From an uncultured Acidobacteriota bacterium (GTDB lineage Bacteria > Acidobacteriota > Thermoanaerobaculia > Multivoradales > JAHEKO01): a stretch of 64,000 nucleotides of DNA. The stretch is from contig CAVQNG010000003.1 of NCBI GenBank assembly GCA_963713825.1, positions 1,024,001-1,088,000 of the forward strand. Reading direction: 5' to 3'. The notes beneath the pieces are model-generated. The model was not told the origin of the DNA and did not search any database. It saw nothing but the letters and a program-made list of their open reading frames with translations. Position 1 is the first letter of the stretch, and the number at the start of each line of letters is the position of its first letter. Position numbers and translations under genes: made by a program. This document shows positions 1 to 64,000 of this stretch, in pieces.

Positions 1-570
1 ACGATGGTGGCCTACCACGAAGGGGGGCACGCCCTGGTGTCGCAGCTGTTGCCGCTGACGGACAGGGTCCACAGGGTGAGCATCATCCCGACCTCCAAGG
101 GGGCACTCGGGTACACCATGGAATTGCCGGAAGAGGATCGGCATCTGATGACCAAACCAGCGCTCGAGCAACGCCTGGCGGTCATGTTGGGTGGCCGCGC
201 CGCCGAGAGCCTGACCTTTCAGCAGACCTCTACCGGTGCCTCCAACGATCTCGAGCGAGCTACCGACCTCGCTCGACGGATGGTCACCGAGTTCGGGATG
301 TCGAAGGCCCTCGGGCCGGTGCGCTACGCGGCTCCGGCCGGCTCCGGCTATCTCGGCGGCCAGGCGGCGACCCGAAACCTGAGCCCCGAGATCGAGAACC
401 TGATCGACACCGAGATGCGGCGGCTACTCGATGATGCCGAGGCAACGGCTCTCGAGTTGATCGGAACCCACGAAGCTGAACTCAACGAGATTGCCCGCGT
501 CCTCCAGGAGGACGAGGTGATTGACGGTGATACCCTGGCGCGAATCGTCGCGGAGAAGCCGGCAACGTGA
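1..570 (+). CDS. ftsH: ATP-dependent zinc metalloprotease FtsH, C-terminal peptidase M41 domain (5'-truncated by window edge)
   Basis: AYHEGGH zinc motif, ALGYT, LGGRAAE, TGASNDLERAT and MVTEFGMS are FtsH protease-domain signatures. Confidence 0.93.
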   Translation, partial: TMVAYHEGGHALVSQLLPLTDRVHRVSIIPTSKGALGYTMELPEEDRHLMTKPALEQRLAVMLGGRAAESLTFQQTSTGASNDLERATDLARRMVTEFGMSKALGPVRYAAPAGSGYLGGQAATRNLSPEIENLIDTEMRRLLDDAEATALELIGTHEAELNEIARVLQEDEVIDGDTLARIVAEKPAT

Positions 571-595
571 ACCTGCTGAATCTTAGGAAACGCTC

Positions 596-2035
596 ATGAA
601 ACGAAGGACCAGAAAGATGTGGATCGTGATTGCTTTGATTGTCGTTGCTCATATTGCCGGCTTCTTGTCGTCGATCAACGCCGTGATGAGCACCCGTACC
701 TCGCAGGGGGCGATCGCGTGGGCGGTGTCGCTCAATACGTTCCCCTACCTGGCGGTGCCGGCTTATTGGGTGCTCGGGCGAAGCCGTTTCGAAGGGTACG
801 TCGATGCCAGGCAGGGCGGTGATGAAGAGATCCGACATATCGCCGTGCGGGCCGGGGAGCAGGTGAAGCATGCGCGCTCGACTCGATCGCAGGAGAGTCA
901 GTGGTCGGCCGCTGGTGAGCGGATCGCGAGAATCCCCTATTTGACCGGCAATGAAGTCGAGCTGCTGGTGGACGGACAGGAGACCTTCGACAACATCTTC
1001 GCTGGGATCGAGGCCGCCAAGGAGTACATCCTGGTGCAGTTCTTTATCGTCAAGGACGATGAGATCGGGCGCGACCTCCACGCGAGGCTCGTAGCCAAGG
1101 CCAAAGAGGGGGTGCGTGTCTACTTTCTTTACGATGAAGTCGGCAGCAACTCCCTGACCAAGACCTACATCAACGAGCTGCGGGAAGCTGGGGCTGAAAT
1201 CGTCGACTTCCACACCCGCAAGGGCCCTGGCAACCGCTTTCAGATCAACTTCCGCAATCACCGCAAGATCGTCGTGGTGGACGGCCACACCGCCTGGGTT
1301 GGCGGTCACAACGTTGGTGATGAGTACATGGGTCGCGATCCCGAGTTCGGCCACTGGCGAGACACGCATGTCAGGATTACGGGGCCTGCGGCGCTCGCTG
1401 TTCAGCTGACCTTCCTCGAAGACTGGTACTGGGCCACCGGTAAGACTCTGGAAATCGGCTGGTCGCCTCATCTCCCAGGAGGGGAGGGCAAGGATGTGCT
1501 GATCTTCCCGACGGGTCCCGCAGACCGTCTGGAGTCGGCAACCCTGTTGTTTCTGGCCGGCATCAACTCCGCTCGGGAGAGGATCTGGATCGCGAGCCCC
1601 TATTTCGTACCTGACGAGTCGCTGATGAACGCTCTGCACCTGGCCGCCCTGAGGGGCGTCGATGTGCGCATCATCATCCCGGACAAGGCAGATCACACAC
1701 TGGTATGGCTCGCCGCCTACTCGTACTTCGAGGAGGCTTCAGAGACGGGTATCCGATTCTTTCGGTACATGGACGGCTTCCTGCACCAGAAAGTGGTGCT
1801 GATCGACGACGGCATGAGCGCTGTCGGCACCGCCAACTTCGACAACCGTTCGTTCCGGCTCAACTTCGAGATCATGGCGGTTGTCGCCGACGAGGCATTC
1901 GCTACGGAGATCGAGCAGATGCTCCTCGCCGATATGGAAAAATCGGTGGAGATGCAGCCAGGAGACCTCGCCAATAAGTCCTTCTGGTTCAGGCTCGGTA
2001 CCCGGCTGGCACGGTTGACATCGCCTGTTCAGTAA
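596..2035 (+). CDS. cls: Cardiolipin synthase
   Basis: Two PLD HKD motifs (RNHRKIVVVD, LHQKVVLID), N-terminal TM helices, WRDTH and GTANFDNRSFRLNFE. Confidence 0.93.
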   Translation: MKRRTRKMWIVIALIVVAHIAGFLSSINAVMSTRTSQGAIAWAVSLNTFPYLAVPAYWVLGRSRFEGYVDARQGGDEEIRHIAVRAGEQVKHARSTRSQESQWSAAGERIARIPYLTGNEVELLVDGQETFDNIFAGIEAAKEYILVQFFIVKDDEIGRDLHARLVAKAKEGVRVYFLYDEVGSNSLTKTYINELREAGAEIVDFHTRKGPGNRFQINFRNHRKIVVVDGHTAWVGGHNVGDEYMGRDPEFGHWRDTHVRITGPAALAVQLTFLEDWYWATGKTLEIGWSPHLPGGEGKDVLIFPTGPADRLESATLLFLAGINSARERIWIASPYFVPDESLMNALHLAALRGVDVRIIIPDKADHTLVWLAAYSYFEEASETGIRFFRYMDGFLHQKVVLIDDGMSAVGTANFDNRSFRLNFEIMAVVADEAFATEIEQMLLADMEKSVEMQPGDLANKSFWFRLGTRLARLTSPVQ

Positions 2036-2052
2036 AGACAGGGTACTGTCCT

Positions 2053-2072
2053 GAGAGGTGCCGGCCGATTCT
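2053..2072 (+). repeat. REP-like repeat family 1 (consensus ~AGAGGTGCCAGCCGAWTCT), single copy
   Basis: GAGAGGTGCCGGCCGATTCT matches the copies flanking the RAYT gene at 7100 and 8319. Confidence 0.65.
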
Positions 2073-2125
2073 GGGCATCGGCCCGCGGTTCCAATATTCG
2101 GTTGGTACCCTGGCTAGGAGGGTGA

Positions 2126-4693
2126 ATGCAACTCGTCAGAAGCAGTCGTTTCCTGTGCCCGCGCATCATGGCAGCCGGGTCAATAGCGCTCCTGTGCTTG
2201 GCGGTTGCCGTACCTGGAACGGCTCAGTTTGCCGAGCAGCCCTCCGAAGCGACGCCGTCGCCAACGCAGCAGCCGCCGCCGCCACCTGAGCCGAAGCCGA
2301 TCCCTGCCTCGGACATTCCGTCCCGAGCGGCCGCGGCCGCCGACATTGCACGCGAGGCCGTCACCAATGCTGCACCCGACGCCCGAGTCCAGGACATCCA
2401 ACAGGGCTTTCCTGCCGAGCAGGCAAGAATCAACCAACTCCGCGAAGCAACCACGAAACAGCTGAAGGCTCCCGGGCCGGCGTCGACAATCAAGGAAACC
2501 CAGAACGCCGTCGCGCGATCGCGCGATCGACTCGACCGCTGGCTGGCGGATCTGTCGACGCGGTCGAGCGCCCTCGACACTACCCTCGAGGACCTTCAAA
2601 GTCGAACCTCGATCTGGCGGCTCACTCGTGACAACGAGTCCGCGGCCGCGCTGCCGGAAGAGTTGATTCAGCAAGTTGCGGACACCATCGAGGCTCTCAC
2701 CGACGCCGAGAACCAGGTGCTGTCCGCGAGAGACTCGATCCTCGGCCTGCAGGCGAGCATCGCGCAGGAGAAGAGCGGCGTGGACGCGTTGCTGGCCGAC
2801 CAGCAGAGCGAGATTTCCAAGCGGACCAAGGGCCTGTTCGGCATCGATAGCCCCCCGTTGTGGAAGGCCTTCGGGGGCGAGGGTGATTCCGGCGACGCTT
2901 TGAGCCAGTTCGCGGCGATCCAGCAGGAGCATTGGCGATCGCTTGAGAGCTACGTGACCGAGCAGGGGTGGTCGCTCCTGATTTGGATACTGATGTGGCC
3001 TGCGCTCGCCCTGCTGATGGTCGCCATGAAGCGCAAGGCAACGGTTTGGGTGCAGCAGGACACCTCTCTGCAGAGGGCGGTCGAGGTGCTGAGTAGGCCG
3101 GTGTCGGCGGCTCTTGCCGTGACAGCGATCCTCAACGAATCCCTGCAGCCAAAGGCCCCGAGTGTGTGGGTCGTCGTGGTCAGCCTGGCCCTGGTAGTGG
3201 CGCTGCTGAGGTTGCTCCCCGTGTTGCTGCCCCAGTCGATGAGCCTGGCCTCTGTTCTGGTCGCGCTGCTCTACCTCATGCGACGGGCAGTCAGGCTGGC
3301 GCCTGAGGGGTTCGTCGTCCACCGGTTGGCACTACTGTTCCTGGCGGCCGTGGGTATCGTGACCTGTGTCTGGGTGATCCACGTTCTGAAGACGGATCCC
3401 GGGAGGCTGTCGAAGGCCTGGCATCGTGCTGTCCTTCTTGGTGCGCGTGCGGCACTTGCCCTGTTTACAGTCGGCGCGCTCGCGGATGTCATCGGCAGCG
3501 TCGAGTTCTCGGCGCTGGCGCTCACGGGAACGGCATACGCCTTGCTCGCCGCCGTCTTGATCTGGGTGGTGAGTGTGATTCTACGGTCGATGGTGCGGAT
3601 CGTGCTCCTTTCCGACGCTGCTCGCCGGTCGGGGATTGCGCCGGACCATTCGGAGACGGTCCGCAGGACGGTCTTCCGCTTCATCAGCGTCTTGGCGGTG
3701 GTCTGGTGGGTGGTGGCTGTGCTCAAGAGCTTTTTCCTCTTGGACCCCCTGCTCCTCGACGTTCGTCATGCCCTCGATTGGAAGCTCGCGGTCGGTGAAT
3801 TCTCCATAGCTCCCGGCGACATTCTGATCTTCGGTTTCACCATCTGGCTGTCGATGAAGCTCGCCACCTTCGTCCAGTTCATCCTCAACGTCGATCTGCT
3901 GCCCCGGGTCGATCTGCCCCGCGGTGTGCCCCAGACGATCTCGCGACTGGCGCGTTACGCGGTGATCACTGTCGGAGCTGTGGTCGCGAGTGCGGCAGCC
4001 GGCCTGGATATCAGCAAGGTCACGATCATCGTCGGAGCACTCGGTGTAGGCATCGGCTTCGGACTGCAGAACATCGTCAACAACTTCGTATCGGGCCTGA
4101 TCCTGCTCTTCGAACGACCGATCCGGGTTGGCGATACGCTCGACCTCCACAACACCGGCGGCGTGGTGGAGACGATCGGCATGCGGGCCAGCATCGTCAA
4201 CACCTGGGAGGGGGCCGAGATCATTGTCCCCAACGCCAACTTGATCTCGGAAGATGTCGTCAACTGGACCCTGACCCATGACCGCCGGCGCATCTCACTT
4301 CCGGTGGGAGTGGCCTATGGCACCGACCCCGAGAAGGCCGCGCAACTGATCGTCGATGTCGCCCACGATCACAAAGCTGTCGACGCCAGCCCCAAGCCGA
4401 TCTGCCTGTTCGTCGGGTTCGGCGACAGCTCGCTCGATCTCGAGCTGCGCGCCTGGGCCGCAGGGTCGGACTTCCTGCAAGTTGCCAGCGACCTGCGGTT
4501 CACCATTGTTCGCAAATTGACCGAGGCCGGGATCGAGATCCCCTTCCCCCAACGCGAGATCCACCTCCACAACTCCACGCAGGTGCCAGCCGTTTCTGAA
4601 ACCGCAGCCGAATTGACCACCGATTCGAGCTCCAAGCCGGGCCCAGGGGCAGAGCAAAAGACCGTCGAATCGAAGGAGAGGACTGATGATTAG
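2126..4693 (+). CDS. Large MscS/MscK-like mechanosensitive channel
   Basis: Signal peptide, coiled-coil periplasmic region, many TMs, GALGVGIGFGLQNIVNNFVSGLILLFERPIRVGD and GIEIPFPQR. Confidence 0.9.
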   Translation: MQLVRSSRFLCPRIMAAGSIALLCLAVAVPGTAQFAEQPSEATPSPTQQPPPPPEPKPIPASDIPSRAAAAADIAREAVTNAAPDARVQDIQQGFPAEQARINQLREATTKQLKAPGPASTIKETQNAVARSRDRLDRWLADLSTRSSALDTTLEDLQSRTSIWRLTRDNESAAALPEELIQQVADTIEALTDAENQVLSARDSILGLQASIAQEKSGVDALLADQQSEISKRTKGLFGIDSPPLWKAFGGEGDSGDALSQFAAIQQEHWRSLESYVTEQGWSLLIWILMWPALALLMVAMKRKATVWVQQDTSLQRAVEVLSRPVSAALAVTAILNESLQPKAPSVWVVVVSLALVVALLRLLPVLLPQSMSLASVLVALLYLMRRAVRLAPEGFVVHRLALLFLAAVGIVTCVWVIHVLKTDPGRLSKAWHRAVLLGARAALALFTVGALADVIGSVEFSALALTGTAYALLAAVLIWVVSVILRSMVRIVLLSDAARRSGIAPDHSETVRRTVFRFISVLAVVWWVVAVLKSFFLLDPLLLDVRHALDWKLAVGEFSIAPGDILIFGFTIWLSMKLATFVQFILNVDLLPRVDLPRGVPQTISRLARYAVITVGAVVASAAAGLDISKVTIIVGALGVGIGFGLQNIVNNFVSGLILLFERPIRVGDTLDLHNTGGVVETIGMRASIVNTWEGAEIIVPNANLISEDVVNWTLTHDRRRISLPVGVAYGTDPEKAAQLIVDVAHDHKAVDASPKPICLFVGFGDSSLDLELRAWAAGSDFLQVASDLRFTIVRKLTEAGIEIPFPQREIHLHNSTQVPAVSETAAELTTDSSSKPGPGAEQKTVESKERTDD

Positions 4694-5966
4694 AACCAAG
4701 TCGATGCTATGGCCGCTTGTGGGCCTGTGTATTTCCCTCATGATCCCGGTGAGCGCTGGCGCGGCCGGGGCCAAGAAGAACGACAGGTGCGAGGGTACGA
4801 AGAAGCAGCGCAAGCAGAAGATGGAGCTGCGAAGTCTCACCGATTACCAACTCGAGCAGCTGGACGAGGAATACAAGAAGACCATTGCTGCCGACCATGA
4901 GCGGATGGCGGAGACGGTTCTGCGCCGGCTCGAGCGTGAATACAAAGAGCACCAAGAATCAGGAAAGCCCTTCATCTACGATATTCTGGTCATCTCGGGT
5001 GGAGGGGAGAAGGGGGCTTTCGGAGCCGGTTTCCTCGAGGGCTGGGGCACGATCGAATCAGGCCCGGCGGTGAGGCCGGAATTCGATGTGGTCACAGGTG
5101 TCAGCACCGGAGCCCTGATTGCGCCGTTCGCATTCGCCGACACCCAGGAAGAATACGTCGAGGTTTCCAAGTTCTACGCCAACCCCGAGCCGAATTGGGT
5201 CAAGAAGCGTGGGAAACTCGCGCTCCTTCCCCACCACGTCTCGATATTCAACGACTGTCACCTTCAGGACACCGTCCGGAAGGCGGTCGATCCGGCGCTT
5301 GTTGCGGCCGTAGCGCAGGGTGCGGAAAAGGACCGATTGCTGCTGATTGGCACTACGAATCTCGATGCAGGCCGAGGGCGCGCCTTCGACCTGAGTAAAG
5401 AGGCGCAGGCCGCACCCGAGGCCGGACCGTTCGAACGCTTCAACTCGATCCTACTGGCCTCGAGCGCGATACCGACGGTCTTTCCCCCGGTCGAGATCGA
5501 TGGGATGTACTACGCCGATGGGGGTGCCACCTCCAATCTATTTCTCGTCGTATTCTCCAGAAGCGCAGGACCGCTCGACAAGTTCGTGGCGCGGCACCCG
5601 GAAGCGCCCAAGCCGAAGCTCCGCATCTGGGTCGTAGTCAACGAGCGGCTGGTCCTGGCACCGGAGGTCACTCAACCGAGATGGATGGCCGTGGCGGCCA
5701 GGGCTCTGGGTACCTTGACGATGTCGAACGAGCTGTTCGCGTTGAACCTGATCAAGGACGTCGTGGAGGACTACCGCGATACTCGTGGAGTCGATGCCGA
5801 GTTTCGCATGGTGGCGATCCCTGCAGATGCCCCGTACCCCGAGACCGATGCCATGTTCGACAAGAAGTACATGTTGCTCTTGGAAGAGCTCGGCCGAAAC
5901 TTGGGTACCGATCCATCGGTCTGGACAACCAAAGTGCCTTCGGCCTACTCGTTCCGACTGGACTGA
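4686..5966 (+). CDS. Patatin-like phospholipase (exported)
   Basis: SGGGEKGAFGAG, GVSTG nucleophile, YADGG; signal peptide; overlaps the upstream stop. Confidence 0.88.
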   Translation: MIRTKSMLWPLVGLCISLMIPVSAGAAGAKKNDRCEGTKKQRKQKMELRSLTDYQLEQLDEEYKKTIAADHERMAETVLRRLEREYKEHQESGKPFIYDILVISGGGEKGAFGAGFLEGWGTIESGPAVRPEFDVVTGVSTGALIAPFAFADTQEEYVEVSKFYANPEPNWVKKRGKLALLPHHVSIFNDCHLQDTVRKAVDPALVAAVAQGAEKDRLLLIGTTNLDAGRGRAFDLSKEAQAAPEAGPFERFNSILLASSAIPTVFPPVEIDGMYYADGGATSNLFLVVFSRSAGPLDKFVARHPEAPKPKLRIWVVVNERLVLAPEVTQPRWMAVAARALGTLTMSNELFALNLIKDVVEDYRDTRGVDAEFRMVAIPADAPYPETDAMFDKKYMLLLEELGRNLGTDPSVWTTKVPSAYSFRLD

Positions 5967-6018
5967 CAAGAGGTGGTTCGAAGGCTGAATCCGGCATTCC
6001 TAGCCGGGTCGATCCCCC

Positions 6019-6056
6019 GAAGAGGTGCCCCCCGGAGAATCGGCTGGCACCTTTCT
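6019..6056. repeat. REP-like family 1 inverted doublet between convergent patatin genes
   Basis: GAAGAGGTGCCCCCCGGA followed by GAATCGGCTGGCACCTTTCT (reverse complement AGAAAGGTGCCAGCCGATTC). Confidence 0.7.
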
Positions 6057-6078
6057 GGCTTCGGGACCTCTTGCTTCC

Positions 6079-7074
6079 TCAACAGTTGGGTTCGGTCTCG
6101 GTCTTCCACTCCGACAGCTTCTCAGCGATCCTGATCTTCAGCTCTTCCTTGGCCGGTAGCGCCTGCCGGTAGATCTCGTCCGCCCTGTAGAACTGCAGGG
6201 TGCGGATGTCGCTGAGCTCGGGTTTGAAATAGATATCGGGAGGGTGTATCTCGATCTCTCGATCCATGATCGCCTGCTGCATGATCTGGACGGAACCGAA
6301 AACGGTGTCGAAGTACCCGGGCACCGACCCTGGTTCGGCTGGGCTTGGGCCGTTGATGTCGACAGCGATCACGAGGTCACAGGAATCCGTCAATACGTCG
6401 TAGGGCACCGGATTCACCGTGCCTCCGTCGATGAGCACGCGCCCGCCGAGCTCGACCGGCGAGAAGAGACCGGGCAGTGCCATACTGGCCTGGACGGCCG
6501 GTTGCAGCGGCCCGGAGTCGAGGACGACGGTTCGGCGCTCCCAGAAGTCGGTGGCGACCACGGTCAACGGTACGACGAGCTCCTCGAACGTCGTGCCCTG
6601 TTGGTCCTCGAACAACTGGGCCATGATCGACGTGCTCTCGATGAGTCCGCTGTTCTGAAAGTCGGCGTCGATCATCCTCATCCACTTCCTGATCTTCCGG
6701 TTGGCGACCACGCCACGGAGCGTGTCACTCTTGGTAATCGCCAGACGGGCGAGTTTCTCCTTCATCTCCAATGGCGACAGCCCCGAGGCATAGAGTGCAC
6801 CCATCACCGCACCGATGCTGCAGCCGGCTACTCGGTGGGGGACGATCCCGAGCTCGTCCAGTGCTTCGAGCATCGCAACATGAGCGATGCCCTTGGCACC
6901 GCCCGCACCGAGAGCGATCCCGATCTTCGGTTGCGAATCCGGTTCCGGGTGGCGTTTCTGTGGACCAGGATCCGTGGAGGATTTGGCCAGGGGCATCCTG
7001 CCTGTTCCAAACCGAGTGACTGCAGTCGCTGCCGCGAGCCCACGCATGAATGACCTACTCTTGATCTGCATCAT
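6079..7074 (-). CDS. Patatin-like phospholipase (RssA/NTE type)
   Basis: LGAGGAKGIAH, GCSIG, IDGG motifs. Confidence 0.9.
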   Translation of the reverse strand: MMQIKSRSFMRGLAAATAVTRFGTGRMPLAKSSTDPGPQKRHPEPDSQPKIGIALGAGGAKGIAHVAMLEALDELGIVPHRVAGCSIGAVMGALYASGLSPLEMKEKLARLAITKSDTLRGVVANRKIRKWMRMIDADFQNSGLIESTSIMAQLFEDQQGTTFEELVVPLTVVATDFWERRTVVLDSGPLQPAVQASMALPGLFSPVELGGRVLIDGGTVNPVPYDVLTDSCDLVIAVDINGPSPAEPGSVPGYFDTVFGSVQIMQQAIMDREIEIHPPDIYFKPELSDIRTLQFYRADEIYRQALPAKEELKIRIAEKLSEWKTETEPNC

Positions 7075-7099
7075 GGTCTGCTGATGCTACCTGAGCTCC

Positions 7100-8339
7100 G
7101 AAGAGGTGCCACCCGAATCTGAAAGATGTTGGGGGTTTACAGCGTCCTATGATTTATGTCTAGGAGATTACGGTTCATCCCAGAAGGCGGTGCCCTGGTT
7201 GAGGTGACGTGCCGGACCATTCAGGGGCGTTTTCTGCTGAAGCCGTCCGAGGAGCTGCGGTCCATCGTCATCGGGGTCCTGGCACGGGCGCAGAGGCTCT
7301 TCCCGATTGAGCTCCATGCCTTTGTCTTTCTCTCGAATCACTATCACCTTCTCTTGAGTGCGCAGAACGCCCATCAGCTAGCGCGATTCATGAATTACCT
7401 CAACTCGAATCTGGCGCGAGAAGCAGGCCGAGTACATGGCTGGAGAGAGAAGTTCTGGAGTCGCAGATACCAGGCGATCGTTGTCAGTGAAGAAGAGGCC
7501 GCTCAGACAGGTCGCCTGCGGTATCTGTTGTCCCATGGGTGTAAAGAGGGTCTCGTGTCTCGGCCACGAGAGTGGCCTGGAGCCCATTGCGCAGAGGCGC
7601 TGGTCGAAGGCCGGTTGCTCGAGGGTTTGTGGTTTGACCGCAGCCAGGAGTACGCGGCGCGAACCCGACGAGAAGAGATTGACCGCCTCGCGTACGCAAC
7701 GGCTGAAACGATACGGCTCGAACCCTTGCCCTGCTGGCAACATCTCTCGGAGGAGATGTACCGATGCCGGGTCGGTGAGCTAATCCTGCAGATCGAGGCA
7801 GAAACCGCCGAACTCCATGCCAAGGAGGGAACCCAGCCTCTGGGAGTCGGTGCCGTCTTGGCCCAGAATCCCCACGACAGGCCCCTGAGGTCGAAGAAGG
7901 CCTGGGCGCCGGCATTTCATGCGGCTACAAAGGTAGCCCGCAGAGAACTGGTCGAGGCCTATGGCTGGTTTCTGGGTGCCTATCGCGAGGCTGCGGAGAA
8001 GCTATGCTGCGGCGACCTCGGAGCGAGTTTTCCCGAGGGATGCTTTCCTCCACGACTTCCCTTTGTCGGATGGGTCCCTGACTTGGCGCCTGGCTAGCGA
8101 TAGGTCGGCATCTCATCGGAACGTTTGGCAGATCAGAGAGCACGAGGCAGTTCGTGGCAAGAGGCTTCATGTGTAGACCGCCCCCGGTCGACGCACTCAC
8201 TGTCCCCTTTGGAGACTCAGCTCCGTCGATTCCCCTCTATTGCCGCTTCGAATCGATGACCACGGAGTCCGACAGTGGATGAATCGTGGCCTTATACCGG
8301 TCAAGGTTGCCAACGTCCAGATTCGGCTGGCACTTCTTC
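7100..8339. mobile_element. RAYT locus bounded by 21-bp inverted repeats
   Basis: 7100-7120 GAAGAGGTGCCACCCGAATCT vs reverse complement of 8319-8339 GAAGAAGTGCCAGCCGAATCT (19/21). Confidence 0.7.
7156..8097 (+). CDS. REP-associated tyrosine transposase (Y1 HUH, RAYT-like) with C-terminal extension
   Basis: VTCRT, SNHYHLL (HUH), FWSRRY, catalytic Tyr in LRYLLSH, EGLV..PREWP. Confidence 0.85.
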   Translation: MSRRLRFIPEGGALVEVTCRTIQGRFLLKPSEELRSIVIGVLARAQRLFPIELHAFVFLSNHYHLLLSAQNAHQLARFMNYLNSNLAREAGRVHGWREKFWSRRYQAIVVSEEEAAQTGRLRYLLSHGCKEGLVSRPREWPGAHCAEALVEGRLLEGLWFDRSQEYAARTRREEIDRLAYATAETIRLEPLPCWQHLSEEMYRCRVGELILQIEAETAELHAKEGTQPLGVGAVLAQNPHDRPLRSKKAWAPAFHAATKVARRELVEAYGWFLGAYREAAEKLCCGDLGASFPEGCFPPRLPFVGWVPDLAPG

Positions 8340-11300
8340 AGTCTCGGGCGGAGGAGGGAGAAAGCAGATATCCGACCCGTCGGTGGGCAGGGGCTTCTTC
8401 AGGACCTGCGTGTAGATCGTCAGCCACCACATATAGATTCTGAAGGCCGTACCTACGAACCCCCCTTTGGTCAAGAGAGATCGATGGATCTGCTATGGGT
8501 CCCTTGATCTTGGCTGGTGTTGCGAGGGTCAAGAAGGTCCTCTTCTTTGGCCGTGGGCGCAGTGTCATGTTGAGGGTCATGTCTTCGAGGCTGATTGATC
8601 CCTTGCCCCGGGCTCGAATGCTCGAGGTGTCGAACCAGAACTCTTCGACCGTCATCTGTCCTTCGGCAACCGAAAAGGTTCCCACCATGCAATTGAGAAC
8701 GGACTCATCGGTCGGATCTACCACGCGGACCATCGACCGGAACAGGCCGGCACCCCAGAGGCTGAGTAGGGTGGTGTCGATGTCGCGGGGGAAGAGCGCG
8801 AGGCGAAAGTTCCCTCCCGTGGCTGTGAGGATCTGATCGGCCGGTACGCTCGGGGTCACCAATCGGGTCTCTAGATCGATGCTGCCATGGCCTTCCGCCT
8901 CCGGATTGAGGAGTTCGAGGATCGGGCCGTACTCCAAGTTGTCGATAGCAAGCTCCAGCTCGGTGGCAACGCGGCCCGCCTCAGCAACCAGGGTGGCCTG
9001 GCCGTCAATGTTCCCGTCGGCCAACGCCAGGCTGAAAGGCCCAAGGGTTAGCCGACCCTTTTCGGACTGGATCTCGACATGTCCACCGCCACCCGTCTCG
9101 CCACCCCAGTAGATGTCTTCTGACTGCAAGCTCAGGTCGAGATCCATCTTCGCGAGCTTGCTCGACTGGAGCTTCTCCAGCCAACTCTCCTGATCCTCGT
9201 CCTCTGTGCCGCTGTCGGGCTCCGCTGACGCCGCGGTGTCGCTCTGGGTCTCGTCAGGGGTCCCAGTATTGGCGGAGATCTCGGCGAGATGGATGCGCCG
9301 CGACGAGAAGTCGGCGGAGAGACGAGGTCGAGCACCCGTGAGGTCCAAGGAGACGCTTCCATGGGCGTCGGATTCTCCGACTTCGAGGGAGAGGTCCTGC
9401 AAGGTGAAGCTGTCAGGACGGATTGCGAGGTCTCCTGAGGCTGCTACGGGTCCGATTTCGGAGATCCGGTGTCCGGTGAACGGTTCGAAGCTACTGACAC
9501 GATCGGCTGCCAGCGAGAAGCTGAAGTCGAGGTTGTCGGGAGTGACGGGTGGCGTGAGCACAGCCCTTGTTTCCAGCTGGGCGTCTCCCATACTCAGAAC
9601 CATATCGACCGGGAAATGGTTGTCATCGAGACCCGCTTGGTCCTTGTTGTGAAGGGTGAGCTGGAGGTCGACAGGCCACTCCCAGAGGTGGCCGTCAGCA
9701 GTTACCTGGAGGGGTTTGCCAGGGGACTCGGAAATCGCCGCCTGGTCCATGGTGAGCTCGAGGGGTTTCGCTTCGTCGAGGGAAGGGGCGGACAGGTAGA
9801 CCCCCTCGGCACGACCCGACATGACCACACCTTCGTGGAGCATCTCGCGCAGCGTCTCCGCGGCGCTATCGACCTCGAGGTCGAATCGCTGGGCCCGAAC
9901 GACGAAATTCGGTGCGACTTCTCCGAGCGGGACGAGCCGACCGAGATCTGTCGCCTCGCCGCTCAAATCCAGGCTCATTTCGGGGGGATCTGTTCCCCAG
10001 TCGAGATCCAGCTCACCCCGGTAGCTGGCCTCGTCGGCTCGACCGGAGAAGGCGACTCGCTTCAGATGACTTTGGGAAACGACCGCGTCCACGACGACAT
10101 TCGAGAAGTCGGCGAGCTCTTCCGAGTCGCGGATGACTCTGTCGAGCTCGAGATGAGCCCTGACATCCGGAAGGGGCAGCTCCTCTGGCCAGATCGGCAC
10201 GTCGACGGTGAGAACAGGATTCGATGAGAGCTTTTCCTCCTCGGCGCTGATCAAGCTCACCAGTTCGTCGAAAGCCACAATAGAGGCATCGAGATCGACA
10301 AGGATGGGGGAGCCCTTCTGCGGCGGAACTTGCAGGCTCAGCGCGGTGGTGGTTTGGCCTACGCGCAGCGTGTCGAGATGCAGCTCTCGCCGCTCCGGTT
10401 CGACGATCAGCCTCCCGTGCGCCTCGTAGGAGTAGTCAGCGTCTGCCGGAACTCCCCACCAGGGCTCGAGGTCTCCGATGCGGTCACCGGTGACGTCGAG
10501 CTCCAGTTCCAAGAAGAAGTCGTCGGTCTCGAAGGAAACGCTGCCTTCGATCGATGTTTTCCCTCCCAGCCCTTCGCCGACCAGTGTGAACGGCCAGGGC
10601 TCCCTGGATTCCCAGTCTTTGCTGGCTTGCCCCTTCAGCTCGATGCTGTAGGGGTATCCCCGCAGGTCTCCGTCGAGGCTCACTTGCACGGGCACTTGCG
10701 GGCTACGTTTCAACTCCAGGCGTGTGAGGTTGAGATCGACTTGTCTTTCACCGTCGAGACTGCTGAGGCGAACCTGCGTATCTCCGGTCTCGAGCTGAAT
10801 CTCGAACTGATTGAGCATCTCGCCGAGTGTTTCACCGGAGCTCGAAGCCGACAGGTTCAGCTGTCCGACGGTGCCTGTTGTCAGGCCCTTTCCCAGGTCT
10901 GCCGTGAGCTGATCGAGGGGAAACGTGGCTGACGAGAGGTCGAGGGCCAGCTCCAGCAGACCTCGAGTGCTTGCAACCCTCACCTCCCCCTCGACGGAAG
11001 TTCCTGCCAGCTGGAGCTCGTACGGCAGGGTCAAGTGCCCGTCTTGGAGAATCAGCTCTCCCTTCATCTCTTCGACGGTAGTTTGGAGACCGTCGAGTCC
11101 CTCGATGCTGATGTCGAGGTCGACGTTCATCGCGGCCAGAGCGTTTTCGAGTAGCTCTGTTGGGATGGGCCGCTCGAAGATTCGGTATTCAGTCGCGACC
11201 TCTGTCTTCGGGTCATCGCCAGTTGGGGGAAGATCGAGCCATGGGCCTAGGTCGATTCGGCCGGTATCCAGTCTGCCGTCGAGTGTGAGCTTCTCGCTCT

Positions 11301-12204
11301 CGAAGCTCAGTTGGAGATCACCGCTCAGCTGGGCTTCGCCGATCCGGCTTTGGAGCTCGGACAGGTGGAATGGACCCCCGGAGTGAGTCAGGCTGCCTTG
11401 GACCTGGAAGGAGCCCAGCGAAGGGACGCGGATTCCGGCGGCTGCGAGTGTGATCTCGAGATCGTCTCCCTGGAGACTGAATTCGAGGGCAAGGGTCGGT
11501 GGGTTGGACTGCCTGCTGAGAGTGCCTTCGAGGGTGAGATTGGCGCCGGCGACATCGAGGGCCGCCTCCATTGGAATCGTCGAATCTGAATTGAGGAGAT
11601 CTTCCAGTGTGGGACCCCCAGCCTCGAATCGCAGAGCCGTGTCGTCGAAGCTCCCACGAGCTACGAGCTTCAACGGAGAGGTCCGGGTGATTCCACCGTC
11701 GAGCTCGTCGATCACGAGCCGGTGGTCACCGCCGAGGTCGTCCGTGACATTCACCTGAACCTGGTCGAACTCGAGGATCTTGAGGGCGTCCACCCGATAC
11801 GGGGATTTCGGGCGATCCTCTTGTCCGATCCAGCTCTTCACCAATTCGAGCGTCGGGCGCAGTTGCACCGTCACCTGATCCAGTTTCAGGGAGTCGATGG
11901 AGATATGGCGTTTCAGGAGCGGTATCAACTCGATCTGGAGCTGAGTCGTCTCGACGCTTGCCAGATCTCCCGCTCGCAGGTTTCGGATCTCCACAGTCGG
12001 TTCGAGAGATGTCGTCAGGAAGAGCTCTTCCAGAGTTATTGGAGCTCCGGTGAGGCCGGTCAACTGTGCCTCGAGAAGGCCCTTGAATGGGCTCAGGTTC
12101 AGGGTGGGCTGCAAAAGGAGAAGAAACGCCACGAAGGCGACGACGACAACCACGCAGACCGCAAGAGCGATCACCAGCCGTCGCAGCCATGGATGCTTGG
12201 TCAC
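8301..12204 (-). CDS. AsmA-family lipid-bridge-like protein (apparent +1 indel near 8475)
   Basis: N-terminal TM anchor, repeated beta-groove segments. After ...ADPSIS the alternative frame reads LTKGGFVGTAFRIYMWWLTIYTQVLKKPLPTDGSDIC, a more AsmA-like C-terminus than the called frame. Confidence 0.8.
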
Positions 12205-12232
12205 GGGTTTTGTCTTTCAGCCGCTGACTGTC

Positions 12233-13066
12233 TCAGGCTATCTGGTGGCTACGGTGGGGCGTGAAGGCCTGTGGCAGCAACTCGCCGTGATCCACGATCA
12301 CCACACTCGACTCGGGTATCTCCACCCAGAGATCGGTCAGATCGCTGAAAGGTTCCGACACCACGATCCGGAGATCGTCAGGAAGCTCTCCTACGTCGGG
12401 GTGCAGTTCCTGAATGGCTTCCTTGCTGACGCTGTGAAACAGGGAGCGGGAATTGCCCTCGCTGGAATAGCGAAAGGCCCAGATGCGCTGGCCGTCGCTG
12501 ATACCGAGGGTCATCTGGAGCGGATTCTCGATGCCATGGTTTGCGGCCGCCTCTTCGATACAGCCGGCCATTCTCTCCACTGCTCCGACGACGTCCTTTT
12601 GCATCCCGAACGTGAGAGCCAGATAGAACATGATCTCCGAGTCTGTCGTGCCCTCGATGAGCGGAAAGAGGTCTGGAGCTACTGCCAAAGCCAACTCCCG
12701 GCGCAGACTTCGGAACTGTTCGATGGAGCCGTTGTGCACGAACAGCCAGTTGCCATGGCGAAAGGGATGACAGTTGGTCTGCTGCACCGCCGTGCCGGTA
12801 GCGGCGCGCACATGGGCGAGGAACAAGGGAGACTCGATCTGGGCAGCGAGGTCACGGAGATTGTCGTCGTTCCAGGCCGGTTGCGTTTCGCGGTAGACCC
12901 CGGGTAGATCCCGGCTTCCGTACCAACCGATCCCGAATCCGTCACCGTTGGTTGTGGTATCGCCGCCGTAGGACGACAGACTCTGATCGATCAGCGAGTG
13001 CTTCGGCTTGAAGATCAGCTCTTCGAGGAACAAGGGGGCTCCAGAATAGGCCAGCCAACGACACAT
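12233..13066 (-). CDS. Class II glutamine amidotransferase (EgtC/YafJ-like)
   Basis: N-terminal nucleophile MCRW, NGDGFGIGWY, AHVRAAT, NCHPF, HNG, GTTDSE. Confidence 0.92.
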   Translation of the reverse strand: MCRWLAYSGAPLFLEELIFKPKHSLIDQSLSSYGGDTTTNGDGFGIGWYGSRDLPGVYRETQPAWNDDNLRDLAAQIESPLFLAHVRAATGTAVQQTNCHPFRHGNWLFVHNGSIEQFRSLRRELALAVAPDLFPLIEGTTDSEIMFYLALTFGMQKDVVGAVERMAGCIEEAAANHGIENPLQMTLGISDGQRIWAFRYSSEGNSRSLFHSVSKEAIQELHPDVGELPDDLRIVVSEPFSDLTDLWVEIPESSVVIVDHGELLPQAFTPHRSHQIA

Positions 13067-13140
13067 GGTGCTACCTCCTCGGCCAGGGATTTACCAGCAA
13101 CACGATTCTACAGAGTCGGCACGGATCGAGGGCCTAGACG

Positions 13141-14766
13141 ATGAGTGATAATGCTCGGATGAAGAACAATCCCTACCAAGTCCTGGGCCCCACAGTGCCG
13201 CCCTTGCTCGGACGTCGGGATCTGATCGAAAGGGTGCGCGCCCACCTCGACAAAGAGCGCCCCGAGCACGTCTCGGTCATGGGGCCGGCTCTGTATGGCA
13301 AGAGCGTGTTGCTTCAGGAGATAGCCAGGATCTACGCGGAGGACCAGCCAGGGTATCTGGGAGCGGCCTACTTCGATCTGCGGCGGCGGACTCCGCTGAC
13401 CGATGACGAGCTGCGCGAGAGGTTCGCCGAGAAGCTGTCGACAGCAGTGGAGCAGTCCTGGCCCGAAGGTGCCGAGCTACTTCGATTCGATGACGTGGAG
13501 ATCAGCGAACGCCTCAGTCTGGTGGCTCGCGAGCTCGCGAAAACCGAGGACGCGGTGCTGATGGTCATGGATGGTTTTGACGATGTGCTGGCCAACCCCG
13601 GCATCACCGCCGAGATCTGGGACGGTCTGCTGCGAATCGCCTCGGAGCCGGTTCTGCGCTATGTGACCGGCAGTCGACTCCCCCTGCGGGAGCTGTGTCG
13701 AACCGAAGAATCACGCACCTCGGATTTCTGGGAGATCTTCCACGACGCCCCGGTCATCGTCGGCTGCCTGGATGAGAGCGATTGGGAGGCCTTTCTCTCG
13801 CCGTTCGAGCAAGGGGGAGTCACACTCGACAAGGCGGCTCGCCAGCGGCTTCAGTACTGGACCGGGAGTATTCCGATTCTGCTGACGGCCCTTCTGCAGT
13901 CGACGTGGGAGGGGGCCGAGCCCGGAGCAACAGTAGCCGGTGAGGACGTGGATCGATTGGCCGAGCGCCTCATGCAAGGTCGGCGACAGCTCCTCGCCGC
14001 TGTGTGGGAAGAGTGCACCGCGGAAATGAAGACGGATCTCGCAGACCTGAGCCGTGGCGAGTTGCGGGTCAGGGCGGTTCCGGAGTCGCGTTTACGGCGC
14101 CTGGAGCGTAGGGGGTTCGTCCGACGAGAAGGCAAGCGGATCGTCTCCGCTTGTGGCCTCATGGAACGGTTCGTAGAGCAGGAGTCGGCGGGTGTGAGTA
14201 GCCTGCAGCGAGTCTTCGGAGATGCCGAACTGTTCCAACAGAACGTTCGCATGCTTCTCGAGGTTCGCTTGGCGCAGGTTCCGATAGCGGATCCGACACT
14301 CCACGGCTACGTCGAGCAGGCGATCCGGCATCTGCAACCGGAGCCGCGCCACTCGACCGTTTGGGTGAGGAGCATCGCGGACCGGGCGCTCGATCTCATC
14401 TGGGAGCGGGAGCTCAGGGATGGAGTCACCCTCCCCGAGTCGTGGATCATCGCCTGGCAACGGGCCGGAATTCAGCATCTTCCCGACGACGGCCATGGCC
14501 GAGTGCCTTCCGAGCGAGGCCGGCAGCTGCGGCTACTGCGCTACGCCACCGGCTCTGGTGTCGGAGGTCGCTCCCTGAAGCGGCTGACGAGATGGGTGAC
14601 GAAGCCGACGGCATTGCTCGTCGATCACCTGCAATCGGTGGGGAACTTCGGCCAGCACCAGGATGACGAAGTCACGTCTTCGTTTGCGGTGTCGACCTGC
14701 AACTCGGCGATCGCTCTCTGTGAGAGCCTGGCTGGTGATCTGAGAATCGAAGCCGACAAACCATGA
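13141..14766 (+). CDS. STAND-like P-loop ATPase with putative C-terminal DUF4145/HEPN-like helical domain
   Basis: NPY N-terminal motif, Walker A GPALYGKS, Walker B LMVMDGFD, VTGSR, TGSIP (GxP-like); C-terminal LQSVGNFGQH. Start may be 13159. Confidence 0.7.
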   Translation: MSDNARMKNNPYQVLGPTVPPLLGRRDLIERVRAHLDKERPEHVSVMGPALYGKSVLLQEIARIYAEDQPGYLGAAYFDLRRRTPLTDDELRERFAEKLSTAVEQSWPEGAELLRFDDVEISERLSLVARELAKTEDAVLMVMDGFDDVLANPGITAEIWDGLLRIASEPVLRYVTGSRLPLRELCRTEESRTSDFWEIFHDAPVIVGCLDESDWEAFLSPFEQGGVTLDKAARQRLQYWTGSIPILLTALLQSTWEGAEPGATVAGEDVDRLAERLMQGRRQLLAAVWEECTAEMKTDLADLSRGELRVRAVPESRLRRLERRGFVRREGKRIVSACGLMERFVEQESAGVSSLQRVFGDAELFQQNVRMLLEVRLAQVPIADPTLHGYVEQAIRHLQPEPRHSTVWVRSIADRALDLIWERELRDGVTLPESWIIAWQRAGIQHLPDDGHGRVPSERGRQLRLLRYATGSGVGGRSLKRLTRWVTKPTALLVDHLQSVGNFGQHQDDEVTSSFAVSTCNSAIALCESLAGDLRIEADKP

Positions 14767-15401
14767 TGTTGACAGAAAGAGGGAGTGCCTGGGGGGACAT
14801 CGTGGCGATGACCGCCGTGCTCCTGTCCTACATGTGGCTCTGGCAGCGGACCTTTGCTGGAGAGTTGTTCGTTTGCATAGCTCTGGTGGTAGGGCTGGCA
14901 GTTTGGAGCCATTGGCGCCGGGGCGAGACTCCACGCGACCTTGGGTTTAGGACCGACAATCTGGCTCCAGCCGCGATCAAGGTCTTTTCCTTTGTCGGTC
15001 CCTTGATTGTCTTCATCCTGATCGGTGGTGTTGCGCTGGGCACCTTTCGCGTCCCGGCCCGGGACGAGTTCTTGGCCAGACTGATTGTCTTGCCGCTGTT
15101 TGGCCTGGGACAGCAATACCTGCTGCTTGGTTTCTATCTGCGCCGATACGAGGAGGCGCTACCTGGAGAGCGACTGCCGATCTTGGCAACGGCCCTGACC
15201 TTCTCCCTTCTACACCTGCCGAACAGCTTTTTGGTCGGCGCGACCTTTCTGATTGGACTCGGTTCGTGTTGGCTCTACGGCCGGGCCAGGAATCTCTGGG
15301 TCCTGGGCCTTGCCCATGGCCTGCTGTCCCTGGCCTTTTCGGTCTCGATCTCCAAGAGCCTCGCCTCCGGAATGAAGGTTGGGTCGAGAGCGCTGAAGTG
15401 A
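14763..15401 (+). CDS. CPBP (CAAX/Abi-type) intramembrane protease-like protein, EE->QQ variant
   Basis: Multi-TM, DLGFR, GQQYLLLGF in place of EExxxR, FSLLH, AHGLL; ATGA overlap with upstream gene. Confidence 0.8.
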   Translation: MMLTERGSAWGDIVAMTAVLLSYMWLWQRTFAGELFVCIALVVGLAVWSHWRRGETPRDLGFRTDNLAPAAIKVFSFVGPLIVFILIGGVALGTFRVPARDEFLARLIVLPLFGLGQQYLLLGFYLRRYEEALPGERLPILATALTFSLLHLPNSFLVGATFLIGLGSCWLYGRARNLWVLGLAHGLLSLAFSVSISKSLASGMKVGSRALK

Positions 15402-15450
15402 GGCAGTGAAGCAGTGAGGCACTGAGGCAGTGAGGCAGTGAGGCAGTGAG
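15398..15450 (+). repeat. Octamer tandem array (GTGAGGCA) x6.5
   Basis: gtgaggca gtgaagca gtgaggca ctgaggca gtgaggca gtgaggca gtgag; first unit contains the TGA stop. Confidence 0.95.
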
Positions 15451-15456
15451 AGGGAA

Positions 15457-15488
15457 TAAGGGCGTAAGGGCTTAGGGGCGTAGGGGAT
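15457..15488 (+). repeat. Octamer tandem array TA(A/G)GGGC(G/T) x4
   Basis: taagggcg taagggct taggggcg taggggat. Confidence 0.9.
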
Positions 15489-15502
15489 AGAAAGCCCGTG
15501 GG

Positions 15503-15529
15503 TGAAGCGGCCGGTGCCCCTGCCGGCCG
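15503..15529 (+). repeat. REP-like family 2 hairpin
   Basis: TGAAGCGGCCGG-tgcccctg-CCGGCCG, 26/27 identical to 52690-52716. Confidence 0.85.
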
Positions 15530-15550
15530 TTTGTCCGTCTAACTGAGAAG

Positions 15551-15730
15551 TCGTCGCGTGGAGGTCCGTCCGCGTGGTCCGCAAGGGGACGGCGTCGTCC
15601 ACTCAGACTTTGATGAATGAGCCGCCACCTGCGCTCTCCGGCGCGCCGGATCTGTCGTGCACTTCGACGACTCTTGCGCTGCGCTTGTCGAGAGCCCCCC
15701 TGCGGACCACCCGAACGAACCTCTGGCACC
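15551..15730 (-). ncRNA. Putative structured RNA/ssDNA element, copy A
   Basis: Reverse complement aligns end to end with 34371-34546, with a long terminal stem and covarying inner stems. Confidence 0.65.
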
Positions 15731-16138
15731 ATTAGAGGCTAACGACCGCCAGGGCCGCCCCCACGATGAGTTCCTGGCGGGCTCAGATCGAGCAAGGGGT
15801 CTCCTTCGTCGGAGGGGCATGGTTGGGCAGGTCGCTGGTGCTTTCAGGCGGCTCGACATTGCTGGCGCCCACCGAAGACGGACCGGCGGTCATCAAGAGT
15901 AGCGTCAGGACCCAGAGTGTTGGGCGCACTGTCGCGATGCTACTCACCCCCTGTAGCTCGATCAACGAGAGGCTTGGCGCCCGGGGCAATGATCTTGGCG
16001 CCCGTAGCTATCTCTATCTTCGGTGATCTTCGCGAAACTGGAGTCAGTGGAGCTCGCTCTTTTCCCGGAACCTTGACCCTCGGCACGAGGCTAGGCCGGG
16101 GTGTTCCTTGTGGAGAGAGCGATCGAGGAGGTCTAGTA

Positions 16139-16735
16139 ATGGCGAATCAATGGTCCAAGAAAGCCAGTGGGAGCGAGGATTCGACAGCGCCACTTGGCGA
16201 CTCGGGCGAAAGCAACGAGCAAGCTCAATCCCGGTCAAGCGATCCAGTCGTTGTTGGTCTGTGCAGGGGGATGGTTGGTCTCAGCCTTGCTCTGCTCGTT
16301 GGTCTCATGACTTTGGCCTGGGTCCTGTTGCGCAGTGACATCGATTGGGACGCGTCGGTGGTCAAGGCGAGCCGTCGCGAGGCTCTTGTGGAAGCCTCCG
16401 ATGAGCCATCCAACGGTGAGGCGGCGACTGCGACAGCAGGCGTGATTCGGTTCGATTCGAGCCGATTGAATAGTGAGGGCCTGGTGGGCCCTCCTGACGG
16501 ACTGCGTGCGTTGAGCTACGAGTTCTGCATTCCGGCTGTCGAATCCCATGTCAGTGAGGTCGAGTCGATCGATTCGACGATTACGATTCAGCGCAGCTCG
16601 CCAGGCAGGATCGGCTGCGGGTCGGATGAGTATCTGGCGATCGGTAGCACCCACCAACCCGGGTTCCGGGAGGTTCTGGATCGACTCAGTCGCCTTCCCT
16701 ATGTGAACGAGATCCAAGAAGCCCATTTCGAGTAG
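16139..16735 (+). CDS. Membrane-anchored conserved hypothetical protein
   Basis: GAGGAGG SD before ATG 16139; one TM; compact C-terminal domain (GPPDGLRALSYEFCIP...SPGRIGC...GSTHQ). Confidence 0.7.
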   Translation: MANQWSKKASGSEDSTAPLGDSGESNEQAQSRSSDPVVVGLCRGMVGLSLALLVGLMTLAWVLLRSDIDWDASVVKASRREALVEASDEPSNGEAATATAGVIRFDSSRLNSEGLVGPPDGLRALSYEFCIPAVESHVSEVESIDSTITIQRSSPGRIGCGSDEYLAIGSTHQPGFREVLDRLSRLPYVNEIQEAHFE

Positions 16736-16839
16736 ATCTGCTGGTCCTTTCCTCTATCTTCTGAGCCGCTAACGGTCGCCTCTCACCGGGCCTCTTTGCG
16801 GAGTAGCCGGGTGCTACGATTGGCCCTCTTAAGAGGATT

Positions 16840-19768
16840 ATGGTGAGAGGCAATTCGGGATCCATTCCAACTCGGTCTTGGGGAGTTCTGCCGACTCTCC
16901 TCGCCCTAGGCCTGCTCTGTTCAGGCTCCATTCAGGCTCAGTTGAGGCCGCTTGCCCCGCAGCCTACCGAAGGGTGGCTGGTTATCGGCGACTTCACAGG
17001 CTCGGCCGACGTCGGTCTCAGGAGCCTGGTGAGCAACTGGTTCTTCGAGTACGAGCGAGGCGACAGTCTGTATCGGGACATGGGAGATCTCGGTGTCGGA
17101 ATCGGCGGCGATATCGGAGACGTGAGAGCGAACCTCAACTGGTACTTCCGGCGGCGGGTAGCGAGGTCGCAGGAAGTCAAGCCAGCCGGCTCGATGATTA
17201 CGGGCCAGGACATCTCCTACCTGAGCAATATCAATACCTCGCGGCTTCGACTGCGAGCCGACTGGAACTACCTCGAGAACACTGACGAATGGGCCTCCGT
17301 AGGTGTGCGAACCGAGGGTGGCTTTTCCGTGACGATGGCTCGCAAGCGTCAGCCCACGATCCATCTTCCCGAGTCCATACCTACCGAGGACCTCGATTCT
17401 CCATGGGCGGAATTCAAGGAGTTCTTCGTCGAGGAAGACGTCAATCTGCAGGAGAACAACGTCGTCTACGTCGGGGTGGGTTCCATGGCGGCGGTGGTGG
17501 ATGGTGCGGCGGCGGCCGCCGGCAATCGTTTCGCGAATACCGAGCACGCCGCAGTTTATTGGGACGAGTACTCCCGCCCCATGATGCTCTTCCCGGAGAC
17601 CGGAATCCCGGTCAAGCTGAGCGTCTTCACCGGTGACGATCCGACCCTGGCGGTCGGGGACTCCCTCAGGTTCTTGACGTTTGTGGGCCTTTCGCCGCTC
17701 GCCGCAGGAGTGGATCGATATGGAGTCCGGTTGGGGTATCAGCGGTATCTCCGGCTGTTGCGGGAAACAACAGTGGTCAAGGAGCCCGATGGCGAGGTAC
17801 TGGTCCGAGTTCGGGATTGGCGGGGCAATGGGAATGAGCTGACGCCCTTCAAGTACCGCCCCGAGGTCCGACTCTGGATCATCAGGCTCGGCTACACGTT
17901 CTTCGAATCGGTCGTCGATCGCTATCGGGAGAGAGTCTCCGATGTCACGTATCGCATCGATCTCGAGAGCGAGGCGGGGCTGGAGAGCTTCAAGCAGCTG
18001 CTCAAGAAGGGCGCCCGGGTGCGGGTGACTCCAGAGGTTCCGGGAGCCGAGCCGGAAGCCGAAGATGGTGTCGAGACTCTGTACACGGAGCTCGACCGCG
18101 GCAAAACCTATAACGCCCGGGTCAGAGCAAACTTCTTCGCCTGGTTCAACTATCACCTGCGGCAGTTGGGCAACACCCGCCGCATCGTGACCCGGGACGC
18201 TGAGTTCCGGGAGATCACGCGAGGTCGGATGAAGGACTTCTACAACGTGATCACGCAGAAGCGCAACGCGAAGCTGCGATCGGTGATCCGCGTCCAGTCC
18301 GACATCAACTGGTTCGACACAGAAGTCGCCGATGTCGCGCGAGAGGACGAGCGGTTGGCCACGACGATTACCACCAATATTTCATTGGGTTTTGCGAGTC
18401 AGGCAGAGGTGCGGACGTTGGTGAAGGGCGTCGGGGCGATCCTGGGCCTGAAGGAACTGGATCCGGCTCTGGGTGAGTTGATGCTTCGCAAGGTGGATGA
18501 CAGAACAGAGTTCGCTCTCGATATGGTCGTGAGCTTTGGGCCGAAAGAAATCAGCAGATTCGAAGGGGTTGCCGAGGACGACGTCTGGAGAGCGCTGGCG
18601 GAGCTCCTGTTGGGTCCCGAGCACGGGGAGGCCTGGGCGACTGCAACCGCTCGTCACTGGTGGGAACCTGGTGCTCCTGCCTATGTGGGGCCGCAGCCCT
18701 CGGTACGCCACATCGGCCTCTACTACGACAGTGTGCGAGGCTACGAGAAACCCCCCGCAGGGAATCGGTTCTTCGATCCGCAGTACAAGAGGAGCCAGAA
18801 GCTATACAGGATGGCGAAGAAGGCCGTGCGGAAATTCGATCGGTTGAAGGCAGCCTTCGGCGAGGAGAGTGACTGCCTCCAATGCCTGATCGACGGCTAT
18901 GCCACGGAGCTCGACTTCTACCTGATGCAGGCCTTGGCAGTTCGCTTTGGCGGCGGAGTCGAGGGAGGCGGCGTGGGTTTCGAATTCCGGTTCCTGCTCG
19001 GGGATATGACCAAACCCGTTGGTGGTTCCAACGATGTTCTGCACGGGTTTCATCTCGATTCGGCCGAGATCGTTCCAAACACCGAGACCATCCGTGATTC
19101 GCCTCCCCGCATCCGGAATGGGCAGGCCCTGCTCAACGTCATCTGGCTCCGAGCCGGAGTTGCAGGTGGCCAATGCTCCCTGCTGGAAGATCCGCCTTTT
19201 CAGCGACTACCTGTTTGCCGACGACCTGAGAGTCAGGTTGCAGGGGAGGAGATCCAAGAAGATCAAGAAAGACGAGACCCTGGTCACGCTTCTCCTCCCA
19301 CTCGGGAAGCCGAATCCCATCGAGGAGCTGCCCGAGATCGAGTTGGCCAGGGAGCTCTTCGACCCTCGGACCAAGATGAGTCTGAGCAGTGAGTATGCCG
19401 TCGGGCGAAACTACTCGGAGCATCTGGGAGGCGATGCTTCATGGGCCTCGGAGATGGAGCTGCCCGAGTACTTCTATGAGATCGACGTCCCCCCGGTAGA
19501 AGAATCGACTCTCGAGCAGGACTACACCGTCTTGCTCCGTGTCGTGAACACAATCGGTTTGCCAGTCACGGAGGAACAGGAGATTCGCCTACGAGTTCCC
19601 GAGGATTGGGCGGGGGAGGTTCCTGAGCATTGCGGGCTGCAGGTGATAGCCGCCACTTCAGGGCGAGCAAGGATGGCTCCCCAAGATCCCTCCCCTAATA
19701 CCCTAAGCCCTTCCTCAGTCGAGTGTGTCCATCTACTGCGCGGCCAACGGCGGTTCGAAGCGTCGTAG
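16840..19768 (+). CDS. Large exported hypothetical protein, ~975 aa (apparent indel near 19143 joins ORFs 16840-19392 and 19019-19768)
   Basis: AAGAGGA SD, signal peptide; protein-like composition switches frame at [12 protein letters not shown]; 3' end uncertain because it overlaps the copA stop. Confidence 0.65.
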
Positions 19769-21999
19769 TCGTAGGCTATTGGTGACGACAAAGATGCTGG
19801 ACACGCTCATGGCTGCCGCTGCGAGCATCGGACTCAGCAGGACTCCCAACCAGGGGTAGAGGACTCCAGCCGCCAGCGGGATCAGCGCCACGTTATACGC
19901 ATAGGCCCAGAAGAAGTTGCCAAGGATGGTGCGAAAAGTCTTCGTGCCAAGGCGACGGCATTAACGATACCGCGCAGATCACCGGACATGAGGATCACTT
20001 CGCCGGCCTCGATCGCGATGTCGGTGCCGGTGCCGATAGCGATTCCGACGTCGGCCTGGGCCAGGGCCGGAGCATCATTGATGCCGTCGCCGACAAAGGC
20101 GACCCGATTTCCGTTGGCCTGCAGCCGCTTCACCTCTTCGGCCTTCTGCCCCGGCAGTACCTCTGAGAGTATCCGGTCGATTCCGGCCCGGCGAGCGACG
20201 GCCTTGGCGGTGCGGTCGTTGTCTCCGGTGACCATGGCGACCTGGATTCGCGAGTCTCGAAGTGCCTTCACAGCTTCTGCGCTGCCTTCCTTGAGGGAGT
20301 CCGCGACTGCCAGCACGGCGGCGAGCTCTCCGTCCACAGCGGCGTACAAGGGGGTCTTGGCCTCGTCGGCAAGCTCCTCGGCGATGGTGCCGGCAGCGGT
20401 CAGGTCGACACCGAGTTGCTCCATGTAGCGATCGGCGCCTATATGGATATTGTGTCCCTCGATTCTGGCCTCGAGGCCAAAGCCAGGCTCGGCCTGGAAG
20501 GAATCGGGCCGAGTCCACCGTAGCCCGCGCCGCCGGGCGGCCGCGACGATGGCCTGGGCGATGGGGTGCTCGCTCTGCTCCTCGGCGGCCGCCACCCAGG
20601 CCAGGACTTCCTCTTCAGTGTGGCCGAAAGCGGTCAGATCGGTGAGCTCCGGCCGGCCCCTCGTCAGCGTACCCGTCTTGTCCAGGACAACGATGTCGAC
20701 CTTGGCCAGGGTTTCGAGGGCGGCTCCCCGCCGGAAGAGAACCCCCATCTCGGCACCCCTTCCGGTGCCGACCATGATCGCTGTAGGCGTAGCCAGGCCC
20801 ATCGCGCAAGGGCAGGCGATGACCAGCACGCTGACCGCCGCCACGAAGGCATAGTTGAGAGATGGAGTCGGGCCGAACATCAGCCAGAGGCCGAAGGTCA
20901 GTGCCGCGATAGCGATGACCACCGGGACGAAAACACCGGCGATGCGGTCTGCGAGGCGCTGGATCGGAGGCTTGCCGGCTTGGGCCTCCTGCACAAGGCG
21001 GATGATCTGAGCCAGGACCGTGTCGGCGCCTACGCGGGTGGCCTGAAAGAGGAATGCGCCAGTGCCATTGATCGTGCCGCCGACCACCTCCGACCCGAGC
21101 CCCTTTTCCACCGGCACCGGTTCGCCCGAGATCATGCTCTCGTCGACGAAGCTCGTGCCCTCCGTGACCTGGCCGTCGACGGCGATCTTCTCTCCAGGTC
21201 TGACCTGGACCACATCTCCAGGGACCACCGCTTCGATTGGGACCTCTATCGTCTCGCCACCCCGAATCACTCGTGCCGTCTTGACCTGCAGCCGCATGAG
21301 TTTGCGAATGGCATCCGAGGTGCGACCCTTGGCTCGGGCCTCCAGGAACCTCCCGAACAGGATGAGCGTGATGATGACTGCCGCTGCCTCGAAGTAGAGG
21401 TTGGCGGTCCCTACCGGGAAGAATTGAGGCGCGAGGACAGCGAGCAGGGAGTAGAAATAGGCCGCGGAGCTACCTATCATGACCAGCGAGCTCATCCCAG
21501 GGCTGCCGTGGCGGATCTCGGCCCAGCCTTGCGTGTAGAAGCGTCGCCCAGCAACGAACTGAACGGGTGTTGCCAATAGGAGCTCGATCCAGTGCCACGC
21601 GTTGGCCGGCAGCACGGACAACATCAACTCCTCGAGACCGGGCACCAACATGGGCCCCATGGAGACCGCGAGCAGGGGTAGCGTCAGGGCCGCAGCCAGA
21701 CGCAGATCGCGCAGCAGGTCGCGATGATCCTCCTCGCGAACCGACCTCTCTTCGTCGGCCGTGTCGGGTATCTCGACTGGTACGTAGCCCGCTTTGGTGA
21801 TGGCTTCCTGAATCTGCTGTGGTCCGACTTGCTCGGGCAGGAAGTCGATCGTCGCGCTCTCGGTAGCCAGGTTGACGGTTGCCGACTCGATGCCGGGCTG
21901 CTTTTCGAGGGTACGCTCCACCCGGGCCACGCAGGCGGCGCAGGTCATGCCCCGGATTCCTATCTGGAGCCTGTCGGCTATGGTTTTGCTCTGTGCCAT
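19733..21999 (-). CDS. copA: Cu(I)-translocating P1B ATPase (apparent indel near 19940)
   Basis: GMTCAAC HMA domain, CPC, DKTGT, HP, GDGIND; shifted frame continues [18 protein letters not shown]...MSVSS to TAG at 19733. Confidence 0.95.
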
Positions 22000-22028
22000 G
22001 GCGATGGTGCTTACTAGCTCTACTTCAG

Positions 22029-22322
22029 TTAGCGGTACTTCAGCACCTCCATGAGCTCGTCGACGATCTCGTCCACATCACCACGCTGCTGGGCCGTGAC
22101 GACGTGGTCCCGCAAATGGCTCCGCAGGACGAGGGCTCCGACCTTGTCGAGGGCTCCGTTGACCGCCTTGATCTGCTTCAGGGCATCGACGCAGTAGACC
22201 GTGTCATCGTCGAGCATGCGGAGAATGCCCTCGACGTGACCCTTGATGGAGAGGAGTCTGCGGCGGGTGTCCTCGCGAGTCTTGGGGTCGAGATGAAGCC
22301 CGTGACACTCGGCGTGGTTCAT
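22029..22322 (-). CDS. csoR: CsoR/RcnR-family metal-sensing repressor
   Basis: [25 protein letters not shown] (Cys-His-His ligand set); lies between copZ and copA. Confidence 0.92.
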
Positions 22323-22522
22323 TGGACGACCTCGGCGCGATAACCCTCTTCCTCGACGGCAGCGATCAGCGCCGCGGTCTCGGCGTTGCCTTCGAGGAGG
22401 GCCTCACCCCGGTCGAGACTCACCTCCAAGACGGTCTCGACTCCAGGAACCCCTTCGAGAGCGCCGGAAACGGCTCGTACGCAGTGCTCGCAGGACATTC
22501 CGTCGATCTTCAGTTTCGTCAT
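22319..22522 (-). CDS. copZ: Copper chaperone
   Basis: MTKLKIDGMSCEHC HMA motif; AGGAG SD upstream. Confidence 0.92.
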   Translation of the reverse strand: MTKLKIDGMSCEHCVRAVSGALEGVPGVETVLEVSLDRGEALLEGNAETAALIAAVEEEGYRAEVVQ

Positions 22523-22554
22523 TGCTTGTTCTCCTGTCGGGTGCAGCGATTCGT

Positions 22555-22580
22555 CCCACCCCACCCGGGGAGGGGCATGG
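22555..22580. promoter_or_regulatory. Probable CsoR operator
   Basis: C-tract/G-tract pseudo-palindrome CCCACCCCACCCGGGGAGGGG ~35 nt upstream of copZ. Confidence 0.6.
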
Positions 22581-22635
22581 TCGCGATTCTAGAGCATGAT
22601 CGGGACTCACTTCGATAGACCTTGGGGGAATGTCG

Positions 22636-22842
22636 TCAGGCAGCCGTCCGGGCGGATGGCTCTTCTTCTATCGCCCGGTCACGGTTGGGGCAGGTGGCGC
22701 AGTTCAGCGATTGCCCATCAGGACCGAGGACGTCGGGGCCACCGCAAGAGCCTCGTAGGCAACGATTGCTCAGCAGCACGCCCACCGACATGCCCAGCAT
22801 GGCGACTGCGATGACCACGGCGCTCAGGATGAATAACTGCAT
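22636..22842 (-). CDS. nqrM: Na+-NQR maturation factor NqrM (DUF539)
   Basis: 68 aa, N-terminal TM, MSVGV...LRGSCGG...CATC; lies at the end of the nqr operon. Confidence 0.85.
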   Translation of the reverse strand: MQLFILSAVVIAVAMLGMSVGVLLSNRCLRGSCGGPDVLGPDGQSLNCATCPNRDRAIEEEPSARTAA

Positions 22843-22891
22843 CTCACTGATCCTAACAATTCCTACGGTGCGGCAATTCCTGAGTCCCGCC

Positions 22892-23938
22892 TCAATCCTC
22901 AGTGCGAGGCCTTCGCCGGAAAGACCTTGCCAGGGCTCGTGCAAAAGCACCCAATCGGACTTCCAGTGGATGGAGCCAATCGCGCAAGGGGGAATCGTAG
23001 AGGCGAAACAGTGCTCCCCTGAGGCTGGCTGGTGGTCGCCAACCGCGCCAATCGGTGCGGTCCAGATACTCGTAGAACAGCTCGTCGCTGGGTTTCTGAG
23101 CCCGGTAGTCCCATGGCTTGAGGCGTCCGCCGAAGTGAAAGATCCACGGATCGCGAGACATTTTCTCGACCGTGGCAGCGTCGAGGTGGCGGGCCGCCAA
23201 GCGGGGTCGTTGCAGGAGTCGGGGGTGGATCTGCCAACGTGGGTCGAGCTCGCCCCACCTGTCGTGGAGGACAGCGTTGAGCACATCCTGGTCGCCGAAG
23301 CGAATGCTGTCACCGAAACGGGCGACAAAGTCCGCCGCCGCACGAGGAATCTCGTCGCGACGCCATTTTGCGATATCGATCAGCATCACAGCTGAGTTCA
23401 GATAGGGGGCCCGAGGTGGAAGCCCGGCGCTCTTCCACTCGACCAGACCATCCGGATGCGACAGGGTAGGGACAAACGGGTCCCGCGTCGCCAGGGCATG
23501 ATGGTCGCCTAACGACTGTTGCCACAAGCGGCCCAGGTCGGTCATCACCAGGACATCCGGATCGAGGAAGATCAGGCGATCCCAGTCCTCCGGCACGTAG
23601 CTCGGGGCGGCAAGACGAGCCATGTAGATAGGCGCGAGCCCAGGCGCTTCTGGTAACTCGATCCGGCCTCCAAGATCTACTGGCAGCCACTCGACAGTCG
23701 TGCGTTCCAGATTCCACGATCGCAATAGGCGCTCTTTGGATCGGGCGGAAATCCCGTCTTCGATGATCCTGACCACCAGGGACTGGCCGGTTCCGAGGTT
23801 GTCGGTCATCGAGCGGACAGCCGCGGCGAGCCGCAGCAGATAGCTCTCCCGGCCGATCACCATCACCCGAACGGGATCCGCCATGGCGCGCTCTGCCTCG
23901 GAGCTTTCCGACGCGGCTTCTTCAGCGCTGGTCAACAA
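22892..23938 (-). CDS. Glycosyltransferase family 8
   Basis: ARL, FLDPDVLV (DxD), YLNSAVMLID, DQDVLN, HFGG.LKPW; start may be 23884. Confidence 0.9.
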   Translation of the reverse strand: MLTSAEEAASESSEAERAMADPVRVMVIGRESYLLRLAAAVRSMTDNLGTGQSLVVRIIEDGISARSKERLLRSWNLERTTVEWLPVDLGGRIELPEAPGLAPIYMARLAAPSYVPEDWDRLIFLDPDVLVMTDLGRLWQQSLGDHHALATRDPFVPTLSHPDGLVEWKSAGLPPRAPYLNSAVMLIDIAKWRRDEIPRAAADFVARFGDSIRFGDQDVLNAVLHDRWGELDPRWQIHPRLLQRPRLAARHLDAATVEKMSRDPWIFHFGGRLKPWDYRAQKPSDELFYEYLDRTDWRGWRPPASLRGALFRLYDSPLRDWLHPLEVRLGAFARALARSFRRRPRTED

Positions 23939-23948
23939 AGGGGGATTC

Positions 23949-25034
23949 TCAGTTTGCGACCAAGCTCGAGAACGCGGTTGTCCTGCGCTCCGCGAAGTCT
24001 CCAGCGGGACTACGCGTCAGGAAATAGGCTGCCAGACCGAGCTCTTCCGCCAGCTCATAGCCCTCGGGGCCGAGGACCAGCAGGGCGGTTGCGAACGCGT
24101 CTGCCTGCACGCACTCCCGATGGATAACCGTGACGGAGGCCACAGAGTGGCTGATGGGCCAACCGGTGCGAGGATCGATCGTGTGGGAAATGCGTTTGCC
24201 GCCCTCTTCGTAGTAGTTCCGATAGTCCCCAGAAGTGGCCATGGAGAGGTTCCTCAGCGGGATGACGACCTCAATCGCTTGCCGGCTGGGGTCGGGTTTT
24301 TCAATGGCGATCTGCCAAGGATTGCCGTTCGGGTTCGAGCCCAGGGTACGGATCTCGCCCCCGACCTCGACCATGTAGTGTTGGATGTCCTCGCTTTCCA
24401 GGGCTTCAGCCACCTGATCCACACCAAACCCCTTCGCAATCGCGGACAGATCCATGGTGAGCTGTGGAACGAGCTTGCGAACGGCAGGCCCGTCGGGCAG
24501 AAGCTGGAGGAACTCCCATCCGGTCATCATGAGCAATCGGTCGATGGCCTGCTGATCGGGTGCCTCGGTGGGCCTGCCGGGTGGTCCGAACCCCCAGGCG
24601 TCGACCAACGGTCCGATGGTGACATCGAAAGCGCCACCGGTGAGTTGGCTGATCCGGAGGGCGTGGTTGAGTACCTCGAAGGTCTCCTGTGAGATCGAAT
24701 AGGGCTCGACGCTGTGCCATTGGTTGAGCAGCGTCAATTCGGAATCGCCGAGGTAGTGGGACATCTTGGAGTTCACCTCGGCGAGCTTGCTCTGGATCAA
24801 CTTCTGGAGGACGGCTCGGCGCTCGTCGTCGAGGTCTTTGGCCACGACCTTGACCGTGTAATCGGTGCCCATCGTGGGCCCTGAGAACGTATGGAGCCGT
24901 GGCCCCTGGGGCCTCTGTCCGCAGGACAGGAGTAAACCTGTCGCCGCCAACAGGGGCAGCGACAGCCAGAGGAAGTAGGGCAATCGGGCAGTAGGGGCGT
25001 AGGGCTTCGAGACACTGCGGTCTATGCGGATCAT
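23949..25034 (-). CDS. apbE: FAD:protein FMN transferase
   Basis: TMGT, GAFDVTIGPL, DLSAIAKG, ATSGDYR, HTIDPRTG, ADAFATAL; lipoprotein LLSC. Confidence 0.95.
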   Translation of the reverse strand: MIRIDRSVSKPYAPTARLPYFLWLSLPLLAATGLLLSCGQRPQGPRLHTFSGPTMGTDYTVKVVAKDLDDERRAVLQKLIQSKLAEVNSKMSHYLGDSELTLLNQWHSVEPYSISQETFEVLNHALRISQLTGGAFDVTIGPLVDAWGFGPPGRPTEAPDQQAIDRLLMMTGWEFLQLLPDGPAVRKLVPQLTMDLSAIAKGFGVDQVAEALESEDIQHYMVEVGGEIRTLGSNPNGNPWQIAIEKPDPSRQAIEVVIPLRNLSMATSGDYRNYYEEGGKRISHTIDPRTGWPISHSVASVTVIHRECVQADAFATALLVLGPEGYELAEELGLAAYFLTRSPAGDFAERRTTAFSSLVAN

Positions 25035-25183
25035 TGCCGGATGGCCTTCCTGTCAGTTCCCATGCGAGAGGATCTCTCGTGAGACACCGTCCCTGACAGG
25101 TCTTGTCCTGTCCACCAACACCCTACTACCAGAGTACTAGGCCTGTCTGTGATCTCGGTGCTGGGGTCTGCGCCCCTGGGCCC

Positions 25184-25211
25184 CCAAGCCCCAGGACCCA
25201 AGTCCCAGGTC
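25184..25211 (-). repeat. Degenerate heptamer array (CCAGGAC family) x4
   Basis: ccaagcc ccaggac ccaagtc ccaggtc on +, ~16 nt past the nqrF stop. Confidence 0.75.
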
Positions 25212-25227
25212 GGATGGATGGGTGGGA

Positions 25228-26455
25228 TCACCCGAAATCGTCGTAGAGGACGTTCTCTTCTTCGACCCCCAGGTCCTCGAACATATTGCGGCAGGCCGAG
25301 AGCATCAGCGGCGGGCCGCACAGGTAGTACTCGATGTCCTCGGGGGCAGGATGGTCCTTGAGGTAGTTGTCGTAGACCACCTGATGAATGAAGCCGGTCA
25401 TGCCGGTCCAGTTGTCCTCGGGCAGCGGCTCCGAAAGCGCCAGATGCCACGTGAAGTTGGGGTGCTTCGCCGCGAGCTCGTCGAACTCGTCCTGATAGAA
25501 GGCTTCGCGCAAGCTGCGGGCTCCGTACCAGAATGTGATCTTGCGCTTGCTGTTCAGCCGCTTGAGCTGGTCGAAGATGTGGGAGCGCATCGGTGCCATG
25601 CCGGCACCACCACCGATGAACATCATCTCGGCATCGGTGTCCTTGGCGTAGAACTCGCCGTAGGGGCCGGAGATGGTCACTTCGTCACCCGGCTTGAGAT
25701 TGAAGATGTAGGAGGACATCTTGCCAGGTGGTGTGCCTTCGGGTGCTCTCGGCGGCGGCGAGGCTACCCGCACGTTGAGCAGAATGGTGCCTTTCTCCTC
25801 GCGGGTAGTTGGCCATCGAGTAGGCTCGCGTGACTTCCTCGTCCACCTTCGAAACGAAGCGCCACATGTCGAACTTGTCCCATTCTTCGCGGTACTCGTC
25901 GTCGATCACGAAGTCCTTGTACTTCGCTACGTGAGGTGGGCTCTCGATCTGGATGTAGCCGCCGGCCCGGAAGGGGACTTCGTCGCCTTCCGGGAGCTGC
26001 AGCTTGAGCTCCTTGATGAAGGTGGCGACGTTCTTGTTGGAGACTACGGTGCACTTCCACTTGCGGACACTGAAGACCTCGGGTGGCAGCTCGATTTCCA
26101 TGTCGCCTTTGACCTTGACCTGACAGGACAGGCGGACACCCTCTCGCGCCTCGCCCCGATTGATGTGGCTGACTTCGGTAGGCAGCATGGCGCCGCCGCC
26201 CTTCGTCACGGTGACCTTGCAGACTCCGCAGCTTCCCTTGCCGCCACAGGCCGAGGGGATGAAGATCTTGTTGCCCGACAGCGTGCCCAGCAGAGTGCTG
26301 CCCGCAGCTGTCTTCAGAGCCTTGTCCATATCGTCGTTGACGAGGATGGTCACCTCGCCCGTGGCCACCAGCTTGCTCCGGGCAACCATGAGGAACGCCA
26401 CCAACGCCACGATGACGAAGGTGAACATGAATACGCCGAGTGCGATGGTAGTCAT
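25228..26455 (-). CDS. nqrF: Na+-NQR subunit F (apparent +1 indel near 25801)
   Basis: [12 protein letters not shown] [2Fe-2S], [28 protein letters not shown]; one extra base separates NYP from [11 protein letters not shown]. Confidence 0.95.
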
Positions 26456-26459
26456 GGTT

Positions 26460-27077
26460 CTAGAGTTGGATTCCACCAAAGGCCATGAAGCCGATGGCCA
26501 TCAGGCCGGTGATAATGAATGTGATACCCAGGCCGCGCAGCGCAGCCGGAATGTCGTGATAGCGAAGACGCTCGCGAATGGCCGCCAGCGCCACAATAGC
26601 CAGGGCCCAACCTATCCCTGAGCTGATGCCGAAGACCGTGCTCTCGGCGAGGGTGTAGTCACGCTCCACCATCCAGAGCGATGCACCGAGAATGGCGCAG
26701 TTGACCGCGATGAGCGGTAAGAAGACACCCAGGGCGGCATAGAGCTTCGGCATATAGCGATCGAGCACCATCTCGACGATCTGGACCATGGCAGCGATGG
26801 TGCCGATGTAGGTGAGGAAGCCGAGAAAGGAGAGGTCGTACTGGGCCAGATTCGGGCTGATCCAGGCGAGCGCACCCTCTTGCAGCAAATAGTTGTAAAT
26901 CAGGTTGTTCATCGGCACCGTGATGCCGAGCACGAAGATGACGGCGGAGCCCAGACCGAGGGCGGTCTCGACCTTGCGGGAGACGGCGAGGAACGAGCAC
27001 ATGCCCAGGAAGAAGGCAAGGGCCATGTTCTCGACGAAGATGGATTTGACGGCGAGGCTCAGATAGTGCTCTACCAT
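26460..27077 (-). CDS. nqrE: Na+-NQR subunit E
   Basis: [35 protein letters not shown]. Confidence 0.96.
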
Positions 27078-27078
27078 C

Positions 27079-27702
27079 TCAGTCTTCCTCCACCTGGTCC
27101 GGTTTCCAGACCCTGAGGCCCCATATCAAGAAGCCGATAATGAAGAAGGCGGCCGGCGAGTACAGCATCATGCCGTTGGGGTTGTACCAACCACCATCCG
27201 AGACGAGAGGCATGACCTGTTTGCCGAACAGGGAGCCGGAGCCGAAGAACTCTCGCAGGAAAGCGGTGATCATCAGGATGAGTGCGTAGCCCAGGCCGTT
27301 ACCGATACCGTCCAACAGGCTCATGCCCGGTGGGTTGGCCATGGCGTAGGCCTCCGCCCGCCCCATGATGATGCAGTTGGTGATGATGAGACCGACGAAC
27401 ACCGACAGCTGCTTCGAGATGTCCCAGAGATAGGCCTTGAGGATCTGATCGGTGACGATCACCAACGAGGCGATGACCGTCAACTGGACGATAATCCGGA
27501 TGTTGGTGGGGATGCTATTTCGCATCAGGCTGATGAAGACGTTGGACAGCGTCAGCACGCAGATCACGGCGATGCTCATGACCAGGGACGTGTCCATGCG
27601 AGTCGTCACCGCCAGCGCCGAGCAAATGCCAAGCACCTGTAGGGTGATCGGGTTCTCGTTGAACAGGGGATCGACCAGCGCTTCCTGAGTCTTGCTTGCC
27701 AT
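27079..27702 (-). CDS. nqrD: Na+-NQR subunit D
   Basis: [37 protein letters not shown]. Confidence 0.96.
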
Positions 27703-28477
27703 CAGGTCGCCCTCCTTTGCGAAAGGTTCTCAGGTAGGGGCCGAGGACCTCGTCCCCCAGCCAGAAGTGCACCAGGTTGGTGACCCCCCGGGCCGTGAGA
27801 GTGGCTCCTGACAGGCCGTCGACCCGGTAGGGGTCCTCGGCGGGCGGACCGGCAGGACCTTTGATCACCGTGATCTTCGGTTCGCCGTCGTCGCCGAAGG
27901 CTTTCCGACCCACCCAGCGCGCTTTCCATTTGGGGTTGTCCACCTCGCCTCCGAGGCCGGGCGTTTCGCCATGTTGATAAAACGTGATGCCGCGGACTGT
28001 GTCGACGTCGTTGTCGAGGGCGATAAAGCCGTACAGCGTGGACCAGAGTCCGTAGCCTTCGATGGGTAGCACGATGGCCTCGACCCCGGCATCGCCGAGA
28101 ACCTCGTAAACCAGCACGTCGTCCGGCAGCCGCTGGACCAGGGCTCGATTCGCCGGCGCGACGCTGCTCGTAGCCGGGTCCTTGGCCGCTCGAGCCTGAT
28201 CGAAGGTGACGGGGTCGATGTCCGCGTTCTCCTCACCGGTCTCGAGGTTGACGACAACCATGCGGATGTTGTCGAAGCGGTGTTGGACCTCGGCCGCGTC
28301 GACCTTTTCGCCGGCTTCCAGGAGGCCTGCCGCCAGCAGTACGTTGCGCTGCTTCTCGAGGGCGGCGTTGATGTCCTGGGCGGGCTTCAGGGAAACGGCT
28401 GCCGAGGAGACGACGATCGCACAGATGATGCAGACCGCCGTGGCGAAGAGGATCGTATAGAGCGCGTTACGTTGCAT
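27702..28477 (-). CDS. nqrC: Na+-NQR subunit C (apparent indel near 27712; native stop probably the TGA overlapping the nqrD ATG)
   Basis: [22 protein letters not shown] site DGLSGATLT. Confidence 0.94.
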
Positions 28478-29684
28478 AGCGTCGCATTCTCCGTTTGACA
28501 TTGCCGACCACCACGAAGTGGTCGATCAATGGGGCCATGACGTTCATGAGGAGAATTGCCAGCATCATGCCTTCCGGGTAGGCCGGGTTGACGACCCGGA
28601 TCAGCACGACGAGGACTCCGATCAGAAAGCCGTAGATCCACCGACCCTTGTCAGTCTGTGCCGCCGAGACCGGGTCGGTGGCCATGAAGACCATACCGAA
28701 AGCCCAGCCGCCGAGGACGAAATGCCACCAGAATGGGGTCGCGAAGAAGGGGTTCGTATCGGAGCCGATGGCGTTGAGCCCCAGCACCATGACGACAGTG
28801 CCGAGGACGACTCCGGTCATGATGCGCCAAGAGGCAACCCGGGTGACCAATAAGATGACCGCTCCGATCAGGCAGGCCAGAACCGACGTCTCTCCCATGG
28901 AGCCCGGAATGAAGCCCAGGAAGGCGTCTCTTAAGGAAACTCCCTGGGCGACGGCAGCCTGCCCCTGCTCGGCTGCCGTGGCCAGCCAGGTGGCCCCACT
29001 GACCCCGTCGGCGCTGGTTTGTGCGGCGATCCACACGGAGTCTCCCGAGATCTCAATCGGGTAAGCGAAGAACAAGAAAGCCCGGGACAGCAAGGCCACG
29101 TTGAGGAAGTTCATTCCGGTGCCGCCAAAGATCTCCTTGCCCAGCACGACGCCGAAACTGATTCCCATCGCGACCTGCCAGAGAGGGATGGTTGCCGGCA
29201 GAATGAGAGGGAAGAGAAAGCCCGTAACAAAGAATCCCTCGGCCACCTCGTGCTTGCGAATCGAGGAGAAGAGGACCTCCCAGAAGCCGCCAGCTGCAAA
29301 GGTCACGATCAGCACGGGGAAGAAATATAGTGCGCCATGCACCATGCAGGCCCAGATGCTTCCCGGGTCGAAGCCCAGACCCATCGCTTCCATGGCGCTG
29401 GTCTGCCAACGATCCAGGGGTGCTGCACCCTTGGAAATCGCCAGGTGAGCCTGGTAGCCGGTGTTGTAGAGCGCCATCAGGATGGCAGGAACCAGGGCCC
29501 AGACGACGGTCATCATCATCCGCTTGAGATCGAGGCCGTCGCGCACGTGGGACGGGCCAGTGGTCACCTTCCCCGGCGTATAGAGGATGGTGTCTCCGGC
29601 CTCCCAGAGGGCGTGCAGCTTCTCGAGCTTCCCGCCCGCCTCGAAGTGCTTGGCCTGTTGGTCTAGTAACGAACGGAGAGACAC
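28467..29684 (-). CDS. nqrB: Na+-NQR subunit B
   Basis: [23 protein letters not shown] site [24 protein letters not shown]. Confidence 0.96.
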
Positions 29685-29686
29685 GA

Positions 29687-31069
29687 TCAGCCTTCCTTTT
29701 CAATGAGAGTCAGGACGTCTCGCAGATACGGTCCGTAGTCGTTCTTGCCTGGACAGACGAAGGAGCACAAAGCCACGTCCTCCTCCGCCAGTTCGAGGCA
29801 ACCGAGCCTCTCGGCAGTCTCGACGTCGCGCATCAGCAGGGATTTGAGAAGTTGTGTCGGCATCAGGTCGAAAGGCATGACTTTCTCGTACGTGCCGATC
29901 GGTACGATGGCGCGCTTCGATCCATGTGTCGAAGTCGTGAAGGCGAAGCGCTTGCCTGGAATGAGAGCTCCCAGATGGGTCTTGACGACGGAGTACTTGT
30001 CGCTGCCAGGCGTCAGCCAGCCCAGGAATTCCCGTTCTCTTCCTTCGGCCAGCACGGTGAACTTGATTGTCGTAGCGACCCTAGAAATCCAAGCTCGTCA
30101 CCTCGCGCGATACGGCCGGAGAGCGCCGAGCCCGAGATGACCCGGACCTCACCCTCGCTGAGCTCCCCGTCCACCAGGGCATCGGTCGAGGCGCCGATGC
30201 GGGTGCGAAGCAGGCGCGGCTGCTTGACCATCGGCCCGGCGAGTGAGATGACGCGATCCAGATAGAGCTCACCCGAATCGAAGAGCTCGCCGATCGCCAC
30301 GACGTCTTGATATCCGAGATACCAGACCAACTTACTGCGATCGACCGGATCGAGTTTGTGAATGTGATAGCCAACGGTGCCGGATGGGTGTGGGCCACTG
30401 AACTGTTCGACCTGGATGCGACTTTCGTCGGGAAGGTCGAGTGAGATCCCAGGTTCGGTGCAAACGAAGACCGTGCCTTCGGTGAGCTTGGCGATCGCGG
30501 CCAGTCCGAGCTGGAAGCGGTGACCCTGGTCGGTCATGGCCACGGCGACCGACGGAGCCAGGGGATTGGAGTCGGTTACGGTGACAAAAATAGAATGGGG
30601 TTGACCCTCGGGATTGGCCACTCGAGCGAAGGGTCTGCCTCGCAGGGCCGTCCACATCCCCGATTCGATCAGCAGTTGCCTTACCGCGTCGCCGGCCAAG
30701 CTCGCCGGGTGCTTACCGGTGTAGTTGCTGAAAGCATACCTGCTCGGCGCCACCACTGCGGCCTTCGAGCTCGGATCGGCTGAGCTCGATGACCATGGAT
30801 TGGAAGACGCGTTTCTCGCCACGGTTGACCGCCACCACCTTGCCGGCTCCCGGTGCCGTGAAGCGAACTCCCGGCATCTTCTTGTCTTCGAAGAGCAGCT
30901 GACCGCGCTTGACGGTCTCTCCCACCTTGGCGTGCAGGGTGGGCCGAAGGCCGGGATAGTCGGCCCCCAGGAGGGCGATACGAGTGGGCGTGCGGGCGGC
31001 TTCGACCTGCTGTGTGGGCTCACCCTGAATGGGCAGACGCAGGCCACGTTTCGACTTGTGCAGTGCCAT
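29687..31069 (-). CDS. nqrA: Na+-NQR subunit A (three apparent +1 indels near 30737, 30080, 30060)
   Basis: [48 protein letters not shown]; start and stop are in the same frame. Confidence 0.93.
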
Positions 31070-31314
31070 CGGATTTGAGTTCCGCTGCGGAGTTAGGTCT
31101 ATTGGGGCGGCGGCTCCCGGCGTCGTCGACATGTGGGCGGGAGCACACCACGACTCGGGCCTTGATTCTTCCATCTTGTGAGAAAAAAGGCTAGCCATCG
31201 AACCCACAATCTCGTTCGCCCTCTGGTAGCATCGCGTTGGAGTCAGGTGATTGACAGCGGCTTCGCTTGTCCTTCGAAACGGGACGCCCGAAGCGGTTGC
31301 CAGGGAGGCGAGAA

Positions 31315-31857
31315 ATGGACAAGTCGAAGATCCCAACGGCCCGTCAACTCATGGAGAAGGTGCCAACCACCTTTCCTCCGGATATGAGCCTTGTCGAAGC
31401 CATCGAGACGCTGGCGGAGATGCACATTGCAGCGGCCCCGGTGGTCGATGACGACAAGTGCTTTCTCGGCATGTTGACCGACAAGGACTGCCTTCGCATC
31501 GTCTCGATCTCAGCGTTTCATCGACCCCGAGGCGGCAGGGTCGCAGACTTCCTGTCACCGGTATCGCAGGCCGTCGAGATCGAGATGGACCTGTTCCGAA
31601 TCGCCGAGATTTTCTTGACCACCCACTTCACCGTCCTGCCGGTTCTCGAGCGCGGCAGACTGGTGGGCTGCATCAACCGCGAGGGTCTGCTCAATGGCAT
31701 CACCTTCCTTACCAAGGTGTTGGAAGACGAAGGTGTCAAGGTCGAGGTGGAAGCCAGCGAGGCAATGGTGCGTCCGAGCTCGATCGGCGACCTGCAGCAG
31801 GCGTTCGCCAGGCTCTCCAAGGAACAGTTGGTCCGACGTGTCGGACGCCGCAGCTGA
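31315..31857 (+). CDS. CBS-pair domain protein
   Basis: APVVDD...GMLTDKDCL and LPVLE.GRLVG.INR; GGAGG SD. Confidence 0.85.
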   Translation: MDKSKIPTARQLMEKVPTTFPPDMSLVEAIETLAEMHIAAAPVVDDDKCFLGMLTDKDCLRIVSISAFHRPRGGRVADFLSPVSQAVEIEMDLFRIAEIFLTTHFTVLPVLERGRLVGCINREGLLNGITFLTKVLEDEGVKVEVEASEAMVRPSSIGDLQQAFARLSKEQLVRRVGRRS

Positions 31858-34180
31858 GTTCCCCACCCTAGCAGCCCTACTGTTGGCCGGATTGGTGCTC
31901 CTGCCGAGTTGTGGGTCTCGAGAGGAGGGATCGATTCCTGAGGAGGCCGGCAGCACTCCCGAGGCCACCTACGTCGGCAGGGAGGCGTGCTCGAGTTGTC
32001 ACTCCACGGAAAACCGGCTCTGGGAAGGCTCGCATCACGACCTGGCCATGCAGGTGGCCGACAAGTTCACGGTCCTCGGCGATTTCGACGACGCCACCTT
32101 CACCTACAACGACATCACCTCTACCTTCTTCCAACGAGACGGGAAGTTCTTCATCCGAACCGACGGTCCCGATGGCAATCTCGAAGACTACGAGATCGCC
32201 TACACCTTCGGGGCGGTGCCGCTGCAGCAGTACCTGATCGAGTTTCCGGATGGCCGCTATCAGGTATCGAGTCTCTGCTGGGACACGCGGCCGGCCGAGG
32301 AGGGCGGACAGCGGTGGTTTCACCTCTATCCGGATGCGGCCATCGACCATGAAGACGAGTTGCACTGGACAGGGCCGAATCAGAACTGGAACTTCATGTG
32401 TGCGGAGTGCCACTCGACCGATTTGAAGAAACGTTTCCTCGCCAACGAGAAGCGCTTCGATACCACCTATTCGGAGATCAACGTCTCTTGTGAGGCCTGT
32501 CACGGGCCGGGTTCACTGCATGTGGAATGGGCCGACGCGGTCGCTTTGCGCAGGAAGCCTCCCTACGACAACGGGCATATGGGTCTGGTAGTGCGGCTCG
32601 AAGATCCGGGCAGAGGTACCTGGATCGTGAGTCCCGAAACGGGAAGTGGCACGCGGATGGCACCCACGGTCGAGACCTGGGAGATGGAGACGTGCGCGCG
32701 CTGCCACTCGCGGCGCGGCCTGATTTGGGAACAGTACGAGTTCGGGAAGCCGCTTCTCGATACCCATCGCCTGGCGGTGCTGGAGGAGGGGCTCTACCAC
32801 GCCGACGGCCAGATCGAGGAGGAGGTCTACGTTCATGGCTCCTTTCTGCAGAGCAAGATGTTCCAGAAGGGCGTGACCTGCAGCGATTGCCATGATCCGC
32901 ACAGCCTCGAGATGCACTTCCCCGGCGACTCGGTCTGTGTGCGCTGCCACTCGCGGACGAAATTTGCCACCCAGGAGCATCACTTCCACAAGCCCGAAAC
33001 CAAGGGTGCCTTCTGCGTCGACTGTCATATGCCGCCCAAGAACTACATGGTGGTGGATCCGCGCCACGATCACAGCCTGCGGATCCCCCGGCCGGATCTG
33101 TCCTTGAAGATTGGCACTCCGAACGCTTGCAACGACTGCCACGCGGACAAGTCGGTACAGTGGTCGATGGATTGGATCGTCAAGTGGTACGGCCCAGAAC
33201 GTCGGCAGGAGGCCCACTATGGCGAGGCCCTGCACGCGGCGCGAGTGGGCATGCCTGGTGCGGAGCAGGCGCTGACGGCGTTGATTGAGAACGAGGAGGC
33301 ACCGGCGATCGCCCGAGCCACGGCGCTGACGCTGCTGCCGAGGTATCTCACGATCGGCAGCCTGCCGGTTGTCGAACGAGCGCTCGGCAGTCGGGATCCA
33401 CTGCTGAGGATGGCGGCTGTCGGTGCAACCGAAGCCGTGGAGGCCTCCTCCAGGCTATCCCTGGCCTATCCGCTGCTGCATGACCCGGTCCGCGCTGTGC
33501 GCTTCGAGGCGGCGAATCGCCTCGCCTCCGTGCCGCGGGAGCTCTTCTCCTCCCCTCAGGAGACCGCGCTCCAGAACACCCTGGCCGAATATCGGGAGTC
33601 GCTCCGCGTCAACGCGGATCGCGCCGAATCTCATCTGAGCCAGGCCTGGTTGCACTCGATGAGCGGTGAGCTCGAAGAAGCGGAAGAGGCTTACCTCGAG
33701 GCAATCGAGCTGAATCCGTTTCTCCCGACCACCTACATCAACATCGCGGATCTTTACAGGATGCAGGGTCGCGATGCAGAGGGCGAGAGGATGCTCCGCA
33801 GGGCCGTAGAGCTCTACCCTGAAAGTGGCGACATCCGGCACGCCCTGGGCCTGAGCCTCATCCGACTTCAGCGTCCCGTCGAAGCGCTCAGCGAGCTGAG
33901 GTTGGCCGCCGAAGCGATGCCCGAATCGGCCCGCTACTCCTATGTCTACGGAGTCGCACTGCTCGACTCGGGCGAGCCTCAGCAGGGTTTGAAGGTGCTG
34001 GAGGAAGCGCACCGAAGGCACCCGACCGACCGAGAGATCCTCGTGGGCCTGGTGTCGATCTACCGCTCGAACGGCGATTTGGGCACCGCCCTGGACTACG
34101 CCCGCAAGCTCCAGGCCCTGGTACCGCAAGACCCCAACGTCCAGCGCATGGTCCAGGATCTCGAGACCTCGGGATCGTAA
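31838..34180 (+). CDS. Octaheme c-type cytochrome lipoprotein with HEAT and TPR repeats
   Basis: Eight CxxCH motifs (CSSCH, CAECH, CEACH, CARCH, CSDCH, CVRCH, CVDCH, CNDCH), lipobox LPSC, C-terminal TPRs; GTG start inferred. Confidence 0.9.
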   Translation: MSDAAAEFPTLAALLLAGLVLLPSCGSREEGSIPEEAGSTPEATYVGREACSSCHSTENRLWEGSHHDLAMQVADKFTVLGDFDDATFTYNDITSTFFQRDGKFFIRTDGPDGNLEDYEIAYTFGAVPLQQYLIEFPDGRYQVSSLCWDTRPAEEGGQRWFHLYPDAAIDHEDELHWTGPNQNWNFMCAECHSTDLKKRFLANEKRFDTTYSEINVSCEACHGPGSLHVEWADAVALRRKPPYDNGHMGLVVRLEDPGRGTWIVSPETGSGTRMAPTVETWEMETCARCHSRRGLIWEQYEFGKPLLDTHRLAVLEEGLYHADGQIEEEVYVHGSFLQSKMFQKGVTCSDCHDPHSLEMHFPGDSVCVRCHSRTKFATQEHHFHKPETKGAFCVDCHMPPKNYMVVDPRHDHSLRIPRPDLSLKIGTPNACNDCHADKSVQWSMDWIVKWYGPERRQEAHYGEALHAARVGMPGAEQALTALIENEEAPAIARATALTLLPRYLTIGSLPVVERALGSRDPLLRMAAVGATEAVEASSRLSLAYPLLHDPVRAVRFEAANRLASVPRELFSSPQETALQNTLAEYRESLRVNADRAESHLSQAWLHSMSGELEEAEEAYLEAIELNPFLPTTYINIADLYRMQGRDAEGERMLRRAVELYPESGDIRHALGLSLIRLQRPVEALSELRLAAEAMPESARYSYVYGVALLDSGEPQQGLKVLEEAHRRHPTDREILVGLVSIYRSNGDLGTALDYARKLQALVPQDPNVQRMVQDLETSGS

Positions 34181-34214
34181 CGTTCTGGGCCCCGGGCGAC
34201 GGATCTGGTCGTGT

Positions 34215-34293
34215 GGGGGTCCGACGCGGGGCCCCCAGGGGGCTATCCTCCCTTCCGCTGCAAGAACCCCCTGGAGGTCCCCACGCCGAACCC
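34215..34293. repeat. Long imperfect inverted repeat between convergent genes
   Basis: GGGTCCGACGCGGGGCCCCCAGGGGG ... CCCCCTGGAGGTCCCCACGCCGAACCC. Confidence 0.6.
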
Positions 34294-34328
34294 TTGGAGC
34301 CGCTGTAGGTCCCCTGCAGAGCTGTTTA

Positions 34329-34358
34329 CCCCTACGCCCCTAAGCCTCTAAGCCCTTA
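34329..34358 (-). repeat. Octamer array (CCCCTA(C/A)G on +) x~4
   Basis: cccctacg cccctaag cctctaag ccctta. Confidence 0.85.
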
Positions 34359-34370
34359 CTACCTCCACCG

Positions 34371-34546
34371 GTGCTAGAGGTTCGTTCGGCTGGTTCGTCA
34401 GGGGGTGCCACGTCGAGCGCAGCGCAAGGTCCATTGAAGAGCACAATAGATCCGGCGCGATGACGTGACAAGGTGGCGGCCCACCCATCGCAGTCTGAGT
34501 AGCCGACGCCGTCCCCCAGGCGAGCCAGCCGGACGGGCCTCTACAC
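34371..34546 (+). ncRNA. Putative structured RNA/ssDNA element, copy B
   Basis: Homologous to reverse complement of 15551-15730; ~25-bp terminal stem with several G-U pairs. Confidence 0.65.
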
Positions 34547-34597
34547 GACAACCGCTGCAGGAGGTGATTCGATGGGTCGGCAGGGACGCCGGCTGCC

Positions 34598-35125
34598 TCA
34601 ACCCTTCGCGGAGCGAACGATGTCGCGCAAGATTTTCTGGTGGTGATGGTGGTGGACGACGGTGAAGCGGAGCCACTGAGAAGCATCGAGGCGCCCGAAG
34701 ACGGGATGGGGCACAGTGGCGATCGAGGTGGTGAGTTGCCCAGCCGAGGTCTGAAGCTCGACGAACCCCTGGCGCACAGCCACCAGCTTGTCGTGAACGT
34801 CCTCACTTGGGATTTCTTGCGGCACCACCCCTTTCGGTGCCTTGCCTCGTCCTCGGGGTATGTAGCCGGCCCACAAGCAAATACGCCCGACCAGGGTGGG
34901 TTTCCCCGGCTTGCCACCCTCGGGATTGGCCAGCAGCTTCGAAAGCCCGTCCAGGGTGAACTCGTCACTCAAGGTCAGGTGCTCCACGTGCTTGCCGACG
35001 CTCCAACTGGAGACGGATTCCGATTGCCGCGACATCTCCTCTGGACGACCGGCCAGGTCGATCAGGTCATCCAGGCTGGCGACGATCTCCTGCAGGCTCT
35101 TCTTGGTGCCGGTTGTCTTCGACAT
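34598..35125 (-). CDS. DinB-family protein
   Basis: WSVGKHVEHL, HPVFG, F...HHHHHQK. Confidence 0.85.
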   Translation of the reverse strand: MSKTTGTKKSLQEIVASLDDLIDLAGRPEEMSRQSESVSSWSVGKHVEHLTLSDEFTLDGLSKLLANPEGGKPGKPTLVGRICLWAGYIPRGRGKAPKGVVPQEIPSEDVHDKLVAVRQGFVELQTSAGQLTTSIATVPHPVFGRLDASQWLRFTVVHHHHHQKILRDIVRSAKG

Positions 35126-35133
35126 CACGACAA

Positions 35134-36855
35134 TTATGTCAGTGACATCTCTTCGATCACCCGTCTGGCGACCGAAAGGTTGTCCAACTTCGTTGCAGCG
35201 AGGTGACTCTTGCCATCTGCCGTCTCCACGACAACGCGGTAGTAGAGCTTCTTGCCCGACTGCATCCCTCGCACCGGCTTGATGCTGGAGGTTTCCGATC
35301 GGGGGATGCGATGTGTCTTTCCCAGGCCGAGAATGCCGCCCGAGAGAACGAGCTCCTGCGGACGGCACTCCACGCGACGTTTCTCGAGCCAGAGGTCGAG
35401 CACCGCGAACAGGAGGAGCAGATCGAAAACGCCGAAGACAATGGGGAAGAGGAGTCCTGCATCCAGATGGATCAGCAAGGCGGTGAGACCCGTCCACAGT
35501 AGAGTGAACATGGTGACGGCCCAGGCAGCACCCTTCTGCCTGGCCGGCGCGAAGGTCAGAGCGAAGCCGCCCTCGGGCAACCAGTCCTTGCTGATTCCCT
35601 CGCTTGCGAGATCGACCTGGACGCCCTCCTGAGTCTCTTCCGTGGGCCAAGGACTTTCTTCGGGCTCGCTGTCGCGTCGGCTCTCGGCGGTGAGAAAGAC
35701 CGGCACCTCGAACTGTGCCGAGAAGTCGATGCCAGTCGTCTCGGCAGTGGCCTCCAGCTTCCACAAAGTCTTGTCGTCGGCGCTGCGTTCCTCGGTCGGC
35801 TCGACCTCGTAGGGGATCGCGAAGGAGACCGGAATGGAGGATCGGGTCGGGTCGTAGTCGAGTGTCTCTCGATCGATGTGGCGGGTCGCTTGCCACTGAA
35901 CGCGCTCACTCGTGCTGCGATTCTTGCCGCTTCCAGTTGTGACTCGATGAATCGAGCTCAGGGTCAGGTCGAAGCCGGAGATGGGCTTGATATCGACCGA
36001 GGTGAGAATGCGTCCAGCGAGCGGTCCGCCGACAACGCCCGGAATCGTCGACATCTCGAAGACCGAATCGCCGAACTTCTTCCAGTGAAGAAACGACCGC
36101 ACGGCCCAGACGATCAGGCCCAGTCCGACCACCGGGAAGATCAGACCGATCAACGCCAGTTTGTTGTCGTTTTCGAGGACCTCGCTTGGGAGCACGAAGA
36201 GGAGGGGCGCGGAGATCAGATTCCAGAAGAGGGCGAAGATCAATGGAAAGAGGAACTGGATGTTCCCGGAGGTCCGGACCCGGCCGTCGGTCCAGTCGCT
36301 GTTCCACCGCCAGGGAGCTTCAGGGTGCTGGGCCTCGAGTTGCTCCTGTTCGACAACCTTCCGTTTGCCCCAGAAGCCGGCGGCCATCATACCGACGCCG
36401 GCTCCGGTGAAGAGCAGCGAGAAGACTCCCATGAGGGCAAACAGGCCCCAACGCATTTCGCGAAAGAGGATTGTCTCAGTGGGGTCGTCGGGATTTACGA
36501 AGCATCGGAAGGGCTCGCCACTGCTTTGGTATCGCGCCAGCTCGGAGTATCGATCCTGGTGAAACGAGCCGATGTTGTCCGAGCCACCGCTCAAACCTAC
36601 GCGTTCACCTGAATAGGTTTGGTTCTCCCAGCGGTATTCATAGCGCGCGGTGACCTGATAGGTCGTTGAGTCGCTGCCTTGATTGACTTCGAGGTCGGCC
36701 TGCAGGATGCGAGCCGGGGTCTCGACCCACTGGCGGGCCTCATACCAGGTGATGAGGCTTCTGCTGGCCAAATAGCCCACCACGAGGCCGCCGGCCGCAA
36801 ACGGCAGAGCGAAAAGAATCAGGCACCCCAGGCCCCGGCTGGATTTCGTCAGCAT
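35134..36855 (-). CDS. DUF3592-domain membrane protein
   Basis: TM, WVETPARI...YEY...YSG...VNPDDP, further TM pairs; start inferred at MLTKS. Confidence 0.75.
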   Translation of the reverse strand: MLTKSSRGLGCLILFALPFAAGGLVVGYLASRSLITWYEARQWVETPARILQADLEVNQGSDSTTYQVTARYEYRWENQTYSGERVGLSGGSDNIGSFHQDRYSELARYQSSGEPFRCFVNPDDPTETILFREMRWGLFALMGVFSLLFTGAGVGMMAAGFWGKRKVVEQEQLEAQHPEAPWRWNSDWTDGRVRTSGNIQFLFPLIFALFWNLISAPLLFVLPSEVLENDNKLALIGLIFPVVGLGLIVWAVRSFLHWKKFGDSVFEMSTIPGVVGGPLAGRILTSVDIKPISGFDLTLSSIHRVTTGSGKNRSTSERVQWQATRHIDRETLDYDPTRSSIPVSFAIPYEVEPTEERSADDKTLWKLEATAETTGIDFSAQFEVPVFLTAESRRDSEPEESPWPTEETQEGVQVDLASEGISKDWLPEGGFALTFAPARQKGAAWAVTMFTLLWTGLTALLIHLDAGLLFPIVFGVFDLLLLFAVLDLWLEKRRVECRPQELVLSGGILGLGKTHRIPRSETSSIKPVRGMQSGKKLYYRVVVETADGKSHLAATKLDNLSVARRVIEEMSLT

Positions 36856-37104
36856 CGCAGGCTTCAATCGCTGGCTTGTGGATCCCGAGTATATGGGGGA
36901 GACCTCAATGGCGATGTACCCTCTTCCACTGCCTCGGGACTTCGACTCTGTTGAATGTGTGCATTTGTACCTATCGTTATGTGTTGCATAAGCGCGCGGC
37001 AGAATCTCGGTTATCCTGAGGTCGGTAAATTGCTTTGTTGGTCGATGGGTTCGGGCGGATCCTGACGGGTCCACTAGTCGCAAAGCAAAGACGAAAGCGC
37101 GTTC

Positions 37105-37869
37105 ATGAAGCTACCTCTTCAGCCATCGGTTTCGGCGAGAATGCCGGGTAAGCGCCAAATGGAGGCCCTGGACAAGATCCTCTCCGATGGCGTTCTGGAC
37201 CTGGTCTTCCAGCCGATCTTCGAGTTGGCTACCGGAGAAGTATTCGGCTACGAGGTGCTGACGCGCAGCCCGTCGCCGGTGTTCAAGGGCCCGGAGGCTC
37301 TGTTCAGTGCGGCGAGCAGTGCCGGATTGGTAGGTGAGTTGGGCAGGTTGCAGCGGTCCCTGGCCATGAGCATTGCTCCTGGCAACCCGCTTTTCATCAA
37401 CGTGCACCCATCAGAGTTCGATTATCCCTTTCTGGTCCAGCCCGACGACCCTATTTTCCGGCACGGGGAGGATGTCTTTCTCGAAGTCACCGAATCGGCA
37501 CCGTTGAGCTACTTCGAGCAGTGCATCAGTGTTCTCGGTGAGTTACGCAAGAAGGGCATCCAGGTGGCGATCGACGATTTCGGAGCGGGATTCTCCAACG
37601 TCAAGTACATAGCCGACCTGGCGCCAGATATTGTCAAGCTCGACCGCGAGTTGATGAGCCAGGTGCACCACGGGTCACGGCAATTCCGGTTGCTCATGTC
37701 CATCGTACGGTTGTGCAAGGACATGGGGGCCCGGGTGGTGGCGGAAGGCATCGAGACCACGGAGGAGTATGTGGTTGCCGAGCACGCTGGCGCCGATTTC
37801 TGCCAGGGCTATCTGCTGGGCCGCCCGGCGTCAGTGGCCGCCGGCGAGAGTTGGGCCCCTTCCAGCTAG
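37105..37869 (+). CDS. Stand-alone EAL-domain protein
   Basis: FQPI, YEVLTR, FINV, LEVTE, DDFGAGFS, VKLDR, AEGIE, QGY. Confidence 0.92.
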   Translation: MKLPLQPSVSARMPGKRQMEALDKILSDGVLDLVFQPIFELATGEVFGYEVLTRSPSPVFKGPEALFSAASSAGLVGELGRLQRSLAMSIAPGNPLFINVHPSEFDYPFLVQPDDPIFRHGEDVFLEVTESAPLSYFEQCISVLGELRKKGIQVAIDDFGAGFSNVKYIADLAPDIVKLDRELMSQVHHGSRQFRLLMSIVRLCKDMGARVVAEGIETTEEYVVAEHAGADFCQGYLLGRPASVAAGESWAPSS

Positions 37870-38007
37870 AAGGACTCTCCAGAACAGCAGAACGGGCGCA
37901 CACTACCTCTGATTCGAGGCGTGCGAAATCCCTTGGGGCGTTAAGATCCCCCGGAGTCCACCAAGAGTAGTGGGCCGATCAAGACAAGCGAAAGCGCGAG
38001 GCGTGAG

Positions 38008-39084
38008 ATGACGATGACTGAATTTCTCGACAAGTCCTTCTTGGGAAATCCCATTTCGAGTTGGCTGCTGGCCGCAGGGATAGCATTCTTGACCCTTCTG
38101 TTGCTGGGCTCCCTGCGCTATCTGATCCAGAAGCGCCTCACGAAGCTGGCGCAATCGACCGAGACGGTTGTCGACGATCTCATCGTCAAGGTCCTCGAGA
38201 GCACTCGCATGGTGTTCCTTCTTGTCGTGGCTCTCTGGGCCGGCTCGCGGGCCCTGCAGTTGGCTCCGAGCGTACAAAGAACCGTGTTCATCGTGACCGT
38301 GATCGTCCTCTTGTACCAGGTCGGTCAGTGGGCGACGGCGGCGTTGATGAAGTGGCTGTCGATTGTCCGAGAAGAGAAGAGTGGTCAGGGCGAGGCGCTG
38401 ACGTGGTTGAGCGGCATCGAGTGGCTCGGCAAGATCCTGATTTGGAGCATCGTTGCTCTTCTGGGCCTCGAGAATCTGGGAGTCGACATCACTGGGCTGG
38501 CAGCCGGGCTAGGCATTGGTGGCATCGCCGTAGCTCTCGCGGCTCAGAATATTCTGGGTGATCTTTTCGCGGCCTTCTCGATCTATATCGATCAGCCATT
38601 CGTGATCGGGGACTACCTTACTGTCGGCAGTTTCAATGGCACCGTGGAATCGATCGGGATGAAGACTACCCGCCTCAAGAGCCTCACGGGCGAGCAGCTG
38701 ATCTTCGCGAACAGCGATCTCGTCGATAGTCGCATCCAGAATTATGGGCGCCTGGTGGAACGACGCGCCGCTTTTACAGTCGGCGTGACCTATGACACGC
38801 CGACTGCGAAAGTCGAGAAGATCCCCGGCATGATCGAAGAGGTCGTAGAGTCCCAGGACCATGCGCGATTCGACCGCTCGCACTTCAAGGAGTTTGGCGA
38901 CTCCGCGTTGATCCTGGAGACGGTCTACTATGTGCTGCTGCCGGCCTACCAATACAAGATGGACATTCAACAGGCCATCAATCTGGAGCTCTTGCGGCGT
39001 TTCGAGTCCGAGGGAATCGAGTTCGCCTTTCCGACGCAGACGATCCATCTGGAGAGCAGCGATGTCGATCGGCCTCAGACCTGA
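38008..39084 (+). CDS. MscS-family mechanosensitive channel
   Basis: GLGIGGIAVALAAQNILGDLF, PFVIGD, GIEFAFPT. Confidence 0.93.
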   Translation: MTMTEFLDKSFLGNPISSWLLAAGIAFLTLLLLGSLRYLIQKRLTKLAQSTETVVDDLIVKVLESTRMVFLLVVALWAGSRALQLAPSVQRTVFIVTVIVLLYQVGQWATAALMKWLSIVREEKSGQGEALTWLSGIEWLGKILIWSIVALLGLENLGVDITGLAAGLGIGGIAVALAAQNILGDLFAAFSIYIDQPFVIGDYLTVGSFNGTVESIGMKTTRLKSLTGEQLIFANSDLVDSRIQNYGRLVERRAAFTVGVTYDTPTAKVEKIPGMIEEVVESQDHARFDRSHFKEFGDSALILETVYYVLLPAYQYKMDIQQAINLELLRRFESEGIEFAFPTQTIHLESSDVDRPQT

Positions 39085-39092
39085 GAAGTGTC

Positions 39093-39905
39093 CTATTCCT
39101 CGATCGCTTCGATGAGCGTCCCGTCTGGGCGCACGAACCGAAAGTCGGAATGCGCTTTCGGAATATGCTCGCGGGCCAACCGTTCGACACCTTCGAGCGT
39201 GTCGCGGATGACGCGACCGGCACCCAGACTCTGCGCGAAGCCCAAGAACCCTCCCGGGTCAGAATAGGTCACGTACTCGATCAAGGTGCACTCGGCACCG
39301 AGAGGCGTCATCAACCAGGCACCGCGACTGGCTCGAATCGGCGACAGGCCAAGGTCGTTCAAGGTCCGAGCATGCTCCTCGGGTAGGGACTTCTCACCCC
39401 TGGAGTCCATCAGATCCCACCAGCGCAACTCCCAAAGCCGGGTGTCAGACTCGGCGAAGAGCTCCTCGCTCATCACCACCTGATCGATCCACCATCGACC
39501 GACCCCAGCTCGCTTGAAGTACTGAAAGAGAATCCGGTCCTGGCCTCGAGGGGTACCACCGATGACTTCTGAATGCAGTACCGGCAGGTAGCCACCCTGG
39601 GCGTAGTGGTCCTCATCATTCACCGCCATCCAGAGAGTCTCGATGGGTTGATCGGATACGAGGACCGCCTGGCCCACCTTGCCGTCGTTCTTGACCGCTA
39701 CCTTGCCCGGCTTGGCGGCCGCCTTCTCGTATAGGGACTTCGGGGGTTGCAGACCGAACTCTCGCGTTCGCGCCGCGTTGGTGAGATCCAACCTGTCGAT
39801 CCGCTCGAGAACCACTTGCGAAGAAGGACACTCGGCGCCGACAGTCTGTACGCCGACAATGACAAGGGAGATGGTGAACCACAAAGTAGGCGGCGGTTTT
39901 CGCAT
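39093..39905 (-). CDS. Exported hypothetical protein, possible START/SRPBCC fold
   Basis: Signal peptide; RGAWLMTPL...TLIEYVTYSDPGG C-terminal pattern. Confidence 0.6.
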   Translation of the reverse strand: MRKPPPTLWFTISLVIVGVQTVGAECPSSQVVLERIDRLDLTNAARTREFGLQPPKSLYEKAAAKPGKVAVKNDGKVGQAVLVSDQPIETLWMAVNDEDHYAQGGYLPVLHSEVIGGTPRGQDRILFQYFKRAGVGRWWIDQVVMSEELFAESDTRLWELRWWDLMDSRGEKSLPEEHARTLNDLGLSPIRASRGAWLMTPLGAECTLIEYVTYSDPGGFLGFAQSLGAGRVIRDTLEGVERLAREHIPKAHSDFRFVRPDGTLIEAIEE

Positions 39906-40054
39906 TCTGGAATCGCGTTCAAGATGGCACGAAAGGGCAGGTTCTGAGACCCAGAGTGTGGCAAGATGCTGGGGACAGTCTACATTCTTCCTGGAGCGTT
40001 CCAGGCACGGCGTCGCTCTGTGGGCGACGTCACGGAAAGGGAAAGGAGCTGAAC

Positions 40055-40687
40055 ATGGCTGAAGCTATTGCAGCACCGCTGGCCAAGGCAGTGAAGAAGG
40101 ACTCCACCACGCTGATCATTCTCGGTGTTCTGACCGTGGTCTTGGGCGTGCTGGCGATGATGTCGCCGCTGGTGGCAGGTATGACCGTCGCCGTTATGGT
40201 TGGCTTTCTAATGATCATCGGTGGCATTGCGCGAACCTTCTTCGCCTTCAAGGCGCAGTCGTGGGGCAAGGGAATCCTGGCCTTTGTGCTGGGGATTCTG
40301 ACGCTCGTTGTCGGTTTGGTAATGGTCTTCCGGCCAGTTCTGGGCCTGACCTCCTTGACACTGGTGCTGGTTGCCTACCTCGTTATCGACGGCATCGTCG
40401 AGATTTTCGAGGCATTTGACCTCAAACCACTCAAAGGCTGGGGATGGATGCTCTTTGGAGGCATCGTCTCAATGTTGCTGGGAATCATGATCTGGAGGCA
40501 GTGGCCCGTCTCCGGTGTCTGGGCGATCGGCATCCTGTTGGGGATCAAGTTGATCTTCGCCGGCGTGGCCATGACAGCCATCGGCGGCGCAGGGCGAAGC
40601 ATCGCTGGCACGGCCGAGGACGTCGTGGAGGACGTCAAGGAAGCGGCTCAAGACGCGGTTGAGTCCGTCAAAGACGCGATCGACTGA
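40055..40687 (+). CDS. HdeD/DUF308 membrane protein
   Basis: Six TMs, GWGW, WPVSGVWAIGILLGI; AAGGAG SD. Confidence 0.88.
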   Translation: MAEAIAAPLAKAVKKDSTTLIILGVLTVVLGVLAMMSPLVAGMTVAVMVGFLMIIGGIARTFFAFKAQSWGKGILAFVLGILTLVVGLVMVFRPVLGLTSLTLVLVAYLVIDGIVEIFEAFDLKPLKGWGWMLFGGIVSMLLGIMIWRQWPVSGVWAIGILLGIKLIFAGVAMTAIGGAGRSIAGTAEDVVEDVKEAAQDAVESVKDAID

Positions 40688-40783
40688 CCAGCAGCCCGCA
40701 TCAGGATCTTGGAAGTCGAGAGACCGTACCCAGCGGCGGTGCGGCGGGTGGGGTCTTGAGGGCTTGAAGCGGCCGGACCTGTG

Positions 40784-42082
40784 TGTAGGACCTCAAGACA
40801 TGGTTGACAGTTCGACCTCAGGACATCGCTGACACCTTGGGGGTGCGGACAGGGCGGACCACCGCGGTGGTCCGCCCTGTCTCGAGGTCGATCTCACGCA
40901 CGTGCATATGGCGGTAGCTGACCAGGATCTTCTCCTCAAACCTCTCCAATCGTACTCGTTTCCCGTCGAGGGAGTGACAGACAAAATAGTAGCGTTGCCG
41001 CTCATACAAGCAGCCATTGCTGCTGAGCTGGCGCACCTCCGAGCCGGGAGGGTACTCCCACTCCGGCGGCTGCGACTGGTAGCGCTTGCGACTCGGACGA
41101 TAGCGGTGCGCCGGTGGAGTATCGGCCAGGGCCTCGTGGGGGCGGATCTGGTTGTAGACCTGCCGAAACGTGTCCAGCGCCGTCTGAAAGCCCTCGAGGC
41201 TCTGGGGCTGCGCCCTGAGGCGTATCGACTCGTTTAAGGTCCGGTGAAAGCGCTCCACTTTGCCCTGGGTCTGAGGGTGCCCGATCCCACCGTAGATCAG
41301 GTCAATGCCCTGACGGATCAGAAACACACTCAAGCGCGTCAGGCCGTGTCCGTTCGTCGTGGCCCACCACGGATTGCCATGATCCATCAGCATCGCTCTG
41401 GGTACCCCGTAGTGCTCAAAGCAAGCAATCAAACGACGCTTGACCTCATGGCCATGTTGAGAGGGCAAGGCGTCGAGGCTCAAGGCATAGCGGCTGTGAT
41501 CATCCAAAACCGACAGTGGATAGCACATGGCCCCACCGTGGAGCCGATAAGGACCCTTGAAGTCCATCTGGACGAGCTCCATCGGTCGGGAGCGTTCAAA
41601 TCGGCGCAGTGCCGGCCGGTGGCGCTCGCCCGCGCGCACCAGACCCCGTCGCTTGAGGATTCGATCCACCGTCGAGCGGGGTAGCTCAATACCCTCGGCG
41701 GCCAGCAAGAGACTCAGCTTGCGCCCGGCCCAGCCATGCAGTCGACGCAGCGCGACGACACGCTGCTCGACCTCAAAGGGCGTCTGATTCGGGCTTCGGT
41801 GCGGTCGGCGCGAGTGCTCGGCGAGCTCAGCCAGGCTCCCGACCTGCTCGGAGCGACGCAACCACTTGTAGCCGGTCTGACGAGAGATCCCAAACTCCCG
41901 GCATAACGCCGCCATCTCGCACCCAGGCTGCCGGGCCCGCACCACAAACGAGATCCGCTCACTCATCACATCGCTCTCCTTCCAGGGCATCTCAGACCTC
42001 CTTTAAGCCAAGGCCTGGAATTGTCCCAAAGTGTCAGCGATGTCCTGAGGTCAATGTGTCAGCGATGTCCCGGGGTTGTACA
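40784..42082 (-). mobile_element. IS481-family insertion sequence (1299 bp) with 7-bp target duplication ACCTGTG
   Basis: TGT...ACA ends, 26-bp imperfect terminal IRs, perfect 22-bp subterminal IR (40814-40835 / 42031-42052), TSD at 40777-40783 and 42083-42089. Confidence 0.93.
40818..41990 (-). CDS. IS481-family DDE transposase
   Basis: MPWKE, LCREFGISRQTGYKW HTH, QMDFKG, MDHG, GKVERFH. Confidence 0.95.
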   Translation of the reverse strand: MPWKESDVMSERISFVVRARQPGCEMAALCREFGISRQTGYKWLRRSEQVGSLAELAEHSRRPHRSPNQTPFEVEQRVVALRRLHGWAGRKLSLLLAAEGIELPRSTVDRILKRRGLVRAGERHRPALRRFERSRPMELVQMDFKGPYRLHGGAMCYPLSVLDDHSRYALSLDALPSQHGHEVKRRLIACFEHYGVPRAMLMDHGNPWWATTNGHGLTRLSVFLIRQGIDLIYGGIGHPQTQGKVERFHRTLNESIRLRAQPQSLEGFQTALDTFRQVYNQIRPHEALADTPPAHRYRPSRKRYQSQPPEWEYPPGSEVRQLSSNGCLYERQRYYFVCHSLDGKRVRLERFEEKILVSYRHMHVREIDLETGRTTAVVRPVRTPKVSAMS

Positions 42083-42303
42083 ACCTGTGCCGGCCGGGGT
42101 GGGTGGAGGACGTTGAAGAGGCCATCACTCTGGTCAACCAATGTGGCCGGCTTTCGAGCCGGCCGTTCTGTGTCAGGAGGCCTCCAGGCGATTACAATGT
42201 GCAGCACCAGTCGGGCGCTCCCGTAGGCGAGCCCGGATTTGAAGAGCCGAAGCTCGGTGCGGGTGGCTACTGTGTGCGCGTTGCCGCGTCGAGGAGAGAT
42301 GTC

Positions 42304-43791
42304 ATGATGCGAAAGCTCACCCTACCCAACGCACTCCTATTCCTTTTCCTGCTGCTTGCCGGTCCGGTGGTCTCCTGGGCCCAAGAGGAGCAGGTCTCTA
42401 TGGAAGATCTGCGGAAGATGCTCCAGGACCAGAAGGACATGCTGGAGCAGCAGCAGAAGCTCATCGAGCAGCAGGGAGAGCAGCTTTCTGAGACTCAAAA
42501 GGCGATGGCGACGCTGCAAACACAGATCGATCAATTGAAGGCGGACACGGGTCAGCCGAAGGACAAATCGGAAGAGACGATCGCCCTTCGGGAGCAACAG
42601 TCGCAGACCGCAGGCGAGCTACAGAGCAGGAAGGATACGCCCGAGAAGGAGAAGGCGGCGGGCGAGTTTCCGGGCTCGTTCCCGATTCCCGGCACCAATA
42701 TGTCGGCCAAGATCGGGGGCTATGTGCGACTCGGGCTGGTCGACAGCCTGGATCCCATCGGCTCGGACGATCGCTTTATCGTCGGTACGATCCCAGTGGG
42801 CGAGCCAACGCCAGGCGTCGATAATGAAGGATTCACCATCTCGGCCAAGCGCTCCAGGATGAACCTGGACATGCGCATGGATTCCAGCGTCGGCACCTTC
42901 AGAGCCTTCATCGAAGGTGATTTCGCAGCAGAGCTTGGCAACACCGACACCTATCGCTTGCGCCATGCCTTCGGGCAGTACAAGAGCATCATTCTCGGGC
43001 AGACCTGGTCCACCTTCATGGACACGGGGGCTACCCCCGAGGAGCTCGATTTCGAAGGATTGAACGCCAACATCAACGATCGGCAGCCGATCCTGCGCTA
43101 CACCAGGAACCTCGGCCCGTCTCGGAGCTTCGCTGTCTCCCTCGAGGATCCAGCTGCTGAGATCACGGGTGGCGATGGCAAGGGTAAGTTTGCCGACCTT
43201 GCCGCTCGGATCAATTCCCCAAGAGAGTGGGGCCATCTGCAGACGGCTGTTCTTCTGCGAAATATTTCGGGGGCCCCCACTGACGATCCGACGAGTGTCA
43301 AGTCGACGTTCGGATGGGGCCTCAGTTTCAGTGGGAGCAATCGATTCAGGAAGTGGAGCCAAAAGGACAATTTCAAATACCAGTTCAATTTCGGTCGGGG
43401 TATTGGACGGTATATCAACGACCTGGATTCGGTGGGAGGATCGGATGCGGTTTTCGATTCGGAAGGGAATCTGAAGGTGCTGCCAGCACTGGGCGCCTAC
43501 GTCGCGTACCAGCATTACTGGAAGAGGGATCCAACCGCTTTCTTCGGCAGCTCCGGCCTTCTCAGGGACCTTCGGTCGACCGTGGTGTTTGGCTACACAC
43601 AGGTCGACAACTACGACTTTCAGGAGGACGATGCCTATCGCCGGACCAAGAGGATCACCCTGAATCTGCTCTGGTCACCGATCACCTCCATCGACCTCGG
43701 CTTCGAGCTCCTATGGGGCGAGCGAATGAACAAGGACGGGGAAAGAGGCAACGCGAGCCAGTTCCAGCTGGTGGGGACGTTCTTCTTCTAG
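42304..43791 (+). CDS. DcaP-like outer-membrane porin with N-terminal coiled coil
   Basis: Signal peptide, coiled coil, FIEGDF, YRLRHAF, LGQTWSTFMD, C-terminal Phe. Confidence 0.82.
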   Translation: MMRKLTLPNALLFLFLLLAGPVVSWAQEEQVSMEDLRKMLQDQKDMLEQQQKLIEQQGEQLSETQKAMATLQTQIDQLKADTGQPKDKSEETIALREQQSQTAGELQSRKDTPEKEKAAGEFPGSFPIPGTNMSAKIGGYVRLGLVDSLDPIGSDDRFIVGTIPVGEPTPGVDNEGFTISAKRSRMNLDMRMDSSVGTFRAFIEGDFAAELGNTDTYRLRHAFGQYKSIILGQTWSTFMDTGATPEELDFEGLNANINDRQPILRYTRNLGPSRSFAVSLEDPAAEITGGDGKGKFADLAARINSPREWGHLQTAVLLRNISGAPTDDPTSVKSTFGWGLSFSGSNRFRKWSQKDNFKYQFNFGRGIGRYINDLDSVGGSDAVFDSEGNLKVLPALGAYVAYQHYWKRDPTAFFGSSGLLRDLRSTVVFGYTQVDNYDFQEDDAYRRTKRITLNLLWSPITSIDLGFELLWGERMNKDGERGNASQFQLVGTFFF

Positions 43792-43811
43792 GGTTTCGTG
43801 GGAAACTCCTG

Positions 43812-45593
43812 GTGACCTCTCGCCCCTTGCGCCCTCACTGCCTCTAGGCTTGGCCTCACTGCCTCACTGCCCTGCTGGCATTGCTGCTCTTCGTATCGCC
43901 TGCTCAGCCCCGACGCCATCATCATCACCAAGGCGATGACGGCTTCGACGATCGCAGAGGTCTTTGTCGAAGAGGGGAGGATCCTCGTCGAGATCGAAAT
44001 CGGGGGGCAGGATCTGGAGGGTTTCCGCAACCTGATGCCGGACGCGGTCTACCGGAGAATGGGACACGAGTCCCGGCCTGGGGCCGGAGCGGCTCGCGGA
44101 GTTCTTTCAGCCAGGACCTGGTGATTCGCGCCGATGGGGGCTCGCCCTTGAGCGGCCGTCTGGTTTCGATCGAGCCCCGAGAACGGGTGCCGCGGGACGA
44201 GATCACGGGTGATCCGCTCCCCGTCCCAGAGGGAGAAGGCGAGCCGGTGGTCTTCGCGGTTCTGGAGTACCCGCTGTCGCGACGGCCCGAGGAAATGTCA
44301 ATCTGCGCCACCGACCGGTGAAGGAGGCGTCAGCCAGGCGAGCATCGGCTTCATGACCTACCACCACGAGATTCCGGTCAACGACTTTCGATATCTCAGC
44401 ACCGAAGAGGTCCTGGATCTGGACTGGTCGGATCCCTGGTATTCGGCGTTCCGAAATCGGAATCTGCGACGGCAGTACGACGCACCAATGAACGCCTTCC
44501 TATACGTCGAGCCCTACGAGGTGCGTACCGAGATCATCGCCCGCCCGTTGGATCTCCAGCGCTGGGTGGACCTGGGTCTTGAGGGTCTCGAGACGATTCC
44601 GGTCGAGATGCAGTACGAATTGAATCAGAAGGTGGCCGCATTTCTTGGCCGAGCACCAGAACCTGACCATCGACGGACAGCCCGTCCGGCCAGAGCTCGA
44701 CCGGGTGAACTTTCTGCGCCGAACGCTCCGCACCAGTCGGTGATCGACCCTCCCGAGGAGCTGGACATCTACTCGGCCACCCTCGGAGTGATCTTCGTCC
44801 ATCCCACCGAAGGTCTGCCACAGGAGGCCAGCCTGACCTGGGACCTGTTCGACGAGAGAATCCAGCGGGTGCCCGGTGCGGCCACCGACGAGGCGGGGCC
44901 GCTGCGGTTCTTCCTGGTACCGGACGACAATATCCTGTGGTGGAAGAATTTCCTCAAAAACCCGACCATTCCGACCCTGGTCGAGCTGGCTCCGCCACCG
45001 AGCCTCGGGTTGCGGGTCCTGGGCTGGTCGAGCTGGCTGATATTGGTGCTGTTTCTCGGAACGATCGTGATGATGGTCCGGACTTTCGTCCGCGAGCGGA
45101 CCGTCCCTCGAAGGGCAATTACCGTTTCAATCCTGCTGCTTCTGGCAGCAGGAGCCGCTTTTGCGGCAACCCTGCCCAGCCGCATGACCGATGAAAAAGC
45201 CGAAGGGATGGTGGCCGGCCTGCTCCACAACATCTACCGCGCCTTCGACTTCCGCGGCGAGGAGGCGATCTACGATGTTCCTCGATCGCAGCGTCAGCGG
45301 GGAGCTCCTGACCGAGATCTATCTCGAGACCCGGCGCGGGCTGGAGCTGGCCAGTCAGGGCGGAGCTCGAGCGAAGGTCAAGGACATCGAGCTGCTCGAG
45401 GTCGAGTCCCGGCCACTCGAGGGAAGGCAGGGCATCGCCGCCCACACGCAAATGGAACGTCTCCGGATCCGTGGGCCACTGGGGTCACGTCCACACGCGG
45501 ATCAACCAGTACGAGGCCGACTTGACCATAGAGCCTGTCGATGGCCTCTGGAAGTTGACGGGCCTCACCATCCTGCAGGAAGAGCGACTCTAG
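43812..45593 (+). CDS. Conserved exported/membrane hypothetical protein with multiple apparent indels
   Basis: Fragments in alternating frames (DAIIITKAMTASTIAE..., LDWSDPWYS, EPYEVR, LHNIYRAFDFR, GSVGHWGHVHTR, EERL-TAG); start uncertain. Confidence 0.6.
43833..43872 (-). repeat. Degenerate GTGAGGCA-family array (CCTCACTG on +)
   Basis: cctcactg cctctagg ...cctcactg cctcactg at the 5' end of the hypothetical gene. Confidence 0.6.
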
Positions 45594-45617
45594 AAAGAGC
45601 CTTGCGCCCTCCCGTGG

Positions 45618-46604
45618 TCACCGAGGATGCTTCAGAGTCTCTGACGGCAGCTCTCCGAAAGTCTCTCGGTACGCCCCGGCAAAGCGCCCGAGGTGGTAGA
45701 AGCCGTACTGCAGAGCCACTACAGTAACGGTTGTCTGGTCGCGTTCCGCAGACATGAGCTCACGGCGGGCCGCCTCGAGCCGACAGTGCTTCAGATATTG
45801 CATGGGCGGCATGCCATAGCGCTTGCGGAACTCCCTCAGGAGAGTGCTTGCGCTGGTGCCGGTAATCTCGATGAGCTTGTCGAGGGCGAAGGGCTCGGCC
45901 AGGTGAGCTCGGATGTACTCCTCCGCTCTTTCAAGACCCGCCTTCGAGAGCCCCCGATCGCGGTTGGTCCTGGATTGTTGAGACCCGGCTTCGGAAGCGA
46001 GGATCAGCAGGGTTGCGCAGGTGTGCTCGATCTCGCGAGTCGCGGTCACAGAGCGAGTGAAGAGCCCTCCCCGGCAGATCTCGGTCCAAACGAAGTCGAG
46101 AAAATGGCGAAAGCTCTGGCCGGCCGATGATTGCAAGTCGAGCCGCCAGTCGCCGAGCAGATCGCTGTAGTGCTCGTGGTCTGTCAGCCGCAATGCAGCG
46201 TGATCGATCCAGCCGCCATCGAAGGTCGCGACGAAAAGGCCGGACGGGGGACCGACACGCAGGTCGAGCTCGCTGTTCGTGTGCAGCACTTGGGCCGAGC
46301 CCGGATGGAAGGTCTCGCCACGGCTCCCGCGGTAGAACCGAAGGGGTTTACTCGCGGGCACGGTGATCGCCGTGTATGGGGCGGGAACACGCTCGACGTG
46401 GGCGTCCTGGATGCGCACTGTGAACATCCCCACCTTTAGCAGGGGAGCCGCATAGACCTCGGCCCGAAAGCCCCCTCCCTCTCCCTGTTTTGTCGAGACA
46501 CCGGAAGCCACCGATCGCAAGCCCTCCGAGAAATCGTCGGGGTTCGTTGCTACCGAGTGCTCCACGCGAAGCGCGGTCTCGCCGGGTGGGCCAGTCGATG
46601 CCAT
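45618..46604 (-). CDS. AraC-family transcriptional regulator (EutR-like)
   Basis: C-terminal double HTH ...TVTVVALQYGFYHLGRFAGAYRETFGELPSETL. Confidence 0.9.
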   Translation of the reverse strand: MASTGPPGETALRVEHSVATNPDDFSEGLRSVASGVSTKQGEGGGFRAEVYAAPLLKVGMFTVRIQDAHVERVPAPYTAITVPASKPLRFYRGSRGETFHPGSAQVLHTNSELDLRVGPPSGLFVATFDGGWIDHAALRLTDHEHYSDLLGDWRLDLQSSAGQSFRHFLDFVWTEICRGGLFTRSVTATREIEHTCATLLILASEAGSQQSRTNRDRGLSKAGLERAEEYIRAHLAEPFALDKLIEITGTSASTLLREFRKRYGMPPMQYLKHCRLEAARRELMSAERDQTTVTVVALQYGFYHLGRFAGAYRETFGELPSETLKHPR

Positions 46605-46846
46605 GACCTGTTTGAGTCCTGTCTTTCGCCTGTTGACGATTCTCGGATAAGGCGCTGTTTCGAGGATAGCAGGACCAGGGAATCTCTCGTAGGGTTTGTT
46701 ATCCTCGATAGCTGCCAACCAGGTAAGCCTCGCTTGTGGACCCGGAGAATGTCCAACAGATGCGCCATGCAGAGATCTATGAACCTCTGGCGCAGAGAAT
46801 CCGATCGAATTTCGTGAGGAGAACTTCTCATTCGAAGGAGGAATCA

Positions 46847-48100
46847 ATGAAGCCAAAACGCCAACTTGCCCTTCTCACCCTAGTCCTCATTGCCTTTTTC
46901 GCCGGTTGGGTAGCCCATCAGGTGAACCTCATCGGGAAGAGCGAGGCCGCGGAAGAGCCGATGATGGTCTCGCCGACAGCGGCGTTGGACGACCGGGATG
47001 TCTACTATCCCGGTTCCGAGGACCTGGCGCCTGACGAGATGCGGATCATCGCCTGTGGCACCGGCATGCCGAACGCCCGCCCGAAGCAGGCGGCAGCGTG
47101 TTGGATCGTCGAGCTCGGCAATGGTGACAAGTTCATCTTCGACATCGGTTTGGGCTCGGCCGAGCGCATCGCCGCCATGAAGATCCCTTACGATTTCTTG
47201 GACAAGCTGTTCATCGGTCACTTACATGCCGATCACATCGGCGATCTCGATGCCCTGTGGATTGGTGGAGTGATCTCCAACCGTCAACGACCGTTGCGGG
47301 TCTGGGGCCCCTCTGGCTCGGACAAGACCCTCGGTACGAAGAACATGGTGGACCGCATGAAGGAGATGTACGCCTGGGACATGGCGTCGAGGCAAGGCAA
47401 CGTCAATACCAAGGGACTCGCGATCGAGGTGAACGAGTTCGACTACAAGGCCGTCAATGAGGTCATCTATCAGGAGAATGGGGTCACCATCACCTCCCTT
47501 CCGGCGATCCATGCCGTCGACGGCTCGGTCAGCTTCGTCCTGACCTGGAACGGTCTCAAGTTTGCCTTCTCCAGCGACACCTACCCGAACAAGTGGTGGA
47601 TGGAGCACACGAAAGACTCGGATCTGGCGATCCATGAGTGTTTCGCCCCGCCGTCGATCATGGTCAACAAGCAACGATTCGCCGTGCTCGACGCGTTGAA
47701 TGTAGCCACCCAGGTACATACCTCACCCGCCATGTTCGGCAAGGTGATGAGCCAGATCCAACCTCGAATGGCCGTTGGCTACCATGTCTTCAACGACTTC
47801 GACACCAAGCCGCAGATCGAAAAGGAGGTCCGATCCACCTACGACGGCCCGTTCGAGCTGGCAGTCGACTACATGGTGTTCAACGTGACCAAGAAGGACA
47901 TCCGCGTCCGCATGGCCGCCTACGACGAGGACATCTGGCCGCTGCCGTCAGTCACGAAGAAGGAGTCCGCGGATCCGAAGGACAGGGTTGGGTTCTCTGA
48001 CTACATCACGGGCGGGCGAGTGGTATACAAGGACGTGATCGACGACTACTACAAGGAAACGAACGAGATGTTCGGCACGGACTACAAAGCTCCGCAGTAG
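46847..48100 (+). CDS. MBL-fold metallohydrolase (RNase Z/AtsA/GntH-like), exported or anchored
   Basis: CGTGMP, FDIGLG, HLHADHIGD, PAIH, SSDT, IHEC, VHT. Confidence 0.87.
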   Translation: MKPKRQLALLTLVLIAFFAGWVAHQVNLIGKSEAAEEPMMVSPTAALDDRDVYYPGSEDLAPDEMRIIACGTGMPNARPKQAAACWIVELGNGDKFIFDIGLGSAERIAAMKIPYDFLDKLFIGHLHADHIGDLDALWIGGVISNRQRPLRVWGPSGSDKTLGTKNMVDRMKEMYAWDMASRQGNVNTKGLAIEVNEFDYKAVNEVIYQENGVTITSLPAIHAVDGSVSFVLTWNGLKFAFSSDTYPNKWWMEHTKDSDLAIHECFAPPSIMVNKQRFAVLDALNVATQVHTSPAMFGKVMSQIQPRMAVGYHVFNDFDTKPQIEKEVRSTYDGPFELAVDYMVFNVTKKDIRVRMAAYDEDIWPLPSVTKKESADPKDRVGFSDYITGGRVVYKDVIDDYYKETNEMFGTDYKAPQ

Positions 48101-48146
48101 GATTGAGAGGTCGAGAAGCAACGACCTCTACAAGCGAGGAGGGCAG

Positions 48147-48908
48147 ATGATGCAAGCAGCGAGAAGAGTAGCTTCCGGTTTCCTCTGGATTCTGGTGGTG
48201 CTCTCGAGTTCGAGTCCCCCGGCTACAGCGCAGGCGGAGTCCCCTGATCCGGCGACTCTGCTCGAGGAGATGTCCTCCTACTTGAAATCGCTCGAGGCTT
48301 TCGAGCTCCGAGCGAATGTGACCTTCGACGACGTGCCATTGCCCGACACCAAGGTGCAGTACAGCGGTTCGATGGCGGTTCAACTACGTCGACCGGATCG
48401 GCTGCGCATGACCTACCAGGACGATCTGACCGCCAGGGAGCTGTGGCTGGATGGATCGATGGTGACGATATTGGGCTCGGCCGAGAATCTCTGGGCAGCG
48501 ACCACGGCAGAATCGACGATCGACGAGACCCTGAGGATGTTGGCCACCGACTATGGTCTGTCTCTCCCCCTCGAGGATCTCTTCTCCTCCGATCCGCACT
48601 CGGTGCTGATGGGGAATGTGAAGGCCGACCGCTACATGGGGCTCCACGACGTGAACGGGGTGGCCTGCCACCACCTGATCTTCGGTCAGGAGAACGTCAA
48701 CTGGCAGGTATGGATCGAGGCCGGACCGAAGCCTCTGGTCAGGAAGGTGGTCATCACCTACAAGACCCTGCCGATGGCACCTCAGTTCGCTGTCGAAGTC
48801 ACTGGATGGAGCTTGAATCCAACACTGCCGGATTCTCGCTTTCAACCACAGATCCCCGACGATGCCATCGAGATCGACTTTCTCGCCGTTGAGGAGGCCC
48901 GGCCATGA
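48147..48908 (+). CDS. DUF2092 (LolA-like) periplasmic protein
   Basis: Signal peptide, RPDRLR, CHHL.F.QE.VNWQVWI, PQF. Confidence 0.82.
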   Translation: MMQAARRVASGFLWILVVLSSSSPPATAQAESPDPATLLEEMSSYLKSLEAFELRANVTFDDVPLPDTKVQYSGSMAVQLRRPDRLRMTYQDDLTARELWLDGSMVTILGSAENLWAATTAESTIDETLRMLATDYGLSLPLEDLFSSDPHSVLMGNVKADRYMGLHDVNGVACHHLIFGQENVNWQVWIEAGPKPLVRKVVITYKTLPMAPQFAVEVTGWSLNPTLPDSRFQPQIPDDAIEIDFLAVEEARP

Positions 48909-49645
48909 AGAACTCCCGATTTCTCCTGATTGCAGTCTCCGTCATGACTGGCGTCCTTCTGATGAGCGGTGATGTGGCACAGGCTGGGGCCGGAGGCGGT
49001 GGTGGTGCCTTCGGCGGTGGTGGCTTCCATGGTGGCAGCATCAACAACCCCGGACCGGTGACCGGTGGCTACGGCGTCCCTTACGGCTACTACCCTGGTG
49101 GCTACCTCAACTATGGCGGCGTCACCAACCCTACGCCTGAAACTTCAAACCCCCTCGGCAGTGGGGGAGGCGACACCTACCAGGTCTATGGCCCGCGCGA
49201 GCCCGGGGCAAAGACTGACCCGCCCCCTCAACTCGAACCCCGGGGCACAGTCGCTCCCGATGATGCTCTCGATCAGGGTGGCCCCGGGGATCCACTCACT
49301 GGCCATCTGAATGACGATTGGTGGGAGTTCGGTGGGACCGCAGCGACCGCGGCTCCGGGAATTGCTGCTGGCACCACCGTCGCTCGCTTGCCGGTAGGCT
49401 GCGAGCAAGGGCAGGTCGCGAGTCAGCGGTTCTGCTATTGGGAGGGGGTCTTCTACGCTGCGGCAGCCTCGGGTTATGAGGTCATCGCACCCCCGACAGG
49501 CGCCGCTGTGTCGACCATCCCTGGCAGGGCCGAGCTCGAAACCGTCAACAAGCAGCAGTACTTCGACCTCGACGGTGTCTACTATCAGGCGTTCTACAGT
49601 GGCAGCGGCCTGGTCTACAAGGTGGTCGAGGATCCGCATGCCTAG
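48905..49645 (+). CDS. Gly/Tyr-rich exported protein (DUF6515-like C-terminus)
   Basis: Signal peptide, Gly-rich region, LPVGC...YWEGVFY...YEVIAPP.GA.V; ATGA overlap. Confidence 0.7.
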   Translation: MKNSRFLLIAVSVMTGVLLMSGDVAQAGAGGGGGAFGGGGFHGGSINNPGPVTGGYGVPYGYYPGGYLNYGGVTNPTPETSNPLGSGGGDTYQVYGPREPGAKTDPPPQLEPRGTVAPDDALDQGGPGDPLTGHLNDDWWEFGGTAATAAPGIAAGTTVARLPVGCEQGQVASQRFCYWEGVFYAAAASGYEVIAPPTGAAVSTIPGRAELETVNKQQYFDLDGVYYQAFYSGSGLVYKVVEDPHA

Positions 49646-49681
49646 GATCGGTGTTCGAATTTCATTGCAGAGGAGGCAACC

Positions 49682-50271
49682 ATGAGGAAGAGTTCATAGC
49701 TGTTGTCAGTGTTATCGCAGTGTTGGTCTTGGCGCTAGGTGCGATGCCGGCCGCCGCCAAGAAGAAGCGACAATCATAGAGAGCTTCGAGGCCAATGCGA
49801 TCATGCAGACCGCCGGCGCGGGATCGATGGCGACAATCAACATCTACCGCTGGTCGAGCGATGCCGAGCGGGACGAACTTCTCGGGGTCATCAAGAGCGC
49901 GACCGCAGGCGACCGTGAAGTTGCCCAGGCCTTGCGTGGTCAGGAGAAGGCGGGGTATGCCTTCATGTCGGGTAGACAGGGCTATCCTCTGCGCTATGCG
50001 CGCGAGTTCAAGACGGAGGATGGCAGGCGGCAAGATCATCCTGGCCACCGATCGCCCTGTCATCGTTCCAGGAGGGCTATACAGGACAGCATGGCGGGTG
50101 ATTTCGACGTCACCATCATCATCCTGACACGTGGATGAGAACGGCAAGGGCGACGGCATTCTCTCGTATGGTACCGAGGTCAAGTGGGACGACAAGACCG
50201 GCAAGATCGAGCCGACGAACATGTCTTCGCAGCCGATCAAGCTGACCAACGTTCGACCGAGAAAAGAAGTA
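49682..50271 (+). CDS. Exported hypothetical protein with several apparent indels; paralog of 54498-55124
   Basis: GAGGAGG SD; fragments INIYRWSSDAER, GYPLRYAREF, GDGILSYGTE, SSQPIKLTNVRP match the paralog. Confidence 0.7.
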
Positions 50272-50296
50272 GACTGTCTTCAGGCCTACGCTTGTG

Positions 50297-50331
50297 ACCC
50301 CCGACCTGGCTTCCGCCGGGTCGGGGGTTTT
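50297..50331 (+). terminator. Intrinsic terminator
   Basis: ACCCCCGACCTGGC-ttcc-GCCGGGTCGGGGGT followed by a T run. Confidence 0.85.
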
Positions 50332-50402
50332 GTGTTCCCAGCTCGGTCATGCGACCAGCTGGCCCCTCGACACGAACGATGAGCTTCTTCTAAGGTGAGC
50401 CG

Positions 50403-52599
50403 ATGAGCCAGGAAGATGGAAAGCGGTCCTCAGAGAGCCCACAGAAGAAGCCTCGCTTGAGTCCCACCGCCAAGATCCTCTTGAGCCTTTCCCTCGGGAT
50501 CGGCGTGGGCCTCTTCTTCGGAGAGCCGGCGGGACGGCTGGGCGTGGTGGGAGATGTCTATGTCGGGTTGCTCCAGATGACGGTGCTGCCCTTCATCACG
50601 CTCTCTCTGGTCGCCAATATCGGTCGTTTCTCACTGCAGGACGGGGCGAAGCTCATGCGGGCCGCGGCGATCGTCATGCTGGGCCTCTGGGTCCTGGGTC
50701 TGATCACGATAGCGATCGTTCCGATCTCGTATCCTCCCTTCGAGACCGGTTCGTTCTTCAGCACAAGTCTGATCGAGGCTCAGGAAGCGCCGGATTTTCT
50801 GGGCCTGTATGTGCCTTCGAACCCCTTTCACTCGTTGTCCCAGAACCTGGTTCCCGGAGTGGTGCTCTTCAGCATTCTGCTGGGACTGGCCCTGGCGGGT
50901 CTCGATCGCAAGCAGTTGGTCCTCGACCAGATGGACGTCCTGATGCAGGGACTGATGGGCGTCAACAAGTTCGTCGTTCGACTGAGCCCTGTCGGAATCT
51001 TCGCCATCGCAGCCAGCGCGGCGGGCACGATCACGCTGGCGGAGTTCGGCAGGTTGCAGGGCTACATCATCAGCCACACCCTCCTCGCGGTCATTCTGGC
51101 GTTGTGGGTCCTGCCCATGGTCGTGGCGGTACTGACCGGACTGCGCTACCGGACGGTTCTGAGTGCGTCCAAAGAAGCGGCTTTGACTGCTTTCGTCATC
51201 GGCAGCGTATTCGCGGTACTGCCCATGTTGATCGACAGCATCGAGAAGCTGCTGATGGAGGACGACTGGGATCCGAAGGACTCGACGGTAGCACCGGAGA
51301 TCCTCGTTCCCCTCGCCTATCCCTTCCCGACGTTGGGTAAGCTCTCGAGCCTGCTCTTCATCCCCTTCTCGGCCTGGTTCGTAGGTAGCTCCATCGATGC
51401 GGGCCAGATGCTGGTCTTTCTGACTTCGGGTCTGTTCAGCTCGTTCGGCAGCCTGGTGGTGACCATCCCATTTCTTCTCGACCTGCTGCACCTGCCCTCC
51501 GACATGTTTCAACTCTTCATGATGGCCGGAGTCTGGTCGGCCAGGGTCAGCGATCTGCTCGGCATCATGAGTCTGTTGGCGTTCAGCATTCTCACCGCCT
51601 ACGCCATCAAGCGCAGGATCTCGATCCACTGGCGGCAGCTTGCCGGAGCACTGGTCATCGGTGCCCTCTTGATGGGTGGCGCGATGCTGGGGACGCGGGT
51701 CTACCTGAAGACCACCTTCGAGGGTGCCTACAAGAAAGCGGACATCCTGGATCGCATGCACCTGCTCGAGCCGCTGGTACCGGCGGCGGTCCTGGACGAG
51801 CCCGCACCCAACCCGATTCCTCTGCAGCCGGGGGAGTCGAGGATCGATCGGGCCCGGAGAGAGAGGGTTCTGCGAGTCGGGTTCGATCCACAGCGACTTC
51901 CGTTCTGCTTCTTCAATCACCGCCAGGAGTTGGTGGGTTTCGATATCGACATGGCGCATCGCATGGCAGCCGATTTCAGGGTGGAGTTGGTGTTCGTACC
52001 CTTCCGCAACGAGACCCTGGTGACGCAGCTCGAGGAGGACCATTTCGACATCGCCATGTGTGGGCTCGGCGGCACGTTGAGGCGGGCATCTCGGCTCATG
52101 TTCTCGGACTCCTATCTCGACGTGACGCTGGCGGCGGTAGTCGAGGATCACCGTCGCAAGGACTTCCTGAATCGGGCGACCATCGAGCGCATCGAGAACC
52201 CGAAGCTGGCCTTCCTCGAAGGGAGCTACTTCGAAGAGAGGATCAGGACACGCGTTCCCGATGTCGACTACGTGGCGCTCGAATCAGAGGCGGAGTTCTT
52301 CGAGATGTCGGGGGAGGTCGATGCTCTGGTGACGAGTGCCGAAGCCGGAGCCGCCTGGGCTCTGTTCCACCCCGGCTACGCGATGGTCAATCCCATCCGT
52401 CCGCCGGTGAAGATTCCCCTGGTCTATCCCTTGGGTTCCGACGATGGTTATTACTACTCGCTCATCAACGACTGGATCGATCTGAAGAAGAAGGACGGCA
52501 CGGTCGACACCCTCTTCGCCTCACTGGATCCTGGGCAAGGGGGCTGAGGACAGGCGTCCCCGGTGGAGTGTGATGCGCGACGTTCTGGGTTGGGAGTAG
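50403..52599 (+). CDS. Dicarboxylate/amino acid:cation symporter fused to a family-3 substrate-binding domain (apparent indel near 52520)
   Basis: LLQMTVLP, PSNPFHSL, SPVGIFAIAA (SDF); LRVG...LPF...GFDIDMAH (SBP3); shifted frame ends HWILGKGAEDRRPRWSVMRDVLGWE-TAG. Confidence 0.87.
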
Positions 52600-52622
52600 C
52601 TTTTCCCGCCCGCGCACCCAGG

Positions 52623-52678
52623 CTTAGGGGCTTAAGGGCTTAGGGGCGTAATGGCCTAGGGGCTGAAGGGCGTAGAGG
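52623..52678 (+). repeat. Octamer array (C(T/G)TAGGGG family) x7
   Basis: cttagggg cttaaggg cttagggg cgtaatgg cctagggg ctgaaggg cgtagagg. Confidence 0.9.
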
Positions 52679-52689
52679 CTTGAGCCGCT

Positions 52690-52750
52690 TGAAGCGGCCG
52701 GTGCCTCTGCCGGCCGGGGCGGGTGGATGGGGATCGACCTGTGCCGGCCG
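52690..52750 (+). repeat. REP-like family 2 hairpin plus half-copy
   Basis: TGAAGCGGCCGG-tgcctctg-CCGGCCG, then GACCTGTGCCGGCCG at 52736-52750. Confidence 0.85.
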
Positions 52751-52765
52751 ACGATCGTGCAGGGG

Positions 52766-53626
52766 CTACTGTGAAGAGGCCGGGAGCGAGTCGAAGAACT
52801 CCATGATCGCTTGGCCTGCCTCCTTCGGCCACAAGTGAGGGTAGAACTCACCGCGGCGATTCGTGTCCTCGGTGTGAGGGCACCAGACCACCGGGTTCAC
52901 GGCATCGGGAGGTCCGTAGCACTCACAATTCAGAGCTTGTGGTGGACACGACCGAGCCGGCGGCTCGAGGCCGTTCTGGTCGAGGGCCTGGTCTCTCGCA
53001 TGGAGGCCACGTGACAATGGGACCAGGTCGTCGTGGGGGTTGTGCAGGATCATGGCCGCCGCGGGGCCGCTGCAAAGGGAGCCCGCGATCGGCCCGCAAC
53101 GGTGCCAACTCCACGGATGACCGATCCACGGGCGCAGCCGAGGCTGTTGGCAAAGCTCGCGCCCAGCGAATGGCCGACGACAAAGACCTGGTCGAGATCG
53201 AGGCAGTAGGAGGAGCTGAAGAGCTCGAGAAGCGCGTCGAAGAAAGCGTAGTCCCGAAGGGAGTCACCAGACTGCCCGGGCTCATACCAGCTGTACTGGC
53301 CGTCCTCTCCTAGCAGCCCGGCGGGGTACACGACGATCGTTGGCGATCGTTGCGCTCTGCTCGATCTCGAAGTACCGCTGCACCTGGCCATTGGGTGTGG
53401 TGCGTCCGTGGAAGGCGACGATCAATCGGTGAGCCAAGGCCGGGTCGTACGACGACGGAATCGAGGTGATGAATTGGCGGCTCACGTCGCCAACGTCTGT
53501 CGTGGAGAGTGGGTCTACGGGTGGTGCGCTCCCACAGCCGTCGGAGCGGTGCCCTGCTGTGTCGGACCCGAAGCTTGGCGCGGCGATCTGCAGGACCAGC
53601 AAACAGATCGGTGCGAGGGTCTTCAC
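52766..53626 (-). CDS. Exported alpha/beta-hydrolase esterase (LpqC/PHB-depolymerase-like; apparent indels near 53340 and 53075)
   Basis: SDGCG, VAFHG, VVYPAG, GHSLG nucleophile, HNPHDDLV, HLWP in three overlapping frames. Confidence 0.8.
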
Positions 53627-54432
53627 GGTTTCTGGACCTGCCGTAGTGCCTCTTCGAACCCGTCGAGGTCGAACTCGACAGTCTCCGAACCCTGCGCTCT
53701 CGGGACGGTCAGCACCATCGTGGTGCCCAAACGCATTCGCCGCGCCAGGGCGAAGGTGATGTCGTCCGGGGGAAAGACGAGATCATCACCCGAACCGGCT
53801 TGCAGGGTCGATGCGAGACCGCCCGTAACGAACTCCCCATCGATCAAAAACGCTACCTCGCCGGACGGTGTGAAGGGACCACCCTCAACGAGTATCTCCG
53901 GGGACTCGTCCATTCCTCGTTTCACTCTCAGGATCGTTGGTACCGAGCCGCCACGGCCATACTGGTAGGCGCTATTGCACAATCCGGATTCACAAAAGAC
54001 ACTCCAGGCGCCGAAAGAGTACTCACCAGATTCAACAATCTCTTGATCATCCTGCGGTGGTGCTCCTTCGGTTAGATAGCGGCCCGCGACCCAGCCGGTT
54101 GTTCCGGCGTAACGAATCTTGCACCAGCGGTTGAATCTGGCTTGCTCGCGCTCGGTTTCGGTGGCTTTCTCCCATTCGGCGAAGCTCATTTTGCCGGTGC
54201 AACCGAGGTTGCGCAATCCCTGGGCGTTGGTTGGAACCTCACCGATCTTCTCTGCGGATGCCGCCGGTTCGGCTCGGATATTGAGCACGTCGTTGGCGCC
54301 TACGCCGGTCACCGTCCACCAATCCGGCCCGTCGGCCTCGGCCTGTGCAGCCGAGGTCATGGACAGGAGGGCAATCGACATCACTGCGATCAAGCTCGCA
54401 CCTCCACGAGTGCTCGTAGCGGGTCTCTTCAT
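53623..54432 (-). CDS. Exported SH3b-domain protein with IalB-like C-terminus
   Basis: DVLNIRAEP...WCKIRY.GTTGWVAGRYL; FGAWSVFC...FDLDGFEEAL. Confidence 0.75.
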   Translation of the reverse strand: MKRPATSTRGGASLIAVMSIALLSMTSAAQAEADGPDWWTVTGVGANDVLNIRAEPAASAEKIGEVPTNAQGLRNLGCTGKMSFAEWEKATETEREQARFNRWCKIRYAGTTGWVAGRYLTEGAPPQDDQEIVESGEYSFGAWSVFCESGLCNSAYQYGRGGSVPTILRVKRGMDESPEILVEGGPFTPSGEVAFLIDGEFVTGGLASTLQAGSGDDLVFPPDDITFALARRMRLGTTMVLTVPRAQGSETVEFDLDGFEEALRQVQKP

Positions 54433-54497
54433 CACCCTGCCGGTCCTTTCCCCAGTGGCCCAGTTCGTCGACTCGAACAACCGTGGGGTCTTGTCTC

Positions 54498-55124
54498 TCA
54501 CTTCTTGCTGGGGCGAACGTTGGTCAGTTTTACCGGCTGTGACGAGAAGTTGGTGACCCCGATCTTGTCTTCGGACTCGTTCCAGACCAGTTCGGTACCG
54601 ACCGATGCGACACCCTCGCCATTGCCGGAGGAATCGAGGTTCAGAACGATGACGGTGACGTCGAAGTCTTGAGCCTGGGAGCCGGTGTAGACCTCCGAAA
54701 AGGTCACCGGTCGTTCGAGGCCGAGAATGATCTGCCGGCCGCTGCTGGTTTCGAACTCTCGCGCATACCGAATGGGCCAACCCTGCTCGCCCATGAGGAA
54801 CAGAACGCCCGCCTTGCCCAGCTTTCTCAGCGTCGTCGAGACCCCGCGCATTGAACGGTTGCGCGAATTATCGGTGGCCTCTTTGATCGCATCCAGGACC
54901 GTCTCGCGATCCTCGTCGCTCGTCCAGCCATAGATGTTCATCGTCAGGATCGAGGAGTTCGCCTGGCCAGGACTATCCATGACCATCACGTTGGCGGTGA
55001 AGCTCTCGATGATCTCCTTCTTCTTGGCCTGCGAGGGAGCAGGGGCAAGCAGCGCTGCGATGAGCAGCACTGCAGCCGTCACCGTTGCGAAACTGCTGAC
55101 ACGGTTTCTCGAAATATCCGTCAT
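54498..55124 (-). CDS. Exported hypothetical protein; paralog of 49682-50271
   Basis: AAGGAG SD, signal peptide, GWPIRYAREF, SSQPVKLTNVRP. Confidence 0.8.
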   Translation of the reverse strand: MTDISRNRVSSFATVTAAVLLIAALLAPAPSQAKKKEIIESFTANVMVMDSPGQANSSILTMNIYGWTSDEDRETVLDAIKEATDNSRNRSMRGVSTTLRKLGKAGVLFLMGEQGWPIRYAREFETSSGRQIILGLERPVTFSEVYTGSQAQDFDVTVIVLNLDSSGNGEGVASVGTELVWNESEDKIGVTNFSSQPVKLTNVRPSKK

Positions 55125-55265
55125 CTGGATCTCCTTGAGACTTGTATGGAAAGCAGCAGGGGTTTGCTGGTTTCTAGCGCTCCAACACAACTACCCTAGC
55201 GCTACGAAGCGAAAGCAGCAAGAGTTGCACCAGCAGTCTCTTGGCAGGCTGCATCCACGGCTTGA

Positions 55266-55319
55266 TGTAGGGGCGGGGCTTGCCCCCGCCCGCGGGAGGG
55301 CGCAAGGCCCTCCCCTACA
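55266..55319. repeat. GTAG-type REP doublet (REPIN)
   Basis: TGTAGGGGCGGGGCTTGCCCCCGCCC-gc-GGGAGGGCGCAAGGCCCTCCCCTACA: two palindromes in inverted orientation with GTAG/CTAC feet. Confidence 0.88.
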
Positions 55320-55335
55320 ATTCTCGGTGCCTGTG

Positions 55336-56685
55336 CTAAGGCCCGAGTAGCCCCTTGATCTCCTCCTCTATCTGCACCTCGTCGCCCTCTTCGAAGCCGA
55401 TGTGGGAGAAGAGGATTCGCCCCTCCCGATCCACCAGATAGGAGGTCGGAAAACCGTAGATCTTGAGCTTGGAGGCGACGACGTTGTCGTCGCCTTCGTT
55501 GTCTTCCAGAAGGTGATAGGTGAGATTGTTCTCGGCAATGAATTCGACGGAGCGCTCGGTGTCGTGCTCGGAGTCGATCGCGATGACTTGAAGACCCTGG
55601 TCCCTGTACTTCTGCCACAGTGGCTCGAGGCGTGGTAACTCCACGCGACAGCCCCCTCACGTGGGGTTCCAGGCGGCGATCAACATGACGTCCCCGATGT
55701 GCTCAGTGGACTTGAACGTCTCACCTTCGTAATTGGGGAGTGCGAACTGCGGCAGCGGCTTGGAGTATTCCTGACGCAGGGCCCAGAGGCGCTCCTCGAG
55801 CCCTTCTTCACTTCCGTGAGTGGCGCTCCAGGCCTCGGCGAACGTCTCCTTGGCTTCCTTGGAACCAAACAGAGCTTCCGCGTTCAGCTTGTCCATTGCC
55901 GCAACGGGCTCACCTTGAAGTAGCAAGGTCTTGCCCCAGTAGAGATGGAGCGGCGTCTCGTCGACACCCAACAGAGAATACGAAGTGTCGTCTACGCCGC
56001 TGGCAAAGGAGGCCAGGGCCGCCTCGTGCTGGCCCAGGTTCTCCTGAGCCCAGCCCTGGTACGCCTGGCAGTAGGCATTGCGACGCTGACCAGCTCGCGC
56101 CGCATACTCATCGCTGAGGTCGGGCCATTGGGCCTTGAAGGCCTCTGGCGTCGCGAAGGCCAGGCCGTCCTCGGCTTGCTCGATGACCAGATTCCAGGCT
56201 CCGGCCTCGGTGGCCAGCTCCATGAGCTCGAGGTGGTCGGTGAACTGGAAATCGTGCTCTTCAGCCATCGAGCTGGCTAGCTCGCTGAGCTCCTCGAGCC
56301 GTCCCGTCTTGGAGTGCAGAACCGCCAGTTGCATCTGGGTCTCGAGCCTGGCGTCGGGATCCTCGACCTGATTCAGGGTCTCTGTCACCAACTCGTAGGC
56401 GTCATCCGGGCGATCGAGGCTCTCCGTATAGTGGTAGACCGCAGAACTCAGGAAGTCCCCCGTGTGATCACTGTCGGGGTAGCGTGCCAGGAAGTCCTGC
56501 GCCAGCCCCACTTTGACCTCCGGATCCTCGGTTTCTTCCCAGATCGCCCAGGTCTCCTCAGCAGCCTGGTCGACCTCGGACAGCTCTTCTGCGGGGCTGT
56601 CGGCTGCTGGTGGCTCGGATTGGCCGCATCCCAACGCGGCCAGCAGCGCAACACACAGCAGCCACGTCCGGTTCTGCTTCTTCAT
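55336..56685 (-). CDS. TPR + TlpA/peroxiredoxin-like thiol-disulfide oxidoreductase lipoprotein, selenoprotein (UGGC), 449 aa
   Basis: ORFs 55657-56685 and 55336-55644 are in the same frame, joined by TGA in WNPT-U-GGC-RVELPRL; YGFPTSYLVDREG; lipobox ALGC. Confidence 0.88.
55622..55656 (-). promoter_or_regulatory. Putative bacterial SECIS element
   Basis: Directly after UGA: GGCT-gtc-GCGTGG-agtta-CCACGC-ctcg-AGCC hairpin with G in the apical loop. Confidence 0.7.
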
Positions 56686-56924
56686 GAATTCTCCTCCAAG
56701 TTCGGTTCAATGAAGATCAAGGCGTAGTCGAATATCAGAAGCTGCCGGCCGAGGGCTTCGGTCGGCAGCTGTCTCCTAGCTACTTAGACGCAGGAACAGG
56801 GTAAAGGGTTTGCCCAAGTTTGCTCGGTTTGACCAACCGAGCTGCAATAGGTCACAGGCGCCACGGTTTCTGAGTTTGACTGTCGAGTCTTTGCGAGCGT
56901 GCCGCTTCGGGTTAGTGTTACCTG

Positions 56925-56959
56925 CCAGGACCCAGGACCCAGGACCCAGGACCCAGGAC
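56925..56959 (+). repeat. Perfect heptamer array (CCAGGAC) x5
   Basis: Ends 4 nt before ATG 56964. Confidence 0.97.
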
Positions 56960-56963
56960 CCTC

Positions 56964-57665
56964 ATGATCTCCATCTCCGAACTCCGCTTTCACTACTCCC
57001 AGGGTGGATTCGCCCTGTATGTGCCCGAGTTGGTGGTTGAATCGGGTGAGCGAGTCGCCGTCATCGGACCCAGCGGATCCGGCAAGACCACCCTGTTGAA
57101 CCTCATCGCCGGGATTCACTCGCCGCAGTCGGGCAGTGTGATCACCAACCAAGTGGACATCTCGGGCCTCGCCGACGGGGCGCGTCGCGATTTCAGGATC
57201 CGCAATATCGGCCTCGTCTTCCAGGAATTCGAGCTCCTGGAGTATCTGAATGTCGTCGACAACATCCTCCTGGCCTACAGGATCAACGGGTCGCTCGAGC
57301 TGAACAAGGAGGTTCGCCAGAGGGCAGTCGAGTTGGCAGAGATGATGGGCATCGGCGACAAGGTGAGCCGCAACGTCCGGCGGTTGTCGCAGGGAGAAAA
57401 ACAACGCGTCGCCGTGTGCCGGGCACTGCTCGCCGAGCCGCCGTTGCTTTTGGCGGACGAGCCCACCGGTAACCTCGATCCGACCAACAAGGACAAGGTC
57501 CTGGACATCCTGATCGAGTACGCCGAGTCGAAGGGCTCGACCCTGGTCACCGTCACCCACGATCACGACCTTCTCTCCCGCTTCCAACGCGTCATCGACT
57601 TCAAACAGTTCTACGACCTCCCAGCGCAGAACCCCAGGACCCAGGACCCAGGACCCAGGACCTGA
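56964..57665 (+). CDS. ABC transporter ATP-binding protein (LolD/MacB-type)
   Basis: GPSGSGKT, LSQGEKQRV, LADEPTGNLD, VTHD. Confidence 0.95.
   Translation: MISISELRFHYSQGGFALYVPELVVESGERVAVIGPSGSGKTTLLNLIAGIHSPQSGSVITNQVDISGLADGARRDFRIRNIGLVFQEFELLEYLNVVDNILLAYRINGSLELNKEVRQRAVELAEMMGIGDKVSRNVRRLSQGEKQRVAVCRALLAEPPLLLADEPTGNLDPTNKDKVLDILIEYAESKGSTLVTVTHDHDLLSRFQRVIDFKQFYDLPAQNPRTQDPGPRT
57634..57661 (+). repeat. Perfect heptamer array (CCAGGAC) x4
   Basis: Encodes the PRTQDPGPRT tail of the ATPase; ends 3 nt before ATG 57665. Confidence 0.97.
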
Positions 57666-58846
57666 TGAGAGACACCCTCTATCTCGCCTGGCGCTATCTC
57701 GCGCACCACCGGATCAAGACGGCGATCCTGGTGGGCTCGCTGACGCTGATCACGTTTCTGCCGGTCGGGTTGAATGTGATCGTGGGTCAGAGCGCAAGGG
57801 AGCTCACCTCCCGGGCGGAAGCGACACCGCTGCTGGTCGGGGCCAAGGGAAGCCCTTTGGAGTTGGCGCTCAACTCCCTCTATTTCGAATCCGACACGCC
57901 CACGCTGACCACCTACTCGGAGGCAGTACGGATCGAAGAGACAGGCCTGGCAATGCCCATTCCGCTCTATGTGCGCTTTCGGTCGCGCGATTATCCAATC
58001 GTCGGGACGACCTTGGAGTACTTCGACTTTCGCGGTCTCGAGGTTGCCTCGGGCCGCTCGATGGCTGTCCTTGGGGAATGTGTTCTTGGATCCAGGGTAG
58101 CGGCTGATTTGGACGTCGGACCGGGCGACACGGTTGTCTCGTCACCGGAGAGCGTCTTCGACCTGGCAGGGGTCTATCCCTTGAAGATGCAGGTCGTCGG
58201 TGTTCTGGGGCCGTCGTACACGGCGGACGATGGGGCCATTTTCGTCGACCTCAAGACCACCTGGGTCATCCAGGGTCTGGTCCATGGGCACCAGGACATG
58301 GATGCGCCAGAGGCCGCCTCAGGAGTACTGAAGCGCGAGGGAGACACCATCACCGCCAACGCCTCGGTAGTCCAGTACAACGAGATCACCTCTGACAATG
58401 TGGACTCCTTCCATTTCCACGGTGGCATGGATGGATATCCGATCTCGGGTGTCATCGCGGTGCCGCACGATCAGAAATCAGGCACCATTCTCATGGGCCG
58501 CTACGAGGCTAGCGACGACATCAGCCAGATCGTGCAACCGGCAACGGTGATGAACGACCTGCTTGGAACGATTCTGACGATCCGAGAGTTCGTGGTGGCG
58601 GCTCTGCTCCTGGTGGCCATCGCCACCCTGGCAACTGCCGCCTTGGTTTTTCTCCTTTCGCTGCGCCTGCGACGCCGAGAGATCGACACCATGAGCAAGA
58701 TTGGCGGCTCGCGACTCAGCATCGGGACCCTGCTCGTCTCCGAGATCGTCGCGGTCCTTCTGGCCGGAGTTCTCCTGGCGGGCTTGCTCACCGTGTTGAC
58801 GGCGCAGTTTGGAGAAGGGCTGATCAGGGCGTTGTTGTTGGGATGA
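57665..58846 (+). CDS. ABC transporter permease (FtsX/MacB-like)
   Basis: LAWRYL, LLVGAKGSPL, large periplasmic loop, RRREI...IGGSR. Confidence 0.9.
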   Translation: MRDTLYLAWRYLAHHRIKTAILVGSLTLITFLPVGLNVIVGQSARELTSRAEATPLLVGAKGSPLELALNSLYFESDTPTLTTYSEAVRIEETGLAMPIPLYVRFRSRDYPIVGTTLEYFDFRGLEVASGRSMAVLGECVLGSRVAADLDVGPGDTVVSSPESVFDLAGVYPLKMQVVGVLGPSYTADDGAIFVDLKTTWVIQGLVHGHQDMDAPEAASGVLKREGDTITANASVVQYNEITSDNVDSFHFHGGMDGYPISGVIAVPHDQKSGTILMGRYEASDDISQIVQPATVMNDLLGTILTIREFVVAALLLVAIATLATAALVFLLSLRLRRREIDTMSKIGGSRLSIGTLLVSEIVAVLLAGVLLAGLLTVLTAQFGEGLIRALLLG

Positions 58847-58850
58847 GAAG

Positions 58851-58910
58851 GGCTTGGGTCCTGGGCCCTTGGGAGGGCTTAGGGGCGTAGGGGCTTTAGG
58901 GCGTAGGGGG
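58851..58910 (+). repeat. Inverted heptamer units (GTCCTGG family) followed by octamer array TAGGGGCG
   Basis: ggcttgg gtcctgg gcccttgg, then taggggcg taggggct ttagggcg taggggg. Confidence 0.9.
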
Positions 58911-58915
58911 TGAGC

Positions 58916-59275
58916 TTAGGAGCTGGTTCTGCGAACGCGAATCAAGGCAGTGAGAGCAGCGGAGGTTCTACGACAGAGAACCTCCAGTTCCTCGAAGGCC
59001 TCCCCGCCAAGGAAACCGAGATCGCGACTGAGCTTGATGTAGTAGCTCAATTCTCGAAGCGACCCGAGGGCACATTCGAGGAATCGAGCGTACTCCTTTT
59101 CGCTAAATCGGGCGCAGCCTTCGACAATGTTCGCAGAGACCGAGACGGCACTTCTTCGCATTTGAGATACGAGGCCATAGCGCTCATGTCCGGGGAAGTG
59201 CTTCGTCTCGCGGTATGTAAGGATTACGAGACTGTGGGCGAGCTTGAAGGTGCTCAGCTTTCGGTGGTCTCTCAC
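58916..59275 (-). CDS. Four-helix-bundle protein (23S rRNA IVP / Avd-like family)
   Basis: RDHRKL, FP.HERYGLVSQMRRSAVSVSANIVEG, FL..ALGSLREL, DLGFL; GTG start inferred. Confidence 0.93.
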   Translation of the reverse strand: MRDHRKLSTFKLAHSLVILTYRETKHFPGHERYGLVSQMRRSAVSVSANIVEGCARFSEKEYARFLECALGSLRELSYYIKLSRDLGFLGGEAFEELEVLCRRTSAALTALIRVRRTSS

Positions 59276-59354
59276 TGTTCGATCGCGCCCTCTTGGAGTG
59301 ACGAAAAAGGGGCACAAGTTCTTCTAGTGGCACTAACTGTGGAGAAGCAGACTC

Positions 59355-60326
59355 GTGACGCATCAACTTCAGAAGTATTTCCTGCCGATAGTTGCCTTGG
59401 CCTTTTGTGCATGTGGTCCCAGTGATCCGTCAGGGGAGTCAGGCTCGGGCACTTCCCCTACGCCCTCAAGCCCCTACGCCCCTACACCCCTGTCCGTCTA
59501 CACCACCAACTACCCCCTCGCCTACTTTGCCGAGCGGATTGGTGGTGAGCAGGTCGAAGTGGTGTTTCCTGCGCCGGCCGATGTGGACCCCGCCTACTGG
59601 GCGCCTGAGCCAGAGGTGATCGCAGAGTTCCAGGAGGCGGACCTCATCCTGCTGAACGGCGCCGGCTACGAGAAGTGGATCGAGAGGGCGAGCCTGCCAG
59701 CGAGCAAGCTCGTCGATACCTCGGCGGCGATGGAGAGCAGCTACATTCCGCTGGATGATGGTGTCGTTCACACGCATGGCCCCGAGGGCGAGCATTCACA
59801 CAAGGGGTGGGCCTTCACGACCTGGCTGGATCCGATGATCGCCATTGCGCAGGCGCAGGCCATTCAGGAAGCGCTTGCCGAGTTGCGCCCGGTGGCTGCG
59901 GAGGACTTCCGGGTCGCTTACGAGGGGCTTCAAGCCGATCTCTTGGTCCTCGATGCACAACTAGGGAATGTCGCTGCCGACCTCGGCGACCGTCCCATCC
60001 TCTTTTCCCATCCTGTCTACCAGTATCTCGATGAGCACCTCGGCTTGAATGGCGAGGCGGTTCACTGGGAGCCTGGCGAGATGCCGACCGAGGAGATGTG
60101 GGGAGCCCTCGCAACCTTGCTGCAGTCACATCCCGCGGAGCTCATGGTCTGGGAAGGGGAGCCGCTCGAGGCGGTGAAGAGTCGCCTGGCGGGATTGGGG
60201 CTCCAGAGCGTGGTCTACAACCCTTGTGGCAACGCGCCTGAGAGCGGCAACTACGGATCGGTGATGCTCCAGAACGTCGCCAACCTGCAGGCGGTTGCTG
60301 GGTCCGACTCTGGAGAGGCGAATTGA
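59355..60326 (+). CDS. ZnuA/TroA-type metal ABC substrate-binding lipoprotein
   Basis: Lipobox FCAC, ADLILLNGAGYEKW, His-rich loop HTHGPEGEHSH, TWLDP, SHP.YQYL. Confidence 0.9.
   Translation: MTHQLQKYFLPIVALAFCACGPSDPSGESGSGTSPTPSSPYAPTPLSVYTTNYPLAYFAERIGGEQVEVVFPAPADVDPAYWAPEPEVIAEFQEADLILLNGAGYEKWIERASLPASKLVDTSAAMESSYIPLDDGVVHTHGPEGEHSHKGWAFTTWLDPMIAIAQAQAIQEALAELRPVAAEDFRVAYEGLQADLLVLDAQLGNVAADLGDRPILFSHPVYQYLDEHLGLNGEAVHWEPGEMPTEEMWGALATLLQSHPAELMVWEGEPLEAVKSRLAGLGLQSVVYNPCGNAPESGNYGSVMLQNVANLQAVAGSDSGEAN
59455..59490 (-). repeat. Octamer array inside the SBP N-terminal linker; inverted partner of 58880-58909
   Basis: cccctacg ccctcaag cccctacg cccctaca cccc, encoding SPTPSSPYAPTP. Confidence 0.9.
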
Positions 60327-60467
60327 AGATTGGCGGTGGCCGGAAGACAAGCAGGCAGCGCCTGAATCGACCGAACATGCCGGTGGGCCTTTCCGCTCGG
60401 CTATTTGGGGGCAGTTATCCTGGCTGCCGGATACTTCTTGCTGCGGTACTGAAGAGCCAGCCGATAC

Positions 60468-60488
60468 CCAGGACCCAGGCCCCGGGAC
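60468..60488 (-). repeat. Degenerate heptamer array x3
   Basis: ccaggac ccaggcc ccgggac on +, ~9 nt past the SIMPL stop. Confidence 0.7.
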
Positions 60489-60497
60489 TCGATGACG

Positions 60498-61214
60498 CTA
60501 GTCATCGACAAGGAAGTACTGGATCGTCGTCACGACCCGGACCTTCTTGAACTCGGGTGAGAAGCGATCCCGATCCTCGACAGAGAAGTAGCCTTGCTGG
60601 GCGTTGCGGATGGCACCCACTCGACTACCGGAGTCTTCCGCAAACTGCTCGGCAGCACGCCGGGCGTCGCGTGTCGCCTCGGCGATCATCTCTGGCTTGA
60701 TCTGCTCGAGGCCCGTGAACAGAAACGAAGTCTGATACTCGTAGCTCCGAATCAGGGCAACGCCGGCCTTCACCAGATCTCCCGACTGCTGCATGCTGCG
60801 CTTTGCGGCATCGATGTCTCGGGTGCGCAGAGTCATGGTCGTTTCAGCGGCGTAGCGCTGAGGCGGTCGACTTCCGGGCGCGAACGTTTGCAGGTTGTAG
60901 TCGGTGATGCGTGGGACCGAGAGATCGAACTCCTCGGAGGCGAAGTCGGCACTCAGGAACTCGGTGATCTCAGCGGCGCTGCTATCGATTCCCTGTTGTA
61001 GGCTGCCGAGATCGTTGGCCGAGACGGTGAAGACGATCGGCCAAATGGCCAAATCGGCCGGCACTTCCCTCTCAGAGAGGCCTTTGACCGTCACGAAGCG
61101 CTGAGTCGCTCGAGCCTGGAAGAGCCCGTTGCCGATGAAGTAGCCGCCGAGAGCGAGGCCGACGGCCAAGAAAAGGCCGAGCACCACGGCTGGACCCGCA
61201 TCTCTCTTTCCCAT
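60498..61214 (-). CDS. SIMPL (DUF541) domain protein
   Basis: VTVKGLSEREVPADLAIWP, KPEMIAEAT..AR.AAEQFA.DSG, KKVRVV; start may be 61226. Confidence 0.9.
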   Translation of the reverse strand: MGKRDAGPAVVLGLFLAVGLALGGYFIGNGLFQARATQRFVTVKGLSEREVPADLAIWPIVFTVSANDLGSLQQGIDSSAAEITEFLSADFASEEFDLSVPRITDYNLQTFAPGSRPPQRYAAETTMTLRTRDIDAAKRSMQQSGDLVKAGVALIRSYEYQTSFLFTGLEQIKPEMIAEATRDARRAAEQFAEDSGSRVGAIRNAQQGYFSVEDRDRFSPEFKKVRVVTTIQYFLVDD

Positions 61215-61227
61215 TCTCTCTTCCATC

Positions 61228-62205
61228 TCACTCTCCAGGTTGGCGTGGAGCGAAGAGTAATGTGCCTCCACTACCGTCTTCCTTCTCGAAGCTCAGGGCT
61301 AGTTCGCCAATGAAGAAACCGATCTTGAAGACTCTCTCGAGCCGCTGTCGGTAGCGATCCTCGAGCTCCATGATCTCGGGTGGGCAGGCCATCATGGTGC
61401 CAGCCAATAAACCGACTGTCAGGTCTCCGGGCATCTGACCTTCGGTGACCGAGCCCATGTACTGGTTGCAGCCACTCTTGCCCGCGATGCGATCCTCCTC
61501 GAACAAGAGGGTGATCTCAGGCTCGTCTGGAGCTGGTTCGTTGCGGTCGAGATTGCGCAGCACCCACTCGGGCCCTGCAAACGCGGCAATCGAAAGGCGC
61601 CCGGGCTCGACACCAGATTCCACCGGGTTCAGGGAATTACCCTCGAGCGCCCAGGCCAGGGTTGCCATCTCGCCCGGGCAACAGCCGGCATCTTCAGGAC
61701 CGGCTTGGACGATATCGAGCTCGACCCGGTTGCCGGAGATTCGAGAGTCACGCAGCTGCACCCGATCACCGATCTCGGCCGTGGCGATATTGACAACTTC
61801 CGAGCCCTCACGACCCAGGGCGGCCAAGTAGCTGTAGGTCCCCGAGCCACCCGAGCTTTCCCAAAGCATCACGACTGCCTCTTCCACTCCGTCGCCGTCC
61901 ATGTCGCCGGTCAAGAGAAACTCCTCGATCAGGCCGACTCTCGGAAAGGAGGCGCCCTGCGGCTCGAATGGCTCTCCTTCGTACTTCCCGCCCTGGAGTT
62001 GCACCGGCTCGTCGTAGATGCCATGGATGGTGGTGTTGGCAATCTCATCGAGAGAGGGCGGCCCTTCGGGCTGCGTGCTGGCTGCCATCGTGGCCTCTGC
62101 CTCCTCGTTGGCAGGTGTCGGATTCTGGCCGCAAGAAAGCAACGTGATTGCGAGTGTCGTAAAGATCAGTATGGACAAGAGTCCCAGGATCTGCTTGTTT
62201 TCCAT
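61228..62205 (-). CDS. META/HslJ-domain lipoprotein
   Basis: Lipobox LLSC, SGGSGT, CCP, GKSGCNQY, GTMMAC. Confidence 0.87.
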   Translation of the reverse strand: MENKQILGLLSILIFTTLAITLLSCGQNPTPANEEAEATMAASTQPEGPPSLDEIANTTIHGIYDEPVQLQGGKYEGEPFEPQGASFPRVGLIEEFLLTGDMDGDGVEEAVVMLWESSGGSGTYSYLAALGREGSEVVNIATAEIGDRVQLRDSRISGNRVELDIVQAGPEDAGCCPGEMATLAWALEGNSLNPVESGVEPGRLSIAAFAGPEWVLRNLDRNEPAPDEPEITLLFEEDRIAGKSGCNQYMGSVTEGQMPGDLTVGLLAGTMMACPPEIMELEDRYRQRLERVFKIGFFIGELALSFEKEDGSGGTLLFAPRQPGE

Positions 62206-62405
62206 AGTGCGTCTCCTTCTCGGAATCGGTCAATTCGCGGACTCCGAAGAGCGGTTTCTATCTTATCCTTGCCGGTATTCCATCTCGGCTCAGGACATGG
62301 GTTCTACGAACATCGAGCCGCCGCTTGAACTGCACATGCGCGCCTGGCCCAGAGATGCGCGAGGTATATTGGTCCAGTGATTCATCACCATATGAGGGGG
62401 TTCCC

Positions 62406-62693
62406 ATGCCGATTGCCGTGAGGTCGAGGTTCGCATTCTGGATCGCCGGGCTCTACCTGGCCGTCGGTCTAGCCGCTTGGACCCTACCGCTGCTCGCCAA
62501 AGCGGGTGAATCTCTGGCCGGCGTCTATGTCGCCATGTTGGCCTTCCCATGGAGCATGGTTCTGTCGCGGTTGATGGATGGCTTCGGAATCGACTCGTTG
62601 GTGTTCACCTTCCTCTTCTTGTTGGTGGGGCTGTTCGTCAACGCGGCTGTCATCTACTACGTTATCGCCTGGGTAACGGGCAAGATCTTCTAG
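62406..62693 (+). CDS. Small membrane hypothetical protein
   Basis: GAGGGGG SD, three hydrophobic helices, FPWS motif. Confidence 0.65.
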   Translation: MPIAVRSRFAFWIAGLYLAVGLAAWTLPLLAKAGESLAGVYVAMLAFPWSMVLSRLMDGFGIDSLVFTFLFLLVGLFVNAAVIYYVIAWVTGKIF

Positions 62694-62749
62694 CTGGATC
62701 CAAAGAGAACGACTCTCCCGCCGGGTGCGTTTCTCTGGCCTTCCAGGCG

Positions 62750-63802
62750 CTACTCGGCAGTCTCCTCGGCTGGGTGAGTAGCCATGATGACGAAGTCGGA
62801 ATCCGATTTTGTCTCGGGAGTCGCTGGCCGATCCGTGATCATGAGGGTCGTTCCGGGAACCAGGGAATCATAGATCTGCGATACGAAGAAGGGAGGGATG
62901 TGGACTCGTGAAGCGAGAGCCCCCTCGTCTTCTTCGGCAGGAGCAGTTGCGGCTTCGGTCGAAACGCTCATCCAGCGGTGCATCTTGTGCCCGGGCACCA
63001 AAGGGCTCTCTCGGTCCGAATAGCCCTCCAGGACCGTGTGAATCCCCGATGGAAGAGAGTCGCTGGCGTCGAGGATAATGATCTCGGCGAAACCGATCTC
63101 GATACCGTTACGGTAGACGAAGAGCTTTTCGTCAGCGGTACTCAGCAACAGGCTCATGGGCCCTTCGGTCGAGCGCTCGGGCTCCCATTCGAACTTGGCG
63201 ATTCCCGCAGCCGGCCCTTCCTTTCTCTGCTCGTGCATCATCGGCGACAACAGAATCGCCGGGTGAGCCGCTTCCTCGGGGCCCGAGTGCTCGTCAGCAA
63301 TGACAACGGTGGCACCGAGGTGCTCGATGTCGTAGAGAAGCTGCGAGAACTCCAGTGGCAGATGGATGCAGCCGTGAGACGAGGGATAGCCGGGAAGTCC
63401 TCCGGCATGCAGGCAGATCCCGCTCCAGGTCAAGCGCTCCGTGTAGGGCATCTTGGCCTTGTAGATGCTGGAGACGTGGTCCTTGTCCTTCTGCAGAATC
63501 GTGAAGACTCCGGTCGGAGTCTCATGGCCCGGTTTCCCGGTGCTGACATTCGTGTAGCCGATCAGGATGCCGTTGCGATAGACGTAGGCACGCTGCTGAT
63601 TGAGGCTGACAAGAACCACGATTGGTCCGTTTGGGGCCGCCTCGGGCTCCCATACAAACTCACCTTCGGCCAGGTTTTCGGGTTTCGTGTCGGGTGAGAC
63701 TTGCTGTGCTTCGAGACCAGAGATGACGAGCATCCCTGCTGCAATTCCGAGAACGACAGCGAGGGCAACTGAAAGACGAAAGGACTGGAGTTTTGTAATC
63801 AT
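62750..63802 (-). CDS. L,D-transpeptidase (YkuD family)
   Basis: VSTGKPGHETPTG, LHAG, SHGCIHL. Confidence 0.92.
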   Translation of the reverse strand: MITKLQSFRLSVALAVVLGIAAGMLVISGLEAQQVSPDTKPENLAEGEFVWEPEAAPNGPIVVLVSLNQQRAYVYRNGILIGYTNVSTGKPGHETPTGVFTILQKDKDHVSSIYKAKMPYTERLTWSGICLHAGGLPGYPSSHGCIHLPLEFSQLLYDIEHLGATVVIADEHSGPEEAAHPAILLSPMMHEQRKEGPAAGIAKFEWEPERSTEGPMSLLLSTADEKLFVYRNGIEIGFAEIIILDASDSLPSGIHTVLEGYSDRESPLVPGHKMHRWMSVSTEAATAPAEEDEGALASRVHIPPFFVSQIYDSLVPGTTLMITDRPATPETKSDSDFVIMATHPAEETAE

Positions 63803-64000
63803 GATTCCGAGTTTTCCTCCGGGTCTTGTTTTGGCTGTGGCTCAGTGTCGGCAGTGAAAGGCACAGGGTCCCCAGCCTCGGAGCGTACGTTGATGTCCCG
63901 CTGTGGGAAGGGGATTTCGATACCGGCCTCTGCAAGAGCTCGATTGACAGCTACGCGTAGCTCACTGGCCACGCTGAGGGCGAGTTCGAAGCGAGCGACC

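Follow-up and report, generated by a model that had tools for sequence, protein, structure and literature searches.

The question raised by this locus is why short tandem repeats with units of 7 or 8 nucleotides lie at the ends and at the starts of genes, and what decides which strand faces the transcript at either place. The DNA analyzed is a 64-kb stretch (the window) from the genome, 96% complete, of a sediment bacterium of the Thermoanaerobaculia, Acidobacteriota. A preliminary description had placed arrays at about 13 sites in the window. TRF calls them at these coordinates; only the copA site was seen by eye, without a TRF call. The polarized 7/8-mer arrays are thus real. Three families were distinguished. 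Family H has the unit CCCAGGA (GGGTCCT on the G-strand), family O1 the units CCCCTAAG and CCCCTACG (G-strand forms GGGGCTTA and GGGGCGTA) and family O2 the unit GCCTCACT (G-strand form AGTGAGGC). The features of the window are as follows.

15397-15450, plus strand: O2 array, AGTGAGGC x6.8 (TRF), G-form in the CPBP sense, overlapping the TGA stop of that gene.
15457-15486, plus strand: O1 array, TAAGGGCG x3.8 (TRF), G-form (TAAGGGCG/CTTAGGGG), directly 3' of the O2 array.
15503-15530, plus strand: GC-rich hairpin module, GAAGCGGCCGG...CCGGCCG and then TTT; it recurs beside arrays, again at 52686-52726.
15545-15740, plus strand: copy of E170, a dispersed element of about 170-190 nt.
19690-19715, minus strand: about three degenerate O1-type units, G-form in the copA sense, about 170 nt past the copA stop in a convergent gap; recognized by eye, not reported by TRF.
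24986-25008, minus strand: C-form array in the apbE sense, just past the ATG, encoding KPYAPTA in the n-region of the signal peptide (TRF 24986-25004).
25183-25209, minus strand: H-like array, G-form in the nqrF sense, about 19 nt past the nqrF stop.
34329-34355, minus strand: O1 array, CCCCTAAG x3.4 (TRF), G-form on the minus strand, in a convergent gap at the 3' side of a minus-strand E170 copy (34375-34560).
43833-43871, plus strand: C-form array of the O2/O1 type, ahead of the next gene on the plus strand (TRF 43853-43871, GCCTCACT x2.4).
52621-52681, plus strand: O1 array, GGCTTAGG x7.6 (TRF), G-form, 74 nt past the DAACS stop and directly preceding the hairpin module.
56925-56961, plus strand: H array, CCAGGAC x5.3 (TRF), C-form, ending 3 nt ahead of the ATG of the ABC ATPase.
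57633-57662, plus strand: H array, CCCAGGA x4.3 (TRF), C-form, encoding the C-terminal tail of the ATPase and abutting the permease ATG.
58851-58909, plus strand: H-like and then O1 units, G-form, from 5 nt past the permease stop (TRF 58875-58909).
58916-59275, minus strand: PF05635 gene (four-helix-bundle, 23S rRNA IVS protein), the only one in the genome and outside the repeat system.
59455-59491, plus strand: O1 array, C-form, inside the gene of a ZnuA-type lipoprotein, forming a Pro-rich linker after the lipobox Cys.
60466-60488, minus strand: H array, G-form in the SIMPL sense, 10 nt past the SIMPL stop.

Pfam backs the flanking genes that had been named before, namely a Rce1-like CPBP protein, an E1-E2 ATPase with HMA domain (copA), ApbE and an NqrF fragment, and likewise SDF (DAACS), the ABC ATPase, a MacB-type permease, a ZnuA-type binding protein and SIMPL. 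A search of the window against Rfam at the gathering threshold gave no match to known RNA families. Parts of the stretch are contained in 20 public sequencing runs, and the three RNA runs contain only 5-10% of the sampled words.

The genome as a whole contains 174 arrays of period 7 or 8, far beyond the Markov null. With period 8 and at least four copies, the genome has 45 arrays where a third-order Markov copy has 0; with period 7 the two counts are 24 and 3. A control with the backwards pattern is void for CCCAGGA, because the reversed unit is a rotation of itself. Although the genome is 90% coding, 110 of the 174 arrays are intergenic, and among O1 arrays this holds for 51 of 60. Counted by gap type, the three families contribute 38 arrays to 401 convergent gaps, 43 to 1732 tandem gaps and 8 to 617 divergent gaps. 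Families H (GGGTCCT) and O1 (GGGGCTTA/GGGGCGTA) carry tracts of three to four G, while O2 (AGTGAGGC) has GG alone and fits this class loosely; units of the GAGGTCTT type also have GG runs only. The most frequent number of tracts is four in O1 (23 of 60 arrays) and three to four in H (13 and 13 of 39), a mode that may partly be a detection effect, since the TRF score threshold drops shorter arrays.

Polarity was counted for families H, O1 and O2 with arrays at most 60 nt from a gene boundary; gene starts and stops in all counts come from a crude hexamer-score caller and not from a curated annotation. An array is called G-sense when its G-form is read along the gene. Genome-wide, 27 G-sense and 12 C-sense arrays lie at stops, and 0 G-sense and 12 C-sense arrays at starts (Fisher p=1.7e-5). 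Removal of near-duplicate loci left 27:11 at stops and 0:12 at starts (p=1.1e-5), and removal of arrays adjacent to E170 left 20:10 and 0:11 (p=1.6e-4). Thus the rule noted earlier for the window, with the G-form after stops and the C-form at starts, is a bias of the whole genome that withstands de-duplication. The families differ in this respect. H is the most polar (stops 12:3, starts 0:7), and O1 is evenly split at stops (10:9) yet never G-sense at starts (0:5). Among the 12 start-proximal arrays listed, 5 lie 1-4 nt from the start codon. O2 arrays overlap the stop codon in 4 of 5 cases, and TAG or TGA is present in the G-form units of both O1 and O2. A polarity with respect to the replication strand was considered and rejected: the locally G-rich strand carries the G-form in 63 arrays and lacks it in 44 (p=0.08), and this bias is not above the co-orientation of genes (2325 vs 1801).

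Arrays within coding sequence are C-sense in 15 of 16 cases. That arrays are translated as Pro-rich stretches was borne out at 24986, at 59455, where the lipoprotein linker reads SPTPSSPYAPTP, and at 57633, where the ATPase ends in NPRTQDPGPRT*.

Syntenic DNA of five congeners (123 kb) gave the same polarity, with 16:1 (G-sense:C-sense) at stops and 0:10 at starts, in a count that takes in sites without an array in the window. Flanks could be aligned at 9 window sites; there, most congeners show an array in the same place and with the same polarity, built from another unit; the units seen at these sites include CCCAGGA, CCCCAAGA, CCCCTACG, CCCCTAAG and GCCTCACT. Site 56925 has a C-sense array in 4 of 4 congeners and the unit of the window in none of them. 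At site 52621, both the unit and the length of the array differ from those of one congener (G004), though the surrounding stretch is 95-96% identical. Place and polarity are thus kept while the unit is swapped, which fits selection on a property of the strand rather than on sequence. The comparative pattern points to the G-tract or C-tract character of the strand in the mRNA as what matters. Together with the intergenic excess, the preference for convergent over divergent gaps and the polarity, the conservation of place and polarity upholds the earlier view that these are not random microsatellites.

Several known systems resemble these arrays. Short tandemly repeated repetitive (STRR) heptamers are found in heterocystous cyanobacteria. 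They too are lineage-specific tandem arrays of heptanucleotides that contain C/G tracts and are scattered between genes; their units and their host group differ from those described here. Phase-variation microsatellites of contingency loci are likewise tandem repeats that are prone to slippage and are located in 5' regions and at gene ends. In contrast to those, the present units have 7-8 nt, the flanking genes serve housekeeping and transport instead of encoding surface antigens, and the coding arrays sit in linkers, some of them kept across species. The closest match is with the G-quadruplex-forming heptamer repeats GGGAATC of Xanthomonas and GGGGA(C/T)T of Nostoc PCC 7120 (Rehm et al. 2015, PMC4692102). 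In those repeats the G-rich strand is antisense immediately ahead of ORFs and sense immediately past stops, within 50 bp, with an excess in non-coding DNA and scarcity between divergent ORFs (PMC4692102). Further marks of the class are a preference for four units (four G-tracts), transcription of the repeats and G-quadruplex formation in vitro as judged by CD spectroscopy. Going by that account, the arrays described here share the tandem G-tracts, the genome-wide spread, the over-representation in non-coding DNA, the scarcity in divergent gaps and the polarity at starts and stops. Flanking genes without a common function and positions kept in related species while length and sequence vary are also common to both. 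Since the same polarity rule was published for the Xanthomonas and Nostoc heptamers, the present arrays belong to a known kind. They differ in the phylum of the host, in consisting mostly of octamers (CTTAGGGG, CGTAGGGG, AGTGAGGC) beside the heptamer GGGTCCT, in the coexistence of several families and in the wholesale replacement of units at conserved sites. Compared with what is described there, they also have close ties to dispersed elements (E170, hairpins), and their G-quadruplexes are predicted ones. New here are the occurrence in Thermoanaerobaculia, the octamer units and the link with a mosaic of elements dispersed over intergenic DNA; a limited literature search found no report of such repeats in Acidobacteria. 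A further comparison is offered by the TAACTGA direct repeats of marine Beggiatoaceae, cyanobacteria and Bacteroidetes, for which 2-6 copies lie mostly a few nt ahead of start codons in one orientation, the downstream genes show no functional pattern and a post-transcriptional role was proposed (MacGregor 2015, PMC4679880). The single orientation near starts and the patternless downstream functions are as in our arrays; unlike them, the TAACTGA unit is AT-rich and without G/C tracts, and the abstract describes no class of opposite polarity at 3' ends.

On balance, we favor the explanation that the arrays are lineage-specific simple-sequence repeats of the G-quadruplex-prone hepta/octanucleotide class, and that the strand at each place is probably set by selection on the mRNA. 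The units are built from 3-4 C (G on the other strand) and about four other bases, which gives the period of 7 or 8. Slippage, and probably also conversion between loci, would lengthen and shorten the arrays and swap their unit, and selection on the mRNA would decide which strand survives at a given place. At starts and in the interior of genes the message would tolerate the C-tract strand only, which is G-poor, may be weakly structured and can be translated as Pro-rich linkers; the heptamer at a start may in addition provide AGGA beside the ATG. The G-tract strand would there bring TAG or TGA into every frame in the case of octamers, or a folding that blocks initiation. Past stops the same strand would be harmless or useful. 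Octamers abutting a gene could supply a stop again in all three frames, and a G-rich 3' UTR could fold stably, as a G-quadruplex or otherwise, and may behave like REP elements at mRNA 3' ends.

In favor of this explanation, the predicted fold of 5' C-arrays is no better than that of shuffles (-9.5 vs -12.4 +/- 2.5 kcal/mol). Other calculated folds and motif counts set limits to it. With G-quadruplex terms, ViennaRNA includes a quadruplex in the minimum-energy structure of only 3 of the 6 G-sense sites, with energies within the shuffle spread. G-quadruplex motifs outside arrays have no polarity (stops 23:32, starts 10:8), so that avoidance of quadruplexes alone fails to explain the rule; with these results we rejected the quadruplex as sole driver. 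The heptamer contains no stop codon in either orientation and is nevertheless the most polar family, and the supply of stops therefore leaves the heptamer uncovered. The even split of O1 at stops and the units with GG runs only also count against the explanation.

Part of the pattern may stem from the insertion of elements, since of the 91 intergenic arrays 35 have an E170 copy at most 200 nt away. Mosaics of short modules in 3' intergenic regions, often near stops and co-transcribed with the upstream gene, are familiar as REP/BIME in enterobacteria and as REPIN-RAYT. If the arrays were modules of such a mobile mosaic, their polarity would come from oriented insertion or co-mobilization at gene 3' ends and not from selection on the arrays, a reading to which we give a minor chance. 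The mosaic parts are E170, with 103 nhmmer matches in the genome, a GTAG-headed double hairpin (E3) and the GC hairpin. Near E170, 23 of 24 O1 arrays have their G-form on the E170 strand, mostly at the E170 3' side, and 44 of 89 E170 copies lie in convergent gaps, 39 of these 44 nearer to the same-strand gene. Hairpin, E170, E2 or E3 regularly come after G-sense arrays, the O1 unit GTAGGGGC is identical to the octamer that opens E3 (window 55258-55326), E3 with its GTAG head and GC palindrome is itself REP-like, and the change at site 52621 is more like replacement than slippage. However, polarity outlasts the removal of E170-adjacent arrays, C-sense arrays at starts and inside genes have no mosaic elements adjacent, and no target-site duplications were seen. 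The arrays themselves are tandem 7-8-mers, not palindromes. A link to RAYT was looked for and dropped, as none of the four Y1 transposase-like genes (PF01797 matches) has an array, E170, E2 or E3 within 600 nt. Rehm et al. report for their own repeats no association with mobile elements (PMC4692102).

Two functional readings had been offered before, pairing of mRNA ends and protein binding with a possible tie to the four-helix-bundle protein. Pairing of a C-form at the 5' end with a G-form at the 3' end of the same mRNA, a closure of the transcript by which translation or stability would be controlled, now appears highly improbable. The ABC operon (56925, 57633, 58851) and one kinase gene (C3:1773796 and 1776609) do have the C-form 5' and the G-form 3', and in silico any C-form pairs strongly with any G-form. 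Most array-bearing directons (gene runs), however, hold one array (136, of which 73 are C-sense and 63 G-sense), and a C-form upstream combined with a G-form downstream occurs in only a few. One congener (G002) kept the 5' array of the ABC operon while its 3' array is absent. Nor is the complementarity species-specific: in a 5x5 matrix of predicted duplex energies the 5'/3' pair of a species' own is not the best, the 5' array of G003 reaching -85.7 with the 3' array of G000 and -58.0 with its own. A dedicated nucleic-acid-binding protein, or several, reading C- or G-tract periodicity at arrays maintained as cis-regulatory sites is distinctly unlikely, though place and polarity are constant over five species despite unit turnover and start codons are abutted by arrays. 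Candidate readers would be a poly(C)-binding protein, a G-quadruplex-binding protein or Rho on C-rich leaders. Regulator sites were proposed for the Beggiatoaceae heptamers near starts (PMC4679880), and effects on recF and recO expression were reported for Nostoc (bioRxiv 10.1101/2022.06.06.494920). Against it stand functionally unrelated flanking genes and units that diverge between species at the same site (CCCAGGA vs CCCCTACG), so that any such reader would need to be very loose in its specificity. No candidate protein came to light. CsrA would be the obvious choice for the GGA-bearing heptamer, but PF02599 had no match in the 96% complete genome, and the four-helix-bundle link fails because the genome has exactly one such gene and more than 100 arrays. 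From the preliminary description, non-random and polarized arrays thus stand, while pairing and the four-helix-bundle link do not.

Returning to selection on the strand, the arrays might go further and act as structural punctuation that is selected independently of exact sequence, with a G-tract past the stop setting or protecting the transcript 3' end and a C-tract as leader, a proposal we regard as unlikely. The action at the 3' end would be mediated by a quadruplex, of RNA or of DNA, or by an R-loop, with the periodic G-tract on the non-template strand; the periodic C-tract, as a leader, would leave the start codon accessible and couple transcription to translation. The arrays would be renewed by conversion between loci, and in this way units could drift while place and strand stay fixed.

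For the genus, the finding means that arrays mark gene starts and ends in its MAGs, and that they give rise to variable Pro-rich linkers and C-terminal tails which annotation pipelines may misread. It also means that G-tract repeats occur independently in another phylum. Unrelated units that follow the same placement rules argue for a general constraint or function and not for an accident of a single lineage. In this regard the present comparison is sharper than the two-species one, as one unit gives way to another at a constant site and strand, even within a stretch of 95-96% identity between two species. If the arrays do serve as punctuation, Xanthomonas, Nostoc and Thermoanaerobaculia would have arrived at a convergent solution, and the turnover of units at fixed sites would be the first comparative evidence for selection on the property and not on the sequence.

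The draft genome under study (G000) comprises 5.42 Mb in 38 contigs with about 61% GC, and the window is positions 1024001-1088000 of its contig C3. The preliminary description had listed tandem 7/8-mer arrays at a series of sites. All of these were recovered by TRF except the weak copA site, where about three degenerate units were recognised by eye without a TRF report. Genome-wide, TRF yielded 174 merged arrays (period 7 or 8, at least 2.8 copies). Named by the C-rich form of the unit, 39 belonged to family H (CCCAGGA), 60 to O1 (CCCCTAAG / CCCCTACG) and 8 to O2 (GCCTCACT); the remaining 67 had other units, many of them one step from the main families, such as CCCCAGGA, CCCCAAGA and CCCCAAG. 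With at least four copies, 45 period-8 and 24 period-7 arrays were found, compared with 0 and 3 in a surrogate genome generated with a third-order Markov model. One array recurs with identical flanks (at least 115 nt) on three contigs (C13:32971, C14:15242 and C16:16320), as either duplicated segments or assembly redundancy.

Gene boundaries were taken from a hexamer-score caller made for the present analysis, which gave 4581 genes, a coding share of 89.7%, with approximate start codons. On these calls, 110 of the 174 arrays were intergenic. For the three families and gaps of at least 30 nt, convergent gaps held 38 arrays (401 gaps), divergent gaps 8 (617 gaps) and tandem gaps 43 (1732 gaps). 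Polarity was scored at the nearest gene boundary within 60 nt of an array, counting the strand (G-rich G-form or C-rich C-form) in the sense of that gene.

Polarity of arrays in G000 (G-form:C-form at stops; at starts; Fisher test)
Three families: stops 27:12; starts 0:12; p=1.7e-5
H: stops 12:3; starts 0:7; p=7e-4
O1: stops 10:9; starts 0:5; p=0.053
O2: stops 5:0; starts 0:0; no p given
Near-duplicates removed (7 of 173 rows; arrays from paralogues and from duplicated contigs were removed in part only): stops 27:11; starts 0:12; p=1.1e-5
After also excluding arrays that lie 200 nt or less from E170, a dispersed module: stops 20:10; starts 0:11; p=1.6e-4

The polarised placement proposed for the window, with the G-form after stops and the C-form at starts, was thus borne out across the genome; the observation holds and is significant. 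Of the 18 sense-G arrays in tandem gaps, 17 were closer to the upstream stop (median 22 nt); for sense-C arrays the division was 13 to 12. With respect to the locally G-rich (leading) strand, orientation was weakly biased (63 vs 44, p=0.08).

We fetched the syntenic DNA of five congeners (G001-G005) and aligned it at each site.

Array sites and their state in congeners
15397: 3' of the CPBP stop; solely O1 units in G003 and G004
19690: copA 3' side, convergent gap; polarity kept in G004, G-run units on the opposite strand in G002
24986: apbE start; O1-like units in the window, O2 units in G002-G004
25183: 3' of the nqrF stop; G-form arrays kept in G003 and G004, remnant in G002
52621: 3' of the DAACS stop; just two GGTCTTGA-type units in G004, despite 95-96% identical flanks
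56925: 3 nt upstream of the ATPase ATG; (CCAGGAC)5 in the window, (CCCCTACG)2-4 in G001-G003, (CCCCAAGA)5 in G004
57633: ATPase/permease junction; about 9 O1 units in G003, an octamer and heptamer mix in G004, about 3 degenerate units in G001, one unit in G002
58851: 3' of the permease stop; three congeners (G001, G003 and G004) with a G-form array, G002 without
59455: lipoprotein linker of the binding protein; C-form repeats of varying units in 4 of 4 alignable congeners
60466: 3' of the SIMPL stop; present in G003 and G004, absent in G001 and G005

Place and strand of the arrays are therefore conserved while the unit turns over. Congeners also carried G-form arrays at stops without any in the window, directly 3' of the porin stop (43791; about 4 units in G003, about 14 in G004) and at the stop at 34180 (G003, G004 and G005). 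Blind scoring of the congener DNA (123,366 bases, 40 period-7/8 arrays) gave 16 G:1 C at stops and 0 G:10 C at starts (p=1.3e-6; 13 of the 40 arrays lay more than 60 nt from a boundary and were left out of the split), a replicate of the rule rather than an independent sample, since these are orthologues of the window's loci in related genomes. The stretch 49716-53500 was 95-96% identical to G004:C214:15906-19622, compared with 76-89% in the remaining syntenic region; this local identity suggests that the two lineages exchanged DNA recently. The sole part of this stretch that did not align was the array at 52621. At 25685-25850 (-), the nqrF gene was found in two overlapping frames, 25685-26479 (Fer2) and 25228-25773 (NAD-binding domain); this apparent frameshift could be genuine or stem from misassembly.

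The mechanism that had been attached to the placement was mostly wrong. Pairing of a 5' with a 3' array within one mRNA did not agree with the distribution over directons, where a single C-sense array (73) or a single G-sense array (63) prevailed and a C-then-G order was found in few. Moreover, G002 has a 5' array without a 3' array, and in the predicted duplex-energy matrix of five species a species' own pair was not the best. The suggested link to a four-helix-bundle protein was likewise not sustained, as the PF05635 gene (23S rRNA IVS, four-helix bundle) proved to be the sole copy in G000 on a genome-wide check. It lies at 58916-59275 (-), between the permease and binding-protein genes, and is present in G000 and G001 and absent in G002, where the flanking genes adjoin; it behaves like an insertion between the two. 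CsrA was considered as a possible reader of the GGA in the heptamer and was not found in G000.

We propose instead that arrays originate and change by slippage, probably with interlocus conversion, and the 52621 case argues for replacement. The surviving strand would be selected through its effect on the mRNA. Each unit of G-form O1 and O2 contains TAG or TGA, so that all three frames are stopped within three units. This form would be barred from the gene interior and harmless when abutting a gene end; 4 of the 5 O2 arrays overlap the stop. The C-form has few Gs and would fold weakly (predicted for 56915-56975, -9.5 kcal/mol vs -12.4 +/- 2.5 for shuffles). It abuts the ATG by 1-4 nt in 5 of 12 start-proximal arrays, and the heptamer C-form supplies AGGA. 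The G-form 3' of stops may fold into RNA or DNA quadruplexes and may affect 3'-end formation or stability, by analogy with REP elements. This step is the least supported: a quadruplex appeared in the predicted minimum-energy fold at just 3 of 6 sites with unremarkable energies, O2 runs are GG at most, and G4 motifs outside arrays revealed no polarity. Polarity is strongest in the heptamer family, whose unit contains no stop codon on either strand, so a candidate explanation of this polarity would have to act at the RNA level.

The arrays occur together with dispersed intergenic modules, with which they make up a mosaic.

Modules and related features
15545-15740 (+) and 34375-34560 (-): E170, about 170-190 nt; 103 nhmmer matches, 89 of at least 100 nt
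34186-34325: E2, 80-nt module, 32 copies
55258-55326 (example): E3, GTAG-headed double hairpin, 88 copies
15503-15530 and 52686-52726: GC hairpin followed by T's
7156-8097 (+), and C5:482970-483911, C3:1296426-1297361 and C3:1152154-1153095 of G000: genes matching Y1_Tnp (PF01797)

Of the 91 intergenic arrays assigned to the three families, 35 lay no more than 200 nt from an E170 copy; the O1 arrays among these 35 were G-form on the E170 strand in 23 of 24 cases, mainly at its 3' side. E170 occupied convergent gaps in 44 of 89 copies, 39 of these being closer to, and co-oriented with, the same-strand gene. The usual order 3' of stops was the stop, the G-array and then a hairpin, E170, E2 or E3, and together modules and arrays form BIME-like mosaics after stop codons. 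The four Y1_Tnp paralogues (about 313 aa, HxH-like motif SNHYHLL) had no array or E170, E2 or E3 copy within 600 nt.

Arrays within coding sequence were C-sense in 15 of 16 cases, not all of them independent because several sit in paralogous kinase genes; C-form coding arrays translate to Pro-rich stretches. In paralogous Ser/Thr-kinase-like genes, H arrays lie in frame between an HPNIV and an LV.E..EG motif (G000 C21:5656, C5:71331, C25:232181, C3:310184, C5:47312, C5:107811 and C14:132386-135038), apparently coding for a variable loop inserted into the kinase domain. An E3-like hairpin adjoins some of them.

All 5 other genomes of the genus contained the H pattern (three units, at most one mismatch); none of 19 genomes from other genera of the family did, and 1 of 16 additional genomes from the order. 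Of 201 genomes sampled class-wide, 6 (G000 included) had the O1 pattern, which was abundant in G000 and G004 only. At the ABC-operon sites, 18 non-congener loci (22 inspected, 80 fetched) showed no such arrays. At the ATPase/permease junction of some other MAGs, from Thermoanaerobaculales and Sulfomarinibacter, another repeated motif is present, of CGCAGAT(C/T/A)A type (about 3150-3260 in each of the loci L043, L049, L050, L053 and L055), with an extra small gene there in at least one of them.

Matching placement rules are described by Rehm et al. 2015 (PMC4692102) for the heptamers GGGAATC in Xanthomonas and GGGGA(C/T)T in Nostoc, which are in excess in non-coding DNA and adjoin genes reported as lacking a common function; two Xanthomonas species share 83% of repeat positions, with varying length and sequence. 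The G000 arrays agree with every testable feature of that account. TAACTGA repeats of Beggiatoaceae are reported a few nucleotides upstream of starts (PMC4679880), and Nostoc heptamer repeats are reported to influence recF and recO expression (bioRxiv 10.1101/2022.06.06.494920). A limited literature search returned no report of such repeats in Acidobacteria. The G000 arrays are a new and clear instance of a published, still unexplained class.

Follow-up and report, generated by a model that had tools for sequence, protein, structure and literature searches.

A fold-defined family of 177-nt intergenic repeats almost confined to one order of Acidobacteriota

Introduction

What sort of element is a stretch of non-coding DNA, 177 nt long, whose copies share a fold on one strand more than they share a sequence? 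The question is raised by two loci in a window of 64,000 nucleotides (the whole stretch of DNA analysed here) from an uncultured bacterium of the Acidobacteriota. A sequence-only reading had noticed a structured element there, had taken it to be present twice, and had proposed either a novel non-coding RNA or a non-autonomous mobile element acting as single-stranded DNA or RNA. The small repeats of bacteria, REP, Correia and ERIC among them, tend to be short-lived or to be defined by their sequence. Here we describe a 177-nt junction fold that is kept by compensatory change across a mostly uncultured order of sediment bacteria, while its copy number swings. It offers a manageable system in which to ask whether repeats recognised by their fold survive as selfish DNA or because they serve the host as RNA.

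Two copies in the window

The two copies lie where they had been placed, on opposite strands, and can indeed be aligned end to end, at a mean column identity of 77% over a 353-column alignment that includes their flanks. All five sequence blocks thought to be common to them are found in both. The cores and the features around them are as follows.

15556..15731, minus strand: copy A, 177-nt core, 156.4 bits with model R1
34369..34546, plus strand: copy B, 177-nt core, 197.7 bits
14763-15401, plus strand: Rce1-like ORF on one side of copy A
15917-16735, plus strand: conserved ORF on the other side of copy A, 92% identical in two sister species
15395..15490, minus strand: two 8-mer arrays, of CCCCTA type and CACTGCCT type, downstream of copy A in its orientation, an atypical arrangement
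15500..15530, minus strand: G+C-rich hairpin cassette downstream of copy A, a reversed form of a terminator-like cassette found genome-wide
15790..15830, minus strand: fragment of the module that we call U, upstream of copy A
34217..34294, plus strand: module R2, a repeat of about 80 nt that precedes the array and copy B and is 95-99% identical to sister-species copies
34329..34362, plus strand: 8-mer array of CCCCTA-type units directly upstream of copy B, the usual arrangement in the genome
about 34575-34610: counterpart of the hairpin cassette at copy B

Both ORFs that flank copy A are on the plus strand and the copy itself is on the minus strand, so that it is, as had been observed, antisense to both neighbours. 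Copy B sits between convergent genes, a TPR/cytochrome c gene that ends at 34180 and a minus-strand gene that ends at 34598. The sequence-only reading had also remarked that both copies lie near TAGGGG arrays, and 8-mer arrays of TAGGGG/CCCCTA type are found beside each. The surroundings of the two copies differ in their layout: at copy B the order is R2, array, core, whereas copy A has a U fragment alone upstream and its arrays on the wrong side. Copy A is among the most divergent members of its family and belongs to a four-copy subfamily with a distinct P3 helix sequence (the helices are described below).

The element had not been recognised as a known class of RNA, and no Rfam family matches it. 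At the gathering score, Rfam 15 returned nothing in the whole 64-kb window; in E-value mode, the two copies gave chance-level matches only (E 2.7-5.2), with scores far below gathering. Nor did we find a published description of the core family in the open literature, subscription journals being outside the scope of that search.

A dispersed family of old copies

The notion that the element is present twice did not survive a search of the genome itself. A nucleotide profile of the 177-nt core returned 96 hits in the 5.42 Mb of the assembly, 81 of them near full length and the whole set spread over 9 of the 38 contigs. BLAST with copy A as the query gave at least 48 matches in the same genome (the best 40 of 113 candidates scored). 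This copy number is far beyond chance, and both window copies are members of a lineage-restricted family of 177-nt non-coding intergenic repeats.

Among 66 aligned copies, pairwise identity has a median of 82.5% (5th to 95th percentile, 73-89%). Only 4 of the 2145 pairs exceed 95% identity; there has thus been no recent burst. The copies are old.

Some contigs carry neither the core nor an array of CCCCTA type, namely C1 (414 kb), C34 (156 kb), C2, C10, C11 and other contigs of low G+C content. At the genome-wide density about six cores would be expected on C1 alone, and these contigs may be a replicon of their own, DNA that was acquired recently or contigs binned in error.

A fold maintained on one strand

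We curated a structure from the RNAalifold consensus together with mutual information. The modelled fold has 46 base pairs in five helices with one branch point, and the overall shape of a Y, in which a long terminal stem leads to a three-way junction and two arms. The terminal stem, P1, is about 21 bp long, carries G-U pairs at fixed positions and is paired in 97.1% of alignment cells. A 5-bp G/C helix, P2, reaches the three-way junction. P3 is a helix of nine positions whose majority form contains a tandem G.A pair, with Watson-Crick pairs instead in about 20 copies; its first pair is the top covarying pair within the genome (CG in 39 copies, UA in 22, GC in 4). Through a second tandem G.A, P3 is joined to P4, a GCGC/GCGC helix that encloses a variable loop of about 38 nt, and the 8-bp helix P6 is capped by a conserved loop of 21 nt.

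The terminal and inner stems that had been paired by eye in the two copies, with their compensatory differences, are real: they are the helices P1 and P3 of the family structure. A third proposed hairpin, GTCGT/ACGAC in one copy and ATTG/CAAT in the other, pairs in both copies but belongs to the region that varies most within the family, and no consistent pairing was found there across copies.

Across genera the fold is strongly supported. We aligned 41 sequences from about 10 genera by fitting them to the covariance model, an alignment that leans towards structure, and compared it with shuffled and slid controls. In this alignment 94.3% of cells are paired, as against 68.2% in shuffles; changes on both sides of a pair occur in 40 of the 46 pairs (shuffle mean 28.6); and the covariation score is 0.596, compared with 0.151 in shuffles and at most 0.111 in slid controls. 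Covariation, which the earlier reading had proposed to check with more copies aligned, therefore becomes very strong. In other genera the sequence of P1 is entirely different and its pairing is kept. The bases that stay fixed across genera are those at the end of P3 and in P4, the purines of the junction and the strand that joins P6 to P2. Within the source genome the copies are too alike for the fold test to be more than weak, with 94.8% of cells paired versus 93.3% in shuffles and 11 double-change pairs against a shuffle mean of 4.5. Slid controls within the genome have only 38-54% of their cells paired.

The fold also belongs to one strand. The covariance model scores about 200 bits on the strand assigned to the element and about 40 on the opposite strand. 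G.U cells outnumber A.C cells by 343 to 23 in 66 copies, an excess of 15:1, and by 60 to 12 in 31 rows from other genera. The claim that G-U pairs favour the strands given for the two copies, and that the element is directional, is thereby upheld. Taken together, the G.U excess and the model scores imply that selection acts on the fold of a single strand of nucleic acid, be it RNA or single-stranded DNA.

What might such selection act on? One candidate is a multi-copy functional structured RNA, which would be transcribed and would have reached its copy number through duplication because it is useful. The fixed G-U positions, the excess of G.U over A.C, and the conservation across genera of non-Watson-Crick motifs and loop sequences all speak for an RNA of this kind, and we return to it below. 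If, on the other hand, the core were an ordinary MITE with terminal inverted repeats, derived from a DDE insertion sequence, its fold would be a by-product of its inverted ends. The core does have inverted terminal arms, and in 4 of 74 aligned distinct copies the inverted repeat reaches the outermost GGTGCC bases; the larger composites described below are likewise bounded by inverted arms. However, we would not expect a by-product to have an interior junction and loops that are conserved and covary across genera, nor would we expect strong strand asymmetry of an element that is cut and pasted as a double strand. An autonomous parent insertion sequence with the same ends as the core was not found in the genome either, and no target duplication was seen at the loci compared between sister species. 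We consider this explanation quite improbable.

Distribution among relatives

A first model, built from the source genome only, detected the element in all five other genomes of the genus (28-40 matches each among those scored). Within the family it was detected in 14 of 24 genomes, and in the other families of the order in none of 16. A broader model, for which the best 66 candidates per genome were scored, detected it in 23 of 41 relatives: 19 of 24 genomes in family f1, one of two in f3 and the single genomes of f10 and f11. Copy number swings widely, from 1 to 58 matches per genome among the matches scored. Note that the tallies for relatives, here and in the wider samples, include an unpublished genome, G006; none of our statements depends on that genome alone.

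Wider sampling added little outside the order. At the level of the class, 17 of 151 genomes contain the element, all of them from the same order (5 of 5 in f1, 10 of 23 in f8, 1 of 1 in f10, and 0 of 121 elsewhere), with 1-6 matches per genome, among those scored, in one family of the order. At the level of the phylum, 5 of 151 genomes contain it, and the one that lies outside the order has two weak hits. Collections of plasmids, phages and viral contigs contained nothing similar. The family is almost confined to one order of Acidobacteriota, through which it is inherited, and has expanded to about 80 copies in the source genus. In other genera the element also forms tandem and head-to-head clusters. 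DNA sequencing runs with closely related strains contain 47-71% of the window's words.

A composite unit

The features listed around copy B recur elsewhere in the genome. Of 80 cores, 33 are immediately preceded by an array of CCCCTA type that shares their orientation, and not one is preceded by an array in the opposite orientation; another 32 arrays lie far from any core. Further upstream than the array, U and R2 occur as alternatives. The genome has U at 42 places, and at 30 of these it immediately precedes a core of like orientation; R2 has 29 places, 21 of them so arranged. Between species whose genes share about 77-85% identity, R2 copies share 95-99%, which makes R2 the younger or the more constrained part of the unit.

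The reverse complement of the core's 3' arm precedes R2 in most of the 29 places listed. In addition, 12 solo arms precede a core at a distance of 113-252 nt and are inverted relative to it; the other arrangements of solo arm and core do not occur, so that the composite is bounded by inverted arms of about 25 bp. In the genus, its order is often inverted terminal arm, R2 or U module, 8-mer array and core. Terminator-like cassettes of the flanking genes lie outside the composite, forward on its upstream side and reversed on its downstream side. The arrays do not occur regularly in other genera.

Two side observations concern these modules. The end-to-end pairing of R2 places its G-T wobbles on the strand opposite to that of the core, and to judge from this R2 may itself be a structured element, oriented divergently to the core. 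The terminator-like cassettes have conserved flanks, GGGGTTGAGGCG and TCTTTGAGGGCTTGGGG, around a variable, covarying stem; they stand forward after genes and reversed after convergent genes at many loci, for example in the upstream region of L008, and hairpins of the same type occur in other genera (G016, G023).

Placement and expression

Where the copies lie relative to genes was assessed for 71 of them with crude gene calls (GC3-filtered ORFs). Thirty-six sit between convergent genes, an arrangement whose background frequency in the genome is 19.5%. Of the rest, 15 occupy spacers between tandem genes that run the same way as the copy, 6 are found between divergent genes, and 14 are antisense to the gene on either side. 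In 51 of the 71 cases the gene upstream has the direction of the copy, and copies are enriched at the 3' ends of genes. No protein gene recurs beside the partial copies of the source genome or beside the copies of other genera, where the neighbours are unrelated housekeeping genes. In two or three species of one genus, from another family of the order, ruvB is found next to a copy. In one of these species ruvB lies between two inverted copies (G082:C3:112467-113913, locus L164), and in its sister species a single copy adjoins ruvB.

A structured RNA could work in cis, at 3' ends or as an insulator, by stabilising or terminating the transcripts next to it; in trans, it could serve as a scaffold that binds protein. 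The preponderance of co-directional upstream genes and the enrichment at gene 3' ends count in favour of such an RNA. The same can be said of the C-rich, G-poor 8-mer arrays, which stand in fixed orientation directly 5' of so many cores and which, speculatively, may be Rho-utilisation sites. Yet in 20 of the 71 cases, copy A included, the core is antisense to the upstream gene, and terminator-like hairpins of the flanking genes sit between gene and element. A scan for sigma-70 promoters and terminators upstream of two copies returned no site for one copy and, for the other, a single weak site that lies inside the core and on the opposite strand.

One RNA library does contain the element. Metatranscriptome contigs of X20, from the source organism or a close strain, cover it, with a summed depth of about 100 at position 34483 compared with 0-11 in most gene bins; these contigs carry no strand or end information. 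Three other RNA runs have next to nothing on cores. Given about 80 copies, contig-only data and possible carry-over of DNA, the X20 depth is no evidence either way: the number of repeat copies, or DNA in the library, can account for it.

The swing from 1 to 58 scored matches among related genomes, in combination with the lack of a conserved neighbouring gene, also sits badly with a host-useful RNA. Persistence of individual copies fits such an RNA well: orthologous copies are kept at 79-85% identity between species in which the surrounding intergenic DNA has diverged beyond alignment. On balance, we regard a functional structured RNA as possible rather than probable, bearing in mind that an RNA role and a mobile origin are not mutually exclusive.

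Candidate enzymes

If the core moves, something ought to move it. One way to account for its size and fold would be as an orphaned guide or partner RNA, comparable to the omega RNA of TnpB/IscB, the bridge RNA of IS110 or an RNA of the retron type. At 177 nt, with a multi-helix fold and a variable interior loop, the core does resemble such RNAs. The proteins that would be their partners tell against it: in this genome, 96.36% complete, neither the TnpB zinc ribbon (PF07282) nor the reverse transcriptase domain RVT_1 (PF00078) has a match. An IS110 bridge RNA comes from the non-coding end of its element, next to the gene for the DEDD recombinase. The genome has three IS110 genes, and a search of the 15 kb around them, with the model's filters off, found no core beside them, only generic hairpins with a best E of 0.04. 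As, moreover, no protein gene recurs beside the element and no Rfam family matches it, the guide-RNA explanation is largely refuted, and we hold it to be most improbable. A weak nhmmer hit near an IS110 gene proved to be a nested REP-like hairpin and not the core.

An autonomous partner was sought beside eight partial copies, where we found only housekeeping genes and one unrelated gene of IS481 type. No flanks longer than about 300 nt are common to the copies, and no autonomous element with the termini of the core was found in the genome.

The genome does encode four RAYT-like Y1 transposases (IS200-like, Y1_Tnp), one of which lies in the window.

7156-8097, plus strand: RAYT-like Y1 gene, 313 aa, with inverted repeats at 7100-7128 and 8311-8339

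This gene scores 51.5 bits on the model for REP-associated tyrosine transposases, below the cut-off of 80. Its own 29-nt inverted repeats are 83% complementary, a 'TIRtron' arrangement that Di Nocera et al. (PMC3733652) describe for Acidobacteria. The four Y1 genes are the only candidates in the genome for a transposase that acts on single strands, and several observations argue against their handling this one. The Y1 genes carry inverted repeats of their own, 11-29 nt long and unrelated to the core, and the cores nearest to them are about 8-17 kb away by coordinates. None of the 59 sites of the genome's GTAG-tagged REP-like hairpins lies within 1.5 kb of a Y1 gene. Homologues of Y1 occur in 36 of the 41 relatives, with or without the element. 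One genome (G023) has 41 element matches among those scored and no Y1 homologue at E 1e-10, while three others (G007, G029 and G036) have 15, 24 and 14 Y1 homologues, respectively, and no element. Note that, according to the same paper, the correlation across genomes between a repeat family and its transposase is often weak (PMC3733652).

Short dispersed sites that resemble the Y1 inverted repeats, with a consensus of about AGGTGCCAGCCGATTCTG, occur at three positions just upstream of the Y1 gene in the window (about 2056, 4581 and 6035) and at about 30-40 further positions genome-wide. Separately, an octamer, GGTGCCAG, is common to the inverted repeats that flank the Y1 gene and to the 5' edge of the core. 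The remainder of the two sequences differs, the octamer has 487 occurrences in the genome and the phyletic patterns disagree; we take it to be a coincidence or at most a lead.

Single-strand transposition of the IS200/IS605 kind leaves a further trace, in that transposons of this type are biased in orientation with the direction of replication. PATEs derived from IS200/IS605 elements, along with the omega RNAs of TnpB, resemble the core in having strand-specific folded ends and no obvious target duplication. The core differs from them in showing no replication-direction bias (38 of 76 copies are on the G-rich strand, as assessed by local GC skew), in a genome where neither TnpB nor an IS200/IS605 element with the core's ends was found. 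As regards replication, the cumulative GC skew of contig C3 has its minimum at about 810 kb, which suggests an origin about 215-280 kb upstream of the window.

Turnover between sister species

It had been proposed to look for filled and empty sites. Comparing seven loci with sister species, we find that three keep a copy and four differ; that is, loci do differ between sister species, but no clean pair of a filled and an empty site was seen at the seven, and neither was a target-site duplication. The kept copies are copy B, in G002, and those at two loci on contig C5, in G004 and/or G003.

The differing loci are rearranged and not simply empty. At the locus of copy A, the flanks are 125-141 nt apart in G003 and G004, compared with 580 in the source genome, and the stretch between them consists of an array and a short stub in opposite orientation. 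At one locus on C3, both sister genomes have an array with the element's first 40 nt or so, again in opposite orientation; at another, the whole composite of R2, array and core is inverted between the same flanks in G004. At the remaining locus, the copy is missing from G004, where 1.9 kb of other DNA is found. Turnover between sister species is therefore real.

A different sign of mobility lies within the element. In nine cores at different loci, a GTAG-tagged hairpin doublet is nested at the same position of the P6 loop and in the same orientation, and this long variant is also present in sister genomes. The simplest account, judging from the sequences, would be one insertion followed by spread of the variant. 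The doublet itself belongs to a separate family of typical REP type, with 59 sites on contigs C3, C4, C5 and others of the source genome (G000) and none in the window.

These observations bring us back to the two halves of the original proposal. A non-coding RNA gene in two copies is not supported, because the element is dispersed, has about 80 copies and lacks a conserved neighbouring gene. Its directionality and its selection as a single strand hold, and the mobile alternative fits better, on account of the swings in copy number, the differences at sister sites, the shared nested insertion and the inverted arms. We think that the core is probably a non-autonomous, fold-recognised mobile repeat of the REPIN/MITE kind that acts as a single strand. 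The observations themselves comprise the strand-specific fold, the numbers of copies, their range across taxa and context in the genome, turnover among sister species and the spread of the variant with the nested hairpins; we infer transposition itself, the active form (single-stranded DNA or RNA) and an enzyme. The latter, putatively acting in trans, would recognise the folded single strand together with the conserved terminal arm and would copy the element into gene-poor 3' intergenic DNA, with the core often serving as the right-hand part of a larger unit with inverted arms (arm, R2 or U, 8-mer array, core). Against a mobile repeat of this kind, it must be said that conserved loops, fixed G-U pairs and persistent orthologues would equally fit a host-useful RNA.

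Comparison with known repeats

How does a mobile repeat with these properties relate to those already described? The closest parallel is with REP/REPIN elements. REP elements are described as short imperfect palindromes of 20-40 bp, or doublets of these (PMC3733652), that carry an end tag, GTAG or CGTC, in more than 90% of the members of most families (PMC3733652) and are associated with RAYT transposases of the Y1 HUH type (PMC3733652, PMC3116915, PMC3337134); a variant termed TIR repeat/TIRYT is described there for Acidobacteria (PMC3733652). Like REP/REPIN elements, the core is non-coding, present in high copy number and vertically persistent, and lies downstream of genes and between convergent genes. 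In both, two inverted arms form a hairpin, G-T/G-U pairs suggest that the active form is single-stranded, and copies can form head-to-head dimers and clusters; the genome also has RAYT-like genes, including one in the window. The differences are equally plain. With its 177 nt, three-way junction and conserved loops, the core is not a palindrome of 20-40 bp. Its 3' arm is followed by CTAC in 12 of 66 copies, by CCAC in 14 and by varying sets of four bases in the other 40, so that no conserved REP tag is present. Nor is there a REPtron, that is, a RAYT gene flanked by its repeat: the Y1 genes are neither flanked by the core nor co-occurring with it. The hairpin family of true REP type that the genome does possess, tagged with GTAG, is separate from the core.

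A second group of known repeats is closer in size. Correia elements (NEMIS/CREE) of Neisseria, ERIC/IRU of enterobacteria and bcr1 of the Bacillus cereus group are intergenic repeats of 100-200 nt with inverted ends; their transcripts fold, they are tolerated close to the ends of genes, and their copy number differs by lineage. Their inverted ends are conserved in sequence, and Correia elements have a TA target duplication. The core shares with them its intergenic position, inverted ends, capacity to fold as RNA, tolerance near gene ends and variable copy number. It differs in that its stems change freely from genus to genus, with the fold and a few bases of the loops preserved; at the seven loci we saw no target duplication, and its family spans an order and not a genus. 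Of the features of a TIR-type MITE, the core has the terminal inverted repeats, without an autonomous parent that shares them having been found in the genome. By the tests that define them, the core falls outside REP/REPIN elements and guide-RNA families and, to judge from the parent not found in the genome and the target duplication not seen at the seven loci, probably outside TIR-type MITEs as well.

A more unusual reading would be an undescribed self-propagating replicator of structured RNA or single-stranded DNA that would be order-wide, vertically inherited and defined by its fold, with junction and loops as the substrate of a putative enzyme of the host or of the element. We regard such a replicator as unlikely. 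In the source genus, it would have become part of a larger unit, in which two divergent structured modules with a common terminal arm flank a C-rich 8-mer array. If the arrays and the two alternative 5' modules belonged to a transcription unit, the repeats would be genes for a ribonucleoprotein RNA, about 80 of them in each genome.

Whichever of these applies, the known candidates for a single-strand transposase do not explain the family, which points to a putative enzyme or RNA-binding partner. The repeats also matter in practice: several contigs of the sister genomes end inside copies, and the covariance model allows such repeats to be annotated and masked in metagenome-assembled genomes, where they break contigs.

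Follow-up and report, generated by a model that had tools for sequence, protein, structure and literature searches.

Five alleles of a small four-helix-bundle gene were found to share one junction in related sediment bacteria from two Acidobacteriota genera, a new arrangement in which the repeat array on one side of the gene matches in class the array that encodes the linker of the neighbouring lipoprotein. The bracket formed by these arrays has a fixed polarity and the gene a fixed orientation, the class of repeat word is linked to the resident allele, and alleles have been exchanged at this one site in a mosaic manner. One such junction, inside a metal-transport operon, lies in the window, the whole stretch of 64,000 nucleotides analysed here, from the genome of an uncultured Acidobacteriota bacterium (G000). 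Its features are as follows:

57665 to 58846, plus strand: ABC permease with a MacB-like periplasmic core, the upstream host gene (PF12704, 33.6 bits, cut-off 27)
58850 to 58872, plus strand: decayed 7-nt-class array, G-rich, forming the outer layer of the left flank; its class is that of allele C
58875 to 58909, plus strand: left arm of about 4.4 octamer units; the plus strand is G-rich and the minus strand C-rich, directly past the stop of the bundle gene
58916 to 59275, minus strand: four-helix-bundle gene (TIGR02436/PF05635 by profile scores), 119 aa, allele A
59276 to 59354: 79-bp gap between divergent starts, holding both ribosome-binding sites
59355 to 59454, plus strand: start codon of the binding protein with its lipoprotein-type signal peptide and the first residues of its linker, between the arms (by translation)
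59455 to 59491, plus strand: right arm of about 4.6 octamer units; the plus strand is C-rich and encodes the SPTPSSPYAPTP linker
59355 to 60326, plus strand: ZnuA-family metal-binding protein, the downstream host gene (PF01297, 134.3 bits, cut-off 29)

By profile search, genes for an ABC ATPase and the permease lie 5' of the junction, and the last 52-150 residues of the permease are 92-100% identical to orthologs from the same genus. The lipoprotein gene starts with a GTG codon that has GGAG 10 nt 5' of it, and a signal peptide ending in Cys is present in all orthologs of the lipoprotein; in the protein encoded at 59355..60326, we take this signal peptide to carry a lipobox. The linker encoded by the right arm is made of Pro, Ser, and Thr, and on the minus strand the same arm is G-rich and lies about 180 nt 5' of the bundle start. 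A promoter scan of positions 58700-60600 found no sigma-70-like promoter, and an Rfam scan of the same region returned one chance-level match and none of note. The decayed array at 58850..58872 pairs with the other 7-nt arrays of the operon (I2-I4), and both arms of the junction in loci L108/L123 belong to its 7-nt class. Arrays of the 7-nt class were also observed at three more gene borders nearby, at 57633-57662, before the start codon of the ATPase gene, and at 60466-60488. Further upstream in the window are a long octamer array (52621-52681), located 3' of a transporter gene (50403-52547), and an esterase-type-looking gene (52766-53626) split over three frames, of which the two pieces that were scanned gave no family match.

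The bundle protein scored 104.7 bits against TIGR02436 (cut-off 24) and 105.5 bits against PF05635 (cut-off 33.8). With the PF01297 score of the lipoprotein likewise above its cut-off, this bears out an earlier note on this DNA, which had described a repeat enclosing a bundle gene together with the start and signal of a lipoprotein. The bundle gene, of which one copy was found in G000, probably starts at GTG 59275 (119 aa) rather than at TTG 59317, because the orthologs in L081 and L108 have an ATG at this position and a purine-rich site lies 5' of the codon. A predicted model of the protein contains four helices (residues 2-26, 32-56, 59-85, and 91-118; mean pLDDT 75.7), and its top fold matches were XCC0516 (PDB 2GSC) and BT_0352 (PDB 2RLD). 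Both are direct homologs (E 5.8e-21 for the former and, by profile, 4.9e-10 for the latter), deposited as uncharacterised and with neither ligand nor repeat context seen, and both entries comprise five chains, which suggests that the bundle protein is a pentamer as well. Likeness to the fold of Avd, the accessory protein discussed below, was weak (4DWL at rank 11, E 0.13, TM 0.49, with a single-sequence model), and a profile search from the bundle family did not reach Avd. The gene evolves under purifying selection, with dN/dS values of 0.10, 0.13, and 0.27 against three close alleles, and substitutions in four allele pairs followed an ordinary, transition-rich spectrum. Hypermutation of the enclosed segment was ruled out by these ratios (0.10-0.27) and by the absence of an adenine bias. 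The G000 genome, which is 96% complete, contained no match to the reverse transcriptase family PF00078 (the control matched in 3 of 14), and no match in G000 to PF13366 pointed to a GxxExxY nuclease partner.

The inverted repeat was recovered as it had been described, with the reverse complement of 58880-58909 matching 59455-59484 at 29 of 30 positions, and a repeat finder extended the pair to 35 nt at 91% (58875-58909 / 59455-59489). This match is not special, because the arms are members of a family of 7/8-nt arrays dispersed across the genome. Elsewhere in G000, 26 positions match the 30-mer at 26 or more of 30 (two at 29/30, both at unrelated sites, and three at 28/30), and the left flank pairs better with three unrelated arrays (scores 30-32) than with its own partner (27). 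The variant unit, whose identical place in both arms had been pointed out in the note, is therefore close to the family consensus and no private signature. As a bracket, the arrangement exceeds chance; as an exact match, it is less than it appears.

An excess over chance was seen in the flanks of the family at large, which the earlier note had proposed to survey. The family search gave 83 bundle loci, of which 8 at contig edges were excluded, leaving 75 (rows L167 and L004 are one locus). An inverted match with a score of at least 14 was present in 50 of the 75 loci, against 0 of 61 shifted controls. These bracketed loci span many phyla and include words incapable of forming G-quadruplexes, and the upstream arm was purine-rich in 43 of the 50. 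Arms proved specific to closely related proteins: those of different loci matched one another in 3 of 725 protein pairs with less than 50% identity and in all 4 pairs with more than 80%. Over 40 loci, protein identity and arm similarity showed no overall correlation (Spearman about 0), and a protein-to-word code was not borne out. In 7 of 43 bracketed loci, the upstream arm fell in a frame on the opposite strand, none of them resembling a signal peptide plus linker.

At least 135 loci with the lipoprotein gene were examined, 39 of them with 300-base flanks only, and 131 could be anchored. Among the anchored loci listed, 9 have a bundle gene 5' of the lipoprotein gene. In 8 of these it lies antisense between permease and lipoprotein, and all 8 have a linker array; the ninth, L064, is distant (lipoprotein 49% identical); its bundle gene is co-oriented, the lipoprotein start is intact, and a linker array is lacking. 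Empty junctions, the bundle-less relatives suggested for comparison in the earlier note, reach the same linker-array score in 6 of 59 cases among the loci listed, and only one of these, L006 from the same genus (G002), resembles the site classes, with a decayed array. The signal regions of the empty junctions have diverged too far to show a target-site duplication. The remaining 63 anchored loci are too short, lack the permease, or contain other inserts. The protein-plus-repeat system that had been proposed is thus supported, as the linker array tracks the bundle gene. Seven further loci have a linker array; the signal peptide is in frame in six of them and the seventh is truncated by the contig end. 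Two partial junctions, L251 (of G003) and L040 (of G001), also hold the bundle gene antisense, and the orientation is antisense in 10 of 10 orthologous assembled junctions listed, which represent the majority form and include several close kin or duplicates. At L116, in another lineage, a different small gene lies between permease and lipoprotein, which by its motif we take to be GxxExxY-like.

The bundle genes at this junction, all from related loci and partly duplicates (L108/L123), represent five alleles, four complete and one partial. Allele A is present in G000, G001, L081, and L099 (76-92% identical), B in G004, C in L108/L123, D in G059 of the other genus, and the partial allele E in L040. 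Alleles A-D are mutually 56-61% identical, and for A, B, and C, identities are 93-100% at the end of the permease and 82-95% in the body of the lipoprotein. In each case, the class of the left arm matches that of the lipoprotein linker, and the linker class switches with the resident allele. The left arm of allele B scored 17 with its own linker and 6-7 with A linkers, that of allele C 14 with its own and 5-7 with A linkers, and that of the partial allele E 18 with a linker of the same class in G005 and 5-10 with other linkers. Alleles A and D are only 58% identical, yet have a common octamer class. In the linker of allele D (L041), a variant unit was seen exactly where the common unit would be an in-frame stop codon; the arm therefore adapts to coding.

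Some of the arms are layered. The left flank of G000 has a 7-nt relic outside its octamers, G003 has a B-like relic outside A, and the linker of G004 has A units outside B units, so that in these three genomes older repeat classes are outermost and newer ones inside. Between alleles, the 5' region including the signal peptide is 45-54% identical, where shuffled sequences gave a mean of 47 and a maximum of 53. In L108 compared with G000, the lipoprotein body has a dS of 0.25, the bundle gene is saturated, and the 5' region, at 51%, is at background, whereas in L081 compared with G000 the 5' region is 94% identical and the bundle dS is 0.88. Neighbouring modules of the junction have separate histories in this comparison, and the idea that the 605 bp always move as one block was ruled out, as the bundle gene and 5' region part in L081 and L099. 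In a quick tree of 90 proteins, the 8 rows from this site and one Myxococcota row form one clade (SH-aLRT 96), and all five matches to the bundle family in genera g1 and g20 are at this junction. No sign of active transposition was seen, with one copy in G000 and no new sites in relatives from g1/g20. We read this as one old insertion and divergence in place, followed by exchange through recombination. The G001 bin contains two copies of the junction, L040 (G001:C163, allele E) and L004 (G001:C193, allele A), so either the bin includes a second strain or the junction is duplicated.

The words of the bracket are widespread in G000, where 52 arrays have a period of 8 and 18 a period of 7, against 13 with a period of 9 and 3 each with periods of 10 and 11; the four repeat classes of the junction are the main classes genome-wide. 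A more sensitive scan of the genome found 247 arrays, against 34 in one shuffle, and 110 of the 247 contain a G-quadruplex motif. By rough gene calls made for this analysis, 99 arrays genome-wide lie between convergent genes and 12 between divergent ones, and the strands are biased, with G-rich arrays past stops (52:13) and C-rich arrays ahead of starts (15:1). Facing pairs of intergenic arrays run G-then-C in 16 cases and C-then-G in one. Within the words, positions 1-3 and 6 are invariant and positions 4, 5, and 7 variable (18 flanked units), and by whole-unit counts, 57 arrays have 3-4 units, against 18 with 2 and 14 with 5 or more. Both the positional variation and the peak at 3-4 units are as expected of a five-fold reader; detection and slippage also contribute to them. 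Across genomes, the octamer triplet was found in 11 of 45 family genomes, including 9 of 9 from the two gene-carrying genera, with 0 for the reversed control. Matches to the class-A triplet were highest in G004 (61), although this genome holds allele B, and five genomes of g1/g20 (completeness 69-98%) have arrays and no bundle match. Gene-less facing pairs were considered as decayed cassettes, which found no support in G000: only 5 of the 16 score at least 13, and several enclose other dispersed repeats. No bundle remnant was detected in G000 by a local profile (best other match i-E 9.6).

A dispersed repeat of about 180 nt, non-coding and with inverted termini, was also observed, with 77 copies of at least 120 nt in G000 (for example C3:1341752-1341931, and in the window near 15561-15730 and 34366-34542). 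Beside 55 of these 77 copies lie 7/8-nt arrays, nearly always G-rich in the direction of the repeat. Away from this repeat, the strand bias of the arrays persists (46:13 past stops and 13:1 ahead of starts). Seven paralogs, kinase-like by motif reading (C25:232185, C3:310186, C3:387913, C3:1774071, C5:14866, C5:47311, and C5:57198 of G000), contain C-rich arrays of different classes in one N-terminal loop, where they encode Pro-rich inserts. Several facing and back-to-back 7-nt arrays occur in one long gene region at C14:131389-135038, and near-identical stretches at C21:15795 and C22:15923 are possibly strain duplicates in the assembly.

We favour, at about an even chance, the explanation that the bundle protein forms a pentamer that binds repeats and is flanked by its own sites, and that its gene has long resided at this junction and been exchanged by recombination. 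The matching kind of word on either side of each allele points to recognition of these words by the protein; nucleic-acid binding, RNA binding, and control of its own transcript are all putative functions. The predicted pentamer would read a short purine-rich word, one unit per subunit. The transcript of the bundle gene would have a G-rich leader array, antisense to the lipoprotein linker, to which the protein would bind and so curb its own expression, and the C-rich array past the bundle stop could pair with this leader. The gene would have entered the junction once, ahead of the split between the two genera, and then diverged into alleles with different words. Strains would trade these alleles by homologous recombination, often along with the lipoprotein start and signal peptide, and upon exchange the new arrays would come to lie inside while the old arrays remain outside. 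The right arm may be located in the lipoprotein linker because no closer place would tolerate it. Some 200 other gene borders and loops of proteins are marked by words of these classes, probably as further sites or relics of these proteins. The linkage of alleles and words could also be plain physical linkage.

Compatible with a repeat-binding pentamer, though unlikely, is processing in the manner of an intervening sequence (IVS), one of two readings offered in the earlier note. The arms would pair in the operon mRNA, RNase III would cut the stem, the antisense gene would be removed with the lipoprotein ribosome-binding site and signal peptide, and lipoprotein output would fall. Folding of a 654-nt segment indeed predicts that a long stem closes it (-284.2 kcal/mol; z -4.67 relative to 20 shuffles), the expected number of long-range pairs is 26-51 on both strands in all seven alleles folded, and an RNase III gene is encoded in G000. 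The account in PMC4990558 provides a precedent in the helix 45 IVS of Coxiella burnetii, which has a 28-bp terminal stem and heptamer repeats 5' of the S23p ORF, and which RNase III cleaves in vitro. However, no strand-specific pairing was detected over the 50 family brackets, where 52 G-U stand against 55 A-C mismatches, and in L081, which has kept the G000 linker, the left arm has drifted to 5 mismatches in 29 with no base-level compensation. Because the mismatches have no strand preference and the arms drift uncompensated, what is conserved is the word class and not the pairs. In addition, same-class array pairs of this polarity all fold so, and ribosomes on the signal peptide would be expected to melt the right arm. 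We also consider it improbable that the arrangement is a by-product of arrays that spread by slippage, conversion, and hitch-hiking on the 180-nt repeat, with a protein that has no recognition role. Selection involving stop codons and G-quadruplexes would then keep the C-rich strand where the sequence is coding or precedes a start, and the G-rich strand where it follows a stop, and any inserted gene would therefore land between facing arrays. The excess of arrays over the shuffle (247 against 34), the strand biases (52:13 and 15:1), and the G-quadruplex motifs (110 of 247) are consistent with this, as are the seven kinase-like paralogs, which have C-rich arrays in one loop and no bundle gene nearby, the poorly matching arms in 11 of the 16 short facing pairs, and the lack of a bundle remnant in G000. 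A by-product fits less well with a bracket that recurs across many phyla (50 of 75 loci), some with words that have no G-quadruplex capacity, or with arms that both switch class with the allele and arrays that are mostly absent from empty junctions.

The other reading in the earlier note was an invertible switch, in which a recombinase would flip the 605-bp segment, with loss of the lipoprotein start and alignment of the bundle gene with the operon. The geometry allows for this, and L064 has a co-oriented bundle gene, but there the start is intact and a linker array is missing. None of the 10 assembled junctions, which represent the majority form, is inverted, the arms vary in class and period among alleles, with up to 6 mismatches, and the 30-mer is common to many genomic sites. 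With a signal peptide also in frame in six of the seven further array loci, the switch did not hold up, and we regard it as extremely improbable. Among the 11 neighbouring ORFs scanned by profile, no recombinase was found. Very unlikely, too, is a form of end-capping, in which the bundle protein and a polymerase from elsewhere would add the word to free 3' ends of DNA, similar to telomerase; G-rich strands would therefore run from the host gene towards inserted or broken DNA. At stops, starts, and bundle flanks alike, the polarity is that of a G-rich strand leading away from the host gene, newer classes are found inside older ones, and Avd partners a reverse transcriptase according to the account in 10.1101/2023.10.23.563531. 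On the other hand, the 96% complete genome has no PF00078 match, the arrays are short and mixed, and the substitutions in the bundle gene are free of adenine bias.

Among known systems, the Coxiella 23S rRNA IVS, as described in PMC4990558, shares with this unit the protein family, a gene in the loop of a stem of about 30 bp, and tandem repeats 5' of it. Unlike that IVS as described, the unit lies antisense in a protein-coding operon with one arm forming coding sequence of the next gene, its words occur at about 200 other sites, and its five alleles have different words. Terminal inverted repeats do form a long stem around the ORF in the predicted fold, but the flanks are permease and ZnuA-family genes and not the rRNA gene in which a 23S IVS is located. 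The Avd protein of the Bordetella phage diversity-generating retroelement is a related pentameric barrel, similar to S23 proteins, and its five protomers leave crevices in which it contacts flipped-out bases, as reported in 10.1101/2023.10.23.563531. While its fold match was weak here, it supplies a model for base reading between protomers; in the same account, Avd binds one stem-loop and not a tandem array. Another difference from the Avd system is that G000 has no reverse transcriptase match and no adenine-biased change. A diversity-generating retroelement was ruled out on these grounds (0 PF00078 matches and no adenine-specific variation), and none of the 20 repeat families listed was a long direct repeat in 56000-62000. 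The attenuation ring TRAP of Bacillus has 11 subunits, is ligand-gated, and has each subunit read one unit of a purine-rich RNA leader, which makes it a works-like analogy for a repeat-reading ring, with an unrelated fold. Many short repeats at gene ends are also known as REP/BIME and as the cyanobacterial STRR heptamer arrays. Like these, the arrays described here favour convergent gaps (99 versus 12 divergent); unlike them, they also occur in protein linkers and are tied to the bundle gene. We found no published account of repeat-bracketed bundle genes outside rRNA in the open-access literature. The unit works like an IVS-type gene in a stem, while an rRNA IVS, a diversity-generating retroelement, and a switch are all rejected as its identity.

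What the proteins of the "23S rRNA intervening sequence protein" family do has long gone unexplained, and for many families of short repeats in bacteria no reader is known. Five related proteins at one site, with a predicted word for each, provide a matrix for tests of cognate and non-cognate binding. The repeats also reshape the linker of a host protein and tie the start codon and signal peptide of that host to an exchanged block. A broader view, which we consider distinctly unlikely, is that PF05635 proteins are re-programmable repeat readers that seed their own sites, each allele with its own 7-10-nt word. The word of an incoming allele would then be written at the flanks of the gene and in tolerant places of the genome, including linkers of host proteins, always with the G-rich strand directed away from the host gene. 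If this were true, nature would have provided a specificity series in the five alleles, and the layered arms would document their succession.
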